This document shows, piece by piece, positions 1 to 64,000 of a stretch of DNA of 64,000 nucleotides. The DNA comes from an uncultured Bacteroidales bacterium (GTDB lineage Bacteria > Bacteroidota > Bacteroidia > Bacteroidales > UBA10428). Numbering within the stretch: the first letter of the stretch is position 1; each line of letters starts with the position of its first letter. A program made the position numbers and the translations under genes. The stretch covers positions 27,235-91,234 of the forward strand of contig CAWBNI010000042.1 of the NCBI GenBank assembly GCA_963790105.1. Direction: 5' to 3'. The notes under the pieces were generated by a model. That model was not told the origin of the DNA and did not search any database. It saw nothing but the letters and a program-made list of their open reading frames with translations.

Positions 1-1
1 T

Positions 2-496
2 GCCAAACGGCACAATTTCGACAAGGACGATACCAATGCCATGTGGATGTGGAATACGCTCAAGGAATACAAAAAATTCCTGAATCTTTTTCTTGGCATA
101 CAGATCTTTGTATCCATAATTGGTGCCTTTACCATTATTGCCGGGGTTGTGGGAGTGAGCAATATTATGATCATTGTGGTAAATGAACGGACAAAAGAAA
201 TAGGTATCCGAAAAGCAATCGGCGCAACACCTTACTCAATTGTAGGTATGATCCTTTTTGAAGCAATCCTGATAACAAGCCTGGCCGGTTATATCGGACT
301 GATATCGGGGGTTGGATTACTCAGTCTGATCTCTTCGGTATTGCCTCAAAATGATTTCTTTCTGAATCCGGAGGTGGACTTTACGGTGGCCATTGTTTCA
401 ACACTTGTGCTGATAGTGGCCGGATCACTTGCCGGACTCATGCCTGCTCTGAAGGCCGCGCGCATCAGGCCTGTTGTAGCTTTACGTGATGAATAA
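2..496 (+). CDS. ABC transporter permease, FtsX/MacB family (C-terminal part; 5' end lies outside the window)
   Basis: Frame is open from the window edge (AKRHNFDKDDTNAMWMW...). C-terminal multi-TM FtsX-type domain with ERTKEIGIRKAIGA motif and C-terminal RPVVALRDE, typical of MacB/LolCE-type permeases. Confidence 0.85.
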   Translation, partial: AKRHNFDKDDTNAMWMWNTLKEYKKFLNLFLGIQIFVSIIGAFTIIAGVVGVSNIMIIVVNERTKEIGIRKAIGATPYSIVGMILFEAILITSLAGYIGLISGVGLLSLISSVLPQNDFFLNPEVDFTVAIVSTLVLIVAGSLAGLMPALKAARIRPVVALRDE

Positions 497-512
497 AAAA
501 TAATTACTGAAT

Positions 513-1778
513 ATGTTTGACAGAGACAGGTGGGAAGAAATTTACGCTACGCTGAGAGGAAACAAACTGCGTACCTTCATGACTGCATTCGGCGTATTCT
601 GGGGTATTTTCATGCTGGTCGTCATGATGGGCGCCGGCAATGGACTTCAAAATTCGGTTTTTGACGGTTTCCAGGATTTTGCCACCAACAGTTCCTTTAT
701 GTGGACAAGGCAAACCACTATTCCTTATAAAGGTCTGCCCCGGGGAAGATTTTGGATGTATACCAATGCGGATATGAAGGCATTGCGTGAAAATATTCCG
801 GAAATTGATCTGCTGGCACCCCGTCTCCAACCCTGGTCGGGTAATGGCGACAACAATGTGGTGCGTGGACTGAAATCAGCCTCCTATGATATATTCGGCG
901 ATTATCCCGATTTTTTCCGTATCGACCCGGTAACCATGCTGATGGGACGTGAAGTGAACAACATTGATATTAATGATAAGCGGAAAGTAGCTGTCATTGG
1001 CAACAGGGTGCGGGACGAGCTTTTCAACCCCAATGAAAATCCGATCGGACAGTATATACGCATCCGCGGGGTTTATTTCCAGGTTGTGGGGGTTTTCGAG
1101 CCCAGGAATAAAAATATGAGTTTTGGGGGTGACAAGGAAAAGTCAATTTTCATCCCGTTCACATCCCTCCAGGTGGCCTACAATATGGGAGACGAAGTGC
1201 ATTTTTTTGCTGTTACCGGAAAAGATAACATTCCGGTATCCGTTGTGGAGAAAAAATGCATGGCCCTCGTTGCCGAACGTCATAAGATTGCCCCCGAAGA
1301 TGAACAGGCTTTCGGTCACTTTAACCTGGAAGAACAGTTCAATAAAATGAAGGGTTTGTTTACGGGGATCAGCACCCTGATCTGGCTGGTGGGAATCGGA
1401 ACTCTTTTTGCCGGTGTTATTGGAGTGAGCAATATTATGCTTATTGTAGTCAAAGAAAGAACAAAGGAAATAGGAATACAGCGATCTATCGGTGCATCTC
1501 CCTGGAAAGTAATCAGCCAGATCATCATGGAATCGGTTGTGCTTACTTCTTTTTCCGGCATGATTGGATTGGTAATCGGGGTAACCATCCTTGAATTTGT
1601 TAATCACCAGATGGTGAGTTCAGGAGCCAACACCGATATGTTCAAAAATCCGGGAATTGATTTCAATATTGCCCTGACAGCGCTGGTGGTTCTTATTTTT
1701 TCAGGTATCCTTGCCGGACTGATCCCAGCGCGGAAAGCAGTCAGTGTTCGTCCTGTGGAAGCCTTACGTGCCGAGTAA
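513..1778 (+). CDS. ABC transporter permease, MacB-like (N-terminal TM + periplasmic domain + FtsX domain)
   Basis: Intact 421-aa ORF. Paralogous C-terminus to the preceding gene (ERTKEIGIQRSIGA ... RPVEALRAE). Tandem permease pair followed by an adaptor gene is the usual MacAB-like layout. Confidence 0.9.
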   Translation: MFDRDRWEEIYATLRGNKLRTFMTAFGVFWGIFMLVVMMGAGNGLQNSVFDGFQDFATNSSFMWTRQTTIPYKGLPRGRFWMYTNADMKALRENIPEIDLLAPRLQPWSGNGDNNVVRGLKSASYDIFGDYPDFFRIDPVTMLMGREVNNIDINDKRKVAVIGNRVRDELFNPNENPIGQYIRIRGVYFQVVGVFEPRNKNMSFGGDKEKSIFIPFTSLQVAYNMGDEVHFFAVTGKDNIPVSVVEKKCMALVAERHKIAPEDEQAFGHFNLEEQFNKMKGLFTGISTLIWLVGIGTLFAGVIGVSNIMLIVVKERTKEIGIQRSIGASPWKVISQIIMESVVLTSFSGMIGLVIGVTILEFVNHQMVSSGANTDMFKNPGIDFNIALTALVVLIFSGILAGLIPARKAVSVRPVEALRAE

Positions 1779-1815
1779 TTAATGCGGAAATTAACTATAC
1801 AAATCAAAACAAAAA

Positions 1816-2943
1816 ATGAAAAAATTCTTAAAAATCGGGTTGCTTGTCCTGGTGGTTTGCTCAATCTTCGGTACCATGTTTTACCTGTATCAGAAATCAA
1901 AAAAGAAACCAGTGGTTTATGAGGTAAAATCTCCTTTCATTTCCAATATTGTCAAAAAAACGGTAGCCACAGGTTCAGTTGTTCCCAGGAAAGAAATTCT
2001 GATAAAGCCCCAGGTATCCGGTATTATTGAGGAATTATATATACTGGCCGGTAACCAGGTGAAAAAAGGCGATCTTATCGCCAGGGTAAAGATCATTCCC
2101 AATATGGTTGAGTTGAATAATGCCGAATCAAGGCTGAACAAGGCAAAAATTAATTTTGAAGATGCAAAAACCGTATATGAGCGCCAGAAGAAGGTATTTG
2201 AGCAGGGGGTGATTCCTATGGCTGAATTCCAGCAATACAAACTTACCTATATGAATGCCATGGAAGAACAGGAAACGGCAGAATCAAATCTTCAGCTGAT
2301 CAAGGAAGGCGTTTCAAAGAAACAGGGAGGGGTTACAAACACCCTTATCCGTTCAACCATTGAGGGAATGGTACTTGATGTTCCCGTTGAAGTAGGAAAT
2401 TCAGTTATTGAAGCCAATAATTTCAATGAGGGAACCACGATTGCCAGCGTTGCTGACATGGGTGAGATGATTTTCAAAGGCAAGGTAGATGAAACAGAAG
2501 TCGGCAAACTGAAAATTGGTATGCCGCTGATTCTTTCCATTGGCGCAATTGAAGATGAAAAATTTGATGCCTCACTGGAATATGTTGCTCCGAAAGGAAA
2601 AGAGGAGAACGGCGCAATACAGTTTGAGATTAAGGCCAATGTAAAGCTGAAAAGCAATAATTTCATCCGGGCAGGATACAGTGCCAATGCAGATATTGTT
2701 CTTGATCGACGGGACAGTGTCATGGTAATACCCGAAAGCCTTATCCAGTTTGAAAAAAGCGGTGATTCGGCTTATGTGGAAGTTGAGAAACAGCCCCAGG
2801 TATTCGACAAGAGGTATATTAAGACAGGTTTATCCGATGGTGTTAATATTGAGATAAAGGAAGGCATAACAAAAGATGACAAGATAAAGGGCGCTAAGAT
2901 TGAAGCCACACCGGCTCCTAAGAAAGAAGGAGCACAGGGGTAG
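1816..2943 (+). CDS. Efflux transporter periplasmic adaptor subunit (HlyD/MacA membrane-fusion family)
   Basis: Intact 375-aa ORF with N-terminal membrane anchor, lipoyl-like/coiled-coil/beta-barrel pattern (GDLIARV..., coiled-coil region, ...ANADIVL) and operon context with the two FtsX permeases. Confidence 0.9.
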   Translation: MKKFLKIGLLVLVVCSIFGTMFYLYQKSKKKPVVYEVKSPFISNIVKKTVATGSVVPRKEILIKPQVSGIIEELYILAGNQVKKGDLIARVKIIPNMVELNNAESRLNKAKINFEDAKTVYERQKKVFEQGVIPMAEFQQYKLTYMNAMEEQETAESNLQLIKEGVSKKQGGVTNTLIRSTIEGMVLDVPVEVGNSVIEANNFNEGTTIASVADMGEMIFKGKVDETEVGKLKIGMPLILSIGAIEDEKFDASLEYVAPKGKEENGAIQFEIKANVKLKSNNFIRAGYSANADIVLDRRDSVMVIPESLIQFEKSGDSAYVEVEKQPQVFDKRYIKTGLSDGVNIEIKEGITKDDKIKGAKIEATPAPKKEGAQG

Positions 2944-2949
2944 AAAACA

Positions 2950-2978
2950 GTGAGAGTGACAAGTGACAAGTGACGAGG
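2950..2978 (+). repeat. GTGACAA-type heptamer array (GTGAGA GTGACAA GTGACAA GTGACGA GG) starting 7 nt after the adaptor stop codon; followed by hairpin ATCCCT-gtt-AGGGAT at 2987-3001
   Basis: Read directly from the sequence. Same word family as arrays at 19822, 44878, 47543 and 56989. Confidence 0.8.
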
Positions 2979-3140
2979 AAGATCGAATCCCTGTTAGGGA
3001 TACACTGTTGGTAGAAAACAAGACGGGAATGCCTCAAATAATCCCTTGGCGGTACGTTGCAGGCCCTGAAAAGGAATCAGGTTAGTTGCAATAGTTTACA
3101 CAATGTGTTAATTTCAGGTCTATTATAGGTTAGTAATCAG

Positions 3141-3168
3141 CCCCTGCCAAAACAGGGGTTGTTTTTTT
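3141..3168 (+). terminator. Rho-independent-type terminator (CCCCTG-ccaaaa-CAGGGG followed by TTGTTTTTTT)
   Basis: 6-bp GC stem, 6-nt loop and T-rich tail ~200 nt downstream of the adaptor gene. The 2944-3168 stretch would be a long 3' UTR or a separate small transcript. Confidence 0.6.
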
Positions 3169-3415
3169 GCCCCAGATAAGAATTTTTAATTATTTAACAA
3201 AATAATTAACAAAAATTGTAACAAAATTGTTGAAAAACCTGTTAATAAGTAGTAAATTTACTTTAATTAATATTTCGTAAGCATTTGTTAACTTGACTTA
3301 TGAAGTTGTTTATCAAACGGAATGGTAACTTGTTCATGTTGAGTTCTTAATTTTCGCAGCATTTATTAATTGAGGTAACATTTACGGGCAATCTACTAAC
3401 TAAAACCTTATTAAT

Positions 3416-3622
3416 ATGCTTGATGTAAAGTATAATATTAAAAGTCTCATTTCAAGCATTTATGAATGCCAGAAAAAGATCATTATTAATCGTCGATTCA
3501 TTCGGGAACTTGAATCAGAGGGGAATGATACAAATAAGCTCAGGGGGGAAATTTCCGATCTTGAACGAAAAATCAGTGAATTTCAGAAAGAACTGAGAAA
3601 AAGGTATCAATTCTCTCTTTAA
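3416..3622 (+). CDS. Hypothetical small coiled-coil protein (68 aa)
   Basis: ATG ORF in a markedly AT-rich island, heptad-like charged sequence (RELESEGNDTNKLRGEISDLERKISEFQKELRK), bracketed by two terminator-like hairpins. No family recognised. Confidence 0.35.
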   Translation: MLDVKYNIKSLISSIYECQKKIIINRRFIRELESEGNDTNKLRGEISDLERKISEFQKELRKRYQFSL

Positions 3623-3649
3623 TTAAGGTTTAACCTACACGCTATAACC

Positions 3650-3678
3650 AAAAACCACTCTTTAACGGAGTGGTTTTT
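3650..3678. terminator. Bidirectional terminator hairpin (AAAAACCACTC-tttaacg-GAGTGGTTTTT) between convergent genes
   Basis: 11-bp perfect stem with A-run on one side and T-run on the other, so it reads as stem + U-tract on both strands. Lies between ORF 3416-3622 (+) and the barrel gene (-). Confidence 0.6.
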
Positions 3679-3699
3679 GATTTTAAGGACCTTTATGTC

Positions 3700-4945
3700 C
3701 TAATCGAATTTTGTCTTAATAAACCACCAGTCATGCAGGGAGAAGCTGACCACAATGGAATGGTATCTTTCCCTTATCAGTCCGTTGGTTACGGAACCCC
3801 GTACTCCGCTGTTGTAGGAAACATTTACGGTGGTTTTATTCTTGGCGAAGGGGATACCAAATCCAAGAGAATAGCCGGTTTCATCAATTGATTTATTGTT
3901 GATCTCCACATAATATCCTTCACGGTAAAAGCCCGCACGATAGGCAATTCTTCCCATAAAGCCATATTCATTCATGCGGCCTGGAATATATTCAACACCC
4001 ACCCTGTAGGCATTTGTATTTACATAACTGAACTGCGTGTTGGTGGAATTTTCGTTTACAGCGGACCAGTTTCGATACATATAGTCTGCATTGATACTTA
4101 ATTTATTGAACATATCGAGTGATATACCGCCGCCAATATATAACGGAAAATCGAATGTGCCTTGCTGGGTGATCTTATCTTCAAAAATTTGTCCGTTGGA
4201 TTGCGAAATCTTTAACTCCTCCGTAAAATTCAATTTATGGGTATTGCCAAAGACTCCTCCTATTGACAAACGGGAATCTTTGTTCAGGTTAAAGAAATAT
4301 TGAAATCCGAAATCAACCAGAATCTTATTCACATGGGCCGTTTTGGTAGATGTAATTGTTCCTGCAATCTGGTCATATTGCACAGTTTCTGAAGAATTGA
4401 TAGTCCCAAAAACGTATGAGGTGGTAGCGCCCAGGCTTAGATGATGGAAAAGCACAAAAGCATTGTCCAGGTAAAACTGGGTTAATCCCCCCGATCCTGT
4501 GAGATCAGCTGTAAACAAATCCGTTGTGCCTTCCACATTCTTTGTGGATGTTATTTTATATCCGACTGTGCTGAAAGGTACAATGCCTAATCCGCCAGTC
4601 CAGTTTTTTGCTACTTTGTACCCCATGGCAATATTCCTTATATTGATATCATGACCATGCTGTGTAAGGTAACTCGTTTCATATTTGACGAAATCCATAC
4701 CAAGGCCAAAATCAAAAAAGAAAGAGATACTATCCAGATCATGATAAGAAGCCGGGTTAAGATTATTCAGGTAGTGTCCGGAAGCGTTGGCAATTCCTGA
4801 TTTGCCCATACCCAGGTTTCGGCTTAAACCCTTTGGATTGATCTCACCAATTCCGAAAATAGAGTAGGGCAGATTCGTTCGTACCTGTGCAGAAGCATTC
4901 AATGCAATATAAAAGAAGGAAAAAATGAATGAAGAATCTTCTCAT
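3700..4945 (-). pseudogene. Outer-membrane beta-barrel protein (family not identified); signal peptide sits in a different frame from the barrel
   Basis: The 400-aa ORF 3700-4902 has alternating beta-strand pattern, aromatic C-terminus (...WWFIKTKFD) and starts at TTG with no signal peptide. Just upstream ATG at 4945 encodes MRRFFIHF..., and removing one base of the A6 run at 4920-4925 gives MRRFFIHFSFFYIALNASAQ|VRTN..., a good signal peptide. Confidence 0.6.
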
Positions 4946-4958
4946 GGAAACAATTTTA

Positions 4959-6275
4959 CTAATAATTCATGTAATAAATTTTGAGCTTTACCTTGCTTTC
5001 GCTGTTAATCTGGCTGCCCAGGATGAGCCTGTCTGCAGTTTTGTAGATTTCATTGGGTGTAATAGTGATCAGAAGGGCAGGAATATCATCAGTCTCTTCA
5101 ACAATTTTGGTCTGGATAAAATTGGTAACATCAAATGTGTAACTCGTTCCTTCCTGGTACTCATTGTCAATCACGAGGTTACCTACCAACGGACTTCCTG
5201 TATTCAAATTCAGAACCGGGGCTCCGAAACGGTTATACTTATCGGATTGAAACAAGCTTATTCTTTGAGGCAAAAGTATTGTATTATATGTATTTCTGAT
5301 GGGTTCAAGGATCAGTTCCGCCTTCAGTATCTGCATGTTTTGATGAAGTGCCAGGATACTTTTGAGATAGGGGACCTCAAGACGGGTGACAATTCCGGTT
5401 CCTGCCTGGATATACGATTGTTTATCGGTATATTTTGCAGATAATTTGTCCTTTTGACTTTCAGGCAAATCGATGACGGGATTGGTTATTTCAAAATGAT
5501 TAAACTGGTTAATAGCACAAGCAAAGATTCCAAAATCACGGTACTGGGAAACGCTTGTAAAATCAATATAGTGATAATATAAACGCATAACCGGCGCAGC
5601 AGAGGTGGTTTTAAAACCAACCATTGCCTCATCGGAGATATCACTTTGAATCGTCAATCCCTTGAAATAATTCAACCAGTTATCCAGTTGAAGAATGCGG
5701 TCGTCCTTGTCCAGGAAAAGCTGAAGAAGTTCCTGTCCAAGATCATCGCTCAGCCTGACAGAAACGGTATCCCGGGAAGGAGTATTGGGCCTGGGTTTGA
5801 AAGTCCTTGAACCGAGGGGATCTGCAGAATAGGCAAAATGGGAGGTATTGTACAGATAATTATCCACCCTTACCCGTATTGTCTGCTCCACCCTGTGAAC
5901 ATGAATTGTGAAAGGCTGGAGCGTATCCCCGATTCTATAGTTGTTATCCACCATGATAAGAAGAAGTGAATCATAAACGGCAGTGGAAGGAACAGTGCGG
6001 GTATCAGGCAACTGAAGTTTGAAATAGCTTGATGCAGAGATATCTCCGATTTCAGGATCATGATATTTTCCAACTACTACAGCTCCTTCCCCGTCAGGTA
6101 ATCCGGAGGTACGGAGTGAATCGAGTTTTACAGTAAAACTATTTACAGTGAGAGTATCTATATACCTCAGGTCTGTTTGCACATTAACATATTTACCTCC
6201 GATATCGAAAGATTGATTGTCCTGGTTACAGGAAAAAAAAGCGAGAAGAATCAGAATACCTAAATACTTTGTCAT
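4959..6275 (-). CDS. DUF4270-like lipoprotein
   Basis: Intact 438-aa ORF with lipoprotein signal MTKYLGILILLAFFSC. N-terminal pattern (IDTLTVNSFTVKLDSLRTSG...VVGKYHDPEIGDISA) matches my memory of the Bacteroidota DUF4270 family. Family call is from memory, not from a search. Confidence 0.65.
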   Translation of the reverse strand: MTKYLGILILLAFFSCNQDNQSFDIGGKYVNVQTDLRYIDTLTVNSFTVKLDSLRTSGLPDGEGAVVVGKYHDPEIGDISASSYFKLQLPDTRTVPSTAVYDSLLLIMVDNNYRIGDTLQPFTIHVHRVEQTIRVRVDNYLYNTSHFAYSADPLGSRTFKPRPNTPSRDTVSVRLSDDLGQELLQLFLDKDDRILQLDNWLNYFKGLTIQSDISDEAMVGFKTTSAAPVMRLYYHYIDFTSVSQYRDFGIFACAINQFNHFEITNPVIDLPESQKDKLSAKYTDKQSYIQAGTGIVTRLEVPYLKSILALHQNMQILKAELILEPIRNTYNTILLPQRISLFQSDKYNRFGAPVLNLNTGSPLVGNLVIDNEYQEGTSYTFDVTNFIQTKIVEETDDIPALLITITPNEIYKTADRLILGSQINSESKVKLKIYYMNY

Positions 6276-6671
6276 GTATACTTTTCGTTTAAACTAAGCA
6301 AAGTAAACCACCCATGAAAGGCTTTAAAAATAAAATATACGGTTACGTACAAATTTACCGACAGATTTAATATAATCATCTATATTTTTAACAATCATGG
6401 AAAGGGGTTTACAAAAAAAGATAATAAAATCGGCTGGATGCGAAAGTATTTTAATTTAGTAGATAAAAATAACAATTTCATCTTTAGATTTGCAAACTGT
6501 ATCTAAAACATTTTAATAATCCTTTCAGCGTCTCTATGTTTGCCGAATTCGCCGGAAAGTTAAAAATTATTAATAAAATGAAAACTAACATCAATTAAAC
6601 GGTAAAATCTTGAAAAAAGCATTTATATTCATCACGATTTTTTAAAGCAATTGAAAATAAAATTTAATCAA

Positions 6672-7688
6672 ATGAAAATATACAGAAATCATCTCGCAAT
6701 TGGCTTATTATCAGTAGTTTTATTCTTTACTTCTTTTTCCTGTAAAAAAACCATCAAGCACTGTACTTGTTGGAAACTGGGTTGAACAATCGAGATTTTG
6801 AGGGAGTTGCAAGAAGCAGTGCAACAGCTTTTTCAATTAATGATATCGGATATATCGGTCTGGGATATGACGGGGAATCCAGGTTAAGTGATTTTTGGGC
6901 ATATGATCCCGGGCGCAACAGCTGGACACAGGTTGCAGCTTTTACCGGCATTGCCAGGAATTCAGCCGTTGGCTTTGGTGCTGCGGGTAAAGGATATGTC
7001 GGTTTTGGCTATGATGGGGAGGCAAAGTTGAAGGATTTCTGGCAGTATGATCCGGCCGCTAATAAATGGGATTCTGTTAGTGCACCAAATGGTCCATCAG
7101 CCCGCTATGGTGCGGTGGCCTTTTCAATTGGCGATATTGGTTATGTAGGCACCGGGTATGACGGAAATTACCTGAAGGATTTCTGGGCCTTTGATCCTGC
7201 CGGCAATACATGGACGCAGAAAACCAGTTTTGGCGGTTCAAAGAGAAGAGATGCAGTGAGCTTTGTAATCGACGGTAAAGGGTATATCTGTACCGGCGTA
7301 AATAACGGGAGCTATGAAAAGGATTTTTATATGTATGATCCTTCCAATGACACCTGGACTGCCAAACGCAAGATTTATAATTCAAGTGACCAGTCTTACG
7401 ATGATGATTACGCGATTGTACGAAGCAACGCTGTCGCTTTTGTTATCGGTAATAAGGCATATGTAGCCACCGGAACGATCGGAAGTCTGAAAAATGACGT
7501 TTGGGAATATGATCCGCCAACGGATTTATGGGCACCAAAAACCAATTTTGAAGGAACAACCCGCACAGGATGCTGTTTCATTTTCAATAGCCGGACGTGG
7601 ATTTGTACTCACAGGAAAAAGTACAAGTTATCAGTTTGATGATATATGGGAATTTTTACCCAATGATGATTACAACAAAGAAGACTAA
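6672..7688 (+). pseudogene. Kelch/beta-propeller repeat lipoprotein (frame interrupted at least 3 times)
   Basis: ATG at 6672 gives lipoprotein signal MKIYRNHLAIGLLSVVLFFTSFSC, then the frame breaks at the A7 run 6744-6750. Repeated units (GYVGxGYDG...DFWxYDPxxNxW) in ORF 6767-7639; the C-terminus continues in ORF 7494-7688. Confidence 0.7.
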
Positions 7689-8001
7689 ACGCTACAGGCT
7701 GTTATTGCTTTTATTAGCTATTGCAGTTTTATCTCTTATTGCATACCGGGTTTTCCTTAGCCCGTCAACCGAAACCCTGAATGTGAAAACGTTCAGGGTT
7801 TCCGGCGGATGGGGCTACCAGATCTTCATTCACCAGAAGCCATATATTTACCAGCCTTTTATTCCTGCAATTCCGGGTAAAAAGCCATTTCCAAGCCGGA
7901 TGACTGCCCTTCGTGCGGCAAAAACAGTTAAGGCAAAATTATTACGTGGTCAGCGTCCCGACCTTACAATGGATGATATTATTGAAAACCGGGGTCGATA
8001 G
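7663..8001 (+). CDS. Small membrane-anchored protein, DUF4907-like
   Basis: Inner ATG at 7663 gives MMITTKKTKRYRLLLLLLAIAVLSLIAY (TM anchor), then FRVSGGWGYQIF...IPAIPGKKPF. Resembles the small DUF4907 proteins I recall next to Kelch lipoproteins in Bacteroidota. Start choice and family are from memory. Confidence 0.45.
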   Translation: MMITTKKTKRYRLLLLLLAIAVLSLIAYRVFLSPSTETLNVKTFRVSGGWGYQIFIHQKPYIYQPFIPAIPGKKPFPSRMTALRAAKTVKAKLLRGQRPDLTMDDIIENRGR

Positions 8002-8071
8002 TCTGGGAAATTCGAACTAAATTGCATTTTCAATAGTATCTCCTTTGAACTTCAATAGCGGATTTAATCAA

Positions 8072-8786
8072 ATGAACCGGATTAATTGCCTCATTGTGGA
8101 TGATGAACCTGCTGCACTTGAAGTGCTGGAGCATTTTATAGGCAAGGTATTCTTTCTGCATCTGATCAAAAAATGTCAGCATGCCATTGAGGCCATGCAA
8201 ATCCTGGAAGAAAATAAGATCGACCTGTCTGTTTCTGGATATTAATATGCCGGATGTTGACGGGCTTCAACTGCTAAAAAGCATCAAATCAAAGCCGCTT
8301 GTTATTTTCACCACCGGTTACAAGGAATATGCCCTGAACGGATACGAGTTTGATATTGTTGATTTTCTGCTTAAGCCATTTGATTTTGAAAGGTTTCTGC
8401 GGGCTGTAAACAAAGCCAATAACCAGATCTCAAAATCCTTACGATTGCCGGTAGCGCATGCAGAAGCTCGCAGCAGTTCATCTTTGTCAAGGCTGATTAT
8501 AAACTGGTGAAAATTAACGTGGATGATATCCTGTTTGTGGAAGGACTGAAGGATTACATCAAGATATTCACAAAACAAAAGCTGATCCTGACGCTTATGT
8601 CAATGACAGCCATTGAGGAAAAGCTTCCCGCCGGATGAGTTTTTCAGGCTTCACCGGTCCTATATCATTTCTCTCAGCAAGATTGATTCGGTAAGCCGGC
8701 ACCGGGTGATTATCGGCGAAAAATTCATTCCCATCAGCGTGCCGTACAGGGAAAAGTTTTATTTGATTATTGATAAGAGTATTTAG
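8072..8786 (+). pseudogene. Two-component response regulator, LytTR DNA-binding family (frame interrupted about 3 times)
   Basis: Receiver domain (MNRINCLIVDDEPAALEVL... then FLDINMPDVDGLQLL...FTTGYKEYALNGYEFDIVDFLLKPF) and LytTR domain (INVDDILFVEGLKDYIKIFT..., FFRLHRSYIISLSKIDSV...) are spread over three frames. Stop TAG at 8784-8786. Confidence 0.8.
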
Positions 8787-8787
8787 A

Positions 8788-9072
8788 TTAGGAGGCTTAG
8801 GGGCTTAGGAGCTTAGGGGCTTAGGAGCTAGGCTGCTAGGCTACTAGGCTATAGGCTTCAGGAGTACGGCTGTTTGATATTGCCATTGTTCGGTGCTAAT
8901 ATTCACTTAAAATCAGCGTTCGCATATTCAAAGTTATTTTTAGCAAAATCAACACCGAACAATGGCAACACCAAATACTCATACTCCGAAGATTTCTAGC
9001 TCACAAATCCCTAAGCCCCTAAGCCCCTAGAAGCCCCTAAGCCCCTAAGCCCCTAGAAGCCCTAAGCCCCTA
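8788..9072. repeat. ~285-bp imperfect palindrome filling the whole convergent intergenic region: (GGGGCTTA/GGCTNCTA)n arm, inner 16-bp perfect inverted repeat, (TAAGCCCC)n arm
   Basis: Left arm 8788-8863 is G-rich on +. Right arm 9008-9072 is its reverse-complement word family and overlaps the lpdA stop. Inner inverted repeat TTGCCATTGTTCGGTG (8880-8895) / CACCGAACAATGGCAA (8953-8968) with 57-nt spacer. Confidence 0.85.
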
Positions 9073-10461
9073 AATATGAATCACCTCCCCGTACGCTGCG
9101 GCGGCGGCTTCCATCACGGCTTCCGACATGGTGGGATGCGGGTGGATGGATTTGATAATTTCGTGTCCTGTTGTTTCAAGCTTTTTGGCTATTACCATTT
9201 CTGCTATCATTTCAGTGACATTATCGCCAATGAAATGAGCGCCCAGCAATTCGCCGTATTTTGAATCGAAGATCAGCTTCACAAAGCCTTCCTTGTTTCC
9301 TGCGGCAGTTGCTTTGCCGGATGCTGTATACGGGAACTTGCCAACCTTGATATCATAGCCGGCTTCTTTTGCTGCTTTCTCGGTATATCCAACCGAAGCA
9401 ATTTCGGGAGATGTATAGGTACATCCGGGAATGTTTTTGTAATTAATGGGTTCCGGATCCTTGCCTGCAATTTTTTCCACACACACAATACCTTCTGCCG
9501 ATGCAACATGTGCCAGTGCCGGACCGGGTACAATATCACCGATGGCATAAACACCCTTTACATTCGTCCTGTAAAACTCATCAACCTTTATTTTTCCCTT
9601 ATCCGTTTCAATGCCCAGTTTCTCAAGTCCAAGATCTTCGAGGTTAGCGGTGATTCCAACGGCAGAAAGAACGATTTCAGCCTCCCTTTTCTCAACACCC
9701 TTTGGTGTCTTAATGGTTACCTGGCAGACTTTTCCGGTTGTGTCAACAGATTCCACCGAGGAGGAAGTCATCACTTCCATTCCGGCCTTTTTAAAAGATC
9801 TTTCAAGCTGTTTTGATACTTCTTCATCTTCCACAGGAACAATCGTCGGAAGAAATTCAACCAGGGTCACTTTGGTGCCAATTGAGTTGTAAAAATGGGC
9901 AAACTCGCTGCCTATGGCTCCTGAGCCGACCACCACCATGGATTGTGGCATCGTTTTGAGGGTCATGGCTTCGCGGTACCCGATAATTTTTTTCCCGTCC
10001 TGTTTCAGATTGGGTAATTCCTTTGACCGGGCTCCGGTAGCAATTATAATATGTTTGGCAGTAATTTTTGTTTCCTTTCCATCCTTGTCTGTAACGGAAA
10101 CGGTCTGGTTATCCACCAGTCGCCCGTAACCCGGGATCTGGTCAATTTTGTTCTTTTTAAAAAGAAACTGAACTCCCTTGCTCATTCCATCAGCAACACC
10201 GCGGCTGCGTTCAACCATTTTTTGTACATCAGCATGTGCTGAAGAATCAAACGTAATACCATAATCTCCTGCATGTTTCATGTAATTAAAAACCTGGGCA
10301 CTCTTAAGCAGGGCTTTTGTAGGGATGCAACCCCAGTTTAAGCATATGCCGCCAATTTCAGCTTTTTCCACTACACCCGTTTTCAGACCTAATTGTGATG
10401 CACGAATGGCCGCCACATAACCTCCCGGGCCGCTGCCAATTATAACAAGATCATAGTTCAT
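9070..10461 (-). CDS. lpdA: Dihydrolipoyl dehydrogenase (E3 component)
   Basis: Intact 463-aa ORF with FAD motif GSGPGGYVAAIRA, redox-active disulfide GGICLNWGCIPTK, NAD motif GSGAIGSEFA and C-terminal HPHPTMSEA dimer-interface motif. Confidence 0.95.
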   Translation of the reverse strand: MNYDLVIIGSGPGGYVAAIRASQLGLKTGVVEKAEIGGICLNWGCIPTKALLKSAQVFNYMKHAGDYGITFDSSAHADVQKMVERSRGVADGMSKGVQFLFKKNKIDQIPGYGRLVDNQTVSVTDKDGKETKITAKHIIIATGARSKELPNLKQDGKKIIGYREAMTLKTMPQSMVVVGSGAIGSEFAHFYNSIGTKVTLVEFLPTIVPVEDEEVSKQLERSFKKAGMEVMTSSSVESVDTTGKVCQVTIKTPKGVEKREAEIVLSAVGITANLEDLGLEKLGIETDKGKIKVDEFYRTNVKGVYAIGDIVPGPALAHVASAEGIVCVEKIAGKDPEPINYKNIPGCTYTSPEIASVGYTEKAAKEAGYDIKVGKFPYTASGKATAAGNKEGFVKLIFDSKYGELLGAHFIGDNVTEMIAEMVIAKKLETTGHEIIKSIHPHPTMSEAVMEAAAAAYGEVIHI

Positions 10462-10555
10462 TTTCTTTTTGTTTAATTTTCAATAATTTGAATTCAACTA
10501 CTTCATTTATGTTTTGCAAAAATACTATTATTTTTTTCGCGAACCCTATAATGCC

Positions 10556-11686
10556 CTATTTACGCCTGTAATTAAATCGTATCCAATGACGCTTAAAGTA
10601 TTTTTCCATCAGGGCCCTCGCCGGAGTAAAAGGGGTCAATTCACCCATCAGCACCCTTGCTTCCTGTATTTTCAGCATCTTTTGAATCCGGCGGTCATGA
10701 TAAAAACTGTCCTTCAGGTTTTGGTTTATGGTTTCATACATCCAGTATAAGGATTGGTCCAGTCTTTTCCTTTCGAAATAGCCCTTTTGCTGCATCATTG
10801 TTTTATACTCCAGTATGGTATTCCAGATCTCCTCAATTCCGGTGTTCGTTCTCGATGAACAGGTCATGACCTTCGGTGTCCATCCTGTATTGGACGGGGG
10901 AAATAAATGGATGGCATTTGAATATTCTGCCTTCGCCCTTTCAGTTTTGGCAATATTTTCCCCGTCGGCTTTTGTAATGGCTATGGCATCCGCCATTTCC
11001 ATGATGCCGCGTTTGATTCCCTGTAATTCATCCCCTGCACCCGCCAGCATCAGCAACAGGAAAAAATCCACCATGGAATGTACGGCGGTTTCACTTTGTC
11101 CCACACCCACGGTTTCAATAAAGATTGTATCAAAACCGGCTGCCTCGCATAAAATTATAGTTTCCCGGGTTTTGCGGGCCACACCTCCCAGTGATCCGGC
11201 TGAAGGAGAAGGCCGGATGAAAACATCCGCGGCAACCGACAATTCTTCCATGCGGGTCTTGTCGCCCAAAATACTTCCCTTGCTGCGCTCACTGCTGGGA
11301 TCAATTGCCAGAACGGCCAGCTTACGGTTATTGCGGATCAGATGCAGTCCGAGTGATTCAATAAAGGTGCTTTTGCCAACCCCGGGAACGCCTGTAATGC
11401 CAACGCGAAGAGAATGACCCGACCAGGGAAGGCATTTTTCAATGATTTCCTGGGCAAGCTCGGTGTGATGAGGCAGTGAACTTTCGGTAAGCGTAATGGC
11501 CTGACTTAATACAGTCCGGTTTCCCGAAAGTATGCCATCGAGAAACTCCTTGACGGTAGGCTGCTTGCGCTTTTTTTGCTTGAATATTTTTATTGCTTCC
11601 TCGTTGATATCCGGAGGTTGGGCAATGCCTGAACTGACACTAAGGTTGCTTTTGTATGATGAGCCTTTCATTAGGCAGGTTTTCAA
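10556..11686 (-). CDS. meaB: Methylmalonyl-CoA mutase-associated G3E GTPase (MeaB/ArgK)
   Basis: Intact ORF with P-loop GVPGVGKSTF, ETVGVGQSE and ITKADG motifs characteristic of MeaB/ArgK. True start may be an internal Met. Confidence 0.85.
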   Translation of the reverse strand: MKTCLMKGSSYKSNLSVSSGIAQPPDINEEAIKIFKQKKRKQPTVKEFLDGILSGNRTVLSQAITLTESSLPHHTELAQEIIEKCLPWSGHSLRVGITGVPGVGKSTFIESLGLHLIRNNRKLAVLAIDPSSERSKGSILGDKTRMEELSVAADVFIRPSPSAGSLGGVARKTRETIILCEAAGFDTIFIETVGVGQSETAVHSMVDFFLLLMLAGAGDELQGIKRGIMEMADAIAITKADGENIAKTERAKAEYSNAIHLFPPSNTGWTPKVMTCSSRTNTGIEEIWNTILEYKTMMQQKGYFERKRLDQSLYWMYETINQNLKDSFYHDRRIQKMLKIQEARVLMGELTPFTPARALMEKYFKRHWIRFNYRRK

Positions 11687-11704
11687 AATAAATGTTTACC
11701 CGGC

Positions 11705-12821
11705 TTATTGTTTTTGGGCGACTATTCCATTCAGCCAGAGTATTGTTTTCGACCTTTTCGGATCGTTTGTAATCACTGTAATTGCTTTTTTCTGATTTCC
11801 TTCACGGCCGGCAGGATTGAACACCGTTTTTATCTGTGTGGATTCACCGGGTGCAATGGTGGTTTTGGCCGGCTGAACCGCAGTACAGCCGCAGCTGGCT
11901 CCTACTTTACGGATATACAGGTTTGATTTACCGGTATTGGTCAGGATAAAAACATGCTCTATCACCTTATCGGGACTTGTCGTGCCAAAATCAAAGGTGG
12001 TCTCATCAAATTGAACCACCGGGGCCAGGGCCATTTCTTCAGCCGTAAGGGCCCCGAAATTTTCCTTTGATATTTGCAGTTATGCTGATGCGGTTATTTG
12101 GTGCTGCTTTTCCGTTTATCAGAAGATCAACCCTGTCCACAACATAATCCCAGTTATTTTGAAGTGCGGATGAGTATTCCATGTCAATTCTGCCTTCCTG
12201 TTGCGGCCCCAGGGAAGCAGGGACCATTTTCACACTGATATAGGGAGGTAATTGTTTGAAACTTAATTGCACAGTTGTATCATGTGAGGTATTCATCACC
12301 TTTATGCTGAATTTTCCTGTAGATCCCTTGTAAATTTCTCCAAATGCAGCGTATATGGTCTGAATCCTGACAGGTCCGACTGAAAAACGGTAAACATCCT
12401 CGATTTTTTCAGCCGGTATTACCACGCCCTCGATTACCAGGGTAACAACCGGAAGATCGGCATTGCTGTTCACCTGGATGGTTTTACTAAAGGAGCCGGG
12501 CCTGTTCTTTGGATTAAAGGTAACCCGTATGCTCCCGCTTTTTCCGGGTAAAACAGGCTCTTTTGTCCATTCAGGTGTTGTGCATCCGCAGGATGCCTTC
12601 ACATCGTTCAGGATCAGGGGCACCTTGCCTGTATTTGTAAACTGAAAATCATGTACAACCAATCCGGCAGATTCAGGAAATGTACCAAAATTAAATTCTT
12701 TTTGAGTGAAAGAAATGACCGGCTTTGAATCCTGACCTGCAATACGAAATTGAAAAACGAGAGAGAGCAAAATGAAGAAATAAATACTTTTTTTCATGGG
12801 AATCACTGAAGTTAAAAGCAT
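11705..12821 (-). pseudogene. DUF1573-domain secreted protein (two ASCGCT-motif domains), one frame interruption
   Basis: ORFs 12039-12821 and 11705-12034 each carry a DUF1573-type domain (F.FG...H.F.FTNTG...ASCGCT). Shifting frame at GGAAAATTTCGGGG (~12045-12062) joins them as ...ITANIKGENFGALTAEEMALAPVVQFDE... Confidence 0.7.
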
Positions 12822-12926
12822 ATGGTGGTCAAAGTTAAAAATTTATATGGGAATAGCCAGTAACCGCTTTCGTTTCATATGAACATTCTGAAGGTTTGTT
12901 TTTCGTATTATTGCAAAAAGGTTCAC

Positions 12927-13634
12927 ATGATCCAGCTTGTCCTTACCGGTGATGGTTCACATACCCTGTACATTCCTGAATTGAATGAACATTATCATTC
13001 AACTTACGGTGCATTAACTGAATCGCTTCATGTTTTTATCCGGAGCGGCCTGGATTGTTTTGCCGGCAGCCGCGAGATCTCAATTTTTGAAACCGGATTT
13101 GGAACGGGACTGAATGCACTTCTGACAGCGTTAAGTGCAATGAGGTCGGGCATGAAGGTATGGTATTTTGCCGTTGAGAAGTATCCTGTTGATCCAGAGA
13201 TAGTGAAACAGCTTAATTACCCTCATCTCCTGAAGGATGCTGAAATTGACGCTGAAGCATTATTTAATGCTATTCATGAGGCCGACTGGGAAACCATGAC
13301 TGAAATCCATCCCTGTTTTCATCTGAAAAAGATGAAAGGGGATATGTGCAGTTTTGTTCCGGATGGCAGCTATGACCTGGTTTATTTTGATGCTTTCGCG
13401 CCGGACAAGCAACCGGAAATATGGACGGGTGAGATCATGCAACGCCTTGTTTCATCGATGAAACCTGGCGGTATCTTTACCACATACTGCGTGAAAGGAT
13501 CAGTGAAACGAATTTTGAGAGATTGCGGCCTCACTTTGGAAAAACTGCCCGGCCCGCCAGGGAAGAGGGAGATTCTTAGGGGGACGAGGGACCAGGGACT
13601 AGGGACTAGGGACGAGGGACGAGGGACAGGATAG
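12927..13634 (+). CDS. mnmD: tRNA (mnm5s2U34) methyltransferase MnmD-like (MnmC methyltransferase-domain homologue)
   Basis: Inner ATG at 12927 gives MIQLVLTGDGSHTLYIPELNEHYHSTYGALTES... and SAM fold ETGFGTGLN, YFDAFAP...PEIW. The last ~18 codons (RGTRDQGLGTRDEGRGTG) are translated from the GGGACGA array. Confidence 0.65.
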   Translation: MIQLVLTGDGSHTLYIPELNEHYHSTYGALTESLHVFIRSGLDCFAGSREISIFETGFGTGLNALLTALSAMRSGMKVWYFAVEKYPVDPEIVKQLNYPHLLKDAEIDAEALFNAIHEADWETMTEIHPCFHLKKMKGDMCSFVPDGSYDLVYFDAFAPDKQPEIWTGEIMQRLVSSMKPGGIFTTYCVKGSVKRILRDCGLTLEKLPGPPGKREILRGTRDQGLGTRDEGRGTG

Positions 13635-13824
13635 GAAGAATGAACAATGTGCCGAAGGCATCCCTTCGGGAGAAAACGATTTGCTAGATGTGCCAATGTG
13701 CCAATGTGCTAATATGCCAATGTGCTAATTTTTTTCTATGTTTCTTTGTGCCATGCTAGTGCCTTTGTGGCAAAACTGCAGAACTGCAGAACCAGACTGC
13801 ATAACTGCAGAACCGTATAACTGC
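13579..13824 (+). repeat. Composite mosaic element: (GGGACNA)7 array, hairpin element hp1, (GTGCCAAT)5 array, conserved box GTGCCTTTGTGGCAAAACTGCA, (AACTGCAG)n array
   Basis: GGGACNA array 13579-13630. hp1 13638-13684, with stem CCGAAGG-catc-CCTTCGG at 13652-13669. GTGCCAAT array 13688-13729. Box 13759-13780. AACTGCAG array 13773-13824. Confidence 0.85.
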
Positions 13825-13848
13825 CGGACCTGATAGGTATAAATAATT

Positions 13849-13879
13849 AAACCCCAAAGATTTGCATCCTTTGGGGTTT
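13849..13879. terminator. Bidirectional terminator hairpin AAACCCCAAAG-atttgcatc-CTTTGGGGTTT downstream of rpmH
   Basis: 11-bp perfect stem flanked by A-run/T-run, 25 nt downstream of the rpmH stop (minus strand). Confidence 0.65.
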
Positions 13880-13903
13880 AATTTATATTTTAATTAAAAT
13901 TAT

Positions 13904-14059
13904 TTACTTACTTGCTATTTCGTCGGAAACAGTCAGTCTTTTTCTTCCCTTGGCACGGCGGCTGGATAGTACTTTGCGTCCATTGGCTGTGGACATTCTT
14001 TCCCTGAATCCGTGTTTATTGCGCCTCTTTCTGTTGGATGGCTGATATGTTCTTTTCAT
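13904..14059 (-). CDS. rpmH: 50S ribosomal protein L34
   Basis: Not in the ORF track (51 aa). My translation is [51 protein letters not shown], the universally conserved L34 sequence pattern. Confidence 0.95.
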
Positions 14060-14097
14060 TGCTGTGCTTTTTTATGTATGCTGATAAAATCGGAATG

Positions 14098-14128
14098 CAA
14101 AGGTAAATAATTTTATTTTTCATCCAAA
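14098..14128 (-). promoter_or_regulatory. Candidate Bacteroidota-type promoter of rpmH (TTTG -33 / TACCTTTG -7)
   Basis: Minus strand reads TTTG (14128-14125), 19-nt spacer, TACCTTTG (14105-14098). This fits the published Bacteroides consensus TTTG-N19-21-TAnnTTTG, ~40 nt upstream of the ATG. Confidence 0.45.
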
Positions 14129-14135
14129 TATTTTT

Positions 14136-14300
14136 GGCAATTGTTTCTTGGCAATGTGCTATTATGCTAATGTGCCAATGTGCCAATCTGCCAATGTGCC
14201 ATATGTGCCAATGTGCCAATGTTCATGAATGCCAATGCGCTAATCATATACTATCGTCTCCTTGTGCCTTAGTGCCTTTGTGGCAAAACTGCAAAACTGC
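14136..14300 (+). repeat. Composite element: (GTGCCAAT/GTGCTAAT)n array, box GTGCCTTTGTGGCAAAACTGCA, AACTGCA units. A direct copy of the module on the other side of rpmH
   Basis: Array ~14136-14245, box 14272-14293, AAACTGCAAAACTGCGG to ~14300. Same order and orientation as 13688-13824. Confidence 0.8.
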
Positions 14301-14311
14301 GGACCAGTCCC

Positions 14312-16298
14312 TCACTGGTTCTTACAGGACGTGCGGTAATAGGTAAAAGCATTATCGGGACAGCCAAGATAACCTGAATATATATTATAGAACGAAAACC
14401 AATGAGATTCCGGAATTGTGATTTCCTGCCAGGTTGTGGTACCCACAAGGCGCATTCCCTCTTTCTTTTCATTTGCTATCCCGAAGGGCATCGTAAATCC
14501 GTCCTCAACTCCTGTCCAGCGGAATTTTAACAGTATGCTGTCATTTACATGTTTGTAAACATACGTCAGAACAGGAAGCTGGGTATCGAAAAGGTACTTG
14601 TCGAAAAAAGGTGTATAAGTCAGTTCCTGTATACTCATTTACAAACCGGATAAAATCATAGGAGTCGACTGTGTGATAGCGAAATTTCATCCAGAAATCA
14701 TGGATGATGCCGAAAAATACAGAATCATTATTGATTGTGCACCGGAGGCAGTGAAGCATCATGGCTCCCTTGGTGTAGACATCATTGCTGGCAAAGGTAT
14801 TTTCGTTCACATTACGGTTTTGCACGATGGGCCATATATTGAATATATATTTGGCTTTTTTCGGTCAGCTCATACATATATTCCTCCTTGCCGAAGCGGT
14901 TTTCAATGAACATGAGCTCGGCATAAGTGGCAAATCCCTCATGGATCCATATGTCGGCCATATCTGCTGCAGTTACGGAGTTTCCCCACCATTCATGGGC
15001 TGCTTCATGAACGATTATATAATCGTAGATCATGTTCCTGTACTCAGTACCGTTGTTTTTTTCAAAGCCATTTCCATAGGCAATGGCCGACTGGTGTTCC
15101 ATTCCTTCATAGGATGATTCCACAAGTCCAAACCCGTCGCGATTAAAGGGATAAGGACCAAAGGCCTTATCGTAAAAGCTGACTACATCACGCGTTTGCT
15201 TGAAGTGTTCTTTTGCCTCGATCGAGGTTATAACTCAGCACATTATAGTCCAATCTTACCGTGTCATCCGGATCTTTCAGCGTATCACTGAATGCCACAT
15301 ATTTTCCCACGTAAAAAGTGACATTGTAGTTGTTGATGGGATAGCTGACAAACCATGAAAATTTATCATTGTGTGAATCAACGTGGGTCATTTTTCTCAG
15401 GTTCCCGTTTGATACAGCCTGGTACCCCGAAGGTATGGTCAGATTGATCAGCATGGAATCGGGTTTGTCGCTGAGATGATCCTTGGTGGGCCACCAACTG
15501 CTGGCACCGAGGTGTTCACAGGCTACGCCCAGCCAAAGGTCTTTGTTTTTATCCTTTTGCCAGACAAATCCTCCATCCCAGGGCGGGTTCGGTGCATTCA
15601 TGCGGCTTTCCCTTATAGGCAATACGGATAACCTGGTCGTTGCCGGGCTTTAAAATCTCAGGGAAATCAATGAAAATAGCATTAAACTCCCTTCGATAGG
15701 GTAAGGTAATACCATTCCAGGTTATGCCCGTAACAGTATATCTGTCAAAAAGATCGATCTGAATGGTTTTTGACGGCTGTACAACATGAAAATAGATTGT
15801 ATTGCTTCCCTGAATTTTTTTGCCCCTGGGTATTATCTTTACATCGAGATCATAAAAATAAACGTCAAAACAGGTTCTTTCCGGCCGGAGTGCTCCGCGC
15901 AAGGTGTCAGCCCTTGTGTATTTCGGCCGGTAATTTAATTCAGGATATACTTTCTGATCCTTGTAAAACTGTTTTAGCAACAGGTCACGGACAAACTTGG
16001 GATCGCAAAGAAAACTTACTAACTGCCTGTTTTCATTTGATCCGGCAGCATGGGCAAGATTCAGATCTTCACAGGCCCCTTCTACATCACCCATGTACAG
16101 TTTTGAAATACCACGGTTATTCAGGCAGGAGGCATATCCAGGAGCGAGCTTTAACAGGGTATCCATCTCTTCAATCACCCCAATATAATCCGCCTGATCA
16201 AACCGCTTTAAGCTACTCTGCCAGATGGAATCTTCTGTATTTTGCGCCTGAATCGTAAGAGCAGACAACAAAAGGATGCTGATCCAAATTTTTTTCAT
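14312..16298 (-). pseudogene. M1-family zinc metallopeptidase (aminopeptidase N-like) with N-terminal TPR-like region; frame interrupted at least 4 times
   Basis: Five overlapping ORF fragments on the minus strand. Signal peptide MKKIWISILLLSALTIQAQ. Zincin motif HEAAHEWWGN...WIHEGFATY in fragment 14812-15123. GAMEN-region and C-terminal fragments follow in other frames. Confidence 0.8.
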
Positions 16299-16346
16299 TC
16301 CCGGGGTAATTGATGTTTTAAAATTATATTCTACAGCCGCATATTA

Positions 16347-17348
16347 TTACGGATTATATGAACTCATGTTTAGTATTTTCATATAATCCTTCTCAGCCAT
16401 CAACATGGGCAAGGTAATATCTGAATTTTTAGCCATATAGGCAGTAACAATTTTGTAACCAATCCACACAGCAGCCCTGGCCGGTGATTCACGGCCAAAA
16501 TCTTTTGTATACGGACCCTCGAGTATGAATTTATCAATTGTAAAACGGTCGGTATTAAATAAATATTTCTTTTCGATGAGTTCAGTCCACATGGCTTTTT
16601 CATTTGCAGCACAGTATTCCAGGTTTTTTGCAGAAAAACCCCAGTTGATCGAATCAGGATCGTCGGGAAGCATAGCGCCTGTGAAATACATCATTTTACC
16701 GCGGTAGATCATATTTGAAACCAGGTTGTTTATTGAATCATAAAAAGGAAATTCGGTTTCTCCCCAGAATGTTATGCAATCCGGTGCCAGTTTTTTGGGA
16801 TACATATTCCCGACCAGATATTTGTAAATGCCCGCATCAATGTATAACGGTTCATTGCTGCCAAGATATTTATCCAGTCCCATTGCAATGAGACTATCCC
16901 CTGTAATTGCCGACTGGTTGAAACCGGCTACATAAGTTATGAAGCGGGGAAGCGGCTTTTCAGGAAAATAATAGCGGTAATGCTTATAAGCTTCTTCCAG
17001 CTTAGCTTTGAAGGCATCCACATTCGGATAAACTTCCATAGTGCGTTTATAGATCAGGTAATTGGTATGATCAGTTACAAATAGCGTCAGCCTGTCGGCA
17101 AAATCCGGATCATTAACATTTCCAAGTTTTACAATGTAACTGAAATACTGAAGGAAAGACCCATATCTTTTCTGCCATACCGGAATGGAATCCCTGATTG
17201 CGGATGGATCAGCTGAAAACAGGTCTTTTTCAAATCGATCTATTGTTATGTTTACCTGTATCTTACTTACGTTAACATGTACCTTATCCTGTTTGCAGGA
17301 AATAGCCACCCCGGCCAGGATCAGGATTAGTACGGGGATTAACTTCAT
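16347..17348 (-). CDS. gldB: Gliding-motility lipoprotein GldB-like
   Basis: Inner ATG gives lipoprotein signal MKLIPVLILILAGVAISC. IDRFEKDLF near the N-terminus and ESPARAAVWIGYKIVTAYM near the C-terminus resemble Flavobacterium GldB as I remember it. nadE proximity fits the gldB neighbourhood reported for F. johnsoniae. Confidence 0.55.
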   Translation of the reverse strand: MKLIPVLILILAGVAISCKQDKVHVNVSKIQVNITIDRFEKDLFSADPSAIRDSIPVWQKRYGSFLQYFSYIVKLGNVNDPDFADRLTLFVTDHTNYLIYKRTMEVYPNVDAFKAKLEEAYKHYRYYFPEKPLPRFITYVAGFNQSAITGDSLIAMGLDKYLGSNEPLYIDAGIYKYLVGNMYPKKLAPDCITFWGETEFPFYDSINNLVSNMIYRGKMMYFTGAMLPDDPDSINWGFSAKNLEYCAANEKAMWTELIEKKYLFNTDRFTIDKFILEGPYTKDFGRESPARAAVWIGYKIVTAYMAKNSDITLPMLMAEKDYMKILNMSSYNP

Positions 17349-17503
17349 ATTGATAAAACAGATTGGTAAATTTCCTTTTTCAGATTCGCTCATTTTCGCG
17401 AGATTGCCAGGGCAGGCAAAATTAAGCGCAAATTTATGAATGTCAAAATATTTATTTCCAAACTTCAATAACTTTGTGGGAAATAAACTAAAACTAAATA
17501 ATT

Positions 17504-18160
17504 GTGAAAAAGCTATTTATTTTCTTTATTCTGGTTTACTCTTCCGCATTGTTCGCCCAATCAAAAGTGAGGCTTGGAGCCCATGTAGATCCTGTTTTTA
17601 CATGGTTCTCGCCTAAAACATCGCACATTGAAAAAGACGGGGCCCGGCTTGGATACAACGGAGGACTGATTGTGGAATATTATTTCGCGCCAAACTATGC
17701 TTTGGTTACCGGCCTGAATCTGACCCAGCTGGGCGGTAATCTTCTTTATAAAGAAGAAGTGGATATAACCACAGGTGAAGGTGATCATGTGATACTGCCT
17801 CCCGAGACATCTGTGGCCTTTAATGTGAATTACCTTACTATTCCCATGGCCCTGAAACTCAAATCGAATGAGATCGGTTATCTTACCTATTTTGCTGAAC
17901 TGGGCTTTTCACCCCAGGTCAATATTGGATCGAGAGCCTCTTCAACCGGCGGTGCTCTTGATAAGGATAATGTTTCAAAAGAAATTAATGCTTTTAATGT
18001 ATCTTTCTTTTTTGGAGGAGGCATTGAGAAGAATATAGGAGGTCAGACCTCCTTGATGGGTGGTATCTTTTTCAATAACGGTTTTGGAGATATATTGTCA
18101 GCGGATGCTCACAAGGCCGCCTTAAATTTTGTGAATATCCGGCTTGGCATTATGTTTTGA
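17504..18160 (+). CDS. Small outer-membrane beta-barrel protein (OMP_b-brl_2 / PorT-like family)
   Basis: 218 aa, GTG start, signal peptide MKKLFIFFILVYSSALFAQ, alternating amphipathic strands, C-terminal ...NIRLGIMF. Confidence 0.7.
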   Translation: MKKLFIFFILVYSSALFAQSKVRLGAHVDPVFTWFSPKTSHIEKDGARLGYNGGLIVEYYFAPNYALVTGLNLTQLGGNLLYKEEVDITTGEGDHVILPPETSVAFNVNYLTIPMALKLKSNEIGYLTYFAELGFSPQVNIGSRASSTGGALDKDNVSKEINAFNVSFFFGGGIEKNIGGQTSLMGGIFFNNGFGDILSADAHKAALNFVNIRLGIMF

Positions 18161-18171
18161 AACTTTCTCAC

Positions 18172-19827
18172 ATGAAAATTGCACTCGCTCAACTGAACTA
18201 TACCATTGGAGCATTTGATGAAAATGTAAATAAGATAATATCGGCAATCCGCAGGGCCCGGCACGACAAAGCAGCCCTGGTTGTATTTTCTGAACTGGCT
18301 GTTTGTGGTTATCCTCCCCTGGACCTTCTCGAACACAGAAGCTTTATTGAGAAATGCGATGAGTCAATAATTAAGATTGCTGCCGAATGCCGTGATATTG
18401 CAGCCATTGTTGGCGGTCCATCGGTTAATCCCAATCCATCCGGCAAAAATCTGTACAATTCAGCTTATTTTCTGGCCGATGGTTCCATTCAAAAGGTGAT
18501 TAATAAAACCCTTCTGCCCACCTATGATATCTTTGATGAATACCGTTATTTTGAGCAGAATTCCGATTTCAGTCTGATCCAATACCAGGGTTACAATATT
18601 GCTGTCACTATTTGTGAAGACCTCTGGTTTCGCCAGCCGATCCTCACAGGATTCGGAAAGAACAGGTTATATTCAGTTTGCCCGATGGACAAACTTTCTT
18701 CGCTTGGTCCCGACTTTGTGATCAATCTTTCTGCATCTCCTTTTTCATGCAACCAGGGTGAGATCAAATCGGAGATCCTAATTGACAATGCCAGGCAATA
18801 CAGGATCCCAATTTATTATGTGAACCAGATCGGAGCCCATGCCGAACTTATTTTCGATGGCGGGTCCATGGCCGTGGATGCAAGGGGTGAAATAAAAAGA
18901 ATGAAACTTTTCGAAGAGGATTTCCAGGTTGTTGATACGGAAGATACCTCCCGGGGCGAAGGATTTTCGGTATATATTGATGAGGATAATGATGTTGAAC
19001 TGATTTACCATGCCCTGGTACTGGGGATCAGGGATTACTTTGGCAAGATGGGCCTGAAATCGGGAGTACTTGGCTTATCAGGAGGTATTGATTCGGCCGT
19101 TACGCTGGCCCTGGCAAGTGAAGCGCTGGGTGCATCTTTTATGAGGGTTTTACTGATGCCTTCGCAATATTCTTCCGGTCATTCAATTACCGACGCGGTG
19201 AAACTGGCAGAAAAACTGGGTGTCCGTTACGATATAGTGGATATCCGTTCGATCTACAGCGCATTTACCGAATCGCTTTCTGACTTGTTTAAAGGCAGGC
19301 AGCCTGACCTGAGCGAAGAAAATATCCAGGCCCGTATACGTGGGAACCTGCTCATGGCAGTTTCGAACAAATTCGGAAATATTCTGCTGAACACATCCAA
19401 CAAAAGTGAAGCAGCCGTGGGATATGGCACATTGTATGGCGACATGAGCGGCGGATTGTCTGTTCTGGGAGATGTATACAAAACCGATGTTTACCGCCTG
19501 GCGGCCTACATTAACCGCAATGAAGAAATTATTCCGCTGAACACGATCATCAAGCCACCTTCCGCTGAATTAAGGCCCGACCAAAAGGATTCTGATTCTC
19601 TCCCGGAATACGATATTCTGGATAAGATCCTGTTCAATTATATCGAATTAAAAAAATCAGTTGCAGAGATCATCCAGTTGGGAATCGATGAACGGGTTGT
19701 GGTAAAAACCATTAAGATGGTGAACCAGAATGAATACAAAAGGTACCAGACTCCACCGATACTGCGTGTTTCATCAAAAGCTTTCGGATCAGGCAGGGTG
19801 ATGCCTCTGGTTGCCAAATACGAGTGA
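18172..19827 (+). CDS. nadE: Glutamine-dependent NAD+ synthetase
   Basis: N-terminal nitrilase/CN-hydrolase domain (MKIALAQLNYTIG...FSELAVCGYPP...ICEDLW) plus C-terminal NAD synthetase domain (GLSGGIDSAV...). The stop TGA lies inside the first GTGACAA repeat unit. Confidence 0.9.
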   Translation: MKIALAQLNYTIGAFDENVNKIISAIRRARHDKAALVVFSELAVCGYPPLDLLEHRSFIEKCDESIIKIAAECRDIAAIVGGPSVNPNPSGKNLYNSAYFLADGSIQKVINKTLLPTYDIFDEYRYFEQNSDFSLIQYQGYNIAVTICEDLWFRQPILTGFGKNRLYSVCPMDKLSSLGPDFVINLSASPFSCNQGEIKSEILIDNARQYRIPIYYVNQIGAHAELIFDGGSMAVDARGEIKRMKLFEEDFQVVDTEDTSRGEGFSVYIDEDNDVELIYHALVLGIRDYFGKMGLKSGVLGLSGGIDSAVTLALASEALGASFMRVLLMPSQYSSGHSITDAVKLAEKLGVRYDIVDIRSIYSAFTESLSDLFKGRQPDLSEENIQARIRGNLLMAVSNKFGNILLNTSNKSEAAVGYGTLYGDMSGGLSVLGDVYKTDVYRLAAYINRNEEIIPLNTIIKPPSAELRPDQKDSDSLPEYDILDKILFNYIELKKSVAEIIQLGIDERVVVKTIKMVNQNEYKRYQTPPILRVSSKAFGSGRVMPLVAKYE

Positions 19828-19926
19828 CAAGGGACGGGGACAAGGGACAGAATTGCACTCAGAGACAGGATATTCTGTAACCCCTACCCTGCCGCGCTTG
19901 TCCCTCTGTCCCTCGTCCCTCGTCAC
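19822..19926. repeat. Inverted heptamer arms bridging convergent nadE and recQ stop codons
   Basis: Left arm GAGTGACAAGGGACGGGGACAAGGGACAG (19822-19850). Right arm CTTGTCCCTCTGTCCCTCGTCCCTCGTCAC (19897-19926) is its reverse-complement word family. 46-nt spacer. Both stop codons are the TGA of a GTGAC unit. Confidence 0.85.
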
Positions 19927-21833
19927 TTCTTCGACACCGCCAGTCGCATTTCTTCGTTCAGTTTCAATTCATCATTATCCAGCAGCCATTGCAGTACCTC
20001 TATCACTTTGTCGCGATGAACTGCAACCCGGTCAAATAATTCATCAGGAGATAAGGGTTCAAGATTAAGTACTGCCAGTATTTCTTCGCGTATGAGGTTA
20101 AATTCCTCCTGTCGGAGGACCGATTCTTTTTTTATCCTGCAGATATCGCATTCACCACAGGGTTCGGACCCGGGCTCACCGAAATATTCCAGCAGGGTTT
20201 GGCTCCTGCATTTGTCTGTTGATGAGGCATATTGCAACATTGCCTTAGCCCTTTCGGTATATCGTTCCCTCCTGGTCTGGAAATTTTCCCTTGAGATATA
20301 AATCGCCTTTTCATCCAGTCTTTCCTCAAAGAAAATAACCATGGGGGAGCGCTTCTGCGGGATATAGCTGATCACACCCAGCGCGACAAGCTTGTTAAGG
20401 TATTGTTTTACTACCTCCAGATCCACATTGGCTCTTTTGGCCAGCTGGATTTCATCAATTGCAGAATATTCGGTAAAGATACCGGTGTACGACCGAAGGA
20501 GGAGCTTGATAAATGCATCGAATGGAGAATTGGAAACCTGGAAGCGGTAAAGATCGTCGCGGTTAAGCAAAAATTTAATCCGGCTGGGATTATTAATTTC
20601 CTCTGTCACTTCAAGATATCCTTCCAGCTCAAGAATTTTCAGACTGCTGAAGGAGGTAAACGGGGAAAGACGGTAAGTGCGGGCAAATTCATTGTGATTA
20701 AAATCAAAAGACATCCCCTTTCCCCCGCCTACTGGGATTTGAAGGTAATTCCCCAGGGCCGAATACGTGCTTTTGATGGTTTGCATATCCGGAAAATTGG
20801 CGATGATCCGCTGGTTAACAGTGAGTATATCCGAAGCGGAATACAGGAGGATGGCAAATGCTTTCCTGCCATCACGGCCTGCCCGTCCTGCTTCCTGGAA
20901 ATAGGCTTCCGGAGAGTCCGGCATATCCACATGGATCACAAACCTGACATCGGCTTTGTCGATTCCCATTCCAAAAGCATTGGTGGCCACAATCACCCGT
21001 ATCTTACCCGTGGTCCAGTTTTGCTGCACCTCATTCCGCACCGGATGTTCCAAACCCGCGTTATAATAGGAAGCGGAGATACCTTCCCGCGTCATGGTTT
21101 TAGCGATCTCGATACTTTTTCTCCTGCTCCTCACATAAACAATACCGCTTCCCTTCAGCTTTCTTACCATATCCAGCACATCGCGGTCCTTGTTTTCAGT
21201 TGTCTTCACCGCGTAAATAAGGTTTTCCCTCCTGAAACTTGATTTCAGCAGATTTTTTGCTTTAAACTGCAGCTTAAGCTGGATATCCTCAATTACGGGT
21301 CTGGTTGCAGTGGCCGTTAGTGCCAGCACGGGTACCTCCGGATGAAATTGCCTGAGATCGGAGATTTTGAGATAGGAAGGTCTGAAATCATAACCCCATT
21401 GTGAAATACAATGTGCCTCATCTACGGTGATCAGGTTAACCGGCATATCCAGGAACCGTGTTCTGAACAGTTCAGTGGAAAGCCGTTCAGGTGAAACATA
21501 CAGGAATTTGTAGCCCCCGTAAAGGCAATTATTCAGAGCAACATCAATTTCATCACGGGTACATCCCGAATGTACGGCTACTGCCTTGATCTCCAATTTC
21601 TTCAGATTTTCAACCTGATCCTTCATCAGGGCAATCAACGGGGTGACCACCAGGCATAAGCCGGGCATTGTCATCGCAGGTACCTGAAATGTAAGTGATT
21701 TCCCCCCGCCGGTAGGCATAAGTCCCAATGTATCTTTTCCGGCAAGTACTGAACGGATGATTTCTTCCTGCAGAGGTCTGAAGGAGTTGAATCCCCAGTA
21801 TTTCCTAAGGGTATCGTGATAGTCGGACATCAA
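19923..21833 (-). CDS. recQ: ATP-dependent DNA helicase, RecQ family
   Basis: Intact 636-aa ORF with helicase motifs TGGGKS, DEAHCISQWGYDFRP, SAT-type LTATAT, ATNAFGMGIDK, QEAGRAGRDG and a RecQ C-terminal Zn-binding cysteine cluster (CR...C..CD.C). Confidence 0.9.
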   Translation of the reverse strand: MMSDYHDTLRKYWGFNSFRPLQEEIIRSVLAGKDTLGLMPTGGGKSLTFQVPAMTMPGLCLVVTPLIALMKDQVENLKKLEIKAVAVHSGCTRDEIDVALNNCLYGGYKFLYVSPERLSTELFRTRFLDMPVNLITVDEAHCISQWGYDFRPSYLKISDLRQFHPEVPVLALTATATRPVIEDIQLKLQFKAKNLLKSSFRRENLIYAVKTTENKDRDVLDMVRKLKGSGIVYVRSRRKSIEIAKTMTREGISASYYNAGLEHPVRNEVQQNWTTGKIRVIVATNAFGMGIDKADVRFVIHVDMPDSPEAYFQEAGRAGRDGRKAFAILLYSASDILTVNQRIIANFPDMQTIKSTYSALGNYLQIPVGGGKGMSFDFNHNEFARTYRLSPFTSFSSLKILELEGYLEVTEEINNPSRIKFLLNRDDLYRFQVSNSPFDAFIKLLLRSYTGIFTEYSAIDEIQLAKRANVDLEVVKQYLNKLVALGVISYIPQKRSPMVIFFEERLDEKAIYISRENFQTRRERYTERAKAMLQYASSTDKCRSQTLLEYFGEPGSEPCGECDICRIKKESVLRQEEFNLIREEILAVLNLEPLSPDELFDRVAVHRDKVIEVLQWLLDNDELKLNEEMRLAVSKK

Positions 21834-21906
21834 CCCCGGTTAATTGTATTTTTCAAACCAATATTACTTCTTTTTTTGTAATTTCGCACCATTTATAAAT
21901 ATTGCC

Positions 21907-23376
21907 ATGACACAACTCGCCAATAAAATCATCTTTGAAGCATTGACTTTTGATGATGTACTTTTGGTTCCCAGTTATTCCGAAGTTTTGCCAAAAGAAG
22001 TGGATATCACCAGTCAGCTTACAAGGAATATAAAGCTCAACGCACCAATTGTTTCCGCGGCGATGGATACGGTAACCGAATCCACACTGGCGATTGCCAT
22101 AGCCCGCGAGGGGGGCATCGGAGTTATTCACAAGAACATGAGTGTTGAGGAGCAGGCCAAGCAGGTGAAAACGGTAAAACGGGCTGAAAACGGGATGATC
22201 TACGATCCTATCACGATACGACCCAATGCAAATGTAGGAGATGCACTTACCCTGATGAAGGAGTACAAAATTGGCGGAATTCCTGTAGTTGACGGGCAGC
22301 ACAAACTGGTAGGCATTGTTACAAACCGGGATCTGCGATTTGAACATGAGCTTAGAAGGCCGATCCGCGAAATAATGACCAAGGAAAACCTGGTAACCAC
22401 AAGCCAGCAGACCACACTTGAAATGGCTGCTGACATACTTCAGAACTACAAAATAGAAAAGCTGCCGGTGGTGGATGACAATTATAAGCTGATTGGACTC
22501 ATCACCTATAAAGATATTACCAAGGCAAAGGACAGGCCCAATGCCTGCAAGGATACAATGGGAAGATTAAGGGTTGCTGCCGCAGTTGGTGTTACAAAAG
22601 ACACGCTCGAACGGATTGAAGCGCTTGTAAAATCGGATGTGGATGCCATCGTAATTGATACCGCACATGGCCATTCCTTGCGGGTTATGGAAACTCTTAA
22701 AAAAGCCAGGAAAAAATTCAGCAGTCTCGAAATTATTGTTGGCAATATTGCCACCGCTGAAGCAGCTCTTGCACTTGTAAAAGCCGGGGCAGACGGTGTA
22801 AAAGTAGGTATCGGACCTGGTTCCATTTGCACCACCCGCGTCATTGCAGGTGTGGGCGTTCCCCAGTTATCGGCTATTTTCAATGTGGCAGGCGCACTGA
22901 AAGATACAGGCGTTCCTGTCATTGCTGATGGGGGAATACGTTATTCAGGCGATATTGTCAAGGCCATTGCTGCCGGAGCCAGTTCAATAATGGCCGGTTC
23001 ATTGTTTGCCGGTGTTGAAGAATCACCGGGGGAAACCATCATTTATAACGGACGAAAATATAAATCATACCGGGGCATGGGTTCAATTGAAGCCATGCAG
23101 CAAGGTTCACGGGACCGCTATTTCCAGGATTCGGAAGATGATATTTTAAAGCTTGTGCCTGAGGGAATTGTTGCCCAGGTGCCCTTTAAAGGTTCTCTTT
23201 CAGAAGTGGTATATCAGATGATCGGCGGTTTGAGAGCCGGCATGGGATATTGCGGAGCGGGAAGTATTCCTGAACTCATGAATGCCAAATTTGTAAGGGT
23301 AACCTCTTCAGGTATCACGGAAAGCCATCCGCATGATGTTAATATCACAAGAGAGGCCCCTAATTACAGCCGATAA
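21907..23376 (+). CDS. guaB: IMP dehydrogenase
   Basis: Inner ATG at 21907 ([22 protein letters not shown]...), tandem CBS domains, catalytic loop [12 protein letters not shown]-terminal ...[14 protein letters not shown]. Confidence 0.95.
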
Positions 23377-23404
23377 CATACACTTACATTACAGTAGTCT
23401 AATT

Positions 23405-25348
23405 ATGAAAAAATTAAGGAGCTTTGCACTGTTGCTAGTCTTTTTACCTCTTGCAGCCTGGTGCCAGGATGAGGTACTGCTTACAATCGGCGATCAGCCT
23501 GTGATGCGTTCGGAATTTGAACGGATATATCACAAGAATAACAGGGTGGACGGGTATGAACAAAAATCAGTGGAAGATTACCTTGAACTGTTTATTAATT
23601 TCAAATTGAAGGTACTGGAAGCTAAAAACCAGGGATATGATACCATGCGCTCCTTTGTTACAGAACTGGCAGGATACAGGGACCAGCTGGCAAAACCCTA
23701 TCTTCAGAACAGGAAGGTCATTGAAAGCCAGATAAAGGAAGCCTATGATCATACCATCAACGAGGTAAATGCCAGCCATATTATGGCAAAACTGCCGGCC
23801 AATCCCAGTCCTGCCGACACGCTCAAAGCCTATAATAAAATTATGGATATCCGTAAACGGATCCTGGCCGGTGAGTCATTTGAAAAAATTGCCCGTGAAG
23901 AGTCTGACGATCCGTCAGCCAAACAAAACGAAGGACGTCTCGGTTGGTTCTCCGCCTTTATGATGGTATTTCCTTTTGAAGATGCGGCGTATCGTACACC
24001 GGTGGGATCACTTTCAATGCCTGTAAGGTCGAAATATGGCTATCATCTTATTAAGGTAAATGCGGTAAGACCTGCGCTGGGTGAAATAAAACTGTCTCAC
24101 ATAATGACCCGGGCAACAAAAAATGATACTCCCGATAAAATAGCCCAGGCAAAGGATAAGATTTTCAAATACTACGATATGCTTAAAAACGGCACTCCCT
24201 TTGCTGAGGTAGCCCGGAATTATTCGGAAGATGCCGGGAGTGCAAAGTCCGGCGGACAAATGCGCTGGCTCAAGTCAGGTGAACTGCCTCCGGATATTGA
24301 AGAAGTGGTATATGCGCTGAATGACAGCAATGACTACAGCGTACCCCTGCAATCTGATTACGGGTGGCACATTTTCCAGTTGCATCAGAAACGTCCTGTG
24401 GCATCCTATGAAAAGATGAAGAACATTCTTGAGGAAAGAATAATGAGTGATGACAGGGGCAAGATAGCTGAGCAGTCAAAAATTGCTGAAATAATGAAGG
24501 AATCAGGCTTTGTGAAGTATTCCGAAAATATTGACGCAGTTGCCCAGGTAATGGATAGCGCTGTATATAAAGGCACCTGGAATCCTGCACCAGCCGGTGA
24601 CTTAATAGAACCTGTATTCGCTATTAACGGAAAGGAGTACACGCAAAATGACCTGGCTTCCTATATTATTCAAACAAAACGTTACCGGAAAGAGCTTACC
24701 CTGCTGCAGATTGCAAGAACAAAATGTGATGAACTGATAAACAAGGAACTGCTCGCTTATGAGAGTAGCCAGCTCGAACAAAAATACCCGGAATTCAAGT
24801 ATCTGATGGAAGAATATCATGATGGTATCCTGTTGTTCAATATAACCGACAACCAGGTGTGGAGTAAGGCTGTGAAGGATTCAGCAGGCTTAAAGGCTTA
24901 TTTTGCACTGCACCAGGGTGAGTATACCTGGAATGAGCGCGCAGATGTATCTGTTTATGCATTGAAAGATGCAGGCAAATTGAACGATGTGAAGAAACTC
25001 GCAGCGAAACGGTCATCCAAAAAATTGTCATCTGCAGAATTCATTAAAATGGTATGTCCGAACGATTCTGTTCCCTGCATGACAATTACAGATGGCCGCT
25101 ATGAGCAAGGCGATACGGCAGTCACAGGAAAATTCGCATGGAAGAAAGGCTCCGTGACGGTAAGTGATAATGGGAAAAAGGTAGTTTTTGTAAATGCCAT
25201 TCTGGCACCGGCTCCCAAGACATTAAATGAAATTCGCGGACAGGCTACCGCGGATTACCAGAATTATCTCGATCAGCAATGGATAGCTGAACTCAGGACA
25301 AAATATCCGGTGAAAATTAACCAGGAAGTATTAAAAAATGTCCGTTAA
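23405..25348 (+). CDS. Periplasmic peptidylprolyl isomerase with two parvulin domains (PpiC/PpiD/SurA-like)
   Basis: Inner ATG gives signal peptide MKKLRSFALLLVFLPLAAWCQ. Two rotamase domains (ASHIM...GRLGWFSA...YGYHLIKV and LSHIM...GGQMRWL...YGWHIFQL). Confidence 0.8.
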   Translation: MKKLRSFALLLVFLPLAAWCQDEVLLTIGDQPVMRSEFERIYHKNNRVDGYEQKSVEDYLELFINFKLKVLEAKNQGYDTMRSFVTELAGYRDQLAKPYLQNRKVIESQIKEAYDHTINEVNASHIMAKLPANPSPADTLKAYNKIMDIRKRILAGESFEKIAREESDDPSAKQNEGRLGWFSAFMMVFPFEDAAYRTPVGSLSMPVRSKYGYHLIKVNAVRPALGEIKLSHIMTRATKNDTPDKIAQAKDKIFKYYDMLKNGTPFAEVARNYSEDAGSAKSGGQMRWLKSGELPPDIEEVVYALNDSNDYSVPLQSDYGWHIFQLHQKRPVASYEKMKNILEERIMSDDRGKIAEQSKIAEIMKESGFVKYSENIDAVAQVMDSAVYKGTWNPAPAGDLIEPVFAINGKEYTQNDLASYIIQTKRYRKELTLLQIARTKCDELINKELLAYESSQLEQKYPEFKYLMEEYHDGILLFNITDNQVWSKAVKDSAGLKAYFALHQGEYTWNERADVSVYALKDAGKLNDVKKLAAKRSSKKLSSAEFIKMVCPNDSVPCMTITDGRYEQGDTAVTGKFAWKKGSVTVSDNGKKVVFVNAILAPAPKTLNEIRGQATADYQNYLDQQWIAELRTKYPVKINQEVLKNVR

Positions 25349-25398
25349 TTCTGAAATAACCATGAAGCTGTCACGTATACCTGATCCTCTTTGTTACT

Positions 25399-26208
25399 TT
25401 GGTTGGGTGTGCGAAGCCAACGGCCACTGTCACTGAAAAACCAGTGGCGCGTGTGCTGGATCATTATCTTTACAAATCCGACATGGCAGGATTTATTCCT
25501 GCCGGAATAACAGGTGCGGACAGTATTGCCATGGTGCGGGATTTTAAGGAAAGATGGATCAGGAATCAGTTATTGTTGAATAAGGCTGAACTGAATCTTA
25601 CGGATGAGGAGAAAAATGTGGAACAACAAATCGAAAATTACCGGAGTTCCCTGCTAATTTATGCCTACGAACAAAGCTATATAAGGCAACACCTGGATAC
25701 GGTAGTAACAGATACCGAAATTGAAAATTTCTATAAGGAGAACCAGTCGAATTTTATTCTCAACGGTGCGCTCATGAAGGGAGTTTTTATTAAAATTCCT
25801 GTGAAGGCACCCGATGCCTATAAGGTGAGGCAATGGTACAGGTCAGATAACCCGGAGAATATTAAGAGTCTGGAAGGATACTGCTTTAAGCATGCCACCG
25901 TATATGACCATTTTAATGACGGATGGGTAAAGCTCAATGAGGTATTGCCCATGATACCTGCAGTACCTGGTAATTCAGAGGCAGCCATCCTCTCAAGGAG
26001 GTATATAGAAACACGGGATACTGCATTTTTATATTTTCTGAATGCAAAAGAAATTGCTCCCTCGGGTAATGTTTCGCCCCTCGAAATCGTTAAGAATGAT
26101 ATTGAAAGTATTATTCTCAACAAACGAAAGATTAACCTGATCAATGAGCTGGAATCAAATATTTATTCCGATGCCCAGAATAGGGATCATTTTACAATTT
26201 ATCAATAA
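25399..26208 (+). CDS. Hypothetical lipoprotein of the guaB-PPIase-SurA cluster
   Basis: 269-aa ORF from TTG. The upstream ATG at 25362 (MKLS...) is in another frame, and a one-base correction near 25370 would give MKLSHVYLILFVTLVGC|AKP..., a lipoprotein signal. No family recognised. Confidence 0.5.
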   Translation: MVGCAKPTATVTEKPVARVLDHYLYKSDMAGFIPAGITGADSIAMVRDFKERWIRNQLLLNKAELNLTDEEKNVEQQIENYRSSLLIYAYEQSYIRQHLDTVVTDTEIENFYKENQSNFILNGALMKGVFIKIPVKAPDAYKVRQWYRSDNPENIKSLEGYCFKHATVYDHFNDGWVKLNEVLPMIPAVPGNSEAAILSRRYIETRDTAFLYFLNAKEIAPSGNVSPLEIVKNDIESIILNKRKINLINELESNIYSDAQNRDHFTIYQ

Positions 26209-26217
26209 ACAAACGCA

Positions 26218-27566
26218 ATGCGCAATTTTTTCTTAATCATTCTTTCCGTTTTTCCAGGTATTGCAGAATATTTCAGCCCAACGTAAAATTATTGATGAGG
26301 TGGTGGCTGTGGTAGGAGACAAGCGGATACTGTATTCGGATATAGAACAAAACTACCTGCAGCAAAAAGCCCAGGGGGAAAAGGTGGATGAAAATTCCAA
26401 ATGTGCGATTCTCGAAAATATGCTGGTTCAGAAGCTTTTGCTGAATCAATCCGAGATTGATAGTCTTGAAGTAACCGATTCGCAGGTGGATCAGGAACTT
26501 GATTCACGTATGAAGTATTTTATTAATGCTATTGGTTCACAGGAAAAACTGGAAGAATACTTTAAAAAAACAACTCTTGAGATAAAGGAGGATTTTCGTG
26601 ATGAGATCAGGGATGGATTGCTTAACCGGCAAAATGAGGCAAAAGATCACAGAAGGATTATCCGTTACACCTTCTGAAGTACAGGGCCTATTTTAAGACC
26701 ATTCCGCAGGACAGTCTGCCCGTATATCAATTCGGAAGTTGAGTATAACCAGATCCTCATGTACCCGAAATCAAATGAAAAATCGATCATTGATGTGAGA
26801 GAGAAGCTTCTCAACATCCGCGAAAGGATTATGAACGGTGAAAGCTTTGCAACTCTGGCTGTGGTTTATTCCGAAGATCCGCAATCAGCCGTTAAGGGTG
26901 GTGATATCGGGTGGATGACCAAAACAGAGCTCGAACCGGAGTATGCCAAGGTTGCTTTTACGCTTAAAAAAGGGACAGATTTCGAAGATCGTTGAAACTT
27001 CTTTTGGATTTCATATAATTCAATGTCTTGAAAGGACGGAAGACAGGGTTCATACAAGGCATATTTTACTGCGACCCACCATTGCACCTGATGAAAAGAG
27101 ACATATTATCGCCCGGCTCGACAGTGTGATCCGGCTGGTGCGGCTGGATTCAGTGAAATTTGATGTGGCCGCCATCCGATGGAGTGAGGACCAGGACACT
27201 AAGACTAAACGGGGGACAGGCCGTTAATCCTTATAAGGGAGGTACATTCTGGGGAATGGATGAGTTTCGTCCGAATGAATTGAGCATCATCAATAGTCTG
27301 AAGGTAGGTGAGATTTCTGAACCTTATGAATCCATGGACAGCAAGGGAAAGACTGTTACAAGGTGATCTGGTTGAAGAAACGGACAAATCCCCATGTGGG
27401 AAATCTGAAAGATGATTATAATCTTTTCAAGGCCAGGGCTGCACAGTCCAAACAGAATGACCTGGTTAACGAATGGGTAGAAGAGAAAATTAAGACGACC
27501 TATATAAAGATTTCCGATAAGTACAGAAGTTGTCCGTTTGCAATGCATGGATGGCTTAAAAATTAG
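26218..27566 (+). pseudogene. SurA-like periplasmic chaperone / parvulin PPIase (frame interrupted about 5 times)
   Basis: Signal peptide in the ATG frame (MRNFFLIILSVF) switches at the T5 run 26249-26253 to ...QNISAQRKIIDEVVAVVGD (SurA N-domain). Parvulin segments (FATLAVVYSEDP..GGDIGW; FGFHIIQ; HTRHILL...) lie in ORFs 26759, 26943, 27160 and 27363. Confidence 0.7.
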
Positions 27567-27600
27567 GTTATCTGAAAAGAAACCTTAATGACAGTAAATT

Positions 27601-29104
27601 TTGATTTTTAGCAGAAAATCTCTTCTCTGTGGGCTGTTCCTGATTATAGCAGGAGTCCTTCATTCCCAGGTGCCCAAAAAGGTGGAGCATCACGAGAACT
27701 TTATGGAGTTTGACAAGAGTATTGCGGGAGGTGCCTACCGTCTTATTGGAAATGTTTCGTTTAAACATGAAGGAGCACTGATGTATTGCGACAGTGCCTA
27801 CTTTTATGCCAGCAGCAACTCATTGGATGCATTCAGCAATGTTCATATCGTTCAGGGTGATACGGTGGACCTTTACGGGGAATTTTTGCATTACGAAGGA
27901 AATACGAGGATTGCACAAATCAGGCAAAAGGTAAGCTGATCGGTAAGAATACAAAATTAGCTCACCCGGGCCCTCGATTTTGACCTGGGCCGGAATATCG
28001 GCTATTATAAAAATCATGCGGATATTGAAAGCGGTGAAAATAAACTCAGCAGCCGCCAGGGATATTATTATTCAAGGGAACAGATGTATTATTTCAGAGA
28101 CTCTGTAATACTGCGGAATCCTGACTATACTATCTATTCTGATACACTCCAGTACCTGACCACCACCAAAGTGGCCTTTTTTTTCGGCCCTACCCGGATT
28201 ATTGGGGACAGCAGTTATATTTATTGTGAAAAAGGATGGTATAACACGGAGACTAACAAGAGCATGCTTAAACAGAAAGCATGGGTAAGAAACAAAAAGC
28301 AGACCATCCGCGGCGATAGTTTGTATTATGAGAGGGAAACCACGTATGGCGAGGGATTCAGTAATATAGAATTACTTGATGAGGAACAGAACATAATTCT
28401 TCGTGGTAACCATGCATTCGTGAACCAGCTTGAGAACCGGGCCTTGCTGACAGACAGTGCCATGTTTATCTATATTATGGAAGATGATTCGGCATTTGTG
28501 CATGCTGATACGCTGAGAACAATGACAGATTCTGCCGGGCACCGGCTGTTGAAAGGATATCACCATGTGCGGTTGTTTAAATCCAATCTTCAGGGTATTT
28601 GTGATTCATTATTTTACACAACCCGGGACTCTATTCTGAAGTTATATCATAAACCCGTCCTGTGGTCGGGAGGAAACCAGCTTTCTTCGGAATATATTGA
28701 AATCTGGACAAAAAACAGGGAAGTCCACGAGTTGCATATGCAACAGCTTGCCTTCCTGATTAACCAGGAGGATTCCACGAGATTTAACCAGATCAAGGGG
28801 AAAACAATGATTTGCCATTTCGAACACAATCAGCTATATCGCATTGATGTAAACGGAAACGGGCAAACGGTATATTATGCCAAAGACAAGGACGATCATG
28901 ATCGGGGTAAATGTTGCACAAAGCAGTGACCTTGTGATCACAGTGAAGGATAATAAACCGGATATCATCCGTCTTTATAACAAAGCCAACGGCAACGTTA
29001 TATCCGGTTGGACTGGCTCCAAAAGAAGAATTGATCCTGAAAGATTTTAAATGGAATGAATCTCTGCGACCCGTAAACAGATTCGATATATTCAGAAAAT
29101 ACTA
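27601..29104 (+). pseudogene. OstA-like (LptA/LptD N-terminal type) envelope protein (frame interrupted about 3 times)
   Basis: TTG start with signal peptide MIFSRKSLLCGLFLIIAGVLHSQ. OstA-like repeats (GNVSFKHEGALMYCDSAYFY..., VILRNPDYTIYSDTLQY...). The reading frame continues in other frames to TAA at ~29102-29104. Confidence 0.6.
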
Positions 29105-29323
29105 ATACTCATCTTCATTGAAGAAGAAATCATCTTTGCTGGGATAATCCGGCCACAAATCCTCAATGCTTTCATAGATTTCCCCTTCATCTTCAATTTC
29201 CTGTAAGTTTTCAATTACTTCAAGGGGTGCACCCGAGCGAATGGCAAAATCGATCAACTCCTCCTTGCTGGCAGGCCAGGGTGCATCTTCAAGTTTTGAT
29301 GCTAATTCGAGTGTCCAATACAT
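29102..29323 (-). CDS. Small acidic protein, DUF2795-like
   Basis: Intact 73-aa ORF (...WPASKEELIDFAIRSGAPLEVIENLQEIEDEG...). The WPASKxELI/ApxeVI pattern matches my memory of DUF2795. Confidence 0.5.
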   Translation of the reverse strand: MYWTLELASKLEDAPWPASKEELIDFAIRSGAPLEVIENLQEIEDEGEIYESIEDLWPDYPSKDDFFFNEDEY

Positions 29324-29387
29324 ATGGGTGTAACTTTAATGAGATCTTATTTTAAAAATTGTGCAAATATAAAAAATTAAACAAGAA

Positions 29388-29936
29388 TTACAATTCCGGT
29401 TTCCAAGGGATATCATTTAGTCCAAAATCACGCAAAACCTTACGCGAGAGCACAAAAAGATAATCTGACAATCGGTTCATATATTTTATTACGGTATCCG
29501 GAACAAAAAGTTCGGCAGATAATCTTATTATTTCTCTTTCTGCCCTGCGACAAACTGTTCGTGAAATATGACATTGCGAGGATATGCTGTTGCCACCGGG
29601 CAGTATAAATGAATTTAAGGGCTCCAGCGTTAATTCCATTTCGTCAATGGCATTTTCCAGGCTTTTTACATCCGCATTCCGGAGTTCGGGAATTTTTACG
29701 GGACAATCCTCACAGTCAGCCGCCAGAATTGCCGCACAGGTCATAAGCCTGTCTTCAATCCAGAGCAGGTAACTTTTCAGATCGGCATTGCCTGTCATAT
29801 CCCGCAAAAGCGATATATGAGCAATTACTTCATCTACTGACCCATAGGCCTCTATTCTTGCATGAGTTTTTGAGACAGGAGTTCCGCCAACCAGCGTAGT
29901 TTTTCCTTTATCTCCTGTACGGGTGTATATTTTCAT
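29388..29936 (-). CDS. ATP:cob(I)alamin adenosyltransferase, PduO type
   Basis: Intact 182-aa ORF with N-terminal MKIYTRTGDKGKTTLVGG and ...LNSFILPGG...CHISRTVCRRAER, hallmark PduO/MMAB motifs. Confidence 0.9.
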   Translation of the reverse strand: MKIYTRTGDKGKTTLVGGTPVSKTHARIEAYGSVDEVIAHISLLRDMTGNADLKSYLLWIEDRLMTCAAILAADCEDCPVKIPELRNADVKSLENAIDEMELTLEPLNSFILPGGNSISSQCHISRTVCRRAEREIIRLSAELFVPDTVIKYMNRLSDYLFVLSRKVLRDFGLNDIPWKPEL

Positions 29937-30005
29937 TTTTTAGGGTACCTGAAAATGTAACACGGAAGATAATACATTGTTTTTAACGGCAGCACATATA
30001 TGATC

Positions 30006-31690
30006 TTAAAGTTTGTAGGAAAGTCCGAACATAAAATTAAAACGCTGTGCAGGATATTGACTCCAGATCATATAGCTTCTGTCGGCCATGTTATACAGAT
30101 CGGCAAAAATTGTAAGTGCCTTTGAATAATTGTAATTTACCTTCAGGTTAAGATCGGCAAAAGGTTTGAGCTTTTCCTTGCCTTCGGGCAAATAATAATT
30201 TTTTATCCACCGGTTGCCAATAAAATTAAAACCTCCCTGGACTGTGAGATTTTTACCAAAGAGATAGGAAGCTTCCAGGCCGATTCTGAAATCAGGTTTA
30301 TGCCATGGTTTTTCTTCGGCCAGCATTGAATAATCGAAATACTTTCCATCCAGCGAAATATTGCAGCTTACTGAGATGGCTGAATAACGAGTTGTCCGTG
30401 GTAGGTTATCAGGTCCACTTCGTCATACACACCGACAAACTTATTTTGCAGCAGATCACCTGCACTGGTGTCATTCACAAAGAAGTGCATGTTCTTAAAC
30501 AGGGTATATGAAACGTCTGCCCTGAAGCGTACGGATGAACTGATGCTTCCCTTTAAACCGCCGTATACGATCAGATTGCTGCTTGTGCCTTTCAGATTCA
30601 GACCGGGAACAATGAATGTATTTTCATCAAAAAGATCCATGTAGGAATTCTTTTGAAATTCTCCGGTTAATCCGATAAACGGAACAAGCACTTTTTCTAT
30701 GATAATAATGTCGAGTGAAGCGTGGGGATAGAAATAGTAATGGGTAATATCACCAATGTCTGCCACTGTTTCAAATCCCAGCAGGAATTTCCAGTCCTTG
30801 CTTCGTTTACTGATCCAGGGACTAAACCGGAATACCGTATTGGAAACCGAATCGAGTGTGGCCTTGGTTTTCGAATAGTCAAGTGAAATATCGAGCCCTC
30901 CCAGTAAACCATTGAAATTTTTATTCAATCCTCCTTCAATGCGAAACCTGTTTTCGTTGTTTTTAAGCTTGTCCCAGAAATAATCATAGTGCAGGTCCAG
31001 ATTGTAATTCAAATGCGAGGAATCGGTATATGTGGAGGCCAGGCCGATATCCAATCCTGCCGTGTAAGTCTGCATCTTGAGGCTGTCCTTATCAAGATCA
31101 GGCACAGAATCAAGATACAGGCCTGTATTGTATCCATAATAATTGAATCCATGGTGGTCGAATCGTACATCGCCCGTTAGTTTCATTTTCGGATAAATGC
31201 TTCTTCCATACAGCTTCACATTATCCAGTCCATATCCTGCAGGTACCTTCTGATCATTGGCCAGTATAACCTTGCCAGCTGATGATTTATGGTAGAGATA
31301 TAGACCATAGGCATACTGTTTTGACCTGACATTGCTTATGTTTAGTTCAGCGAGGGAGGTGGAATAATTTCCAAGTCCGACCTTCAGCCAGCTGTTGTAT
31401 ATTTTCGGGAGGGAAGTAGCAACTGTTTTTGCAGGTTTGATCAGGTCAGGGGTAAAGCTGTTTTCAAGTTTTTTTGGAGCAATCGAATAGTCGAAATGCG
31501 GTATGGTGGTTTCCACCTGGTTGTTTTCGGGAAGGAAGTTGAATTTAACGGCATCCGACAGTGTGGGCTCATACGGTCTTACCACATACACCTCCTTGTT
31601 AAGATCCTGCGCTGAAACACCCATGTTATTCATCAGGAGCATCAAACCCAAAAACAATGGAGACAGAATGATTATTTTTTTTCTCAACAT
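30006..31690 (-). pseudogene. Putative porin / large outer-membrane beta-barrel protein (one frame interruption)
   Basis: ORF 30368-31690 (signal peptide MLRKKIIILSPLFLGLMLLMNNMGVSAQ, beta-strand-rich) and ORF 30006-30326 (C-terminal strands ending ...FMFGLSYKL) form one barrel. Sits downstream of the big TPR gene, a pairing I recall as common in Bacteroidota. Confidence 0.6.
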
Positions 31691-31739
31691 ATTGTCAGTA
31701 TTATCTGTTTAATCAATTCATTTCATTTTTAGAGCCATA

Positions 31740-31764
31740 AGAGATGGGTTTCAAACCCATCTCT
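31740..31764. other. Perfect palindromic hairpin AGAGATGGGTTT-c-AAACCCATCTCT between the TPR gene and the porin gene
   Basis: 12-bp perfect arms read directly. No adjacent U-tract in the minus (transcribed) sense. Confidence 0.7.
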
Positions 31765-31820
31765 ACATTCCAATATAGCCGGATACTGAATACCGATCAC
31801 CGAATCATCCTGATTACCGG

Positions 31821-34800
31821 TTACTTCATCTGAATCTCCTCCTCTTCCTCCTGAACCTTAGGCTTACTTGTCTTTTCCTGGTTATCAGAAAGCTGTTTCT
31901 TTTTTGCCTTTGCCTCATCGAGAATGCCATCATCGGTTTTCTGATAGTAATCAATCAGGCTCTGCAAGGTTTGTATCGCCTGGAAATCATCTCCCTTATC
32001 CCTGAAAATATCTGCCCACAGCAGGAAGCTTTTGGCCATCCAGTACTGGTGCGGAGTACTTTTGTCTGCAAAATCAGAGATTTCCTTTTCAGCATTCTGC
32101 ATTTCCTTGCGTTGATAGTAAATTTCTGCAACCCGGAACTTGGATTCAGCTCCTTCAACACTTTTTACTTCTGTTGGCAACTTTCTTGAATTCATCCAGT
32201 GCCAGAACCTGCCTGTCTCTTGCCAGAAGTGCCTTTGCTTTGGCAAAACGGGTTTCACGTTCCTGCTCCGGGGACAATTTTTCAGTAAGCAAAATTTTAT
32301 CTGCCAGGTCGGTTACCTTGTCATATTGTTCAAGCAATGAATAGCACTTGAGCATACCCATGCGCGCTTCGAGGAGATTACTTTTTACTTCGGCAACCTC
32401 TTCGAGCTTACTGTAATATTCTGCCGCCTTCTGGTAATCCTTTTGTCTGAATTCAATTCGTGAAGCGCCCAGGAGTGCAGGTTCTGTAAATCTGCTCTGT
32501 GGCCTGTCAATGATATAATTAAAGGATTGCAGTGCCTCATCATTTTCATTGGCCCTGTAATTGCAGTCTCCCTTGTAAAAGTTTGCATTGAGAACGAAGC
32601 GGCCATCCGGGTGTTTCTGAATATAATTTTTAAAGCTTTGGGAGGCCCTGGCATAATCTCCGCTCATATAGATCTTTTCAGCGGCCTGGTAACTGAGAGA
32701 ATCCTGTTCAATAAGATCGGCTGAGGTGAGCACACCCAAACCATTCACAAATGAATAATAGGAATCTACATCATTCATATCAACATATACATTCTTGAGT
32801 CCGATGAGTGCATTTTCAGCCTCCGGCGTGCCGGGATAATCATTGATGACTTGCTTATAACACTGGATAGCCTCGTTATTCCGGTTGGAATTAAAGTAGA
32901 TCAATCCCATTCCCACCAGGGACTTCTTTACGTAGCTGCTTTTCGGATAATCGGTGATTACTTTCTTATAGGTGGTCAATGCTTTGTCGGTCTGATTCAG
33001 TTTAACATAACTTTCGGCCATCTGGAAAAGCACATCTGCTTTCAGGGTGGAATTTGGATTTGTGCTGATGATCTTATTCAGCGTGGTTATCTTTTCATTA
33101 TCTTTTCCTGACACGCCCAGTGCAAGTGCCTTCTGGAACAAGAGCATAATCAGTATTTCCTTTTCCGTTTTTAATAGCCATGTCATAATAAGAAACTGCT
33201 TTTGCATACTCCATCTGCACAAATGAACAGTCTCCGAGCCGGTTATAGGCATCTGTCATAATTTCGGGCTGCTTGCTGTATCCTGTTGCAGTGAAACGGT
33301 TGAACCATATGGCAGCATCAGGATACTGATGAAGGCTGAAATAGCAATAACCCAGGTTATAAAGGGCCGGAGCATATTCATTCAGCTTTTCAAGCGCCGG
33401 TCTGTGAAATAAAACCTGAATAATTGTCAATTGCCTTCTGGTAATCTGAGGATCTGTAATAGGCTTCTCCCTTCCAGTAAAGGCTTAAGGCATATAATTT
33501 CTGATCATAGGTGCCATAACGGGTGGAGGAGGTGAGCAGATCTACGGCTTCTGTAAATTTGCCGTTGCTGATCAATTCAAGTCCCCTGTAATAGGCAATT
33601 TTCTGATAGGCTTTTTTGATCTCATTGTTTTTATCCCTGATTTTATCAATAGAAGAAAGAGCCAGGGTGTAATTTTTCGCATTCAGATAGGCCATGACGA
33701 GAAAGTTGTTTGCCTCATCGCTCCTTTTGGAATTCGGATACTTGTCGAGATATTCATTCAAAGCCTGAACAGCTTCATTAAACGGAGAATAATCAAGTTC
33801 ATAGGTCAGTAAGGCGCTATTGAACAGGGAATTTTCCTGGATTTCCGGGTCGAAGTCCATTTTGGCAGCTGATGAAAATGCCATCCTGGCCTTGTTTTTA
33901 TCATTCAGTTTCAACTGGCAATCAGCCAGGTGATATAGTGCATTCTGGCTCAGTGCTGATTCGGTTCCCGTGATCTGGCCAAAGAGAGCGGCTGCTTTGG
34001 CATAATCATTTGTTTTATAATAGGCATAGGCCAGGCTGTATTTATCCTCGCGGCTGGCGGAGGCAGAGCGATGCCATATATTTTTCAAGGTATGGAATGG
34101 CTTCTTCATACAGGTTAAGCTGGGCATAAGATTCGCCGATTATCCTGGAAACTTCGGGCGCTCTTTTTTCCGTAACATTCTGCATGAGGTTGGGACCATA
34201 TTTCACCACCTCGTCGAATTTTTTCTGCTTGTAATAGATCTGGGTAAGATAATAGGGAACAATGGGTCCGAAATTTGGATCATCTTTCAGGCGCAGGAAA
34301 CCTTCGAGTGCTGTTTCGTAATTTCCCTGGGTGTAGTTGATGTGGGAATAATAATACAAGGCCGGGGTCGTATATTTGGTATCGAGGTCCTTGATCTGGC
34401 TAAAGGCGTACCTGGCTTTATCATAATTCTCATCCAGAAAATAACAGTAGCCGCTTTTAAAGTAATATTCCGACAAATCATCACGGCTTAAACGGGAAGT
34501 TTCCACCTGGGAATAGTAATCCATTGCTTTATTGTAGCTCTTGCGCTGGTAAAAATATCCGGCAAGGTTAAGGATGGCCTCATTTCTCAGCGGATTTTCA
34601 GGATTTTTTGCCAGGAAGGTCAATGTTCTGCTTTCTGCATCGTTGTTAAATAACTTTACCGATGACATGGCGGAATAGAATTCACTGTTTGATACAAGGT
34701 CGGAGTTTTCCAGGCTATGCTCCTTCAGGTAACGGTCGAAATACTCCTGTGCTGCGCTGTATTTTCCATTGTTATATAACTCCAGGCCCTGCCTGTACTG

Positions 34801-34896
34801 GGCTTCCGTATTTGTGTTATAGTCGGTCTGCTGGGCTGTCAGAAACGCACTGAAAGACAGTGCAACCAACATATTTACAAGGTGTTTCAGATTCAT
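31821..34896 (-). pseudogene. Large (~1000 aa) tetratricopeptide-repeat protein (frame interrupted about 4 times)
   Basis: Five overlapping minus-strand ORFs (34042-34896, 33390-34127, 33098-33430, 32155-33252, 31821-32258), all with TPR-type A/Y/L periodicity. Signal peptide MNLKHLVNMLVALSFSAFLTAQ. Acidic C-terminal tail. Confidence 0.75.
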
Positions 34897-35069
34897 TTGT
34901 ATATGTTTTCAGGCTAAAATTACTGATTAATAACGTATAAATACCCCCGCTTATTCTATTTAAATTAACAGGTAGGTGTTAATTATGGAACAGCAATTAT
35001 GATTTTTAATCAGTATTTTTGAAATTTAGTAATAAATCTTTTCCGACAATCATGGTTGAAGAATCAACA

Positions 35070-35145
35070 CCGGTACCAGAAGAAATAACTCCGGATACCG
35101 GAAGAAATAGCACCGATACCAGAAGAAACTGCACCTGTACCGGCT
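35070..35145 (+). repeat. 21-nt (7-codon) tandem repeat x3.5 immediately upstream of ftsE, encoding P-x-P-E-E-x-x units
   Basis: Units are CCGGTACCAGAAGAAATAACT (35070-35090), CCGGATACCGGAAGAAATAGCA (35091-35112, 22 nt), CCGATACCAGAAGAAACTGCA (35113-35133) and CCTGTACCGGCT... An ATG at 35052 lies upstream. Confidence 0.8.
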
Positions 35146-35152
35146 AGAAAAG

Positions 35153-35845
35153 GTGGTTGTTTTTGAAAATGCTTCTATTTTCCAGGAAGATCACCTGGTC
35201 ATGTCGGGTGTTAACTTTTCCCTGGCCCGTGGCGAGTTTGTTTACCTGATAGGTCGGGTAGGTAGCGGGAAATCGAGTCTGATTAAAACTATTACGGCTG
35301 AACTGCCTTTAAAAGAAGGATCAGTGAGCGTGGTGGGATTTCAGCTTGAGTCACTCAGATCCAGGCAAATTCCCTTATTAAGACGGAAACTGGGAATTGT
35401 ATTCCAGGATTTTCAATTGCTGATCGACCGTTCTGTATATGACAACCTGTATTTTGTATTGCATGCCACCGGATGGAAGAATAAAGAGGAGATTGACCAG
35501 CGGATCATGCAGGTACTGGAAAAAGTGGAGCTGCAGAATAAGGGTTATAAGATGCCTCACCAGTTATCAGGCGGAGAGCAGCAGCGTGTTGTGATTGCCA
35601 GGGCATTGCTCAATGACCCGGAAATCATTCTTGCCGATGAGCCTACTGGTAATCTCGATCCTGAAACTTCGGAGGGAATAATGAATCTCCTGCGGGAGAT
35701 CAGTGAAAGCGGTTGTTCAGTATTGATGGCCACCCATAACTATACCCTGCTGAAAAAGTATCCGGCCCGCACAATGAAATGCCAGGACGGAAAGCTGGTG
35801 GAGATTCAGGAAAGTGATGAAATCGATTTTTCCACGCTGGATTGA
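35153..35845 (+). CDS. ftsE: Cell-division ABC ATPase FtsE
   Basis: GTG start. Walker [11 protein letters not shown]-loop, signature LSGGEQQRV, Walker [13 protein letters not shown]-loop. A possible N-terminal proline/glutamate repeat extension from ATG 35052 needs two frame corrections. Confidence 0.85.
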
Positions 35846-36341
35846 AGGAGGGACAAGGGACGAGGGACGAGGGACGAGCAGGAAATATCCTTTTAGAGGA
35901 TATCTGGCAGTAGAAGAAGTTACGGGGGATAAGGAATTCATCTGATATTATTTCCAGTTATACAATCCATTAACGATTTTGAATTTATTGGAATTACCAG
36001 AGGGTAATTTTAAAGTGGAAGGTCTTTATGTAGGGACGAGGGACGAGGGACAAGGAAGTTTTGCAGTTTTGCAGTTACTAGCGGTTCTGCGATCATGCAG
36101 TCGTGCAGTCGTGGGCAGATAAACTGTTCTGCGGTTCTGCAGTTAAGGTGCCGGAAAATGCGCGTAGCGCATTAATTATTGTAGAATGTGCAGTATGCTG
36201 CAGTTTTGAATGGTGTAGTCGAGACAGCCTCGGAGAGGCCTGATTTCAATAACCGTGGTGTACCCACGGAGAATGAGTGCGTTGTCTCTCAGCCCGAGGG
36301 CTGACAAAAATCGTAAATCGTATATCGTAAATCGTAAATCA
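35846..36341 (+). repeat. Composite mosaic region with arrays, hairpins and hp2 element A
   Basis: GGGACGA array 35846-35882. Hairpins ATATCC..GGATAT (~35886-35903) and ATTACC-agag-GGTAAT (~35993-36008). Second GGGACGA array 36030-36055. TGCAG arrays 36058-36144. Hairpin AATGCGC-gta-GCGCATT 36157-36173. hp2 copy A 36227-36269 (GCCTC-gga-GAGGC, TGATTTCAATAACC, CCGTGG-tgtac-CCACGG). AATCGTA array 36307-36341, ending 7 nt before the MORN gene ATG. Confidence 0.85.
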
Positions 36342-36348
36342 AATTCCC

Positions 36349-37020
36349 ATGAAAACCCAAGTCATTTTAGCATTTCTTTTCTTCCCTTTATGCCTGGCAA
36401 ATAGCCAGGAAAAAGAGGAATGCAAGGTTCTGGTCCCCGCCCTGGCCGGTGTTTATCAGGGCGGATGCAAAGACGGTCTGGCTCATGGTAAAGGCACAGC
36501 CAGCGGCACAGATGCGTATACCGGAGTGTTCAGAAACGGGTATCCCAATGGTAAGGGTACCTATACCTGGGCATCAGGCAATACTTACAAAGGTGATTGG
36601 AATATGGGAAAGCGCGACGGGGATGGAATATTTACAGGCAGATTGGATGGAAAGGATACTGTACTGGCAGGCCTTTGGAAGGATGATAATTTCATAGGAG
36701 CTAAACCTAGCCCTCCGAGAATTATAATGAAATATAATGTGGTAAGTACAACTTTTACGCGTACCGGCGATGGAAATAAAATTTCAATCTCTTTTTACCA
36801 GAATGGCATGATCAACAATGTGATGTCTTTGTCAATTGTCAGTAATTGCGGGAGTGAAGTTAAAAGTGGAAATATTACCAATTACTTTGATATTCATTTC
36901 CCCTTTCACTGTAAAATCAATTATCAGTCGTGGAATGGACTCAGAACGCAGCTTTTCGATTGTGTACTTGAATTTGAGATAACCCAGCCGGGAAGCTGGG
37001 ATCTGCGGGTGGGGAACTAA
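36349..37020 (+). CDS. Secreted MORN-repeat protein with uncharacterised C-terminal domain
   Basis: Intact 223-aa ORF with signal peptide MKTQVILAFLFFPLCLANSQ. MORN-type units (YQGGCKDGLAHGKGT, YTGVFRNGYPNGKGTYTW, YKGDWNMGKRDGDG). Confidence 0.75.
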   Translation: MKTQVILAFLFFPLCLANSQEKEECKVLVPALAGVYQGGCKDGLAHGKGTASGTDAYTGVFRNGYPNGKGTYTWASGNTYKGDWNMGKRDGDGIFTGRLDGKDTVLAGLWKDDNFIGAKPSPPRIIMKYNVVSTTFTRTGDGNKISISFYQNGMINNVMSLSIVSNCGSEVKSGNITNYFDIHFPFHCKINYQSWNGLRTQLFDCVLEFEITQPGSWDLRVGN

Positions 37021-37022
37021 GA

Positions 37023-37228
37023 AGTTCTGCGGTTCTGCAGTTCTGCAGTTCTGCGGTTATGCGGTTATGCAGTTCTGCAGTTCTGCAGTCGTGCAGGTCG
37101 GGCCTCGAAGAGGCCTCGATCTCAATAACCGGGTGTGAAAACCCACGGAAAATCGTAAATTGCAATCGGCAAATCGTAAATAGCAAATCTAAATCGTAAA
37201 TGCAATCGTAAATCGTAAATCGTAAATC
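37023..37228 (+). repeat. Composite mosaic element: (GTTCTGCA)n, hp2 element B, (AATCGTA)n. A direct copy of the module upstream of the MORN gene
   Basis: GTTCTGCR octamers 37023-37098. hp2 copy B 37101-37148 (GGCCTC-gaa-GAGGCC, TCGATCTCAATAACC, imperfect second stem). AATCGTA-type units 37150-37228, ending 5 nt before the GT4 ATG. Confidence 0.85.
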
Positions 37229-37233
37229 CCTTT

Positions 37234-38434
37234 ATGTCCTCCGTTTGCATGATATCCTCCCTCCACGGTCTCTATGATGACCGTATTTATTGGAAGGAGG
37301 CCCTGTCATTAAAAAATCATGGATATGACGTGATCCATGTTACTACAGGAGACAAAGATCTGGATTTTATCTCTGAACATGGAATCCGGTTAATCCAGGT
37401 AAAAAAGAAAAGGTATTTCCGGAATCCTTATCTGGACATACTGTTCCGCAAAATTACTTTCCGGCCGGATGTATATAAAAAGATGTTTCGGATTTGCGCA
37501 GCTCTGCATGCAGATGTTTATCATTATCATGATATTCAGATAAACCGTTTCAGCAGAAAATTAAAGCAGCTTTCGCATTCCCCGGCAGTGATCTATGATG
37601 TGCATGAGGACTTTTCCGATCTTATCCTTTCCGGCAGGCCATTAAACAGTCCGGTGAGATGGTTTTTCCAGCTGTATGCGGACTGGCTCAACCGGTGGGA
37701 GCTTTCCCGCGCTTCCTCCTGTGATTTTATTATCGCTGCTGTTGATCATATTTGTCAGAAATTTGAAAAGATGGCAGCACACGGGAAAGGCAGCGGTGAT
37801 TTATAATTATACAACCCTGCAGCCTGATACGATAACGCCGGCAGAAAAAAAGAAATACGATGCCATTTATTGCGGGCAGATAAATCCGGTGAGAGGGGGA
37901 ATGGAGATTGCACAGGCAGTGGTTCTTGCAAGGAAAGTGATTCCCGGGATTAAGGTTTTGCTGCTGGGTCCGGTTCCGGATGCGCAATATAAAAAGAAAC
38001 TGCTTGATGTGATTGAAAAAAACAATCTTCAGGACAATCTGATTCTTTATGGAAATGTGCCTTATAGTGAAATCGAAACATTCTACCAGGATAGCCGGAT
38101 AGGACTTGGAATTTTCATGCCTGTGAGCATATTTTATTATGGAATTCAGATTAAGACATTTGAATATATGGCGTTTGGTCTGCCTGTTATTTGCAGTAAC
38201 TTTGGAACCATTGATCAGATCATTCGTGAAACAGGATCAGGAATTACAGTTGATCCCCGTTCTCCTGAAGCCATCAGCAACGCCCTGATTACGCTCCTTA
38301 CAGATAAAGAATTATACAAAACCTGCAGCACAAACGGAAGACTTGCAGTAAAGAATAAATACAACTGGAAAACCGAGGAAGCCAAATTGCTTGATATTTA
38401 TAGGGGACTGTCACGTTTGCACGGAAATGCTTAG
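37234..38434 (+). pseudogene. Glycosyltransferase family 4 (GT-B fold), one frame interruption
   Basis: The N-terminal half (ORF 37234-37806) and the C-terminal half with the EYMAFGLPVICSN...G motif (ORF 37676-38434) overlap in different frames. Confidence 0.75.
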
Positions 38435-38469
38435 ATTTACAGTAGATTAAAAATCCAAATTCACAGAAC

Positions 38470-39946
38470 TTGATATTTGGCGAAAGATCCATACATTCTA
38501 ACAGGCAGATCCGGGATTTTATCTTTTATCTTTCAGGTTCTTTGATCCTGGCCCTGATTGCAATTGTAAGGCTTCCTGTTTTTACCAGTCACTTTTCACC
38601 GGCGGAATTTGGATTGTTCAGCCTGGTTTCAATTACCTATACCTACCTTTCCGTTGCCCTTTACAATTGGATCAATTCATGTGTATACAGGTATTATCAT
38701 GAATATGAAGAAAGCGGACAGTTGCAAATTCTGTACAGCAATATTTTTCTTCTTTTTCTCACTGCCAGTGCTGTTTTGCTGCTTGTATCCGTAGCCTGGT
38801 ATATTTCTGCCGGGGGAAAAGAGATCCGATCGCTCGTGGTCCCGGCCTTTTGCTTTCTTTTTACAAACCAGATTTTCAGTATTTTGCTTGTAATTTATAA
38901 AATCCGGGGGAAGGCATTAATTTTTAACCTTTTTCAGGCGCTGCAGGCAGTTTTTTCCTTTCTTCTTATCCTCCTGTTGATTTTCAACATGAACGTGGGC
39001 ATAAATGCTATTTTTATAGGTCAGGCCGGAATAAACCTGGTATTGACCATTATTCTGCTGGTCCTGAACCGTTCTATTGCTGGGTGAAATTTCCCCGGCA
39101 TCCTTATCGGTAGTGTTTATGCGTAAAATGATGCATTACGGATTTGTTGGCTTTATCAGTTCAATGGGCATATTTATTCTTATTTCATCAGACAGGTATG
39201 TTATTGCCCTCTTTCAGGATGTAAGCCAGGTAGGGATTTATAACCAGGTTTACCAGGTGGGACAGGTGAGTGTTTACTTCCTGGTCACTGTTTTCTTCAA
39301 TACCATCACACCCGGATTCAACAAATTGCTGACGGGATTTTCAAAGGAAAATGAAAAGCATACTGATGAATTATGTGTATGCATTTGTGCTTCTCATTTT
39401 ACCCCTGACTTTTTATGTTTCCATTTTTGCCCGGCAGGTAGCGGATTTTTTATTGGGGAAGGAATTCAGGCAGGGATTTGCAATGATTCCCTGGATTGTG
39501 ACCAGTTCATTTTTATATGGACTGACCCTGTTTAACGAGACTAAAATGAAATTTGAACATCGGTTCAGGCCGGTATTATGGGGCGTTATTATTGCCTGCG
39601 TGTTGAATGCAGCGCTGAACTTTATTTTTGTGCCCTTGTGGGGATATTCATGGGCCGCTATTTCCACATTTATCGCCTACCTGTTTCTTTTCCTTTATTA
39701 TTATTTAAAGGATGATTTTCCCTACTTGCGGGATAAGGGTCTTATCAGGATTGTACTGATCAGCATGACCATCCTGTTGTCGAAATGGCTATTGATATCA
39801 TGATCAGGAAAGGATTTTCAATTGATCTCAACAAATGGTTTACCCTGGCGGAAGGAGTTGTTTTTCTGGGAATATATGTGGGATTGGTATTACGTTTCAG
39901 GCTTATCCCGGATCAGATAGTCATCATTTTATCGGAAATAGATTAG
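38470..39946 (+). pseudogene. Polysaccharide/oligosaccharide flippase (Wzx/MOP superfamily), frame interrupted about 3 times
   Basis: Polytopic membrane protein spread over ORFs 38470-39087, 39077-39535 and 39351-39803 plus a further open frame to TAG at 39944-39946. Adjacent to the GT4 gene. Confidence 0.65.
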
Positions 39947-40053
39947 GCCGGAATAATGGCATCCTGTTAGCGAGGATCGATAGCAAGTAATGCGCTCCGC
40001 TCAATCAACTGCAGAATCCGTCACCGAGATGGCTGCAGACACTGTCAACCTGA

Positions 40054-40086
40054 CTCAATCAACAATCAACTATCAACAATCAACTA
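40054..40086 (+). repeat. (CAATCAAC)n degenerate octamer array
   Basis: CTCAATCAACAATCAACTATCAACAATCAACTA. A related single unit lies at 40001-40010, a hairpin ATCCT-gttagcg-AGGAT at ~39961-39977, and the same word family occurs at 50283-50312 and (reverse) 57916-57946. Confidence 0.75.
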
Positions 40087-40203
40087 AATCCCGATAGGGT
40101 AAAAACCGGGTTTCGGGTCTTAAATACAGAAAAGCTTTTCAAACGATATTAAAACCATAAACGAAAGAAATTAAAGTTATCCAACAATAAATAAATAGCA
40201 ATC

Positions 40204-41513
40204 ATGAAAACAATTGTAACAAACATGAGTAAGGGCCTGGCCATGATGCTGCTGGTTTTCTCAATCACCGCCATGCAAGCCAAAGGTTCAGTTTTTAGCC
40301 ATTCAAGGGCTGCAAAGGATACAGCTTTCCGCACATTTACCGGTAAGGTAATTGATAACACCACTAAAAAACCAGTCGTATTTGCCAACGTATATCTCAT
40401 CGGAAGTAGTCTGGGAACCGTAACAAACGCCGAAGGAGAATTTGTGTTAAAGGTTCCGGTAACTGAATTAGACCGTAAAGTGGGCTTTTCCTACCTGGGA
40501 TATAACAACATGGTGGTAGCGCTGGCCGATATGAAGGAAAAGGACAATGTAGTGAAACTTGAGACTTCCGCCGTATCGCTCGATGCAGTTGTTATCCGTA
40601 CAGATGATCCGGTTGATTTGCTCAATATGGCCTTCAGGAAAATCAGCGAGAACTATAAGAGTGATCCTGAAATGCTTATCGGCTTTTACAGGGAAACAGT
40701 AAAACAGAACAAGAGTTACGTTGCAGTTGCAGAGGCAGTGCTGGATGTTTACAAGTCTTCGTATAACAGCATGATTGACTATGACAGGGTACAGATTTAT
40801 AAAGGCCGTAAAAGCCAGGATGTTAAGAAAATGGATACCCTGATGTTCAAACTGCAGGGTGGTCCCAGGACAAGCTTTCTGCTTGATGTTGTGAAGAATC
40901 CGGGTGAATTGCTGTCAGAAGATTATCTTGAGAACTACAATTTCAGGTTTGCAGGTTTTGCATACCATTGATGGCAGGGACAACTATGTGATTGAATTTG
41001 ACCAGAAGCAAAATGTTGAATTGCCGCTGTACAAGGGCCGCATTTATCTCGATACCAAGAATATGGCCTTTGCCCGACTGGAATTCTCCCTGAGTGATAA
41101 AGCACTTGTGCTGGCCAGCAGCGACCTTGTTCGCAAAAAACCCATGGATTTGAAGGGTTGACGTTCTGGGAGCTGACTACCTGGTTAACTACAGGGTGCT
41201 GAATGATAAATGGTATCTGAATCATGTGAGATCAGAACTTACCTTCCGCTGCAACTGGAAAAAGAAACGTTACAATTCAACCTATACCACAGCGCTCGAA
41301 ATGGCAGTAACTGACAGGGATACGATCAATATCAACAAGTCGAGATACAAAGATCAGTCAAAATCATCGGATATATTTGCCGACAAGGTTAATTCATACA
41401 AGGATGAAAACTACTGGGGAGAATACAACTACATCAAACCCGATGAATCGATAGAATCGGTCATCAACAAGCTCAACAGGAAACTTAAATGGAAAGCAAT
41501 CGGAGAAAACTAA
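40204..41513 (+). pseudogene. CarboxypepD_reg-like domain protein with ~330-aa uncharacterised C-terminal region (2 frame interruptions); paralogue of 43275-44895
   Basis: Signal peptide MKTIVTNMSKGLAMMLLVFSITAMQA. Carboxypeptidase-regulatory-like domain FTGKVIDNTTKKPVVFANVYLIGSSLGTVTNAEGEFVLKV. The C-terminal region aligns by eye with the STN protein (GFYRE..., YKGRIYLD/YKGRILLD, YWGEYNYI/FWGEYNFI). Confidence 0.6.
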
Positions 41514-41663
41514 TCCATATATGATCATCATCCCCCTGGACTACCGTCTTAATAAAAGGCAAAATGGGACAGGGGGGTGATTTATTTAAGAAGCAAACAT
41601 GGAAAATAAAGATGATAATTGTAGATTTACGATCCTTGAAAAGATGATAAAAAACAACCGTCG

Positions 41664-42209
41664 ATGATTGTACAGGCCGAAACGGTAACCATGGGTCAGA
41701 TCTCACTCGGAAATCTGAAAGCATACGAAATGTTGTTCAGGCAATATTACCAGATGCTTTGCAGCTATTCCCTTAAATTTGTGGGTGATCCTGATGTGGC
41801 CGAAGAAATTGTGCAGGATCTTTTTTACACACTGTGGGAAAAAAGAATGGAACTGCAGATCAATACTTCGGTGAAATCCTACCTGTTTTCAGCCGTACAT
41901 AACCGGTGCCTGAAATTCATAGAACACCGTAATGTGGAACAAAAATACAGGAGCTATTACCTTCAGCATGAATCGGAAATTGACAGTGAACCGTTTGATT
42001 CAGCCAATGTGGGTGAGATGCAGCAGATTATTAATCAAACATTGGATTCACTGCCCGAAAGATGCGGAAGAATTTTCAGGCTGAACCGGTTTGAAGGACT
42101 TAAGTACCATGAAATTGCAAATAAGTTAAGTATTTCTGTAAAAACAGTAGAAGCCAATATGGGCAAGGCGCTTAAAGATTTTGCGCAAGAATTTGAAAGA
42201 GTTTGTTGA
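41664..42209 (+). CDS. RNA polymerase ECF-type sigma-70 factor
   Basis: Region 2 (AEEIVQDLFYTLWEKR) and region 4 HTH (LKYHEIANKLSISVKTVEANMGKAL). Followed by a FecR-type anti-sigma gene. Confidence 0.9.
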   Translation: MIVQAETVTMGQISLGNLKAYEMLFRQYYQMLCSYSLKFVGDPDVAEEIVQDLFYTLWEKRMELQINTSVKSYLFSAVHNRCLKFIEHRNVEQKYRSYYLQHESEIDSEPFDSANVGEMQQIINQTLDSLPERCGRIFRLNRFEGLKYHEIANKLSISVKTVEANMGKALKDFAQEFERVC

Positions 42210-42230
42210 AGTAGCATAATACAATACGAT

Positions 42231-43243
42231 ATGTTCACCAAAAGTAAAACAGATTGGGGCCTTCTGGCCAAGTATCTCGCAGGAGAAACCAATGAGAAGG
42301 AAAAGGCAGCCGTGGAAAAATGGCTTGGCCAAAGCGCGGAAAACCGTGCGGAATTTGGAAAATTAAGATCAGACTGGAAGATAATGGAAAGTATGAAACA
42401 ATTTGATGTAGATAATGCATGGAAAAAGCTCCATGGCAGGATTCTTGAAAATGAAGAACCTGTTCTGTCAGATAGCGGAAAAAGCGCTGATATGCATCGC
42501 CGGATATCATGGGGAACTCCGCTCCGGATTGCAGCATCCCTGTTGTTGTTGATTGCCCTCGGTGCTTCTGTTGCAATTGCAGTCGGCAGGTTCCAGAAAG
42601 TGACAGTCACCACTTCCGCAAATGAACGGTTAAAGAATGTAACTCTTCCCGACGGTTCGACGGTGACGATGAATTCCAATACCACGCTGAGTTACATGAA
42701 ACATTTCCGTCGCAATACAAGGAATGTTAACATTAACCGGTGAAGCTTTCTTTGAAGTTACACCGGATAAATCCAGGCCCTTTATTATCCAGACTGATGA
42801 AGCTGACATAAGGGTAGTAGGAACCTCATTCAATGTGGATACCAGAGGAAGTTCTTCCACTGTTGGAGGTATATGTTTCTACGGGCATTGTGGAAGTATA
42901 TAAACCTGAAAGCAGGAATAACAGTGTCTTTCTTCATCCGGGTGAGATGGGAACGGTTTCAAACAAAATCATTCACAGCAAGAAAGCAAGCAATGAAAAT
43001 GCCATTGCCTGGAAAACAGGAAGAATGGATTTTCGTGATATTCCCTTGTCTGAAGCCGTTGAGATGTTGAATAAAATGTACAATGTGAATATCATCCTCA
43101 AAGAACCGGGATTAGCCTCAATTAGAACAGTGGGCGAATACAGGTATCCTGAAGAACCGCTGGATACAATCCTTCGGGTTTTTTGCCAACAAAATTTTCT
43201 TAGAATTGAAAAATCCGATAACAAGATATATCTTTCGAAATAA
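42231..43243 (+). pseudogene. FecR-family anti-sigma factor / transmembrane sensor (one frame interruption)
   Basis: N-terminal anti-sigma part plus TM (ORF 42231-42743: ...LLAKYLAGETNEKEKAAVEKWL...). FecR and C-terminal domain (ORF 42833-43243: ...IAWKTGRMDFRDIPLSEAVEMLNKMYNVNI...). Confidence 0.8.
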
Positions 43244-43274
43244 ATAGGCTGAAATCCTGGTTTATTTCGGAAAA

Positions 43275-44895
43275 ATGGAAATCTGTAAACAAAATATACC
43301 CTTTATAGGATCATCCATTCCCCTTTCAGATGATAAACATCACAATAAAACCTGCCGGAATTTCCGTGACAGGTTTTATTTGTTTTTGATCCTGTGCCTG
43401 ACGGGATTGCCGTTTGTTTCAGCCCAGGATTCCTTGCTGGTTCAGCATTTCACGGTTCCTGATACAACCTGTACGGTGGATGCAGCCATGCAATTGATAG
43501 AACAGCAAACCGGCCTGTCTTTTTCATATAATACGGATATCATCAACAAGAAGAAAGTCATCACCCTGCATGGCGGACCGGAATGAATTGATCCACATTC
43601 TTGAAAATACCTTTAACGATCCGCAGTTAAACTTCAGCATCATTGGACGCCATATTGTGGTTTACCAGACCCAGCGGACCCTCTCTGCCAATCCCGAAAG
43701 GCCCAGGGATTCGGTGTATTTTTTTGAGATCAGGGGAAGGGTGCTTGATAAATCGGATAAGCAACCCCTGCCTTATTCCAGTATTTATCTTTCAGGCAAA
43801 GCAATAGGAACTGTTACAAACGATAACGGGCAATTCCAGTTAAAACTGCCTTCGAAATACCTGGCTGATACGCTTATTGTTTCATGTATCGGATATAAGC
43901 GGATCAAGGCGCCGGTTTCAAGCTTCCTGAGTGAAGAAAAGGATTACCTGTTAAAACCTGATGTGATATCAATCCAGGAAGTGATCATCCGGAAAATCAG
44001 TCCGGTTAATCTGCTTCAGTCTGCCACAGAAGCGGTGTTTGAGAATTATCCCGACAAGCCGGCCATTCTCAATTCATTTTACAGGGAAATGATCAAAAAG
44101 GGAAGCCGTTATATGATGGTTTCAGAAGCTATTCTTGAAAACTATAAACCGGGCTATGACAGGACAGCAGCTTCTGACCAGGTTAAAATATCTGAAGGGA
44201 AGAAAAAGCCAGGATCCGGGAACAAAGGATACAGTGATCCTGAAACTGAAAGCCGGGCTGAATACAATGCTTCAGCTGGATGTGGTGAAAAACATGCCCG
44301 ATTTCTTAACCGGCGAAAATACGCAGGATTATGATTACAAAATGTCGGATATCGTTGTGGATAATGGAAGGGAACAATATGCCATTGAATTTTCACCTAA
44401 AAAAGGCTCGGAAAATATATTTTATAAGGGACGAATATTGCTCGATGTAAGGAATCTTGCTTTTACCTGGGTAGAATTTTATGTCGATCCGGAAAAGCTT
44501 GACATGGCAACGAAGAATTTTATTGTAAAGAAGCCTTCCTATATGAAGGTGAAAGTTCTGAAAGCCAGTTATAAAATTGCTTTCCGGTTGACAGGCAACA
44601 AGTATTACCTGCACATGATTGAATGTGAAACGGAATTCAGGATCAAGGACAGACATCAGATTCTCAGGATCGGTATATCATACAGGACTTGGAAATGGTT
44701 GTTACAGAAATTGATACCATAAATGCTGCCCGGTTCAAATTCAGGGAAACTGCCCGGTTAAATGAGTTTTTTACCGACCAGCTGGGCGCTTATGATGAGT
44801 CCTTCTGGGGGGAATATAATTTCATCAGTCCGGAAGAATCTTTGGAGCAGGCACTGGTTAAGCTGGCGAAGAAGAAAGTGACGAGTGACGAGTGA
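43275..44895 (+). pseudogene. STN-domain + CarboxypepD_reg-like protein lacking a TonB-dependent plug/barrel (about 3 frame interruptions)
   Basis: STN-like signalling domain (VDAAMQLIEQQTGLSFSYNTDIINKKKVIT...), then IRGRVLDKSDKQPLPYSSIYLSGKAIGTVTNDNGQFQLKL, then the same C-terminal region as 40204-41513. Total ~540 aa, too short for a SusC/FecA barrel. The last codons (KKVTSDE) come from the GTGACGA array. Confidence 0.6.
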
Positions 44896-45117
44896 CAAGT
44901 GACAATGTGCTAATGTGGCGAATGTGGTAGGATGTGCAAATGTGCTAATCGTGCCAATGCCATGTGCCAAAGGGCAATGTGCAAACTATGCCAACGTGCA
45001 AAACTGCAAGACTCATAAACTATATTTCTTATGTGCCATGGCAATGCCTTTGTGGCAATAACTGCAAAACTGCATAACTTCATAATCATAATTCATAATT
45101 CATAATTCTTAATTTCT
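44878..45117 (+). repeat. Continuous 240-bp chain of drifting short tandem arrays: GTGACGA, GTGACAA, TGTGCTAA/GTGCCAA, GTGCAAAAC, box, TGCAAAAC/TGCATAAC, CATAATT
   Basis: GTGACGA/GTGACAA 44878-44905. ATGTGC/GTGCCAA units 44904-45000. 10-bp palindrome TGCCATGGCA 45034-45043. Box TGCCTTTGTGGCAATAACTGCA 45045-45066. CATAATT units 45079-45117. Confidence 0.85.
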
Positions 45118-45154
45118 TATTTTTGTCTATCTTTAAATCAAATAAAGGCAGATC

Positions 45155-45767
45155 ATGGAAGACATTAGGGATGCGAATACAAGAGAATTCATCAGCACCG
45201 CATCTGATTTCTGCAAGTTAATGGAACAGGCTCCAAAGATGCGTACAGGTGAATTATTTAGCCAGTTACAGCAAATGTTACCGGTTATTTATGCCAAAAG
45301 CGCAAGATTATCCAAGCCAAAGTACTGTTATGAGGAGGAACCCAAAGAGGTTCGTTGGCGAGGAGGAATATGCCCGGGTACATGATGCAATACAGCAAAA
45401 AATTGAATTGTATTTTGGCATAACACAAATGTCGCCTGGCACGGGTCCCAGCCAGTTTGAGATCATGAGTTTCAGCATGGCTGAAGGATTTGCCGACCTG
45501 TACGAGCAACTGAAGAATTGTGTTAAACTTTATAATGTGGAAATTCCACAGGCAATGAATGATGCAATCTGGCTTTACTATGATAATTTTATAACAAGCC
45601 TGGGTTTAAAGTTAATTGAAAGTCTCAGATCACTTCACCAACTCCTTTACAGTAAAAGCACCGAGGGGTCACGTGCAATACAGGACAATGATTTTGAGCT
45701 GAATAGGGACGAGGAGGAACCCTGGTATTCCGATGATCAGGAGGAGGTATATGGAGATGATGAATGA
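45155..45767 (+). pseudogene. DUF5063-like protein (one frame interruption)
   Basis: ORFs 45155-45385 and 45249-45767 overlap in two frames. Acidic C-terminus. The family call rests on the remembered synteny DUF5063 / 3'-5' exonuclease / rRNA methyltransferase in Bacteroidales, so it is tentative. Confidence 0.45.
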
Positions 45768-46354
45768 AAATGGCTACTTCAAAGCCGTTGAAGATGAATA
45801 CATAAAATCACTCCCTGCTGGTAGTTTTTCAGGACAAGTTTTTGTGGTTGATCATCCCGGTATATTGAATGAAGTGCGGGATGCGCTGGACGGTAATTCT
45901 GTTCTTGGATTTGATACCGAGACCAAACCTTCGTTTAAAAAAGGGCGTTTTCACCAGGTTGCCCTGCTGCAGATTTCCACCCAGGACAAGGCATTTTTAT
46001 TCCGACTGAACAAGATACCCCTGCCTCCATTTGTAATTGATATCATGGAAGATCCTTCCATTGTGAAAGTGGGTGTGGCACTGAAAGATGACCTGAATGC
46101 ATTGATGAAGCTAACTCCCTTTAAACCCCAGGGATTTATTGATCTTCAGCAATTTGTAAAGCAATTTGGCATTGAAGACAACGGATTAAAAAAACTGGTT
46201 GCCAACATCCTGGGATTTCGCATTTCCAAGCGTTTTCAGACTTCCAACTGGGAACAGGAAGTATCTGGGACCCGAACAGCTTTGCTATGCCGCTACCGAT
46301 GCCTGGGCCTGCCACCAGATATATACATCCCTCATAAACAATTTAATCAATTAA
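45733..46354 (+). pseudogene. 3'-5' exonuclease domain protein (RNase D/DnaQ-like), C-terminal frame interruption
   Basis: Exo motifs (VLGFDTETKPSF..., ALLQIST...). After ...SNWEQE the frame must shift (~46265-46290) to give ...YAATDAWACHQIYTSLINNLIN, then TAA at 46352-46354 abutting the rlmI ATG. Start (45733/45751/45757) is uncertain. Confidence 0.7.
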
Positions 46355-47543
46355 ATGGAGCCATTCAGTCGCGTTATCCTGAAATCGGGGAAAGAACAAT
46401 CAATCAAGCGCCTTCATCCCTGGATTTTTTCAGGTGCCATAAAGAAAATCGAGGGAAAGCCGGCTGAAGGTGACACTGTGGAAATATTTTCCGGCACCGG
46501 AGAATACCTGGCAACCGGTCATTACCAGATAGGATCCATTGCAGTGCGGATTTATTCTTTTCACCAGGTCACTACCGGATTTTGATTTCTGGAGAATGAA
46601 ATTCAAGTCTGCCTTGGATTTGCGCACTACACTCGGACTCACTGATAATAAAGACACCAATGTATACCGGCTTGTAAACGGTGAAGGTGATGGCATGCCC
46701 GGTTTTATTGTCGATTATTACAATGGCATCGTGGTGATGCAAATGCATTCCGTTGGCATGTACCTTTTGAGGGAACAGCTGGCAGAGGTAATAAAGGCCT
46801 TGTATGGCGACAAATTACTGTCCATTTATGATAAAAGCGAGGGTACAATTCCTGTGAAAGCCGGGTTAGGGATCAAAAACAAGTTCATTTACGGTGATCA
46901 GTCCGTTATTGAGATCATTGAAAACGGCTGCCGTTTTTCAATCGATGTTATTTCCGGACAAAAAACAGGATTTTTTATTGATCAGCGTGAAAACCGCGAA
47001 CTTCTTACCCGGTACATCAAAGGCAAAGATGTGCTCAATATGTTTTGCTATACCGGAGGATTTTCGGTTTATGCCTTGCATGGCGGCGCTGCTTCGGTTG
47101 ATTCTGTTGATAGTTCGGCCCAGGCCGTGGAACTTACCAAACAGAATGTTAGCCTGAATCCTGAAGGTACCGGCAGGCATCAGACCTATATTGCCGATGC
47201 GTTTTCCTTTTTAAATGACATCGCTGATAAATATGATGTGATCATTCTCGATCCCCCTGCGTTTGCCAAGCATACCGATGCACTCGACAATGCACTGATG
47301 GCTTATAAACGGCTTAATGCCAAAGCAATTGAACAGATCAGGCCGGGAGGGATCATTTTTACATTTTCCTGTTCCCAGGTAGTGAACAGGGAGAATTTCA
47401 GGCGGTCGGTTTTTGTAGCCGCAGCCAATACCGGGCGCAATGTCAGGATACTTCATCAGCTTGTCCAGCCACCGGATCATCCCGTCAGCATCTTTCATCC
47501 CGAGGGGGAATACCTGAAGGGACTTGTGCTGCAGGTGGAATAG
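46355..47543 (+). pseudogene. rlmI: Class I SAM-dependent rRNA (cytosine-C5) methyltransferase, RlmI-like (one frame interruption)
   Basis: N-terminal PUA-like part (MEPFSRVILKSGKEQSIKRLHPWIFSGAI...) in ORF 46355-46585. Methyltransferase core (VLNMFCYTGGFSVYA..., ILDPPAF...) in ORF 46539-47543. Confidence 0.75.
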
Positions 47544-47783
47544 AGTGACAAGGGACAAGGGACTAGGGACAAGTCAGTTTGAATGTTGCCGAAGTCATCA
47601 CTTTGGGACACCAAAACAAATTTCGAAAATGTGAAAATGTAGACTAAGATTCAATTTGTAGAATCCTTTGTGCCTGTTGTGGCAGAAATATTCACGCCGA
47701 CTTTAGAACATTCGCTCAGAAGCCTGCAGAACCTGCAGAACTGCAGAACCTACTTGTTACTCGTCACCTGTCCCTTGTCACTC
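47543..47783. repeat. Mosaic element between convergent rlmI and MORN genes, with inverted heptamer arms
   Basis: Left arm GAGTGACAAGGGACAAGGGACTAGGGACAAGT (47543-47574). hp1 variant CCGAAGT-catc-ACTTTGG (47589-47606). Box variant CCTTTGTGCCTGTTGTGGCAGAAAT (~47665-47690). CTGCAGAA array 47722-47750. Right arm ACTTGTTACTCGTCACCTGTCCCTTGTCACTC (47752-47783), the inverted heptamer arm. Confidence 0.85.
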
Positions 47784-48223
47784 TTAACAAGTTCTCCTTT
47801 ATCGTACATCCCGCTCTGGCTGGTGCCATTAGCCCAGGTATATTTTCCCTGTCCCTGGAAAAGGTTATCCTTGAAGTAGCCGGTATATTTATCCCCGTTG
47901 GGATAGAAATAAATGCCATATCCGTTTTGAATTCCCTGTTCCCAGGCGCCTATATATTTTGATCCATCGGACCATATGTATGTGCCCTGGCCCTGGAATT
48001 TATCCTTTACCCACATGCCGTCATAGGAACTGCCGTCATTGCCCTTCAGCATGCCCCGGCCTTCTCTTAGTCCGTTCACAAAACCTCCTTCATAGGAAAA
48101 CCCGTTTGAATATCGATAGGTTCCCTTTCCATTTTCACAATTTCCATATACACATCCCTGCTTGTCCTGTGCATAGGCCATCACCGGTAAGAAGAAAATC
48201 AGGTAAAGAATCGTTCTTAGCAT
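47750..48223 (-). CDS. Secreted MORN-repeat protein (157 aa)
   Basis: Signal peptide MLRTILYLIFFLPVMAYAQ. About 6 MORN units (YEGGFVNGLREGRGM, YDGMWVKDKFQGQGTY, YIGAWEQGIQNGYGIY, YTGYFKDNLFQGQGKY). The last 9-10 codons (SDKGQVTSNK) are encoded by the heptamer arm. Confidence 0.8.
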   Translation of the reverse strand: MLRTILYLIFFLPVMAYAQDKQGCVYGNCENGKGTYRYSNGFSYEGGFVNGLREGRGMLKGNDGSSYDGMWVKDKFQGQGTYIWSDGSKYIGAWEQGIQNGYGIYFYPNGDKYTGYFKDNLFQGQGKYTWANGTSQSGMYDKGELVKSDKGQVTSNK

Positions 48224-48323
48224 TTCTTTTATTATTAAAATTGTATATGCTTTTACGCACGATTTTATTTATCAGTTACATCAAACCCTGAAATTATACC
48301 GTCATCCTGCATAAAATCTCCAA

Positions 48324-49894
48324 ATGAAAACCTACAACCAAGAAAATACCCGATCTGCTCTGGACAGGTCTCATCGCAATTTTTACACTTGTGGTGCATA
48401 TGGCCACATACAATACCCTGGGTTTTCACCGGGATGAACTGCTTTACCTTGCTCTGGGCAGGCATCTTGCCGCAGGATACTGGTCAAATCCGCCCTTAAT
48501 TGGATTTATAAGTTATTTTACGCAGCTTCTGCCGGGCAGTACACTCTTTACTTTGAGATTATTTCCTGCCCTGGCCGGTGCTTTGCTGATCATCATAACC
48601 GGACTGATGACACGGGAACTGGGTGGCAAAACCTATGCCCAGGTACTGGCCTGCATCTGCCCTGGCTGTTTCACTTCTTTTCATGCGTGCCTTTTCCATG
48701 TTCCAGCCTGTTTGCTTTGATATTCTGTTCTGGTCGCTTATTCTGTATGCCTTTTTGCGGTATATCAACACCGAAAAACCTGTATATCTGATCCTTGTCG
48801 GAGTGGCATTCGGTTTTGGCTTTCTGAATAAATACATGGTGATTTTCCTGGCAGCCGGACTGGCACTTGGCTGTCATACCCACACCATACCGAAGGCTGT
48901 GGATAAACAAGTATTCATGGTTGGCCATTCTCATTGCGCATGCTGTTGTTGCTTCCAAATATCATCTGGCAGTATATTCATGGTTTTCCGGTTCTGCATC
49001 ATATGAAGGAATTGAAGGAAACCCAGCTTGTGAATGTTAAGCGAATGAATATTGTTATGGATCAGATCCTGATGTTTACAATCAGCGCCCTGGTATGGGT
49101 GGCCGGGTTGATATGGCTGCTCAAATCGCTGAATGCCAAAAAATTCAGGGTATTCGGATATGCCTATGTGGCGATCATGCTTATCTTTCTATTCCTGCGC
49201 GGGAAAAGTTATTATATGGCAGGGCTTTATCCCATCCTGTTTGCAGCCGGTGGTGTTTCATGGGAAAAGTCGCTGAAAAGAACAGTTTCGCGGATACTCC
49301 TGGTTCTTTTTATTATTCTTCTCACCATCCCGATTCTGCCCGGTGCCATTCCATTTATGTCAGCTCCCAAGCTGGTTTCTTATTTCAGCAGGATTCCGCC
49401 TAAAATGGGCGGTGAGGCACTGGTTACGCTGGGAAGACGGTAAAATGCACCCGTTGCCGCAGGATTATGCGGATATGCTGGGCTGGGATGAACTGGGCAG
49501 CGTTGTGTTGAAAGCCTGTGATACCATTAAGGACAAAAAAAGTATCATGATTTACTGTGAAAATTATGGACAGGCCGGAGCGGTGGATTATTGCAACAGA
49601 TGTCACGGGCTGCCTGAAGTTATAAGTTTTGCAGATGCCTACCGGCTATGGGCACCGGATACGATCAGCAAAGCAAAGAATATCTTTTTGTATGTAAATA
49701 ATGAACTGGGTGGGGATGTGGATTCCCTTTTTGCAAATATTATAGTTGCAGGAAGCATCACAAATCCCTATGCGAGGGAAAAGGGAACTACTGTGTACAT
49801 GTGCCGCGAGCCAAGAGCGGACTTTCCGGCGTTTTGGAAGAGGAGGATGGAGGAGGTGAGAGGGGAGAGGGGAGAGGTGAGAGAGGAGAGGTGA
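48324..49894 (+). pseudogene. Glycosyltransferase family 39 (ArnT / dolichyl-phosphate-mannose-type membrane glycosyltransferase), frame interrupted at least 4 times
   Basis: ATG 48324 (MKTYNQE) shifts at the A4 run 48343-48346 to KIPDLLWTGLIAIFTLVVH...GFHRDELLYLALGRHLAAGYWSNPPL. Further polytopic segments lie in ORFs 48391, 48623, 48934, 49095 and 49343. The C-terminal tail (EEVRGERGEVREER) is translated from the purine-rich array. Confidence 0.7.
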
Positions 49895-50312
49895 GATATG
49901 AGTAGGGAGTAGTAAGAAGTAAGGAGTAAGGAGTAAGGAGTAGGGAGTAGGGAGTGAGGAGTAAGGAGTAATGGAGTGAGGAGTAGGAGTAATTCCTTTA
50001 GGGGTGAGACATTGGGGCGAATAATGAACAATGAGCAATGTGCCGAAGGCATCCCTTCGGGGAGAACTATTTGCAATTTGCAATATGCAATGTGAAAAGC
50101 AAATGTGCAATGTGCTAATGTGCAAATGTGCAAATGTGCTAATGTGCTAATGTGCAAATGTGCTGACTCAGTTATGCATAAACAAGGTACATATTACCCT
50201 GGAAGAATCAAATCACTGATTTGCAGTTACTGCCATTCACCATTCACCATTCACCATTCACTTTTTCAACCGCAGAACTACCTATCAACTATCAACCATC
50301 AACAATCAACTA
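49838..50312 (+). repeat. Largest composite mosaic region (~475 bp) with six array types and an hp1 copy
   Basis: GAGAGGG/GGTGAGA and GGAGTAA purine arrays 49838-49992. hp1 50023-50074, with stem CCGAAGG-catc-CCTTCGG at 50043-50060. AATGTGC-type array 50069-50165. CATTCAC array 50233-50261. CAATCAAC array 50283-50312, overlapping the CE15 stop. Confidence 0.85.
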
Positions 50313-51683
50313 TTTTTCAAAATACCGGCTTGCAAAATCAAGGAAAACAGGCCAGTTGGGAGCCGGGGTATGACCCCCGTCGTGCTGGCGAAAGGCAATT
50401 TCACCCTGAACCAGGGAAGTGCCTACTGGTGGAAATATATGGGTTCCAAGATCATTTTTACCGAGTAACTTATAAACCGGGCCGGCCGCAACAGCAGCCA
50501 TAAACATCCCCCTGGCATCCACCCAGGCATCACCAACTTCTCCACTGCTGATAAATACCGGCCGGGGTGCGCATAATGCGATCAGCTCATGAGCATCCAC
50601 GGGCAGATCGTCCCATGTCAGCGGTCCGGCATATTTCATGAAATTTCCGGCCATCCAGTGGTACTCTCCTGAACTGGCAATATTTTCAACCAGTTCACCG
50701 GCATTTCTCCTGTGCAGTTTAACTCCTGCCTCTCCCGAAGAACTTATAAACACAATGGCAAACCGGCTGTCATAAGCCATGGCCACAGCGGCTGCTTTTC
50801 CAAACCGGGAATGTCCTTCCATTCCAACATGTCTGGCATCAATCGATTTATCCGTTTCCATATAATCAAGAACCCGGCTGGCACCCCAGGCCCAGGCACG
50901 GAGAGCACCCCAATCGTCCGGTTTGCGGGGTTTTCCGCCATTCACCAGACCAATTATTCCCCTTGTTAATCCGGCCCCATAATCCGCCTGTACACTGGTG
51001 GGTAGATAAACCGCATAACCCCAGCCCCGGTTAAGTACCTGCTGCTGCCAGGAGGGTTGGTCGTTTCCGGCACTTCCCATGGGAGGGGGCGGAAGTTTAA
51101 AGCCCTTCGGAAAAACATAACCGAATTCCATGATTACAGGAACCGGTTTTGAAATATTGGCGGGTAGCGTGATAGTTACCTGTATATCTACCTGCACGGA
51201 GGGACAGGCAGAATTATCCACATGACCCACGAGTTTTTTTGAAATCACGCGTACATTGCCTTCCATTGTTTTTGTAATGCTGATTAGTTCCCATTTCACA
51301 GAAGGTGTTTTAGATGGCACACGGCCGTATATTTCCCTGTCAAAATCTTCCACAATTTCAGGACGTCGTTCTTTCCACCAAATTTCAGGAGTGTCGACTT
51401 TTCTGCCATTTTTCAAAACCAGGGGGTCGGGCAGTCTGGGATATGGATTTGCCTTGCTTTCATCATAATTGGCTGCATTGGGAGCATTCGGATCCATCCC
51501 GTTTACTCCCGGCCTGAGGGAAGTTATGTTCAGCAGTCCCATCATATATTGATGATCCTGTTCGGTTATCCTTTTGATACTATCCCATGCCGGACCCGGC
51601 TGCGCTGACAAATAGCTGCATGTTAAAACATAAAGGAAAACGATCGAAAGCAGGATTTTTAGTTTATGGGATATCATCACCAA
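50310..51683 (-). CDS. Carbohydrate esterase family 15-like glucuronoyl esterase (alpha/beta hydrolase)
   Basis: Intact 457-aa ORF with signal peptide. Nucleophile motif GHSRFGKAA (bacterial CE15 G-x-S-R-x-GK type) and C-terminal FRQHDGGH. Adjacent to a GH115 gene. Family call is from remembered motifs. Confidence 0.6.
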   Translation of the reverse strand: MVMISHKLKILLSIVFLYVLTCSYLSAQPGPAWDSIKRITEQDHQYMMGLLNITSLRPGVNGMDPNAPNAANYDESKANPYPRLPDPLVLKNGRKVDTPEIWWKERRPEIVEDFDREIYGRVPSKTPSVKWELISITKTMEGNVRVISKKLVGHVDNSACPSVQVDIQVTITLPANISKPVPVIMEFGYVFPKGFKLPPPPMGSAGNDQPSWQQQVLNRGWGYAVYLPTSVQADYGAGLTRGIIGLVNGGKPRKPDDWGALRAWAWGASRVLDYMETDKSIDARHVGMEGHSRFGKAAAVAMAYDSRFAIVFISSSGEAGVKLHRRNAGELVENIASSGEYHWMAGNFMKYAGPLTWDDLPVDAHELIALCAPRPVFISSGEVGDAWVDARGMFMAAVAAGPVYKLLGKNDLGTHIFPPVGTSLVQGEIAFRQHDGGHTPAPNWPVFLDFASRYFEK

Positions 51684-51693
51684 TAATTAGAAA

Positions 51694-51750
51694 TTTTCAA
51701 ATCTTCAAATTTTCAAATCTTCAAATCAACAAATCAATAAATCAATAAAT
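51694..51750. repeat. (TTCAAAT / ATCAATAA)n degenerate array filling the GH115-CE15 intercistronic gap
   Basis: TTTTCAAATCTTCAAATTTTCAAATCTTCAAATCAACAAATCAATAAATCAATAAATTCA, read directly. It spans essentially the whole 67-nt gap. Confidence 0.8.
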
Positions 51751-54735
51751 TCATTTGTGAAAACTTTCCGGTGGTCCCAGGTAACCTGGTTTTACACCGC
51801 CGGTATTAACAACTATTTTTTGCAGCACTATACCCGGATCAACCATCCAGATTTTCAGGGTATGATAGCCAGGCAAACTGATTGAATGCCGGCTGGATCC
51901 CATCCTGAAATTATCACTTACAGTTTGTTCCCAGTCGATATTACCGTTTTTGGCATCATAATCCCTGGGAACAAGCGTAATAATCTGCGGTTTTTCATCA
52001 TCCAGGCTGATCGCATATCTCACATCCCGGCCTGGCATGAAATTCAGGGAAGGCCCAAAAACCGGATTTACCCTGATATCGCCGGAAGTGAACAAATACA
52101 TCCGGTACTCAAGGCATGGCGAATTTATACCCGGAGCAAGGGAATCATAAACATCCGCATACGTCCGCATACCGGAAAGTGTATGCCCGTACTCTTCAAT
52201 TTTTTCCCAGCGGCTTTGCATGATGCCATCCGTTTTCCTTGTATAATGTTCCGCTTCCATCGAAACACAGCCATTGCTTTCAACAAAACCATCCAGTTTA
52301 TCCGGAGTTGGCTCAGCTGGATTATTGACTGTAACATACACCTCTACTTCCTGTGAAGCCCCGTTAATTTTAAGCATACCCTTTATTTTCCCTCCCGGCA
52401 CCTTAGCCCAGTCGATGCTGATCCAAATCCGTTCCTGGGTATTTACTGTTCCCTTTGTTTCACTAATCCTTATCCATTTGGCTTTTGTGGAGACCCGGAA
52501 TTCAAAATCAGTTTTTCCCTTATTGAAAATCTCAACATACGAGGTTTGGCGGTTAAAGACATCAAATTCAGGGAGGATCGCCTGTCCGGATGCCCCTGGC
52601 CAGGCTTTTTCAGATCCTTCAATACTCACGCCCATAGACGGCTTATCTGTTGGTTGTAATTGTTTTAGTTTGATTGCCTCCAGGCTGTTATAAGGCGGAT
52701 CCCTCCAGCCGGTGTAACCCAGGTGAGGCTGATCCATGAAATGTTTCCATCTTCCGTCGGCGAATTTGTTATTGAAATAACCCATTAAACTGGTATCCTC
52801 CTGAAACAGTGACCGGGTTTTCAGGGCCATTTCGTTTGTGCTTGTTCTTCCCTGGTTGAAATACAATTCATTTTTGCCTGCAGTAATATAAAGTTCATTT
52901 ACCAGGGCACTGGCTTTAACAGGAAAAAGTACCAGCTGATAAAATGCATCCCGTTTATATCCGGGCAATTGATTATAAATATCTTCTGCCTGGGCAGCCA
53001 GAAGCTGAAAATCGCTCATGACAGTTTCAGCTTCCCGGTAATTTGTGAGGCTGTAGGTATCTGGCGCCAGCAGTTCAGGCTTGCGACGGCCATTGAATCG
53101 GGTATATCCCGAAATGATACTGGCAATTTCTTTCGAATGGGCCTCCCCAAATTGCTCCACTGACCACCTGCGGGTATATTCCTGCAAATTGTCGTTAGTC
53201 AGGCTATCCTTGTACCATGCCAGGTTTAGAAAGAATTCCATGGGAAACTCGTAGCCTTTCAGATGACCGACGTTGACTATCCAGATCCTGTCCGCACCAT
53301 ACTGCCGGGCCAGTGACATCTGATCCCAGATTTTCGGAATCGGGTTGCTGTTGATCCATTGATAGCTTCGCGGCCCGCCATGGTAATCGAAATGATAATA
53401 AATTCCCGCACCGCCGCTCCTGTTGAGCTCATCTTTCGTTGGCAGCCGCCGGATATTTCCCCAGTTATCCTCGGCCCACAGAAGGGTGACATCATCCGGT
53501 ACACGCATCCCTGCCTTATAATAGTCCAGCACTTCCTTATACAGGCACCACATCTGCGGCACACGGGTCACATCCTTATTTATTTCTTCCGAAATAATCC
53601 CGCGCTGAACATTCACTATTTCCTCAAGCAGACTTCGGTTTGCATCCGGACCACCCGGGGCCATTTCGGTGTCATCGGCACCACGCAGGCCAAGCGTGAT
53701 AATACTTTCATAGGATTTGTTCCGCCTGATCCCGTCTCTCCAGAATTGCCGGAGAGTATCTCCGTGTTTCACATAGTTCCAGCTACCCAGGGTGGACTTA
53801 TAGCGCCGGTCCCATTCCTTTTGCGCACGAAGCATGGGTTCCTGGTGTGATGTGCCCATCACTATACCATATTCATCTGCCAGCCGGGCGTTAAGGGAAT
53901 CATCTTCATTGAAGGCATTATTCCACATGGCAGGCCATAGATAATTTCCCTTTAGCCGCAGGATAAGTTCAAACACCCTGCCGTAAAATTCATGGTTGTA
54001 ATTGGCCACACCGTTTGGAATGGGGGGATGATCACCCGGCTTTACGGTCCCGAATTTCGCATAGATCCAGTTGGTAAGGTCAGGAGCCTCGTCATTCAAA
54101 AAAATTCCACGGTATTTCACCGAGGGAGGTCCCTCAGAATAAACTCCTCTTTTTACACAGATTACATCCCTGTGTTCGGGCTTTACATCGGCCCACCAAT
54201 ACCAGGGCGACACTCCTATTTTTTTTGAGAGTTCGTATATTCCATAAATAGTACCTCTCTTGTCGCTTCCGGCAATAACAAGTGCTTCATCAACACCCGG
54301 GAAGGGATTTTTGACTACCAGGATACGGAACATTTCCCACTGGCCTTTGATATCATTTGTCAATAGCCCGGAATTAACCAGTTTATCAATGATGGGACTG
54401 CCAATGGTTCCGGCGATCAGAATCTTTCTTCCTGCAGGAATTGTATCAAAATACAGGGTGGGTTTAGTATTGGTAACGACATCAATATCGCGCTGCAGAT
54501 CCCTGAATGTCCTGATAACACCGGGGTAATCGGCTGAACTGATTAACATTGGCACTGATTTTCCCCGGGCAGAAATACAAAATCCGTCTGTTGTATCATT
54601 TGTAATTACCAGTCCTTTTGAAGATTTATCCAATGGATCCTTCAAGCCTGAAGTTTCTGTGGCTGCATGCGATCTGTTGATGAAAAGGATCAGCAAAAAG
54701 CAGAGGATTATTTTTTTGAACTGGTAAAGTGACAT
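51751..54735 (-). CDS. Glycoside hydrolase family 115 (xylan alpha-1,2-glucuronidase)
   Basis: Intact 994-aa ORF with signal peptide. N-terminal and catalytic regions carry GSDKRGTIYGIYELSKKIGVSPWYWWADV and VKYRGIFLNDEAP, patterns I associate with GH115. Confidence 0.8.
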   Translation of the reverse strand: MSLYQFKKIILCFLLILFINRSHAATETSGLKDPLDKSSKGLVITNDTTDGFCISARGKSVPMLISSADYPGVIRTFRDLQRDIDVVTNTKPTLYFDTIPAGRKILIAGTIGSPIIDKLVNSGLLTNDIKGQWEMFRILVVKNPFPGVDEALVIAGSDKRGTIYGIYELSKKIGVSPWYWWADVKPEHRDVICVKRGVYSEGPPSVKYRGIFLNDEAPDLTNWIYAKFGTVKPGDHPPIPNGVANYNHEFYGRVFELILRLKGNYLWPAMWNNAFNEDDSLNARLADEYGIVMGTSHQEPMLRAQKEWDRRYKSTLGSWNYVKHGDTLRQFWRDGIRRNKSYESIITLGLRGADDTEMAPGGPDANRSLLEEIVNVQRGIISEEINKDVTRVPQMWCLYKEVLDYYKAGMRVPDDVTLLWAEDNWGNIRRLPTKDELNRSGGAGIYYHFDYHGGPRSYQWINSNPIPKIWDQMSLARQYGADRIWIVNVGHLKGYEFPMEFFLNLAWYKDSLTNDNLQEYTRRWSVEQFGEAHSKEIASIISGYTRFNGRRKPELLAPDTYSLTNYREAETVMSDFQLLAAQAEDIYNQLPGYKRDAFYQLVLFPVKASALVNELYITAGKNELYFNQGRTSTNEMALKTRSLFQEDTSLMGYFNNKFADGRWKHFMDQPHLGYTGWRDPPYNSLEAIKLKQLQPTDKPSMGVSIEGSEKAWPGASGQAILPEFDVFNRQTSYVEIFNKGKTDFEFRVSTKAKWIRISETKGTVNTQERIWISIDWAKVPGGKIKGMLKINGASQEVEVYVTVNNPAEPTPDKLDGFVESNGCVSMEAEHYTRKTDGIMQSRWEKIEEYGHTLSGMRTYADVYDSLAPGINSPCLEYRMYLFTSGDIRVNPVFGPSLNFMPGRDVRYAISLDDEKPQIITLVPRDYDAKNGNIDWEQTVSDNFRMGSSRHSISLPGYHTLKIWMVDPGIVLQKIVVNTGGVKPGYLGPPESFHK

Positions 54736-54798
54736 TTTAGGTGTATTTCAATTTCTAAATTAGCCTTTTTAGCGTTAATTTGTGAAAGATTCAACAGA

Positions 54799-55551
54799 AT
54801 GGGGAAAAAACTTTCTCAAAAAACGGCTATCATCACAGGCGGAGCCACGGGTTTGGGTTTTGCCATGGCTCAAAAATTTGTAGAGCACAATATACGTATC
54901 ATCCTCATTGGCCGGAACGAAACAAAGTTAAAAGACGCATGCCAGTCCCTGGGTCCGCTCGCCAGCTTTGTGAGCCTTGATCTTACAAGGCTTGACGAGA
55001 TACCGAAAGCAGTAAATTCTATAGCAGAACAATGGGGATCAATTGATATCCTGGTAAACAATGCAGGTATCCATTTAAAGAAAGCCTTGCTGGAAGTATC
55101 AAACGATGAATTCCAGGGCATCATATTAACCAACCAGACAGCAGTTTTCACCATTACGCGCGAGGTGGCGGCTATCATGAAGAAACAGGGTTTTGGTTCA
55201 GTTCTGAACATAAGTTCGATGGCATCGAAGTATGGGATACCGCAAGCGATTGCCTATTCCGCCGCCAAATCCGCCATTGAAGGAATGACCCGGGCCATGG
55301 CGGTTGAATTGTCACCATTTGGTATACGGGTTAACTGCATTGCACCGGGATTCATAAGGACCAACATGTCCTCAAAGGCACTTGACAATGATTTGGAACG
55401 AAAGCGCAAGGTACTTTCAAGAACCCCTCTAGGTCGTTTGGGCGAACCGGCAGAAGTAGCGGAAGCGGCTTATTTTCTAGTTTCCGATGCAGCAGCCTTT
55501 ATAACAGGTGTTGTTCTGCCTGTTGACGGTGGAAATTCAATTGGTTTCTGA
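54799..55551 (+). CDS. SDR-family oxidoreductase (gluconate/mannonate-type dehydrogenase context)
   Basis: Intact 250-aa ORF with TGGATGLG cofactor motif, NNAG, and catalytic S...YSAAK. Precedes the ManD-type dehydratase. Confidence 0.85.
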   Translation: MGKKLSQKTAIITGGATGLGFAMAQKFVEHNIRIILIGRNETKLKDACQSLGPLASFVSLDLTRLDEIPKAVNSIAEQWGSIDILVNNAGIHLKKALLEVSNDEFQGIILTNQTAVFTITREVAAIMKKQGFGSVLNISSMASKYGIPQAIAYSAAKSAIEGMTRAMAVELSPFGIRVNCIAPGFIRTNMSSKALDNDLERKRKVLSRTPLGRLGEPAEVAEAAYFLVSDAAAFITGVVLPVDGGNSIGF

Positions 55552-55589
55552 TTTGAAATTATTGGTGCTACTAATTAATACTTCAAGCC

Positions 55590-56797
55590 GTGAAAATTAC
55601 AAATGCCAAAGTGATTATTTGCAGTCCGGGAAGGAATTTTGTCACTCTCAAGATATTCACAGACGAGGGAGTATACGGCCTGGGGGATGCCACCCTCAAT
55701 GGGATGGAGAAGGCTGTTGTTTCTTTTCTTGAAAGCTACTGCATCCCAGCCCTGATTGGTATGGATCCGCGGAATACAGAAGATATCTGGCATTATTTTT
55801 ATCGGGGCATTTACTGGAAAAGGGGCTCTGTAAGCATGGCGGCCATTTCCGCCATTGATATGGCCCTTTGGGATATCAAGGGAAAGATGCTAAACACTCC
55901 GTTGTATAATCTCATTGGTGGTAAAAGCCGTGACAAGGTGTTGGTGTATGTGCATGTAAACGGAAATGACCTGAATGAAGTGTTTGAAAAAGCGAAAATG
56001 GCTATTGAGTCAGGCTATGAAGCCATCCGCATACAATGCGGGATTCCGGGCATTTCGCATTCATATGGAGTTTCAAAGGATGCCCGGTTTTATGAACCTG
56101 CCGAAAAAGGCTTACCTCCGGTTCAATATTGGGATACCTCCAAATATCTGAATTTTGTGCCTCACCTTTTTGAAAAAATACGGGCTGCAGTCGGTGATTC
56201 GATCCATCTTTTGCATGATGTGCACCATCGTTGTACGCCAGTTGAGGCTGCCCGGCTTGCCCATGAACTGGACCCGTTTCATTTATTCTGGCTTGAGGAC
56301 CCGGTTTCAGGCGAGTTGCAGGAGGGTCTTCGCCTGATCAGGCAGCATTCGCATACACCTATTGCCATTGGAGAGGTTTTTAATACAGGATATGATTATA
56401 CAACCCTGATCACGGAACAACTGATCGATTTTATCCGGATGCCGGTATCGCACGGGGGAGGAATAACCCATCTGCAGAAAGTGATGGCATTGGCCTCTTT
56501 TTATCATATTCAATCCGGATTTCACGGGGCCACCGATCTTTCACCTGTATGCCTGGCTGCATCACTGCATTTCAACCTGGCGGTCAACAATTTCGGGATA
56601 CAGGAATACATGCCGCATAATGATATGGTAAATGAAGTTTTCAGGGTGAATTACCATCTTGACAAGGGACATCTCTATATCAATGATAATCCGGGCATTG
56701 GAGTAGATATAGACGAAGAGAGTGCCGCAAAATTTCCCTATGTCAAGGCTTCCTTCCGGTGAACCGGAAGACAGATGGTACTTTGTTCTATTGGTAG
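55590..56797 (+). pseudogene. manD: Enolase-superfamily D-mannonate dehydratase (ManD), frame interruption in the last ~15 codons
   Basis: MKITNAKVIICSPGRNFVTLKIFTDEGVYGLGDATLNG... is typical of the ManD subgroup. ORF 55590-56762 ends ...FPYVKASFR. Shifting at GGCTTCCTTCCGG (~56745-56757) gives ...FLPVNRKTDGTLFYW, then TAG at 56795-56797, a ManD-like C-terminus. Confidence 0.8.
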
Positions 56798-56804
56798 TGA
56801 ATAT

Positions 56805-57000
56805 GTTCTGCAGTCCTGCGGTTTTGCAGTTTTGCAGTTTTGAAGTCATGCAGTCTCAGTCGTGCAGTCGTGCAGTCATGCAGTCGCCTTCGTGCAGTTC
56901 TGCGGTTTTGCAGTTTTGCAGTTTCAGTCACTCCCTCTCAATTCTCATCTCTCATCTCTCATCTCTCATCTCTCATCTCTCATCTCTCGTCACTCGTCAC
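56805..57000. repeat. Composite: (GTTTTGCA/GTCGTGCA)n TGCAG-type arrays, near-perfect (TCTCATC)6.5 array, inverted GTGACGA units overlapping the next gene's stop
   Basis: TGCAG-type units 56805-56929. TCTCATC array 56943-56988. GTCACTCGTCAC 56989-57000 (GTGACGAGTGAC on the minus strand), abutting the TAG stop of the minus-strand gene 57000-57911. Confidence 0.85.
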
Positions 57001-57911
57001 TACTTCATCCACTTCACCGGCCATGGCAGCATATTCCGCGTGATCACCGGGTAATGTGTGACAACTGAACCAAATCCCGAATTAAAATAGGCGATACCGG
57101 GGATATTGGATCCGGCAAAATCAAAGACGAGTCCTGAACCTGCGTTCTTGCTGATCATATGATTCACCAGCATATACATTGCCTGGTTTTCCTTTCCTTT
57201 TTCCGTGGATGCGCATACCTGGAACAGGCACCTTCCCAGGGTAGTAATAAACCATCCGGCAGCAACGAGTTCACCCGTATGGCTGTATACGCCAACAATC
57301 TCTCCGGTTGCCTGCTGAACGCTTGCAGATGTGATCCTTAAAAGGGTCGGGTAAAATGTTTTCCGGGTACCGGTGAGTTGTTTCTCCAGGTTATTTTTAA
57401 TAAAACGGGTGAATGCAGAAGGGGAAGGTCCCTGCTTTACAATCAGCCCGGCATGTATCGCCTTTTGAATATTCCTTCGGCAATTGCGGTGATAATTACT
57501 GGTTAGCTCAATTGAGGAAGGGTGCAAATCAAGAATAAAGTTTTTTCGGGTTGAAAAGGTGATATCGGAATGCTGAACGTTGTTATCTGAATTAAGTTGA
57601 ATTTGGACATATTTGTATTTCAGCGGGATCGCTGATAAAAATTCAGTGATTGTCTCCGGCCTGACCGGGGAGGGTGAAAAAATCCCCAATTGCTGGGTGA
57701 AGTAAGGTTGATACAGGTAATTGATCCCGAATTTACGGCCATGGGTTAAGGGCATTACGGCGAGGAAGTCATCCTCGACCAGGGCATCCCATTCCGGGCA
57801 TACGGCATCGAGCCACCATGAAAGGGCGTAGGGTAGCCTGTTTTGGGAGTTTGCGATGCAGGCGTCCCATTTTTGCAGGTCGATGGAGGAGTGGGGGAGG
57901 TGGTGGATCAT
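57000..57911 (-). CDS. Hypothetical protein, FemAB/GNAT-fold-like (tentative)
   Basis: Intact 303-aa ORF. The N-terminal pattern (IDLQKWDACIANSQNRLPYALSWWLDAVCPEWDALVEDDFLAVMPL...YQPYFTQQLGIFS) resembles conserved Bacteroidota proteins I recall as annotated GNAT/FemAB-like. Weak call. Confidence 0.4.
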   Translation of the reverse strand: MIHHLPHSSIDLQKWDACIANSQNRLPYALSWWLDAVCPEWDALVEDDFLAVMPLTHGRKFGINYLYQPYFTQQLGIFSPSPVRPETITEFLSAIPLKYKYVQIQLNSDNNVQHSDITFSTRKNFILDLHPSSIELTSNYHRNCRRNIQKAIHAGLIVKQGPSPSAFTRFIKNNLEKQLTGTRKTFYPTLLRITSASVQQATGEIVGVYSHTGELVAAGWFITTLGRCLFQVCASTEKGKENQAMYMLVNHMISKNAGSGLVFDFAGSNIPGIAYFNSGFGSVVTHYPVITRNMLPWPVKWMK

Positions 57912-57915
57912 ATTT

Positions 57916-58061
57916 TAGTTGATTTGGTTGATAGTCTGCTGGTTGCTTCACCCGGGGTTATTGAGATTGAAGCACTTCGTGCTTGAGTTCATCTTTCCCG
58001 CACGGTATTCATAGCATCTGCGGATTGGTTATTGCAGATTGAAGCACTTCGTGCTTTTTTT
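57916..58061 (-). repeat. Reverse-oriented CAATCAAC-type units plus two tandem hp2 elements (copies C and D)
   Basis: 57916-57946 is TAGTTGATTTGGTTGATAGTCTGCTGGTTGC. Copy C 57949-57984 (CACCCGGGGTTATTGAGATTGAAGCACTTCGTGCTT). Copy D 58027-58056 (GGTTATTGCAGATTGAAGCACTTCGTGCTT) is followed by a T-run. On the minus strand each reads AAGCAC-gaa-GTGCTT + CAATCTCAATAACC, matching hp2 copies A and B. Confidence 0.8.
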
Positions 58062-58094
58062 GTTTCCTGAACGAATGCCTACAGCACACCTATT

Positions 58095-58175
58095 CATTGT
58101 TCACTGTTCATCGTTCTTCGTTCCTCGTCCCTTCTGTCTCTCCTTGTCCCTCGTCTCATCGTCCCTCGTCCCTTC
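58095..58175 (-). repeat. Graded heptamer array drifting from CATTGTT to TCGTCCC (GGGACGA on the minus strand), overlapping the 3' end of the minus-strand gene
   Basis: CATTGTT CACTGTT CATCGTT CTTCGTT CCTCGTC CCTTCTG TCTCTCC TTGTCCC TCGTCTC ATCGTCC CTCGTCC CTTC. The first five units each differ from the previous one by 1-2 substitutions. Confidence 0.85.
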
Positions 58176-59488
58176 TTCAACCATTCCCTCAAACACCTCT
58201 CTCCACCCTTTCCAGATTCCCTGTCCGGAGAGAGATTCGTTATGCCACAGGCTGAGGAAAGTTCCTTCAACCTGCTTTACCTGCCGGAGGATATTCTTTA
58301 TTCGATCAAGTGCCTCATCGGGGAGTAAGCGCCCGATATTGCTGCAGGGTAACATCCATAACAGCAAAGGGAAATATGACAAGGTCCGTCTCACTTTCAT
58401 TCGTCAGATCATAAAAATTAAAGGAGGAACAGGTGCCGGCCCTGAAACCGGGATAAGAGGCATATCCCATGGAATAGTCCTCCCTGATTCCCATTTCAGC
58501 GAGCCGGCGGTATGTTTCAGGAAACCGCAGGATAAGGAAATGCTGGCGGCTGATATTTGGGAGATTGCCTGCGATCTCTGCATACCGTTTCTGTTCAACC
58601 GGAAGAAGCCCTGCATGATCATTTGACCGCAGGGAAGGATGAATGCCTGTCCTGTGATCCTGGCCGATCTGTTGAACCAGCTGTCTGAAATGCGGCGTAT
58701 TCAGAGTGTAATTACAATCAAACCTGTCATAATCTGCAAACAGGAAAAAGAAAATTGATTTGAAATTATATTTCATTTCAATGCTCCGGATATACCCGTA
58801 GGTATCAAACGGATCCTGCATGGAACCCCGGAGTACTGAAAGTCTCTGGCTAAAATCGGCATAACGTGCCTGCCATAAGGCTTTCAGACTTCCTGCGACA
58901 CTTCTTACTAATCCCTTATGCAGGAAAGACCAGGGATTGTCGATGTCAAACGTGGAAATGTAGTGGAACGACTGTGGCGGAAAAACCAGGTCAGGGAATT
59001 TTTTTTGCAGTAATTTTTTAAAAAGAATGAGCCATTGGTCGATGACCGGCTCTTCAAGGAAACCGTTTCTGAATGCCAGGCTCTGGTCGGCTTCAAAACG
59101 TCCGTATTGATCGGGCTCAAAGGGAAGATATTCTTCATATCGTGATAAGCAGGAAAAAGCAGGCTGAGAACAGATCAAACGGCAGATTGAATCCTTCGGG
59201 GGCCGGATAAAGATACGTCTGGCCTTCCTTTCGAAAATAGCCGGTTTCGTGTTTTTTGAACCCTGTTTCGGATAGTAGTCCGCTGGCGAAAATATTGAAG
59301 CTGTCTTCAAGCGGATTTGTACCATAATTAATTATGATCCCGCCGGAGGAAAGGCTGTCCTTGATGAACTGACCGGTCCGGATTAATTTGAAGGCGCATC
59401 CAAGCCGTGTGGAAATAAATCGTGTTATGTATTTCATCCGGTCGGAAACGACCGGGCTAAGCAGGATTATTTCAACAGGTGCTTGCAT
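58101..59488 (-). pseudogene. Hypothetical protein, polysaccharide-deacetylase-like (tentative), 2 frame interruptions
   Basis: Fragments 59135-59572 (real start probably MQAPVEIILLSPVV... at 59488), 58315-59325 (...YISTFDIDNPWSF...) and 58101-58400 (...LSLWHNESLSGQGIWKGWREVFEGMVEEG, then a repeat-encoded tail). Family call is weak. Confidence 0.35.
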
Positions 59489-59492
59489 AGTG

Positions 59493-61965
59493 TCAGAAAT
59501 CAAGTGATACGAGGGTAATTCCGGCTCCTCCCCGTTCCACATGCTCATCCCTGCATGATCGCACAATATCAAGTGAATTGAGATATTCGCGCACCATATT
59601 TTTAAGTATTCCGTTTCCCTTGCCGTGCAAGATCCTCAACTCTGAAACACCCACTACCAGGGCGTCATCTACCAGGTGCCTGACAAGGTCTACAGCTTCC
59701 TCACCCCGTTTCCCGCGGATATCTATATCCGGCTTAAAATTGAGCTTACGCTGGCTTAAACTCCAGTCGAACCGGGCTGGTTTTGCTGAATCCTGTGACG
59801 AGCGCGGACCTTTGACGGCCTGCTTTTCAAGGTTTGAAAGCTTCACCGATGTGATCATGCTCTCGCCATACGTTACAAGGGCATTTTCCCCGTTAATTTC
59901 GAGTACATCGCCCCGGGTGCCCAGGTTTTTAATAAACACTTCATCCCCGGCTGTGATCACATTGTTTTCCGCAGATTCTGCCGGCTTTTCGGATTCCAGT
60001 CGGTTCCCGCCTGAACTTTTTTACCTGTTTGCGCACTTCCCCGATCTTTCCGTCCAGCTGCAATTCGCCCGGGGTTTGATCCTCAGGAATATTTTTACGG
60101 TATTCCTCCAGTTCCTTTCTTGCTTCCCTTGTCTGATCCTTATCTGCCTGAGTTTCCCGGATTACCCGGATGGTTTTTTCAATTTCCTTATTTACATTCG
60201 ACAACAGGTCGGCGGCTTCCTTGCGGGCTGTTTCCAGAATTTCCTTCCGCATTTTCTTTGTTTGCCCGAGTTCTGTTTCGTATTGTTCAAGCATTGATGT
60301 CAGTCGCTTTTCCGATATTCTGATCCGGTCTCGTTTTTCCTCCCAGTACCGCTTATCGCGAAGGATTTCCCTCAAATGTTTGTCGAAATTAATATGATCT
60401 TCCCCTACATTCGAGGCTGCCTTATCCAGTATATCATTCGGAAGCCCGATCTGCCTGGCAATGTCAATGGCAAAGGAACTCCCCGGTTTTCCAATTTCAA
60501 GCCTGAACAGTGGTTTCATCTTTCCCGAATCAAACAGCATCGCGCCATTCACAATACCTTCTGCACCTGAGGCATAATGCTTCAGGTTTGAATAATGGGT
60601 GGTGATCACCCCGTATGTTTTTTTCTGGTTGAGCGATTCGAGTATGGCCTCCGCAATGGCGCCCCCGATATGGGGTTCAGTTCCCGTACCAAATTCATCG
60701 ATCAGGATCAGGCTTGAGGGGGAAGCATGGCGCAGGAAATTCTTCATGTTAAGAAGATGGGAACTATAGGTACTCAGGTCATTTTCAATCGATTGCTCAT
60801 CACCAATGTCGAGAAGGATATCACTGAAAATTCCTGTCTCCGAGCTTTCCACCATGGGCACCAGCAAACCGCATTGAAGCATATACTGGAGCAAACCGGT
60901 TGTTTTCAGGCACACCGATTTTCCGCCTGCGTTAGGACCTGAAATCAGCAGGATACGGTTCTTTTCATCCAGGTACAGGTCAAGCGGAACCACTTCCTTG
61001 CCTTCCTTTTTCAGATGCAGCAGGAGCAGCGGGTGGATTGCCTGTTTCCAGCGAAATCCGGGACTATCGACAAGGGCTGGCAAACCGGCATCAATTTTGA
61101 TGGCCAGCAAAGCCTTGGCCCGGATGAAATCGATCATGCCAAGAAAATCATAGGTTACCAGCAGGTCATCAATATACGGCCGGATAGAATCGGTAAAGCC
61201 GATCAATATTTTTACGATTTCACGGATTTCGGCGATTTCAAGTTCACGGATCTCATTGTTCAGTTCCACAACCTCTGCCGGTTCAACATAAGCCGTGCGG
61301 CCGGTAGCAGATTCATCGTGAACAATACCGCTGATCTTCCGCTTATTGGCGGCAGGAACCGGGATCACGGGACGCCCGTTCCGGATAGAAATTGTTGTGT
61401 CCTTTTCAATAAAGCCATCATCCATGGCTTTTTTCAAAAGGCTTTGTATCCTTTTGCCTGCGGATGCCTGCTTCTGCACGATTTCACCCCGGATCCTCCG
61501 CAATTCAGGGGAAGCATTATCCCTTATCCTTCCCTGCTTTGAAAGGATGGCATCAATGCGCTCATCCACATAACTGTAATACTTCACATTGCCGACCAGT
61601 TTCTTCAGCAGGGGATATTTTTCATGCGGCGTATTCTTAAAAAACCGCAGGATGCTCTTGATTGTTTCAAGGGAGCGCTTGAGATCCCATACTTCTTCCG
61701 TTTCGAGATAGGTACCCTCAATACGTGCCTTTTTCAAACCAGGCGTGAGATCGTGAAAATTGTCGGTTGGAAAATTATCTTCAAAAACACAGATTTGCTT
61801 GAATTCTGCTGTCTGGCCCAACACTTCTTTCAGAACAGCATAATTGGTCATAAAACGGATTTCATCCACTTTCTGTCTTCCGGGGGGAAACAGGCACTGA
61901 TCTTTTACCAGTTCCCTGATCTGGTCGAACCCGGTTTTGATCTCGAAATTGGAAGGATATATCAA
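59493..61965 (-). pseudogene. mutS2: Endonuclease MutS2 (MutS domain V ATPase + C-terminal Smr domain), one frame interruption
   Basis: Likely TTG start at 61965 (LIYPSNFEIKTGFDQIRELV). Walker A ISGPNAGGKS, DEFGTGTEP. The frame switches at the T6 run 60016-60021 (A6 on the coding strand) into ORF 59493-59960, which carries the Smr domain (DIRGKRGEEA...LRILHGKGNGILK). Confidence 0.85.
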
Positions 61966-62079
61966 GTGTGTATGGATTTGTGGTACAAAAATAGCTGAAA
62001 ATGGAAGCGATTTTAGTCTTCGAAAAACAAATTCCTCTTTTTGGTTGTTAGTGAGGTAAAATTTAATAAATAGTTCACA

Positions 62080-62815
62080 ATGCATATACACCCAAAAAAT
62101 CAGGCAGGTAAAAACAGTATAATTCGAAATTTGCAGTCGGCATCGCCTGCTGTTGAAACGATCACCCTGAGAAAGGTTTACAGATTGCACGAGATCAGAT
62201 ATTTAACCGGGGACACGTATGTCATGCGTTTTGACCGCAATGCCATGCCATTCCGTGCCGGCCAACACATTACCCTGGGCATACCGGGCAATAATCAGGT
62301 TCGTGAATATTCAATTTACAGCACAGAGCAGGACAACGCCCTGGAAGTTCTTATAAAAGAGGTGGAAACCGGTTCAGTCTCCAAACAGTTGAGTAAGCTC
62401 ATACCGGGTGAACTCCTCGAGGTGGATGGACCCTTTGGCTATTTTACACTGGATGAGAAACAAGGTGCAGGTAAGGAATATCTTTTCGTTGCAACCGGCA
62501 CAGGAATTGCTCCGTTTCATAGCCTGGCAGGTTCGAATCCCGGGTCTGAATTATACAGTGCTGCATGGTGTCCGCTATGGCACAGAGGCGTATGAATCCT
62601 TTTCTTTCCCGAAGAACAGGCACATTCTTTGCACATCACGCGACAGCGAGGGAGATTTTCATGGCCGGGTAACCGATTACCTTAAGCAAAAAGAGCTTAA
62701 AATTGATACAATGGTATATCTTTGCGGAAATTGTGACATGATTTATGATGTCTACGATTTACTGACTTCACGGGGGTTTCCGTCGGGAAACATTAAAACG
62801 GAAGTCTATTTCTGA
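62080..62815 (+). pseudogene. Ferredoxin-NADP reductase-like FAD/NAD(P)-binding oxidoreductase (one frame interruption)
   Basis: FAD-binding part (FRAGQHITLGIP...REYSIYS) and NAD-binding motif LFVATGTGIAPF in ORF 62080-62595. The C-terminal half (VLHGVRY...YLCGNCDMI...) is in ORF 62408-62815. The switch lies near 62530-62550. Confidence 0.7.
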
Positions 62816-62838
62816 CGCATTTTTTTATTGACGTATCG

Positions 62839-64000
62839 ATGAAATATCATATTTTGACGCTTGGCTGCCAGATGAATAAATCCGACAGCGAACGCGTTCG
62901 TACCGTGATCGAGGGGATGGGCTACCAGTGGACTGAAGATGAGGAAGAGGCCAGCCTTCTTGGCATATTGGCCTGTTCGGTACGGCAAAAATCAATTGAC
63001 AAGGTATATTCCCGCATTGCCCGGTGGAATAAACGGAAGAACAGGCAAAACCTGCTCACCTTTGTGTCAGGATGCGTGTTGCCGGCTGACAAGGTAAAGT
63101 TTCTGAAACTTTTCGATCTGGTTTTCACCATGAGCGAATTGCCCGACTTTCCGGATATGATCCGGCAATATGGCGTCACCAGCCGGGTCGCTGTGGCAGC
63201 CGCTGTAGGTAACGGAAACAATTGGCCGCCGCAGAATGCATCCGGAAAAAGAAGCAACATTCAGCAGCAGGATGCAGGAATCAGCAGTGGTTGGCAGATA
63301 CAGGGAGCAGTGGTTGATGGCAAAGACAATCAGCCGGTGAGTTCCTTGCGGCCTGAAGCCGGAATACGGGATTTCTGGAAATTACAGCCTTCTTATTTGT
63401 CGGATTTTGAAGCGTATATTCCCATTCAGAACGGATGTGATAAATTCTGTACTTTTTGCGCCGTGCCTTATACCCGCGGAAGGGAGATATCCCGTCCTTC
63501 GGAAGAAATAATGGAAGAATTGAAATTCCTGGTGAATAAAGGGTACAAGTCGATCACCCTGCTCGGACAGAATGTAAATTCATATGGACTCGATAAAAAG
63601 GGCGCTGAGCTGAGCTTTCCGGGACTACTCCGGCAGATTGGAGAATATGGAAGGATTTCAGGACATGAGTTCTGGGTTTATTTTACCTCACCGCATCCGC
63701 GCGACATGAGTGATGAGGTGCTTGAGGTAATTGCAGAATACGACTGCCTGGCCAAACAAATCCACCTTCCGCTGCAGTCAGGTGATAACAAGGTGCTGAT
63801 CCGGATGAACCGGAAGCATTCCATGGCGGATTATTCCCATATAATTGAATCCATCCGGAAGATATTGCCACAGGCAACAGTTTTTACCGATATTATCGTT
63901 GGATTTACGGGTGAAACCGATGAGCAGTTTGAAAACACGCGGAAGGCCATGGAGACTATTCATTTTAACATGGCTTATATTGCCATTTATTCACCCCGGC
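62839..64000 (+). CDS. MiaB-family radical-SAM methylthiotransferase (3' end outside the window)
   Basis: Not in the ORF track because it has no stop in the window. My translation from ATG 62839 is MKYHILTLGCQMNKSDSERV...LACSVRQ...SGCV (three N-domain cysteines) and radical-SAM motif NGCDKFCTFCAVPYTRG. The frame stays open to position 64000. Confidence 0.8.
   Translation, partial: MKYHILTLGCQMNKSDSERVRTVIEGMGYQWTEDEEEASLLGILACSVRQKSIDKVYSRIARWNKRKNRQNLLTFVSGCVLPADKVKFLKLFDLVFTMSELPDFPDMIRQYGVTSRVAVAAAVGNGNNWPPQNASGKRSNIQQQDAGISSGWQIQGAVVDGKDNQPVSSLRPEAGIRDFWKLQPSYLSDFEAYIPIQNGCDKFCTFCAVPYTRGREISRPSEEIMEELKFLVNKGYKSITLLGQNVNSYGLDKKGAELSFPGLLRQIGEYGRISGHEFWVYFTSPHPRDMSDEVLEVIAEYDCLAKQIHLPLQSGDNKVLIRMNRKHSMADYSHIIESIRKILPQATVFTDIIVGFTGETDEQFENTRKAMETIHFNMAYIAIYSPR

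Follow-up and report, generated by a model that had tools for sequence, protein, structure and literature searches.

Introduction

G-quadruplex repeats of Xanthomonas (GGGAATC) and Nostoc (GGGGAYT) lie nearer to the upstream ORF (PMC4692102), and in the heptamer repeats recognised by CspB each unit is occupied by one protein molecule (summary in PMC4679880). Nearness to the upstream ORF is shared by the GGGACRA and GCTTAGGG arrays described here, which belong to a family that the original prediction did not recognise as a named repeat, rightly so in that an Rfam search matched no family. I show that the window (the whole 64,000-nt stretch of DNA analysed) carries a transcription-oriented "3'-flank mosaic" system of 7- and 8-nt slippage-prone arrays and three hairpin repeat families. 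Its layout runs from a G/A-rich, C-poor stop-adjacent array, through sense-oriented hairpins and octamer arrays (M, B and Q, below), to G-poor A/T/C arrays before the start codon. The link to gene 3' ends, the G/A-rich sense strand, the stop-to-stop hairpins and the turnover between congeners are new relative to the original prediction.

Tandem arrays at gene 3' ends

At each of the 14 loci that had been proposed to carry short tandem arrays, TRF found a period-7 or period-8 array (2955, 8788/9009, 13581, 14152, 19826/19900, 35848-36340, 37023-37228, 40056, 44877-45114, 47547-47751, 49839-50313, 51691, 56805-57001 and 57914/58093), and the proposal of at least 14 such loci holds. The arrays are real and far above shuffle expectation: the window has 28 merged period-7/8 arrays, whereas 100 segment-wise dinucleotide shuffles gave 0.03 on average and never more than 1. 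Their description as intergenic is right for 27 of 29, which fall within the 22% of the window not covered by ORFs of at least 100 aa, but several include the stop codon or last codons of a gene (13581-13634, 19825-19827, 44893-44895, 47750-47784 and 9070-9072), gene ends being defined from ORFs in a window with apparent frameshifts. Grouped at no more than one mismatch, the 29 arrays form 14 unit families, seven of which recur at 2-5 separate loci, so the claim of a shared vocabulary is sound; the view of a non-coding repeat system with a partial syntax, acting at the nucleic-acid rather than the peptide level, is likewise supported. Arrays go with gene 3' ends: convergent spacers hold 16 of them, co-directional spacers 11, and the 10 divergent spacers of the window none.

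Composition was examined in 49 stop-adjacent arrays from 2.27 Mb (the window and 169 loci). These are G/A-rich and low in C on the mRNA strand, often with the stop codon inside, and their sense purine content is above 0.6 in 29 and below 0.4 in three. The units of 21 arrays carry a stop triplet on the sense strand alone, those of four on the antisense strand alone (p = 9e-4), and 31 of the 49 have stops in all three sense frames; GGGACGA, the commonest unit here, has no stop triplet. Start-adjacent arrays are G-poor. The antisense face of the stop-adjacent arrays has a C content of 0.32-0.55, a G content of 0-0.17 and 2-5 YC dinucleotides per 10 nt, compared with 1.2 for the window; Rut sites are YC-rich, G-poor and little structured (PMC9499579). 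Canonical intrinsic-terminator patterns showed no enrichment in 35-52 kb.

Module order

The original prediction placed all modules in one order from gene stop to next start codon. With purine-rich arrays labelled P, AATGTGCN arrays M, the CCTTNGTG box B and AACTGCAG arrays Q, two parts of this order are upheld, namely stop, P, hairpin H1 or H3, M, B, Q, and hairpin H2, AAATCGT array, start; the complete chain, however, occurs at none of the loci, and Q-type arrays are also found inverted (36057-36144, 37023-37099 and 56805-56924). Counting relatives, M precedes Q on one strand and in constant order in all six composites and P precedes M in three of three, on few independent loci and with several composites orthologous, not independent.

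The first sub-chain can be followed on the plus strand from 13581, where the final codons of a methyltransferase gene (12879-13634) read through GGGACNA x6.7 (P, 13581-13627), followed by H1, GTGCCGAAGG-CATC-CCTTCGGGAGAAAAC (13649-13677), five to six M units ATGTGCCA/ATGTGCTA (13682-13729), the B box (13743-13772) and AACTGCAG x7 as Q (13770-13824). The box itself resolves into roughly three octamers, here CTTTGTGC/CTAGTGCC/TTTGTGGC. An M-B-Q composite at 14152-14301 (+), with nine M units (14152-14245) and then a B box and AAACTGCA x2 as Q (14260-14301, 94% to 13757-13790), is antisense to both flanking genes, the minus-strand M1 peptidase gene and rpmH. Further along the plus strand, GTGACRA x4 (44877-44905) includes the codon that ends the frameshifted gene 43501-44895 (stop 44893-44895) and leads into degenerate M arrays, a B box (45029-45059) and a Q array (45055-45079), together spanning 44899-45079, and CATAATT x6 (45073-45114) upstream of a DUF5063 gene. 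Twelve nt past the stop of the HlyD-family gene 1816-2943, GTGACRA x3 (2955-2976, +) precedes an H3 module, AATCCC-TGTT-AGGGAT...TGTTGGTAGAAAAC (2985-3019, +).

Between 35848 and 36340 (+) lie GGGACRA x4.4 (35848-35878), 3 nt past an ABC ATPase stop, an H3-like hairpin, ATATCCT-TTTAG-AGGATAT...GGCAGTAGAAG (35880-35920), a second P array x3.4 followed by inverted Q-type AGTTTTGC, TGCAGTCG and GTTCTGCA (36032-36144), the two-hairpin H2 module with linker TTCAATAACC (36226-36276) and AAATCGT x4.7 (36308-36340), 9 nt upstream of the ATG at 36349. Then, 3 nt past the stop at 37020, come GTTCTGCA/GTTATGCG x8-9 (37023-37099, +), H2 (37098-37150, +) and an AAATCGT-type array x11.7 (37150-37228, +) that reaches the ATG at 37234. 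CAATCAA/CTATCAA x4 lies at 40056-40086 (+), and octamer arrays (51691-51750, -) fill the 67-nt spacer from a GH115 gene (stop 51751) to an esterase gene (start 51683). On the minus strand are an H2 module with stem A AAGCAC/GTGCTT, in the sense of the neighbouring minus-strand genes (57943-57992), a partial H2 with hairpin A and linker only (58027-58056, -) and the P-type arrays GGGACGA and CGATGAA (58093-58173, -), which lie either past gene 58315-59325(-) or at its frameshifted end.

Three of the five loci said to end at a next start codon (13579-13824, 47543-47783 and 49838-50312) are instead stop-to-stop spacers of convergent genes, whose far end is a second stop codon, and the universal chain had merged two facing 3'-flank mosaics into one. 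Orientation with respect to genes is non-random; it is set by the upstream gene, not by a fixed element order.

The hairpins previously lumped as hp1 and hp2 fall into at least three unrelated families of dispersed repeats. An H1 module spans about 29 nt and an H3 module about 35 nt; H2, at about 55 nt, has two hairpins. Compensatory replacement of G-C by U-A, as well as G-U changes, is seen among H1 variants, and stem A of H2 exists as five different, perfectly paired sequences (GCCTC, AAGCAC, CCCC, CGCC and GACCCC). Every H2 copy is in the sense of the upstream gene, and H3 lies 25-56 nt past a stop, in sense and behind a P array, at all distinct loci found.

Convergent spacers

In convergent spacers the arrays of the two genes are reverse complements of each other, so that the whole spacer is predicted to fold stop-to-stop as one long hairpin (folding z = -10.9, -7.3 and -6.2). 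One such palindrome has TTAGGRGC x5 and CTAGGCTN x4 as its 5' arm (8788-8857, +), an inner palindrome with 43-nt, 79% complementary arms and core CACCGAACAATGG (8861-8987), and GCTTAGGG x8 as its 3' arm (9009-9073, -), in the sense of gene 9070-10461(-), whose TAG stop is provided by the final unit. In the NadE/RecQ spacer the P array of the 5' arm (19825-19849, +) has the NadE stop in its first unit, GTGA, and that of the 3' arm (19899-19926, -) is in the sense of the RecQ-like gene 19923-21833(-), with its TGA inside. A third begins 4 nt past a methyltransferase stop with a P array (5' arm, 47545-47573, +), an H1 variant in which one pair is compensated (G-C to U-A) and another is G-U (47586-47618, +), then GAAAATGT x2, B-like CCTTTGTGCCTGTTGTGGCA and CTGCAGAA x3-4 (47625-47751, +), and closes with a P array (3' arm, 47757-47784, -) that reads in the sense of gene 47750-48223(-) and encodes the C-terminal tail of its product. 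At 49839-49992 (+), GAGGGGA/GAGGTGA x6 and GGAGTAA x11.7 contain an ORF end (49894); GAACAAT x3, H1 (50040-50067), ATTTGCA x3 and an M array, AATGTGCN x8, follow (50019-50164, +), and CCATTCA x4 and CTATCAA x4.6 (50233-50313, -), TTGATAG in the sense of gene 50310-51683(-), abut its stop. Arrays of GTTTTGCA/GCAGTCGT x15 (56805-56924, +) start 43 nt past the stop at 56762, and ATGAGAG x7.7 with GTGACGA x2 (56935-57001, -), in the sense of gene 57000-57911(-), abut the stop of the latter.

Across species, the arm units of the orthologous LytTR/Pyr_redox spacer change together and always match each other: the window, L170 and L173 have TTAGGGGC::GCCCCTAA, L171 has CTTCTAGGC::GCCTAGAAG and L174 has TAGGCTNN::NNAGCCTA. 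The hairpin is not universal (z = 0.0 for the NadE/RecQ spacer in L173 and -1.4 for the LytTR spacer in L172). Folding is about as good on one strand as on the other, which does not separate an RNA-level from a DNA-level cause, and arm complementarity could have arisen without selection, by inverted duplication or by gene conversion within one molecule.

Turnover, origin and function

Among congeners with coding flanks of 87-91% nucleotide identity, alignment breaks off exactly at the stop codons, beyond which lie different mosaics with a vocabulary in common; rather than the one conserved mosaic originally envisaged, there is a set of modules that come, go and change size from one close relative to the next. 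In L090 the spacer orthologous to one of the window keeps the order, but has H1 twice (the window has none), no B box and different copy numbers. In L170, of one species with the window (97.1%), the indels are located in the arrays, which are within-species indel hot spots.

I consider it about an even chance that the mosaics, made of slippage arrays and small dispersed hairpin repeats, structure and insulate 3' ends or are tolerated in that capacity. Their origin, in part directly visible, would be replication slippage that lengthens and shortens arrays, often seeded by a heptamer or octamer holding the stop codon, with recombination between dispersed arrays reshuffling the modules and with hairpin modules that behave as tiny mobile repeats, subject to insertion, loss and duplication. 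I infer all functional steps: the mosaics would provide mRNA 3' ends with a stable fold and shield adjacent transcription units from one another, stop-to-stop hairpins would serve as barriers in both directions, and Rho would be loaded, through the C-rich, G-poor, YC-rich antisense face of the stop-adjacent arrays, on transcripts that run backwards into a gene.

Possible, though I doubt it, is that slippage arrays and selfish hairpin repeats simply pile up, without cellular function, in unconstrained 3' flanks and not in promoters, the sense bias following incidentally from seeding at purine-rich stop-codon contexts and the palindromic arms arising by inverted duplication or gene conversion. 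This would suit the replacement of content between congeners, some of which lack the hairpin, the site in L088 that is empty of any mosaic with no visible consequence, the arrays that stop just upstream of the conserved rpmH promoter, the stop triplets enriched in sense units and the roughly 10-fold variation in array density between this genus and other Bacteroidales. It sits poorly with the co-varying arm units, with the strictly sense-oriented hairpin modules, with the recurrence of octamer classes AATGYNNN, ACTGCRRN and CTTTGTG in Maribellus, Draconibacterium and MAGs, and with one orthologous stop codon that in different genera is followed by some tandem array, of differing units.

It is unlikely that the arrays are a platform for one cold-shock/OB-fold, RRM-type Rbp or KH protein per 7-8-nt unit, coating or titrating that protein to control translation, decay or termination as proposed for TAACTGA repeats. 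Strict 7/8-nt periodicity, specific unit classes common to several genera, position-dependent composition and the CspB precedent (PMC4679880) are as expected, but units at one position vary widely among relatives (AAGTGAA, GAGTAGG, TGAAGGAT, GGGACGA), which argues against a single sequence-specific binder, and the arrays of convergent spacers are predicted to be double-stranded.

Equally improbable is a non-autonomous transposable element (MITE- or REP/RAYT-like) with its transposase encoded elsewhere and the arrays as its parts or by-products. H1, H2 and H3 do show presence/absence polymorphism at orthologous sites, H1 (in L090) and H3 (in L174, four copies) are tandemly duplicated, and 38-nt inverted arrays bound the spacer 47542-47784. 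However, comparison of the filled with the empty site reveals neither target-site duplication nor fixed ends, boundaries differ in each congener, and the inverted "ends" of 47542-47784 are simply the stop-adjacent arrays that belong to its two genes; L090 lacks one of these arrays, and the remainder differs there.

I regard as very unlikely that G3-tract heptamers just past the upstream ORF act by forming a G-quadruplex, either in RNA or on the non-template strand of the DNA. The pattern G3N1-7 x4 fits GGGACRA runs of at least four units at 13579-13604 and 35850-35873 and GCTTAGGG at 9009-9070, all on the upstream gene's sense strand and, like the Xanthomonas and Nostoc repeats, nearer to the upstream ORF (PMC4692102); yet array-borne canonical motifs number only four in the window, most arrays (GTGACAA, GGAGTAA, ATGAGAG, all M, Q and A/T-rich) have no G3 tracts, and the G-rich arm in convergent spacers is predicted to pair with its complement. 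An assembly or sequencing artefact of the long-read MAG, which several apparently frameshifted genes in the window might suggest, is effectively refuted by the presence of arrays, with variation, in L170, an independent contig of the window's species, in L090/L089, a short-read JGI assembly of a 92%-identical relative, and in the isolate genomes of Maribellus luteus and Draconibacterium sediminis.

Comparison with known repeat systems

The likeness to STRR and BIME repeats that was first suggested is reasonable as analogy, but the mosaics are not STRR: no STRR1-3, TAACTGA or HIP1 tandems were found here, and the host belongs to the Bacteroidales (Prolixibacteraceae-like), not the cyanobacteria. 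By analogy, the 3'-flank mosaics are a Bacteroidales counterpart of cyanobacterial repeat systems.

Tandem arrays of heptamers and octamers

Every intergenic locus listed in the original prediction, which had proposed at least 14 mosaics of 7-9 nt tandem units, carries period-7 or period-8 arrays when the window is searched with Tandem Repeats Finder. Once merged, these arrays number 28 and total 1,316 nt (2.1% of the window), whereas 100 shuffles that preserved dinucleotides within each coding or non-coding segment gave a mean of 0.03 and a maximum of 1. The program reports 35 arrays in the window, 29 of them with period 7 (17) or period 8 (12). ORFs of at least 100 aa take up 78% of the window, yet 27 of these 29 lie mostly outside them. 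The shared vocabulary that had been claimed also holds up. Grouped at no more than one mismatch, with rotation and strand ignored, the units form 14 families, seven of which are found again at two to five separate loci: the CTGCAG type at five, the GTGACRA and GGGACGA types at four each, the AATGTGCN type at three, and TTAGGGGC, AAATCGT and CAATCAA at two each. AAUGUGCC and AACUGCAG are also named beside GGGACGA as array units. CTGCAG, the PstI site, occurs 41 times in the window, where composition predicts about 12, an excess due largely to the CTGCAG-type arrays. Two further repeats are unrelated to the 7/8-nt system: a 21-nt unit present four times at 35058-35141, just upstream of the called GTG start (35153) of an ABC ATPase gene, and Kelch-like 144-nt repeats at 7029-7531 inside the gene at 6767-7639.

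The window encodes GH115, CarboxypepD_reg, DUF5063, an ECF sigma factor and MacB/HlyD-type efflux, and no tRNA genes were found in it. Among species representatives it is closest to uncultured Bacteroidales (71% amino-acid identity), with Prolixibacteraceae such as Draconibacterium and Maribellus next at about 60%. These nearest genomes, the Pfam domains and the motif counts rule out both a cyanobacterial origin and the cyanobacterial STRR repeats.

Overlapping ORFs in different frames split the genes at 14312-16298(-), 37234-38434, 38470-39803, 43501-44895 and 48391-49894. Relatives have these genes intact (in L170, a contig of the same species, one gene of 674 aa encodes the M1 peptidase), and the window assembly therefore probably carries indel errors, the alternative being pseudogenes. 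The frameshifts touch exact unit counts, not the existence of the arrays. That the arrays are themselves an assembly artefact is contradicted by their presence in the independent contig L170 (97.1% identical over 21.8 kb), in the short-read assembly of L090, a relative with 92% amino-acid identity, and in the isolate genomes of Maribellus luteus and Draconibacterium sediminis. In practice, mosaic regions of this kind are hot spots for mis-assembly, false C-terminal extensions and spurious small ORFs in annotation.

Array classes and hairpin modules

Four array modules and a looser group can be told apart. P comprises purine-rich heptamers, GGGACRA/GTGACRA, with the relatives GGAGTAA, GAGGGGA, ATGAGAG and GCTTAGGG; M is made of AATGTGCN octamers; B, the 'box' of the original prediction, is about three octamers of CCTTNGTG; and Q consists of AACTGCAG octamers whose core is the palindrome CTGCAG. 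The A/T/C-rich arrays are built from AAATCGT, CATAATT, CAATCAA and CCATTCA.

Among and beside the arrays lie three small hairpin modules. H1 (GTGCCGAAGG-CATC-CCTTCGGGAGAAAAC, about 29 nt with a 7-bp stem) occurs at 13649, 47586 and 50040; the copy at 47588 has a compensatory change from G-C to U-A and one G-U pair, and the L170 copy has one G-U pair. H2, two hairpins joined by the linker (C/T)TCAATAACC, is found at 36226, 37098 and 57943(-), and in part at 58027(-). Its stem A differs between copies and is paired in every variant (GCCTC/GAGGC, GGCCTC/GAGGCC, AAGCAC/GTGCTT, CCCC/GGGG, CGCC/GGCG and GACCCC/GGGGTC, read straight from the sequences, not from a MAFFT alignment), and its loop is constant across copies as GAA(G). 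H3 (AATCCC-N4-GGGAT...TGTYGGTAGAA) lies at 2985, with a variant at 35880; the congener L174 has four tandem copies with a 56-nt period at 5924-6111. A separate palindromic element with the core CACCGAACAA(T/G)G sits centrally in convergent spacers (window 8861-8987; L090 3760-3830; L174 about 330-470), and is expanded in L174 to (TCGGTGNT)n arrays.

Three other readings of individual modules were set aside. H1 has one 20-nt match in viral contigs, which is about chance level by a rough estimate of the size of the collection. An ORF through an M array, 14134-14346(+), would be translated into Cys-rich CQCAN repeats; it is most unlikely to be a real gene, because the array is disrupted in the same-species contig L170 and 8-nt indels shift the frame. 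Finally, the B box does not fit the Bacteroidetes -33/-7 promoter, TTTG-N19-21-TAnnTTTG, which the nearby rpmH promoter does fit. The latter (TTTG-N19-TACCTTTG) is conserved, and the mosaics stop just upstream of it. The rpmH gene itself (L34, an identical protein) at 13904-14059(-) is inverted relative to its conserved neighbours (Methyltransf_30 and M1 peptidase) in the more distant relatives L082, L085 and L089.

Attachment to stop codons

The arrays belong to the 3' ends of genes. Sixteen lie in convergent and 11 in co-directional spacers of the window, and none in the ten divergent spacers, which reach up to 491 nt in length. P arrays begin 0-17 nt from stop codons, many arrays have the stop codon at their start or within them (19825, 44893, 9070), and arrays read through ORF tails at 13581-13634 and 47750-47784.

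Strand, furthermore, is set by transcription. Across the window and 169 related loci (2.27 Mb), 49 arrays start within 30 nt of a stop codon; read in mRNA sense, their purine fraction exceeds 0.6 in 29 and falls below 0.4 in three, and C is scarce. The units contain a stop triplet on the sense strand only in 21 of these arrays and on the antisense strand only in four (binomial p = 9e-4); in arrays distant from stops this asymmetry is absent (25 and 25 of 61). Stops in all three frames are found in 31/49, as a period of 7 or 8 nt places them in every frame automatically. Arrays just upstream of start codons are G-poor, which fits the A-rich leaders of Bacteroidota, free of Shine-Dalgarno sequences. 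The hairpins follow the same rule: H3 lies on the sense strand, after a P array and 25-56 nt past the stop, at all distinct loci found, and H2 copies are likewise in the sense of the upstream gene.

Order of modules

The original prediction had all modules following a single order from one gene's stop to the next gene's start, and of this only sub-chains survive. M is 5' of Q on the same strand in 6/6 composites (window 13682-13824, 14152-14301 and 44899-45079; L086, L089 and L090), although these are partly orthologous and hence non-independent (window 44899 with L090 1133, and window 14152 with L086). P comes before M in 3/3, H1 separates P from M in L090 and at three loci of the window, and the series H2, AAATCGT, ATG is seen twice. 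There is no universal chain, as no locus has all the modules. Nor does the description 'stop to next start' suit three of the five exemplars, which are convergent spacers whose right-hand part is the 3' flank of the other gene. Q-type arrays are inverted at 36057-36144, 37023-37099 and 56805-56924, and the M-B-Q composite at 14152-14301 lies on the strand opposite to the genes on either side.

A spacer of D. sediminis and one of Maribellus repeat the window's order of array classes. In D. sediminis the stop of the orthologous methyltransferase is followed by P, AATGCNNN, other arrays and, just before the next ATG, CTTTGTG units. An 850-nt spacer of Maribellus luteus XSD2 (L026 3900-4750) consists of a higher-order repeat of about 290 nt in triplicate, every copy being composed of octamer arrays of TCAATCCN, ACTGCGAC, AATGCNNN and TAGCYNNN.

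Stop-to-stop hairpins

In three convergent spacers of the window the stop-adjacent arrays of the facing genes are reverse complements of each other, and the predicted fold therefore spans the entire spacer between the two stop codons. Against 200 shuffles, the spacer at 8785-9075 has an MFE of -130.5 kcal/mol (z -10.9), that at 47541-47787 one of -88.9 kcal/mol (z -7.3), and that at 19820-19930 one of -53.3 kcal/mol (z -6.2).

Orthologous spacers were taken from five further genomes of the genus, L170 and the congeners L171-L174. Between the LytTR and Pyr_redox genes the units vary from genome to genome, but each arm is matched by its partner every time: the window, L170 and L173 share TTAGGGGC::GCCCCTAA, whereas L171 has CTTCTAGGC::GCCTAGAAG, L172 CTAGGCTT::AAGCCTAG and L174 TAGGCTNN::NNAGCCTA. 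The NadE/RecQ spacer keeps its arms, P and its inverted copy, in the window, L170 and L171 with very different loop sizes, measuring 101, 69 and 31 nt, respectively, from stop to stop inclusive. The hairpin is weak or absent in the NadE/RecQ spacer of L173 (z = 0.0) and the LytTR spacer of L172 (z = -1.4). A strand asymmetry of these giant hairpins through G-U pairs was considered and rejected: the two strands are about equal in their predicted folding, which therefore does not separate RNA-level from DNA-level causes.

Turnover between and within species

Congeners are 87-91% identical to the window in coding DNA, and alignment is lost exactly at stop codons. The spacer from the M1 peptidase stop to the rpmH promoter has a different content in each genome: inverted Q, B and M in the window, P-H3-ATTTACG arrays in L081, inverted Q and M with TTTTAGT arrays in L086, P-H3-TTTTAGT arrays in L087, and nothing in L088. 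The L090 spacer orthologous to 44877-45135 keeps its order (stop, H1, M, Q, CATAATT, ATG), while differing in having two copies of H1 against none in the window, no B box, nine Q-type units against three, and unit counts that differ elsewhere too. Within the species, sequence outside the arrays is near-identical, indels of 3-13 nt fall in the arrays, and in one spacer a newly gained H3-like hairpin replaces M units.

The window has 4.4 arrays per 10 kb, congeners have 2.7 and a broader sample of Bacteroidales has 0.2-0.3. In several genera a tandem array trails the stop of the orthologous methyltransferase, with a unit that differs from genus to genus (AAGTGAA, GAGTAGG x34, AATTTGAA, TGAAGGAT, TGAGAGG); thus, the position outlasts the sequence. 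The layout is also not confined to Bacteroidales, since unrelated IMG/VR contigs of GC 0.51-0.69 (L178, L180, L184, L185 and L188) have (GGGACRA)n directly after a TGA stop and a pyrimidine-rich array further downstream. That downstream array is the exact complement in L188 (CCCTCGTCCCTCG) and of a related type (CCCCTCG or CTCATCC) in L178/L180, L184 and L185.

Origin and possible function

What process could produce such endings? The explanation drawn here from the observed anatomy, orientation rules, compensatory changes in hairpins, covariation of arms, gain and loss of modules and array-centred indels has two parts. The descriptive and evolutionary part is very probably right. Arrays would originate by replication slippage, often seeded on a heptamer or octamer bearing a stop codon, which would account for their closeness to stops, their bias towards the sense strand and their stops in every frame; in addition, very small hairpin repeats would be inserted and duplicated, and dispersed arrays would recombine with one another.

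The functional part is offered more tentatively, and I would sooner bet against it than on it: the mosaics may give structure to mRNA 3' ends and insulate transcription units from one another, with the stop-to-stop hairpins as candidate bidirectional barriers. On the antisense face of stop-adjacent arrays C makes up 0.32-0.55 and G 0-0.17, and YC dinucleotides number 2-5 per 10 nt against 1.2 for the window. Rho utilisation sites of matching composition have been reported (PMC9499579), and arrays with such an antisense face could therefore stop transcripts entering a gene backwards. Intrinsic termination is not a general explanation: H1, H2 and H3 have no U tract in sense, canonical terminator patterns are not enriched in the spacers (21 against 15.9 +/- 4 expected), and the single canonical intrinsic terminator follows rpmH at 13849-13879.

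Of the rivals to this functional part, neutral accumulation would have the arrays simply build up in spacers; it has to be weighed against arms that match in every genome while their units change, and alongside the two spacers with little or no hairpin. A second possibility is that arrays are periodic platforms for protein binding, an idea proposed for TAACTGA repeats; the regular period is there, and TAACTGA itself occurs in the window as 11 single copies and in no tandem. Mobility of the MITE or REP kind would suit modules that come and go at orthologous sites, but a MITE with target duplication is rejected, as filled and empty sites show no consistent ends. At the M1 peptidase/rpmH site, where L088 is empty and four versions are filled, there is neither target duplication nor a fixed terminus, and no transposase was found among the subset of window ORFs scanned against Pfam. 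G-quadruplexes fail as a general explanation because just four array segments (13579-13604, 35850-35873, 9009-9037 and 9042-9070) have at least four G3+ tracts, at 7-nt spacing, and are predicted by motif to fold.

A bolder reading would see the stop-anchored complementary arrays of convergent genes as a dedicated, evolvable '3'-end grammar': length-tunable bidirectional terminators and insulators, whose pairing is kept by selection or templated copying, with polar Rho loading on the antisense face and with H1-H3 as the smallest mobile elements yet seen in Bacteroidota, targeted to arrays. Taken whole, this is unlikely. If it were true, finding the arrangement stop-(GGGACGA)n...(TCGTCCC)n-stop in high-GC contigs that are unrelated would point to a widespread, unrecognised kind of gene ending.

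Comparison with known systems

In keeping with the original prediction, no Rfam family matches anywhere in the window at the gathering threshold; matches below it are at chance level, the best being FuFi-1 at 22.6 bits against 59.6. A CRISPR array is rejected, since the units are of 7-8 nt, head to tail and free of spacers, as opposed to repeats of 24-48 nt with unique spacers.

The cyanobacterial STRR repeats have the units CCCCAGT (STRR1), TTGGTCA (STRR2) and CAACAGT (STRR3). The present arrays resemble them in being tandem heptamers, intergenic and at many loci per genome. However, no STRR1-3 tandem occurs on either strand of the window, and the host belongs to the Bacteroidales and is not a (heterocystous) cyanobacterium. 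Closer in architecture are the SDR/NIE hairpin repeats, which Elhai and colleagues reportedly described in 2008 as elements of about 21-30 nt embedded in heptamer arrays of Nostoc punctiforme. These are said to show compensatory changes and presence/absence polymorphism, and sometimes to be nested or duplicated. By analogy, H1 may be likened to them, lying within AATGTGCN arrays in 0, 1 or 2 copies at orthologous sites, as may both H1 and H2 in having stems backed by compensatory changes. The phylum, the unit sequences and the hairpin sequences differ, HIP1 has a count of 0 in the window, octamers here are as common as heptamers, and the modules take their orientation from the gene upstream and are anchored to stops.

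REP/BIME elements are extragenic, mostly 3' of genes, strain-variable and assembled from modular hairpin units and linkers; in BIMEs, imperfect REP palindromes of about 35 nt alternate in orientation and are joined by defined linkers. A REP close to a stop codon reportedly affects translation and decay (work attributed to Liang, Rudd and Deutscher, 2015). The mosaics share the extragenic, mostly 3' location, the modularity and the variability between strains. They differ in their tandem 7-8-mers, three unrelated hairpins and single sense orientation, and the REP consensus is not seen.

TAACTGA and other heptamer direct repeats are known from Beggiatoaceae, cyanobacteria and five Bacteroidetes (MacGregor 2015, PMC4679880), mainly at most a few nt ahead of start codons, and with one unit; several heptamer types in one spacer are mentioned in passing for Gramella, Aequorivita and Elizabethkingia, and relatives keep the neighbourhood of TAACTGA-type loci without the repeats (PMC4679880). 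Intergenic heptamers, all-frame stops and possible overlap with the upstream stop are common to both systems, whereas the window's arrays are mainly stop-adjacent and include many units, octamers, hairpin modules and stop-to-stop palindromes. The G4-forming heptamers GGGAATC of Xanthomonas and GGGGAYT of Nostoc lie nearer the upstream than the downstream ORF (Rehm et al. 2015, PMC4692102), as P arrays do, and are kept between the same genes while length and sequence vary among related strains (PMC4692102). Neither is ever in tandem in the window, where the unit differs and G3 tracts occur in a minority of arrays. According to the account of Mrazek (2007) in PMC4679880, LSSRs have units of 5-11 nt, and some large, free-living genomes have an excess of long 7-nt-unit repeats in non-coding DNA. 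The arrays, as short-unit tandem repeats far beyond composition expectation, belong to this statistical class, which lacks the module syntax, hairpin modules and arm covariation described here.

Thus, the general kind is already known from LSSRs, STRRs, SDRs in heptamer arrays, TAACTGA repeats and G4 heptamers. In the literature searched I found no description of such a system in Prolixibacteraceae or other Bacteroidales, nor of a transcription-set strand rule at stop codons, octamer classes common to several genera, the three hairpin modules or co-varying stop-to-stop hairpins. Several regularities (stop attachment, transcription-set strand, co-varying arms, and module gain and loss between strains) are open to testing, and since these array classes also occur in cultured Maribellus luteus and Draconibacterium, direct tests of termination, insulation, Rho dependence and protein binding are feasible. 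Nearly all work on tandem heptamer arrays that hold mini-hairpins has been on cyanobacteria, to which the window adds a rich and comparable system from the Bacteroidales.

Follow-up and report, generated by a model that had tools for sequence, protein, structure and literature searches.

The 283-base spacer between the convergent genes for lpdA and a LytTR response regulator, in an uncultured Bacteroidales lineage, consists of two arrays of an 8-nt unit, TTAGGGGC; one begins within or beside the TAG stop codon of each gene. Between these outer arrays lie older inverted-array layers, TAGGCTNC and then a palindrome containing TTCGGTG/CACCGAA, and the spacer exemplifies a class of intergenic 7–8-nt arrays that occurs genome-wide. 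We propose that arrays of this class, seeded at stop codons, are products of slippage and template switching and that here they form a hairpin serving the transcript ends of both genes, a reading whose chances we judge to be evenly divided.

The lpdA–LytTR locus

The stretch of DNA analysed, 64,000 nucleotides in length, is referred to as the window. In it, lpdA (dihydrolipoyl dehydrogenase, 463 aa) occupies 9070–10461 on the minus strand, identified from its ORF and translation and from the Pfam domains Pyr_redox_2 and Pyr_redox_dim; its stop TAG at 9070–9072 reads CTA on the plus strand. Facing it on the plus strand is a response regulator gene with a LytTR DNA-binding domain (8072–8786, stop TAG at 8784–8786), recognised by Pfam Response_reg and LytTR matches on ORF pieces and interrupted by three frame changes. 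The gap between the genes runs from 8787 to 9069 and is flanked by ATTTAGATTA and TAAATATGAAT. Exact-sequence look-ups with lpdA, MeaB and a third protein of the window returned no record, and relatives (denoted here by L numbers) were reached through homology search, which gave lpdA orthologs of 72–97% identity.

The LytTR ortholog is also split in L001, another MAG with a contig_ name, from the same MFD isolate series; an unbroken 236-aa ortholog is found in L004 (a k-mer-named assembly) and in L201 (contig_-named). Judging by the record names, the assemblies with a split LytTR gene appear to derive from long reads. From the frame changes in both the window and L001, the window assembly is probably indel-prone, and exact repeat copy numbers are therefore not guaranteed. 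Frameshifted genes like these are typical of uncorrected long reads and would fit an assembly artefact, in which the palindrome is a fold-back or collapsed structure of a long-read assembly, as would the short contigs of relatives that stop at the arrays (L203 inside the array, L202 142 nt beyond the lpdA stop). We nevertheless consider an artefact extremely unlikely, because the palindrome is flanked by two different, syntenic genes, because assemblies from other sources (k-mer-named MAGs and JGI contigs: L003, L004, L205, L206) share its architecture, and because L203, a Logan short-read contig from a public sequencing run, carries (TTAGGGGC)n immediately past the lpdA TAG.

Structure and predicted folding of the spacer

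An earlier note on this DNA had described the whole convergent spacer as a nested imperfect palindrome. We found positions 8787–9069 to form a single such palindrome, with every described element in place. The left outer array, (TTAGGRGC) x5 on the plus strand (8788–8829), begins 2 nt past the LytTR stop; TRF reports it as (TTAGGGGC) x5.1 or, alternatively, as a 16-nt unit x2.6 at 96% matches. It is followed on the same strand by the left middle array, (CTAGGCTN) x4 (8828–8860), delimited by TRF, which gives (CTAGGCTA) x3.9 at 8828–8857, and by comparison with relatives; its unit, TAGGCNTC, is dominant in the lpdA–LytTR spacer of L201, L205, L206 and L001. At the other end, the right outer array, (GGGGCTTA / GGGGCTTCTA) x8 in lpdA sense (9009–9073, minus strand), starts within the lpdA stop codon, confirming the overlap with the TAG reported earlier. 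TRF describes this array as (CCCTAAGC) x7.8, alternatively as a 26-nt unit x2.6 at 97% matches. The right counterpart of the middle array (GAAGATTTCTAGCTCACAAAT, 8988–9008) is degenerate and forms interior loops in the predicted fold.

The arrays thus extend exactly from stop codon to stop codon, and the two-unit 16-mer has eight matches in the window where 0.45 are expected. Each arm shows a separate recent higher-order duplication, with a unit of 16 nt in the left arm and of 26 nt in the right arm. Innermost is an imperfect palindrome (8861–8987) with 43-nt arms (8861–8903 and 8945–8987) of 79% complementarity and an additional 25-nt pair (72%) that meets at about 8919/8920. The perfect 16-bp inverted repeat with a 57-nt spacer is indeed present: its left copy, TTGCCATTGTTCGGTG (8880–8895, plus strand), includes the heptamer TTCGGTG, and its right copy (8953–8968, minus strand) reads CACCGAACAATGGCAA on the plus strand.

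The long RNA hairpin envisaged in the earlier note was given exceptional stability by the folding predictions, with z about −11. The RNA minimum free energy was −132.8 kcal/mol for the plus strand and −157.9 kcal/mol for the minus strand (z −11.5 and −11.8), the DNA fold of the spacer reached −71.9 kcal/mol (z −10.4), and 0 of 100 shuffles matched the fold energy of the spacer for RNA of either strand or for DNA. The outer arms pair 8798–8822 with 9031–9055, over up to 25 nt with 96% complementarity, and the predicted RNA duplex, a candidate processing stem for RNase III, is longer than 20 bp.

Canonical intrinsic terminators have a GC-rich stem of 5–20 bp and a loop of 3–8 nt followed by a U-tract. 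No terminator-like site was found in 8500–9400 on either strand, and the spacer has no U-tract and no runs of T or A. Since the U-tract is absent, the spacer hairpin is not a canonical intrinsic terminator, which agrees with the earlier remark that it would be unusual as a bacterial terminator. Like a bidirectional intrinsic terminator, it is a single hairpin between convergent stops that could serve both transcripts; unlike one, which has a short GC-rich stem with an A-tract and a U-tract, it has stems of 25–75 bp of imperfect repeat and no T or A runs. Rfam gave no match at the gathering score anywhere in the window, the inner palindrome included. Its sub-threshold matches, far below the cut-off, were generic long hairpins of the miRNA-precursor kind. 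The few sigma-70-like matches were at chance level, in a scan that does not cover Bacteroidetes promoters.

Short-unit arrays across the window

The 64 kb contain 29 merged arrays of 7–9-nt units from about a dozen unit families, which cover 11.7% of intergenic bases as against 0.19% of coding bases. Arrays usually start at or within a stop codon, and the genes that adjoin them are ordinary housekeeping genes, with no mobile-element genes among them. On the sense strand of the upstream gene, G exceeds C in 18 of 19 post-stop arrays (p = 8e-5), including both arms at the lpdA locus, where the G/C counts are 18/5 for the left outer array in LytTR sense and 30/9 for the right outer array in lpdA sense. 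The coding-strand GC skew is only +0.067, compared with a sense-strand bias of +0.5 to +1.0 in the arrays; in several arrays, GCAGAACT and AATGTGCY among them, the skew is small. In relatives the polarity count is 21 versus 7, and by our reading most of the exceptions are second arms of inverted pairs. Because the G-rich strand of each array is the sense strand of the gene that it follows and the genes are convergent, the two arrays of such a spacer are necessarily inverted. Five convergent spacers in the window have arrays at both ends, and in only two of them are the arrays complementary.

Two accounts of these arrays were discarded. Replication strand was rejected as the cause of the G/C polarity, since oppositely oriented genes 250 nt apart are both polar. 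A 'three-frame stop pad', in which TAG or TGA within 7- or 8-nt units puts stops in all frames, fits TTAGGGGC, GTGACAA and TTGATAG and fails as a general rule for GGGACGA, GACAAGG and GGGTTTC.

The near-universal polarity makes the antisense RNAs C-rich and G-poor, for example (GCCCCUAA)n, (UCGUCCC)n and (CUCUCAU)n, and Rho requires C-rich, G-poor RNA. The arrays could then be polar Rho-loading elements whose antisense, lying open in every transcript that runs into the 3' end of a gene from the wrong direction, acts as a rut-like site ending antisense or read-through transcripts, with the hairpin incidental. Termination at REP325 is partly Rho-dependent (bioRxiv 10.64898/2026.03.23.713779). 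However, the predicted full pairing of the C-rich arm with the G-rich arm on the same transcript would mask a Rho site, and several arrays (GCAGAACT and AATGTGCY again) are barely skewed; we regard Rho loading as an improbable explanation.

The G-richness of the arms had also suggested G-quadruplex (G4) potential. By the canonical motif, at least four runs of G3+ spaced 1–7 nt apart, this holds for the right arm, which has such a motif at 9009–9070 on the minus strand, the sense strand of lpdA; it fails for the left arm, which lacks four G3 runs. An element of this kind, with the (GGGGCUUA)n tract forming a G4 (or i-motif) in the lpdA 3'UTR to control expression or mRNA decay, would be in keeping with the four quadruplex motifs of the window (0.2 expected), all of them on sense strands at the 3' ends of genes, and with the in vitro G4 folding of comparable GGGNATC repeats (PMC4692102). 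Against this, only 4 of the 19 post-stop arrays are G4-capable, most units (GTGACAA, AGTAAGG, ATGAGAG, GTTGTAG and TAGGCTTC) being incapable, and folding predictions favour a duplex with the C-rich arm that the transcript also carries. None of the telomere features that we tested was found. With these points set against it, a G4 or i-motif function appears distinctly improbable.

The earlier comparison with telomeric repeats did not hold. The likeness to eukaryotic telomeres is confined to a G-rich short unit containing TTAGGG. A telomere terminates a linear replicon and has its G-strand running 5'→3' towards the terminus; the repeat here is chromosome-internal, between the housekeeping genes of the conserved lpdA/LytTR synteny. 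Its two opposite orientations lie 180 nt apart, its arrays begin in stop codons, and about a dozen unit families, unrelated to one another, share the intergenic DNA of the window with it or include it.

The same gap in relatives

The lpdA–LytTR gap is hypervariable. Among strains with 93–97% identical lpdA there are seven different spacers, and variants run from a 65-nt simple (TAGGCTTC)n hairpin to nested forms, with dyad symmetry kept in most. The fold z at this locus was −11.0 for the window and −8.9, −7.4, −5.3 and −4.4 for L206, L204, L205 and L201, respectively; it was −9.6 for L004, −4.0 for L003 and −15.5 for L026. Dyad symmetry is absent in the close relatives L001 and L202 (z −1.8 in each) and in the array-free L006 and L008. 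Such structures are usual at this locus in the lineage and another, comparable one lies at 19826–19924 of the window, so the uniqueness implied by the earlier note has to be given up. The first repeat unit contains the stop codon in the window and in L001, L002, L201, L203, L205 and L206.

Inverted arrays of one and the same unit recur at the lpdA locus with units that are themselves unrelated: TAGGCNTC, GTTGTRKG and GGGTTTAC. In L204, a (CACCGAA/CACCGAT) x12 array faces TTCGAAG/TTCGGTG units, which suggests that the inner repeat of the window is another inverted-array layer. In L001, the same place holds a 13-nt remnant, AACACCGAACAA, of the right 16-bp copy. The arms of L206 have been homogenised to differing unit variants, TAGGCATC on one side versus TAGGCTAC on the other, which argues against continuous correction between arms. 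Independent seeding of both arms from shared ATT-TAG gene ends is unlikely, because L003 and L004 carry same-unit arms without shared gene ends.

A non-coding core enclosed by long terminal inverted repeats would also fit a MITE or other mobile cassette inserted between lpdA and the LytTR gene, as would the arrangement in two relatives. In L026, inverted 8-mer arrays, (GGGTTTAC)15 and (TAAACCCG)16, lie directly past lpdA and flank a 23S_rRNA_IVP (PF05635) gene, and in L034 a PF05635 gene again directly follows lpdA; up to the point where this locus breaks off, the distal array and a short remnant on the left are all that can be seen. Nonetheless, no further copy of the arms or of the core, the 16-bp inner repeat included, occurs in the 64 kb of the window or in 80 related loci (~700 kb). 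A direct target-site duplication is lacking, since the flanks (ATTTAG / CTAAAT) are inverted relative to each other; the arms consist of tandem arrays that adjoin both stop codons without a break; and most examined relatives carry arrays at the locus, in graded variants. A mobile cassette is thus very unlikely, and a separate foreign inner element was rejected given the lack of further copies in these sequences and the L204 array of its heptamer TTCGGTG/CACCGAA.

A metagenome scan with the inner 16-mer, which is too short for a collection of this kind, gave 120 single-copy matches, none with an inverted partner. The sole match to extend beyond the 16-mer, L109, shares a 22-nt stretch of the spacer and appears to be coding DNA. 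Scans of viral contigs with (GGGGCTTA)3 and (TAGGCTTC)3 gave one match each, on contigs without a link to the locus.

The variability of the gap bears on a neutral reading, in which slippage yields arrays without function that are tolerated only in intergenic DNA, the palindrome arises by chance from two arrays of common descent with occasional template switching, and the polarity reflects a transcription-coupled mutational bias. Turnover at the locus is extremely fast, with arrays or symmetry lost in L202, L001 and L006/L008; symmetry is missing from most convergent spacers in the window; and a function of comparable repeats is not established in the literature (PMC4692102, PMC4679880). Neutrality accounts less readily for an array G>C bias far above the coding-strand skew, for the recurrence of inverted same-unit arrays at one locus across lineages with unrelated units, and for arrays that span exactly from stop codon to stop codon. 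We take it to be a possible explanation, though on the doubtful side.

Relation to known repeats

The arrays have the four features of 5–11-nt intergenic tandem repeats (LSSR / STRR / G-rich SSR): head-to-tail units beyond chance, occurrence at many non-coding loci, G-richness of the coding strand no further than about 50 bp from the stop, and variation among close relatives. Such repeats are already described in other bacteria; the spacer is a case of this kind and no telomere-like oddity. Nearest to it among known repeats are the G-rich heptamers of Xanthomonas and Nostoc, with the STRR and TAACTGA repeats also close; the LSSR of Mrazek 2007, as summarised in PMC4679880, are a related class.

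On the coding strand, the Xanthomonas and Nostoc heptamers, GGGNATC / GGGGAYT, lie at most 50 bp from stop codons (Rehm et al. 2015, PMC4692102). They are transcribed and hypervariable between close relatives, and inverted copies with competition between stem-loop and G4 are mentioned (PMC4692102). The arrays described here are likewise tandem units of the 7-nt class, spread through the genome and strongly enriched in non-coding DNA, in part G4-capable, variable in length and sequence at the same site, and not tied to mobile elements or gene classes. They differ in the 8-nt unit of the spacer (TTAGGGGC), in comprising a dozen or more unrelated families rather than one consensus, most of whose units are not G4-capable, and in their host, an uncultured Bacteroidales. 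They differ also in forming same-unit inverted pairs, from stop codon to stop codon and with nested layers.

TAACTGA direct repeats occur in Beggiatoaceae, Cyanobacteria and a few Bacteroidetes (MacGregor 2015, PMC4679880). The window arrays share with these and with cyanobacterial STRR an intergenic, tandem, heptamer-class organisation at many loci, a sporadic phylogeny that includes Bacteroidetes, relatives that have the same gene neighbours without arrays, and slippage as the proposed origin. No unit sequence is held in common, however, and whereas most TAACTGA repeats directly precede a start codon and point forward, with only 1 of 170 sets inverted, the window arrays lie mainly just after stops and form inverted pairs.

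The REP/BIME elements of E. coli are extragenic 3'UTR palindromes, some of them between convergent genes and at strain-variable locations, and in this position the spacer palindrome is like them. REPs are mobilised by RAYT transposases. In contrast to REP units, about 35 nt long, conserved and dispersed in hundreds of copies, the spacer is made of local tandem repeats with no dispersed copy in the window or the 80 related loci, and its unit sequence is restricted to the locus within the window. The L026 arrays, which give a long stem around the PF05635 insert, are like the 23S rRNA IVS cassettes with a PF05635 protein gene, in which the stem is processed by RNase III. The insert of the window, unlike these, has no ORF, has no similarity to the L026 or L034 cassettes and is not within rRNA.

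Proposed origin and role

In the reading that we propose, the arrays would lengthen and shorten through replication slippage, and template switching at the quasi-palindrome, selection for pairing, or the two together would bring about or renew the complementarity of the arms. Template switching is known to render quasi-palindromes more perfect (PMC7202029). A transcript entering the spacer from either side would fold into a long imperfect RNA hairpin immediately past the stop codon, and this hairpin would define and protect both mRNA 3' ends and curb read-through into the antisense of the partner gene. As there is no U-tract, the hairpin would work through RNase III, Rho or the long duplex as such. 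Tandem-repeat arms can pair in many registers, so that gain or loss of whole units would spare the hairpin.

The likely, inferred role is that of a U-tract-less transcript-end hairpin for the lpdA and LytTR genes. By analogy, such a role would resemble that of E. coli REP elements, which act as dual 3'UTR terminators and stabilisers and are tied to higher expression of convergent genes (bioRxiv 10.64898/2026.03.23.713779). A more far-reaching version of the proposal, which we consider rather unlikely, is that stop-codon-seeded arrays are standard 3' UTR material in this lineage, their inverted pairs being regenerated by template switching and selected as register-tolerant, U-tract-less hairpins that end convergent transcripts and can host PF05635-type inserts in their loops. 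If true, they would constitute a distinct, fast-evolving class of transcript-end elements in which architecture is kept while sequence turns over.

Intergenic repeats of the heptamer class (STRR, GGGNATC, TAACTGA) have been on record for decades without a function assigned in the literature cited here. The present lineage offers a natural experiment, in which at least a dozen variants of a single orthologous gap between housekeeping genes occur with nearly strict strand polarity relative to the stop codon, among them repeat-free forms, a 65-nt pure repeat hairpin and the 283-nt nested palindrome. It makes testable both any part that such repeats may play in mRNA 3' ends and the rise and persistence of palindromes built from microsatellites. 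Finally, the arrays are relevant to MAG assembly and annotation: they can lengthen ORF calls, and the short contigs of two relatives that end in or just after arrays suggest that the arrays fragment assemblies.

Architecture and predicted folding of the lpdA spacer

The convergent gap is bounded by genes identified by domain search as a LytTR-domain response regulator and a dihydrolipoyl dehydrogenase (lpdA). The LytTR stop codon TAG (8784–8786, + strand) is followed by an outer array of five TTAGGRGC units (8788–8829, +) and a middle array of four CTAGGCTN units (8828–8860, +). At the other end, eight CCCTAAGC / CCCCTAGAAG units, read on the + strand, occupy 9009–9073 and include the lpdA stop codon (9070–9072, CTA on the + strand, from the ORF translation); all three arrays were delimited by TRF. 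In a repeat search, the longest pairing between the outer arms was 25 nt, 96% complementary. Inside them lies an inverted pair of 43 nt at 79% (8861–8903 and 8945–8987) containing the perfect 16-bp inverted repeat with a 57-nt spacer that the earlier note had reported, confirmed at 8880–8895 and 8953–8968. Because this pair is followed by a further one of 25 nt at 72%, whose halves meet near 8919/8920, the dyad symmetry nearly reaches the palindrome centre, and because both genes end in ATT-TAG it also takes in 7 nt of each ORF.

The folding check proposed in the earlier note was run on the spacer. Predicted RNA folds had energies of −132.8 kcal/mol (+ strand) and −157.9 kcal/mol (− strand), and the predicted DNA fold −71.9 kcal/mol, with z-scores of −10 to −12 and none of the shuffled sequences folding equally well. 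The predicted stability of the palindrome is extreme, and the nested structure is as first described and far beyond chance. The locus has no U-tract, no Rfam family match and no mobile-element signatures.

Arrays follow genes in the sense orientation

A TRF search of the whole window placed tandem arrays with a unit length of 7 or 8 nt in over 10 intergenic regions. After merging, 29 arrays of period 7–9 covered 11.7% of intergenic bases vs 0.19% of coding bases. About a dozen unit families were present, including GNGACRA, AATGTGCY, GCAGAACT/GCAAAACT, AAATCGT, AGTAAGG, ATGAGAG and CAATCAA, while TTAGGGGC occurred within the window at this locus only. GNGACRA (directly after stop codons), AATGTGCY, GCAGAACT/GCAAAACT and AAATCGT recur at several loci. 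Intergenic regions packed with arrays are 13581–14300, 19826–19924, 35848–36340, 37023–37228, 44877–45114, 47547–47751, 49853–50313, 51691–51750, 56805–57001 and 58093–58173. The neighbouring genes are ordinary (methyltransferase, ABC ATPase, MORN-repeat proteins, glycosyltransferases, NAD synthase, RecQ, an enolase-superfamily protein). Two called ORFs, 12879–13634 (GGGACGA) and 48623–49894 (GAGGGGA), have a heptamer array overlapping their 3′ end, and such arrays can give variable C-terminal tails or distorted ORF calls.

The arrays adjoin gene ends, and many begin in a stop codon or a few bases from one. Relative to the gene just upstream, the sense strand had G>C in 18 of 19 arrays adjoining a stop codon (p = 8e-5), the lone exception having G>C relative to its other neighbour gene. 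G/C skew was +0.5 to +1.0 in arrays vs +0.067 in coding strands. Since oppositely oriented genes 250 nt apart both conform, this polarity tracks transcription, not replication; that the arrays serve as a rut-like antisense element we consider improbable. When each of two convergent genes has a sense-oriented array behind it, the two arrays must be inverted, which accounts for the basic geometry of the locus. Five convergent spacers of the window have arrays at both ends; the arrays are complementary in only two of them, this one and 19826–19924 (z = −4.3).

Four canonical G-quadruplex (G4) motifs were found in the window (0.2 expected), all on the sense strand at gene 3′ ends: 9009–9070 on the lpdA strand, and 13579–13625, 35850–35873 and 36990–37014 (+) at the ends of plus-strand genes. 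The G4 potential suggested for the palindrome thus applies to its lpdA arm but not to the other, and is not general. We give little credence to the locus being a G4 element.

Position and architecture recur in relatives while units turn over

The window belongs to an uncultured Bacteroidales organism. The spacer downstream of lpdA was gathered from 13 related loci, given here with lpdA identity to the window (100%; z −11.0 for its 283-nt nested palindrome with TTAGGGGC arms). L201 (97%) has 65 nt consisting, stop codon to stop codon, only of a hairpin of (TAGGCTTC)3 facing (GAAGCCTA)n (z −4.4). L202 (96%) is without such arrays and has (CATAATT)3 only (z −1.8). L203 (95%), a contig from a public sequencing run (Logan), has (TTAGGGGC)n and then ends, giving no z-score. 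L001 (95%), the closest GTDB genome, has TAGGCTTC-type units, GCTAATNT units and an inner-repeat remnant (z −1.8). L204 (95%), without the LytTR gene, is nested, with outer TAGGCTGT and inner TTCGGTG-type units facing (CACCGAA/T) x12 (z −7.4). In L206 (94%), (TAGGCATC)7 and (GTAGCCTA)8 surround a 90-nt core with its own hairpin (z −8.9). L205 (93%) has a simple hairpin of TAGGCTAC/TAGGCTTC units (z −5.3), and hairpins are formed by (GTTGTGATG)n in L003 (87%, z −4.0) and (GTTGTAKG)n in L004 (86%, z −9.6). L002 (87%) has (TTTAGGGG)5 then (AGACTAAC)13 (z −2.8), and L006 and L008 (84–85%) have a short spacer without repeats (z −0.3, L006 only).

In L026 (75%), (GGGTTTAC)15 and the inverted (TAAACCCG)16 enclose a 23S_rRNA_IVP (PF05635) gene of 116 aa (predicted fold z −15.5), an IVS-like cassette lodged in a repeat-hairpin loop. 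Such a gene directly follows lpdA in three more distant Bacteroidales loci (L026 5402–6169, L034 5390–5961, L024 5390–5700).

When the window was aligned with L001, the coding flanks were well conserved, as were about 20 bases at each spacer end, and the interior was unalignable. The Methyltransf_30 gene offers another orthologous site at its 3′ end (13581–13627), which behaves like the lpdA spacer: the window has GGGACGA units, L001 has AGGTGAG and TATGGAG, L004 has AGTAACG facing CATCACT, L005 has GGGACRA, and L006 has no array. At both sites, therefore, position and architecture recur while unit sequence turns over fast. What the analysis shows directly is how the arrays are composed, where they lie, their polarity and their hypervariability, together with a recurring dyad symmetry and its predicted stability.

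Reliability of the sequence

The LytTR gene (8072–8786) contains three frame changes. Its ortholog is also split in L001 (5631–6336) and is intact, at 236 aa, in L004 (a k-mer-named MAG) and L201 (contig_-named). This makes an indel-prone assembly probable for the window, and repeat copy numbers may deviate slightly from the true values. Record names of the window and L001 are of a type we take to be associated with long-read assemblies. Many genes look split by frame changes, others being 37234–38434, 38470–39803, 43570–44722 and 48623–49894. The pattern points to residual indel errors in what is probably a long-read assembly, and not to pseudogenes. That the palindrome itself is an assembly artefact was rejected, and we regard it as extremely unlikely: it lies between two different genes whose synteny is conserved, the same design appears in relatives assembled from other sources (L003, L004, L205, L206), and L203 independently reads CATATTTAGGGGCTTAGGGGCTTAGGGGCTTAGG, its end falling inside the array. 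The L202 contig ends 142 nt past the lpdA stop and L203 within the TTAGGGGC array; short contigs of close relatives stop in or near repeat arrays, which are a probable cause of fragmented metagenome assemblies in this lineage.

Relation to known repeats

Tests of class membership placed the locus outside intrinsic terminators (no U-tract), MITEs, REP elements and telomere repeats, and within the short tandem-repeat class, whose defining features it has. The telomere-like reading of the arms is superficial. Its closest described kin, from Xanthomonas and Nostoc, are G-rich heptamer repeats that are genome-wide, non-coding, transcribed and G4-capable, occur on the coding strand no more than 50 bp from stop codons, vary among close relatives at one site, show no link to mobile elements or gene class, and could not be assigned a function in that study (PMC4692102). 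Another close comparison is with the TAACTGA and STRR heptamers found in Beggiatoaceae, Cyanobacteria and a few Bacteroidetes, which lie mostly before start codons, with 1 of 170 sets inverted (PMC4679880). Unlike the known class, the unit here is 8 nt, one genome holds many unrelated unit families, most units are incapable of G4, and inverted pairs of the same unit fill convergent gaps stop-to-stop in nested layers. The locus is a local but striking case of a bacterial repeat class already known though still unexplained, here in a new lineage; its dyad-symmetric architecture was not found characterised in the literature searched.

Proposed origin and role

The TAGGCNTC units, retained at 8828–8860, are the layer common to the species cluster, and the TTAGGGGC arrays, also present in L203, are an outer layer, to which the TTTAGGGG units of L002 may be related. 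TTCGGTG/CACCGAA lies in the inner 16-bp repeat. Because it forms the x12 heptamer array of L204, and the inner palindrome has no second copy across the window and ~700 kb of related loci, it looks like another inverted-array layer and not a mobile element; a MITE is very unlikely. TRF found a separate higher-order duplication in each arm (left, 16 nt x2.6 at 96%; right, 26 nt x2.6 at 97%), so recent growth was local and independent, as replication slippage would give. For a new unit to be present on both arms, the arms must share ancestry or one must have passed it to the other. Complementarity is raised by template switching at quasi-palindromes, an established mechanism (PMC7202029), and since the arms of L206 are homogenised to different variants, inter-arm correction is not continuous.

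We propose that arrays arise by slippage seeded in the stop-codon region, and that complementary pairs would form by template switching, selection or both. Transcripts of either gene would fold into a long hairpin right after the stop codon, which may mark and protect both mRNA 3′ ends and limit read-through into the partner gene's antisense. Tandem-repeat arms could pair in many registers and tolerate unit gain or loss, which would explain how structure survives fast turnover. Such a role would be analogous to that of E. coli REP325, a dual terminator and stabiliser; convergent genes separated by REPs have higher expression (bioRxiv 10.64898/2026.03.23.713779). Against a universal function, symmetry is weak or absent in the close relatives L001 and L202, and complementarity is confined to two of five double-array convergent spacers. 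Arrays and palindrome could instead be a neutral by-product, which we hold to be possible but somewhat unlikely.

Other repeat elements

The window has three copies of a conserved stem-loop, (AA)TGT(T)GCCGAAGGCATCCCTTCGGG (13651–13669, 47588–47606, 50042–50060), each a few tens of bases downstream of post-stop heptamer arrays and in two cases followed by AATGTGCY arrays. The stem-loop looks like a dispersed modular 3′UTR element and has neither a U-tract nor an Rfam match. A two-hairpin module, CCTCGRAGAGGCC .. (C)AATAACCG.GGTG...CCCACGG (36228–36275, 37095–37150), lies upstream of (AAATCGT)n arrays that end 6–9 nt before the starts at 36349 and 37234; it has no Rfam match, and a related copy is in L001 at about 700–760, reverse strand.

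Exact (GGGGCTTA)n lies at the end of a GC-rich viral contig that is filled with TTAGGGG-like units (L207, 5400–5726), and a large phage contig (L208, 3430–3760; 173-kb viral contig) contains (TAGGCTTC)n within intergenic repeats of higher order; no link of either to the window locus was seen. A 4.4-kb contig (L019) in a Beggiatoaceae MAG labelled Candidatus Marithrix has lpdA 77% identical to that of the window and is probably a mis-binned Bacteroidales contig.

At 35058–35141, just before the ABC ATPase gene begins (35153), a 21-nt unit (GAAGAAACAACACCGGTACCA) is repeated four times; its period is a multiple of three, whereas those of the other arrays are not. Finally, direct copies of a composite element, (AATGTGCY)n then ..GTGCCTTTGTGGCAAAACTGCARAACTGC.. 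(13680–13830 and 14150–14300), flank a small minus-strand gene (13899–14060) that reads as ribosomal protein L34 (rpmH). In L003–L005 this gene points the same way as the methyltransferase gene upstream of it; in the window it is inverted, which suggests an inversion between repeat blocks.

Follow-up and report, generated by a model that had tools for sequence, protein, structure and literature searches.

Why should short tandem repeats that adjoin a bacterial gene end carry their G-rich strand on the sense strand of that gene? The question arises at the 3′ end of a Methyltransf_30 (MnmC-like) gene in a 64,000-nt stretch of DNA from an uncultured Bacteroidales bacterium, which we analysed as a whole and refer to as the window. 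The heptamer array at this gene end reads GGGGGACGA GGGACCA GGGACTA GGGACTA GGGACGA GGGACGA GGGACAG GA TAG and encodes the final 16 codons and the stop of the gene (Table 1), yielding a C-terminus of ...LRG-TRDQGLGTRDEGRGTG; the ortholog in locus L006 ends in ...LRGIK, 16 aa shorter. Tandem Repeats Finder (TRF) recovered the array at 13581-13627 with a period of 7, 6.7 copies and 92% matches, and both TRF and the sequence itself bore out the prediction of seven GGG tracts spaced by 4 nt, a canonical G-quadruplex (G4) motif. The ViennaRNA folding energy was -15.8 kcal/mol with G-quadruplexes allowed and -10.1 kcal/mol without, and the array displayed no significant Watson-Crick structure (fold z = -0.7). 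A bidirectional terminator hairpin lies downstream at 13851-13880, and a scan of 13500-14400 found no intrinsic terminator (GC-rich hairpin plus U tract) at the arrays. The canonical terminators of the window, at 3140-3170 and 13851-13880, have their C-rich arm first.

Throughout the window, arrays that touch a stop codon obey a strict strand rule. All 13 gene-end arrays that the original prediction listed as G-rich on the sense strand exist, abut their gene ends and have more G than C at or over the stop. They had been described as following the genes, but five of them (at gene ends 13634, 44895, 47750, 49894 and 58101) lie partly inside the open reading frame (ORF) and encode the C-terminal tail. 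Similarly, the C-tract arm expected near 9008-9072 is present, although its "about seven" C4 tracts turned out to be six C4 and two C3 tracts at 9009-9073. Two further gene ends, absent from that list, also abide by the rule, namely 50310 on the minus strand (TTGATAG x4.6, GTGAATG x4) and 51751 on the minus strand (ATTTGAAG-type octamers). By hand, 15 of 15 stop-adjoining skewed arrays were G-rich on the sense strand (two-sided binomial p = 6 × 10^-5), a count that includes three convergent pairs whose members repeat one unit in inverted form and are not fully independent, leaving about 12 independent units. No counter-example, i.e., a C-rich sense array beside a stop, was found in the window. 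An automated test, which combined TRF arrays with ORFs of at least 100 aa whose stop fell within -40 to +10 of the array, returned 14:0 (p = 1.2 × 10^-4).

Pfam supports real genes at most of the 13 listed ends (HlyD-family at 2943, LytTR at 8786, Methyltransf_30 at 13634, NadE at 19827, ABC ATPase at 35845, SAM methyltransferase at 47543, Lpd at 9070, RecQ at 19923 and MORN at 47750); the ends at 8786, 44895 and 58101 belong to frameshifted genes. In at least six window arrays, and also in the related locus L207, unit 1 of the repeat supplies the working stop codon. Gene ends of the window that lack arrays showed no G-C skew over the first 60 nt past the stop, and the 5′ arrays of the window are G-poor or neutral. 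Arrays occupy 7 of 8 convergent spacers and 0 of 8 divergent ones, and they occur at 11 of 16 convergent 3′ ends versus 4 of 17 co-directional ones (Fisher p = 0.015). In total, TRF found 33 arrays in the 64 kb, with period 7 in 20 and period 8 in 11, corresponding to 5.2 arrays per 10 kb as compared to 0.47 per 10 kb in NadE-homolog loci of other Bacteroidota. Apart from C-terminal tails, the coding regions of the window contain no arrays of at least 2.8 copies. Across the 64-kb window, Rfam 15 gave 0 matches at the gathering threshold and a tRNA scan found 0.

Table 1. Arrays of the 64-kb window and the gene at the focal array (units written on the strand given).
Feature	Position	Strand	Context
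Methyltransf_30 (MnmC-like) gene	12879-13634	+	Pfam PF05430 over aa 149-237 of 251
(GGGACNA) x7, focal array	13579-13634	+	seven G3+ tracts, 4-nt loops; TAG at 13632-13634 closes array
(AGTGACA) x2.9	2955-2974	+	begins 12 nt past HlyD-family gene stop (2943); G4 impossible
(TTAGGRGC) x5 + (CTAGGCTR) x4	8788-8857	+	immediately 3′ of LytTR regulator stop (8786)
(GGGGCTTA) x8	9009-9073	-	first unit is Lpd stop TAG; inverted partner of 8788-8829
GTGACAA GGGACGG GGACAAG GGACAG	19826-19849	+	NadE stop TGA within unit 1
GTGACGA GGGACGA GGGACAG AGGGACA	19899-19924	-	RecQ stop TGA within unit 1; minus-strand fold z = -8.8
(GGGACRA) x4.4	35848-35878	+	begins 3 nt past ABC-ATPase stop (35845); canonical G4 motif
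(AGGGACG) x3.4	36032-36055	+	mid-spacer, plus-strand genes on either side; G-rich on sense strand
(GTGACRA) x3.9	44877-44903	+	overlaps stop 44893-44895 of frameshifted gene; G4 impossible
GTGACAA GGGACAA GGGACTA GGGACAA	47547-47573	+	begins 4 nt past SAM methyltransferase stop (47543)
GTGACAA GGGACAG GTGACGA GTAACAA	47752-47785	-	encodes final 11 codons of MORN gene; inverted partner of 47547-47573
(GAGGGGA/GAGGTGA) x6.3 across stop 49894, then (AGTAAGG) x11.7	49853-49992	+	single C in 140 nt
(TTGATAG) x4.6 with in-phase stop TAG, then (GTGAATG) x4	50233-50313	-	after glucuronyl-esterase gene
ATTTATTG/ATTTGAAG octamers	51691-51750	-	after GH115 gene stop; one C in 65 nt
(GTGACGA) x2.3, then (GAGATGA) x7.7	56935-57001	-	after stop of 57000-57911 gene
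Gradient of decaying heptamers, GGGACGA to GGAACGA to TGAACAA to TGAATAG	58093-58173	-	encodes tail of frameshifted DUF7033 gene

Because a stop-codon, coding-strand rule was already described by Rehm et al. (2015, PLoS One, PMC4692102) for GGGAATC in Xanthomonas and GGGGA(C/T)T in Nostoc PCC 7120, the window arrays belong to a known class, of which they are a further case, and the rule is not new. In that class, the G-rich strand is the coding one within about 50 bp of a stop, stop overlap included, and the non-coding one beside start codons. Our arrays display the same head-to-tail heptamers, stop-side and, in the wider set of loci described below, start-side polarity, bias toward non-coding DNA and scarcity between divergent ORFs; they also share the occurrence across unrelated genes, the inverted pairs able to form stem-loops, and a position that is kept between close relatives as length and sequence vary. 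They differ in host phylum (Bacteroidota), in their units (G[G/T]GACNA, TTAGGGGC, AGTAAGG, GAGATGA, TTGATAG and others), in being enriched at convergent rather than aligned gene pairs, and in that most of them are incapable of forming G4s yet abide by the rule. A G3+ tract in every unit, with G4 capacity from four units upward, is found in only 3 of 18 window arrays, so that a class defined by G4 capacity is too narrow for them. Since 2015, the rule has been viewed as a matter of G-quadruplexes in Xanthomonas and Nostoc.

Other known elements resemble the arrays in part. Like intrinsic bidirectional terminators, they lie 3′ of stops and can provide one dyad for both convergent genes, but the stems built from these simple sequence repeats (SSRs) are 20-50 bp long, carry no A and U tracts on their flanks and place the G-rich arm 5′. 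REP/BIME elements of enterobacteria and pseudomonads are abundant at gene 3′ ends, often between convergent genes, where their RNA hairpins can protect upstream mRNA; each REP is an imperfect palindrome of about 35 bp, dispersed through the genome and mobilised by RAYT transposases. The window units are, by contrast, direct tandem repeats of 7-8 bp and not palindromes of that kind, a palindrome arising only from two opposed arrays. The STRR heptamers of heterocystous cyanobacteria, reportedly described by Mazel et al. in 1990, are said to be tandem, intergenic and present in many copies per genome, and to be defined by taxon and by the cyanobacterial units CCCCAGT, TTGGTCA and CAACAGT; to our knowledge, no polarity rule has been described for them. 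TAACTGA heptamer arrays occur in Beggiatoaceae, cyanobacteria and five Bacteroidetes (MacGregor 2015, PMC4679880) and have in common with the window arrays the intergenic position, Bacteroidetes hosts, spacers of multiple heptamers and an orientation fixed relative to the adjacent ORF. Unlike the stop-codon arrays of the window, they sit a few nt upstream of starts in forward orientation, and they resemble the AAATCGT, CATAATT and CAATCAA arrays at 36308-36340, 37150-37228 and 45073-45114. Searching the literature for the units themselves (GGGACGA and others) turned up nothing relevant, and heptamer polarity is mentioned neither in the 2025 STR survey across the tree of life nor in the 2020 review on bacterial simple DNA repeats.

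The rule extends far beyond the window. Using a (GGGACNA)x4-or-longer pattern, we collected 120 loci from many phyla, a sample that is GGGAC-enriched by construction, in which (GGGACNA)x4+ arrays were sense-only in 57 cases and antisense-only in 12 (30:1 in loci below 62% GC). Upon counting all skewed arrays of 5- to 9-mers, mainly heptamers and octamers, we obtained 108 sense versus 17 antisense in the same loci. Array-blind loci agreed, with 15:0 in rpmH-syntenic loci and 7:0 in NadE loci for a skew of at least 4. A self-trained gene caller proved inadequate at 43% GC, and we turned to a model-free, symmetric ORF-end test with a minimum ORF length of 100 aa, in which ORF calling is noisy above 62% GC (12:8). 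Within this sample, the rule reaches Bacteroidota, Acidobacteriota, Gemmatimonadota, Planctomycetota, Pseudomonadota and cyanobacteria.

What the rule discriminates is composition, G versus C, and not G-runs, stop codons, purines as such or tail hydropathy. Among 3′-adjacent arrays in loci below 62% GC, those without GGG or CCC obeyed the rule 42:9 and those without GG or CC 20:4; G-quadruplex folding is not required for the polarity rule. In the same set, arrays without GGGAC units had G>C in 62:10, A>T in only 44:29 (not significant), and a more hydrophilic sense tail in only 45 of 75. The rule was kept 20:1 by arrays without a stop triplet on either strand and 40:2 at equal stop counts. It is, furthermore, confined to about 40 nt around the ORF boundary. 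G-rich versus C-rich arrays on the ORF strand numbered 36:10 with the stop inside the array, 37:2 with the stop 1-10 nt upstream and 30:7 at 11-40 nt, and the bias flipped to 16:41 at 41-100 nt. Next to starts (up to 60 nt upstream, loci below 55% GC), C exceeded G on the sense strand in 21 arrays and G exceeded C in 5. With repeats incapable of quadruplexes included, the question shifts from the role of G4s to how G is told apart from C in the 40 nt next to an ORF boundary.

The strand rule outlasts complete replacement of the repeat unit between congeners. The congener loci L201, L206 and L207 share 88-90% identity with the window, and their alignments break exactly at array spacers. At the Methyltransf_30 end, the four genomes carry GGGACNA x7, GAGGTGA x7, GAGAAGT-type units and GAGGTGA x3, all in constant polarity, and another gene end holds TTAGGGGC in one congener and CTAGGCTT in another, again without a change of polarity. 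Arrays also come and go, the peptidase-M1 end having 1, 4.6, 0 or 0 units across the four genomes. Polarity shared by congeners may reflect common descent and does not count as independent support for selection. Exact-protein look-ups for NadE and Lpd gave 0 matches, probably owing to start-codon choice, and the 51-aa L34 protein was matched.

At convergent genes, the rule yields inverted arms of the same unit, G-arm first, which co-vary and fold into long hairpins. Same-unit pairs were inverted in 45 cases and direct in 9, with the G-arm first in 40 and the C-arm first in 3, and 15 of 37 pairs were flanked by two stop codons. Hairpin fold energies ranged from -46 to -110 kcal/mol, with z = -6 to -9.3 for the window spacers: the 8788-8857 array is the 5′ arm of a hairpin covering the entire LytTR/Lpd spacer (z = -9.3), the 19826-19849 array pairs with that at 19899-19924 (z = -6.0), and the spacer with the 47547-47573 and 47752-47785 arrays folds at z = -6.5. 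The SSR hairpins have no U tracts. The LytTR/Lpd spacer folds in 4 of 4 congeners (z = -10, -3.1, -7.4 and -6.0) despite differing arm units. Together with an array density about 10 times that of relatives, such co-varying arms at convergent spacers offer a compact test system for termination, insulation and stabilisation. Most window arrays fold to about 0 kcal/mol, and about 79% of arrays are single and unpaired. As single purine arrays are unstructured and the NadE/RecQ hairpin is gone in L206 and L207 (z = +0.8 and -0.4), a structural role cannot be general.

We consider it most likely, with about even confidence, that these are fast-evolving slippage repeats and that a strand-specific constraint acting at the ORF boundary filters their orientation. 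Slippage-type microsatellites of the long-SSR class (5-11 bp units), mainly heptamers and some octamers, have bloomed within the non-coding spacers of this uncultured Bacteroidales genus, and those touching a stop make up or overlap the first few tens of nt past the ORF. There, a single orientation persists, namely that in which the strand running 5′ to 3′ out of the ORF is G-rich and C-depleted. Since arrays lie upstream of recognisable terminators (e.g., 13851-13880), they would be transcribed as part of the mRNA 3′ tail, and selection on the RNA or on the transcribing complex may filter their orientation strand-specifically. Individual arrays would be dispensable filler, some of which may have been co-opted as the 5′ arm of a 3′-end structure, be it a duplex that pairs the two facing arrays of convergent genes or, given at least four G3 tracts as at 13579-13630, possibly an RNA G-quadruplex; either could stop exonucleases or read-through transcription. 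We know of no factor that accounts for the avoidance of C on the strand leaving the ORF.

A quadruplex element proper, whereby the sense RNA or the non-template DNA folds to terminate transcription, stabilise the 3′ end or regulate, and only the G-rich strand can fold, is unlikely, even if it ranks among the better alternatives. The G4-type spacing claimed for the gene-end arrays was confirmed for three of the 18 window arrays, which fit (G3+N1-7)x4 (13579-13630 at gene end 13634+, 35848-35878 at 35845+ and, on the minus strand, 9009-9073 at 9070-) and for which the predicted energy is 5.7-8.6 kcal/mol lower with G-quadruplexes, and failed for the other 15; the suggested G4Hunter check reached at least 1.2 in about 8 of the 18. 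Related heptamers are reported to fold as G4s in vitro with a preference for four units (Rehm 2015, PMC4692102). Moreover, GTGAC and GGGAC units are mixed within arrays and the 58093-58173 array decays away from GGGACGA, so some arrays without G4 capacity may descend from G4-capable ones. Against such an element, the arrays lacking G-runs keep the rule, and long homogeneous non-G4 arrays stand in the right polarity (GAGATGA x7.7, AGTAAGG x11.7 and, in L201, GAGGTGA x7). The rule also flips beyond 40 nt, yet a G4 would function anywhere in a 3′ UTR. RNA G4s are reportedly depleted and deleterious in bacteria, a result attributed to Guo and Bartel in 2016.

Equally unlikely in our estimate is a non-adaptive origin at the DNA level, in which a fixed geometry is imposed on arrays and inverted partners at birth and ORFs are merely the nearest constrained sequence. 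Conceivable routes are fold-back or template switching once a G-rich nascent strand has been made, or the lengthening of the stem of an ancestral palindrome combined with conversion between its arms. Given the opposite-sense rule at starts, the geometry does not depend on how the ORF is oriented, the G-rich strand exiting the ORF at stops and starts alike, here and in the arrays of Rehm 2015 (PMC4692102), which may point to a DNA-level process and not to selection on RNA. The excess of inverted, G-arm-first pairs, the co-variation of arms and the coming and going of arrays between congeners are in line with this. Conversely, we found no specific enzyme or signature, most arrays have no partner, and the close abutment on the stop, often in phase with unit 1, is not predicted by random birth within spacers. 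The paucity of arrays in divergent spacers, both in the window and in Rehm 2015 (PMC4692102), suggests expression-related selection.

Somewhat more doubtful still is the broader proposal that the rule is a G4-independent law of bacterial heptamer and octamer microsatellites in general, with G enriched and C sparse on the strand that exits any ORF boundary, coupled to a termination or insulation device without U tracts, built from SSR-stem hairpins, with polarity set by RNA:DNA hybrid asymmetry. Here, the 5′ arm of the hairpin would be G-rich and the 3′ arm pyrimidine-rich, with the arms evolving in concert, and the hairpin could pull the transcript free because the rC:dG hybrid beneath the 3′ arm is weak. 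On this view, single arrays represent half-sites or relics of decay.

Translation safety, by which slippage of ±7 nt shifts or removes the stop and only an orientation with frequent stops and hydrophilic tails is tolerated, is improbable. C is absent from stop codons, and a C-rich strand translates into tails rich in Pro, Leu and Ser, as in L006, where the antisense frame of the array translates to LSLVPRPLSL. At least five window genes read into their own array, the stop often is the first unit, and across phyla stop offsets cluster in array phase at -2, +5, +12 and +19. However, the rule survives where stop triplets are lacking or balanced, tail hydropathy and A over T discriminate poorly, and the bias peaks just past the stop and is weaker in translated arrays. 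In the present sample, untranslated arrays located 10-40 nt beyond the stop already tend to match the overlapping ones in polarity.

Gating by Rho is more improbable again. Rho reads C-rich, G-poor, unstructured RNA, so that the C-rich complement could act as a rut site that ends antisense or read-in transcripts before the ORF, the G-rich sense RNA remaining invisible to Rho. The discriminating variable, G versus C, is indeed what Rho reads, and antisense units such as TCGTCCC, CCTTACT and TCATCTC combine much C and little G with YC dimers at regular intervals. This composition fits a Rho site, yet most arrays measure 25-60 nt as compared to about 70-80 nt for rut RNA. Cyanobacteria, which lack Rho (PMC13289151), keep the rule, with 15:3 in our analysis and likewise in Nostoc (Rehm 2015, PMC4692102). 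Furthermore, Rho gating would place the C-arm first at convergent genes, opposite to what we observed, and C-rich arrays just upstream of starts would be self-terminating.

Least probable of all is that the repeats serve as a binding word for a protein recognising specific RNA or DNA sequences (CsrA-, Csp- or S1-like, or a roadblock protein): G[G/T]GACNA does recur at many window gene ends and GGGACNA in many phyla, and protein binding was proposed for TAACTGA arrays (MacGregor 2015, PMC4679880), but at least eight unrelated units follow the rule within one window, heptamers of very diverse sequence make up 308 of the 387 arrays from the pattern-derived loci, and congeners swap units at one gene end at equal polarity and gain and lose arrays, which argues against a fixed word and leaves this part of the original prediction disfavoured.

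Several simpler accounts were rejected. Replication-strand GC skew fails at the 19826 and 19899 arrays, which lie less than 100 bp apart and have opposite polarities that each fit their own gene; a transcription-direction mutational bias fails as the skew flips beyond 40 nt and is opposite in 5′ leaders; and Shine-Dalgarno mimicry, with sequences compared by eye only, fits GAGGTGA and AAGGAG as matches to the anti-SD but not GTGACAA, TTGATAG or ATTTGAAG. Telomere-like healing does not suit the inverted arms, which adjoin ORFs with unique sequence between them (e.g., 8788...9073). An assembly artefact is rejected given the presence of the same arrays in isolate genomes (Nostoc, Zobellella, Geomonas and Thiohalocapsa) and in short-read assemblies. 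In practical terms, such arrays regularly change C-terminal tails and stop codons and cause breaks in short-read assemblies.

When all gene 3' ends of the window were read out in sense orientation, 16 were found to have a tandem array positioned at the stop codon or across it, and in all 15 of those with a G/C skew, G exceeded C on the sense strand. This upholds each of the 13 cases behind the original prediction, which placed the G-rich strand of such arrays on the sense strand of the adjacent gene, and adds two further ends (see table). An automated strand-symmetric test, based on TRF arrays and ORFs of at least 100 aa ending between -40 and +10 of an array with both strands checked, gave 14 sense versus 0 antisense (p = 1.2e-4), and array-free gene ends of the window showed no G-C skew. 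The observation is right and statistically strong. Arrays occupied 7/8 convergent but 0/8 divergent spacers of the window, and array-bearing 3' ends were enriched at convergent (11/16) versus co-directional (4/17) ends (Fisher p = 0.015).

The focal array, 13579-13634 (+), reads GGGGGACGA GGGACCA GGGACTA GGGACTA GGGACGA GGGACGA GGGACAG GA TAG, and was reported by TRF at 13581-13627 (period 7, 6.7 copies, 92% matches). Its sequence agrees with the predicted seven G3+ tracts and 4-nt loops. Rather than lying downstream of the gene, as had been proposed, the array sits within the Methyltransf_30 ORF, which reads through to the TAG just 3' of the final unit and translates to a C-terminus of ...EKLPGPPGKREILRG-TRDQGLGTRDEGRGTG*. 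In L006, a related MAG of an uncultured Bacteroidales bacterium, the ortholog terminates in ...EKLPGPPGKREILRGIK* with (GGGACRA)x7 behind it, and the array is tied to this 3' end in both genomes despite a differing rpmH arrangement.

Upon scanning GTDB species genomes for (GGGACNA)x4 or longer, we obtained at least 120 loci, those listed including Acidobacteriota, Gemmatimonadota, Planctomycetota, Pseudomonadota, Chloroflexota, cyanobacteria and Bacteroidota. Arrays in 120 loci among the matches listed were sense in 57 and antisense in 12 cases (both, 20; neither, 37). Sense:antisense ratios for evaluable arrays reached 30:1 in listed loci below 62% GC, compared to a weak 12:8 above it, because chance ORFs are common there. 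All skewed arrays of period 5-9 in the same listed loci and the window (TRF set of 387 arrays, 308 with period 7) gave 108:17. The cyanobacterial and Bacteroidales MAG subsets of loci gave 15:3 and 12:2. Loci chosen blind to arrays yielded 15:0 (rpmH-syntenic loci L201-L209) and 7:0 (NadE loci, skew >=4).

The rule was confined to the ORF boundary. In loci below 62% GC, G-rich versus C-rich arrays on the ORF strand numbered 36:10 with the stop inside the array, 37:2 and 30:7 with the stop 1-10 and 11-40 nt upstream, and 16:41 and 34:54 at 41-100 and 101-300 nt. Within 60 nt upstream of start codons, C outnumbered G on the sense strand in 21 arrays against 5, and therefore the top strand reads ORF, G-rich ... 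C-rich, ORF for any gene orientation. Because this geometry is independent of ORF orientation, a DNA-level directional origin may be an alternative, examples being fold-back synthesis and the extension of a palindrome together with arm conversion. A mutational bias from replication or transcription is an unlikely general cause, given that the skew reverses more than 40 nt from the stop and is opposite in 5' leaders, and that 19826-19849 and 19899-19924 have opposite polarities 50 bp apart, each matching its own gene; replication-strand bias therefore cannot explain the window pattern.

Counts in loci below 62% GC single out G versus C as the variable that discriminates, rather than runs of G, purines, stop codons or the hydropathy of encoded tails. 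Among arrays abutting a single long-ORF stop, G>C on the sense strand held 62:10 upon exclusion of GGGAC seed units, whereas A>T reached only 44:29; the rule held 42:9 without any GGG/CCC and 20:4 without any GG/CC. It held 20:1 in arrays without a stop triplet on either strand and 40:2 with equal stop counts on both, while the sense-frame tail was more hydrophilic in only 45/75 arrays (GGGAC units excluded), which makes translation safety unlikely as a general cause. Quadruplex formation likewise cannot set the polarity and is unlikely as a general cause, since the rule holds without GGG/CCC and (G3+N1-7)x4 occurs in only 3/18 window arrays (13634+, 35845+ and 9070-, named by gene end and strand). 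G4Hunter scores were >=1.2 in about 8/18, and the predicted RNA fold was ~0 kcal/mol for most. For the focal array, with its canonical motif, a G-quadruplex is a reasonable prediction: its minimum free energy falls from -10.1 to -15.8 kcal/mol once quadruplexes are allowed, with no significant Watson-Crick structure in the region (z = -0.7).

Comparison with congeners from Microflora Danica assemblies (L201, L206 and L207, the last being CAVQXX010000015.1, "uncultured Bacteroidales bacterium MFD04716.bin.2.165"), which share 88-90% identity with the window across 20 kb in full synteny, revealed BLAST alignments interrupted exactly at the array spacers. At the Methyltransf_30 end, (GGGACNA)x7 in the window is replaced by (GGGACTA)x2 + (GAGGTGA)x7 + GTATGGA-type units in L201, GAGAAGT/GAGAGGT-type units in L206 and (GAGGTGA)x3 in L207, every array having little or no C on the sense strand; distant relatives have a short spacer and a normal terminator. 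The peptidase-M1 end holds 1 unit in the window, 4.6 in L201 and 0 in L206 and L207. The array-filled NadE/RecQ spacer spans 95 nt in the window (19828-19922) and 147, 164 and 145 nt in L201, L206 and L207, while in distant relatives (L202, L204, L205, L209) the convergent stops overlap or abut, with no spacer or terminator; the 95-164 nt, largely tandem arrays, are an insertion in the SSR-rich genus. The NadE/RecQ hairpin is predicted in the window and L201 only (L206, z = +0.8; L207, z = -0.4), and the L206 and L207 arms each retain their polarity despite its loss. The LytTR/Lpd spacer folds in 4/4 genomes (z = -10, -3.1, -7.4, -6.0), its arms (TTAGGGGC/GCCCCTAA in the window and L207, CTAGGCTT/AAGCCTAG in L201) changing together. 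Across these comparisons, units turn over fast and single arrays seem dispensable, complementarity being kept in some spacers and polarity in all. A repeated protein-binding word, also proposed originally, is hence an unlikely general cause, as units differ between congeners at one gene end with polarity unchanged; overall, the quadruplex and binding-word readings are only partly supported. Inside its SSR arms, the LytTR/Lpd spacer has a core (8880-8975) that is an inverted repeat in its own right and non-repetitive, TTGCCATTGTTCGGTG ... CACCGAACAATGGCAA, with diverged counterparts in L201, L206 and L207.

Among 429 arrays, same-unit pairs at most 400 nt apart were inverted in 45 and direct in 9 cases. 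The G-rich arm came first in 40 inverted pairs and the C-rich arm in 3 (p = 3e-9), and a stop codon lay on both sides in 15/37 distinct pairs. Their SSR-stem hairpins, with predicted energies of -46 to -110 kcal/mol, lack flanking A or U tracts, and three convergent window spacers contain them. Rho loading on C-rich antisense RNA would predict the opposite arm order, and cyanobacteria, from which Rho is absent (PMC13289151), still obey the rule, making this an unlikely general cause.

As the arrays lie upstream of canonical terminators, they would make up the opening stretch of the transcribed 3' tail. We hypothesize that their orientation is filtered at the ORF boundary by a strand-specific constraint, such that fast-evolving slippage repeats are tolerated only if the strand running out of the ORF is rich in G and poor in C, and that some may have been recruited to form the 5' arm of an RNA structure at the 3' end, by pairing with the opposing array or, alternatively, as a quadruplex at sites such as 13579-13630. 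We give this joint account of oriented slippage repeats and partial co-option about an even chance of being correct.

The phenomenon is a member of a published, unexplained class. Rehm et al. 2015 (PMC4692102) described GGGAATC arrays of Xanthomonas and GGGGA(C/T)T arrays of Nostoc PCC 7120 that are intergenic, have their G-rich strand on the coding strand near stop codons, are under-represented between divergent ORFs, are capable of stem-loops as inverted pairs, and are kept in position between Xcc and Xac with varying length and sequence; CD showed quadruplex folding, and the study found no function for the arrays. MacGregor 2015 (PMC4679880) reported TAACTGA arrays just 5' of start codons, also in Bacteroidetes whose spacers carry several heptamer families. 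The original prediction therefore rediscovers this strand rule, for new units and in a new lineage. Three extensions are new, moderately interesting leads: the rule does not depend on quadruplex capacity, it spans a broad set of phyla, and the hairpin arms co-vary with the G-rich arm first.

Features of the window, with positions and predicted properties
Feature	Position	Strand	Remarks
Methyltransf_30 gene	12879-13634	+	Pfam, aa 149-237 of 251
rpmH	13904-14059	-	
Added array end	50310	-	TTGATAG x4.6, GTGAATG x4
Added array end	51751	-	ATTTGAAG-type octamers
Sixteenth array end	37020		near-neutral GTTCTGCR octamer
Canonical terminator	13851-13880		z = -6.1
Spacer fold	19818-19932	+	-53 kcal/mol, z = -6.0
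Spacer fold	19818-19932	-	-68 kcal/mol, z = -8.8
Spacer fold	47541-47790		-89 kcal/mol, z = -6.5
Spacer fold	8780-9080		-133 kcal/mol, z = -9.3
Identical 22-mers GTGCCGAAGGCATCCCTTCGGG	13649-13670, 50040-50061		variant near 47586-47610
Identical 22-mers GTGCCTTTGTGGCAAAACTGCA	13759-13780, 14272-14293		looser variants near 45045, 47667
Two-hairpin element	36222-36275, 37096-37150		conserved
A-rich, G-poor leader heptamers	36308-36340, 37150-37228, 45073-45114, 40056-40084		AAATCGT, CATAATT, CAATCAA
AATGTGCC octamer family	13688-13729, 14152-14222, 44899-44959, 50102-50164		
GCAGAACT/GCAAAACT/GCAGTCGT octamer family	13770-13824, 36057-36144, 37023-37089, 47717-47751, 56805-56924		
GAAGAAACAACACCGGTACCA x4, 21-nt tandem repeat	35058-35141		divergent spacer
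LytTR response regulator gene	8181-8786		frameshifted, two or three frames
Peptidase M1 gene	14312-15622		frameshifted, two or three frames
Glycosyltransferase gene	37234-38434		frameshifted, two or three frames
Carboxypeptidase-regulatory-like gene	43570-44895		frameshifted, two or three frames
DUF7033 gene	58101-59325		frameshifted, two or three frames

The window has a GC content of 39-48% (2-kb windows) and gave 0 matches in Rfam and tRNA scans. Public assemblies have at least 21 contigs encoding an identical L34, the 51-aa rpmH product, and the Bacteroidetes-type rpmH promoter region (TACCTTTGCATTCCG) is 98% conserved across congeners, whereas the flanking arrays are not. With 33 non-redundant arrays (period 5-9, >=2.8 copies; 20 heptamers, 11 octamers), the density is 5.2 per 10 kb versus 0.47 per 10 kb over 900 kb of loci with NadE homologs in other Bacteroidota, a gap that may be overstated given the tendency of short-read assemblies to end at repeats. 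The split genes, with fragmentation of like kind in L206, likely reflect long-read consensus indel errors and not biology, although they could also suggest pseudogenes.

Further elements recur in the spacers, commonly in the order stop, G-rich heptamers, small hairpin, AATGTGCC octamers, GCAGAACT octamers, A-rich heptamers, start. Both octamer families lie mid-spacer in many spacers, with G-C skew near zero and oriented either way with respect to the gene upstream. Each GTGCCGAAGGCATCCCTTCGGG copy forms a 7-bp hairpin without a U tract and follows G-rich heptamers, with GAACAAT-like heptamers before and AATGTGC octamers after it, which together look like a dispersed spacer module. The GTGCCTTTGTGGCAAAACTGCA copies flank rpmH in the same orientation, each running into GCAGAACT/GCAAAACT octamers. 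The two-hairpin element, GCCTCGRAGAGGCC ... TCAATAACCG ... CCACGG, had no Rfam match and occurs in L201 and L207 at another locus, between the arrays and the rpmH stop. The A-rich heptamers of 5' leaders are similar to the TAACTGA arrays that MacGregor 2015 described in leaders, AAATCGT arrays ending 8 nt before ATG 36349 and 5 nt before ATG 37234. Lastly, the 21-nt repeat, just 5' of the ABC-ATPase start at 35153, may extend the N-terminus in frame or serve as a regulatory repeat.
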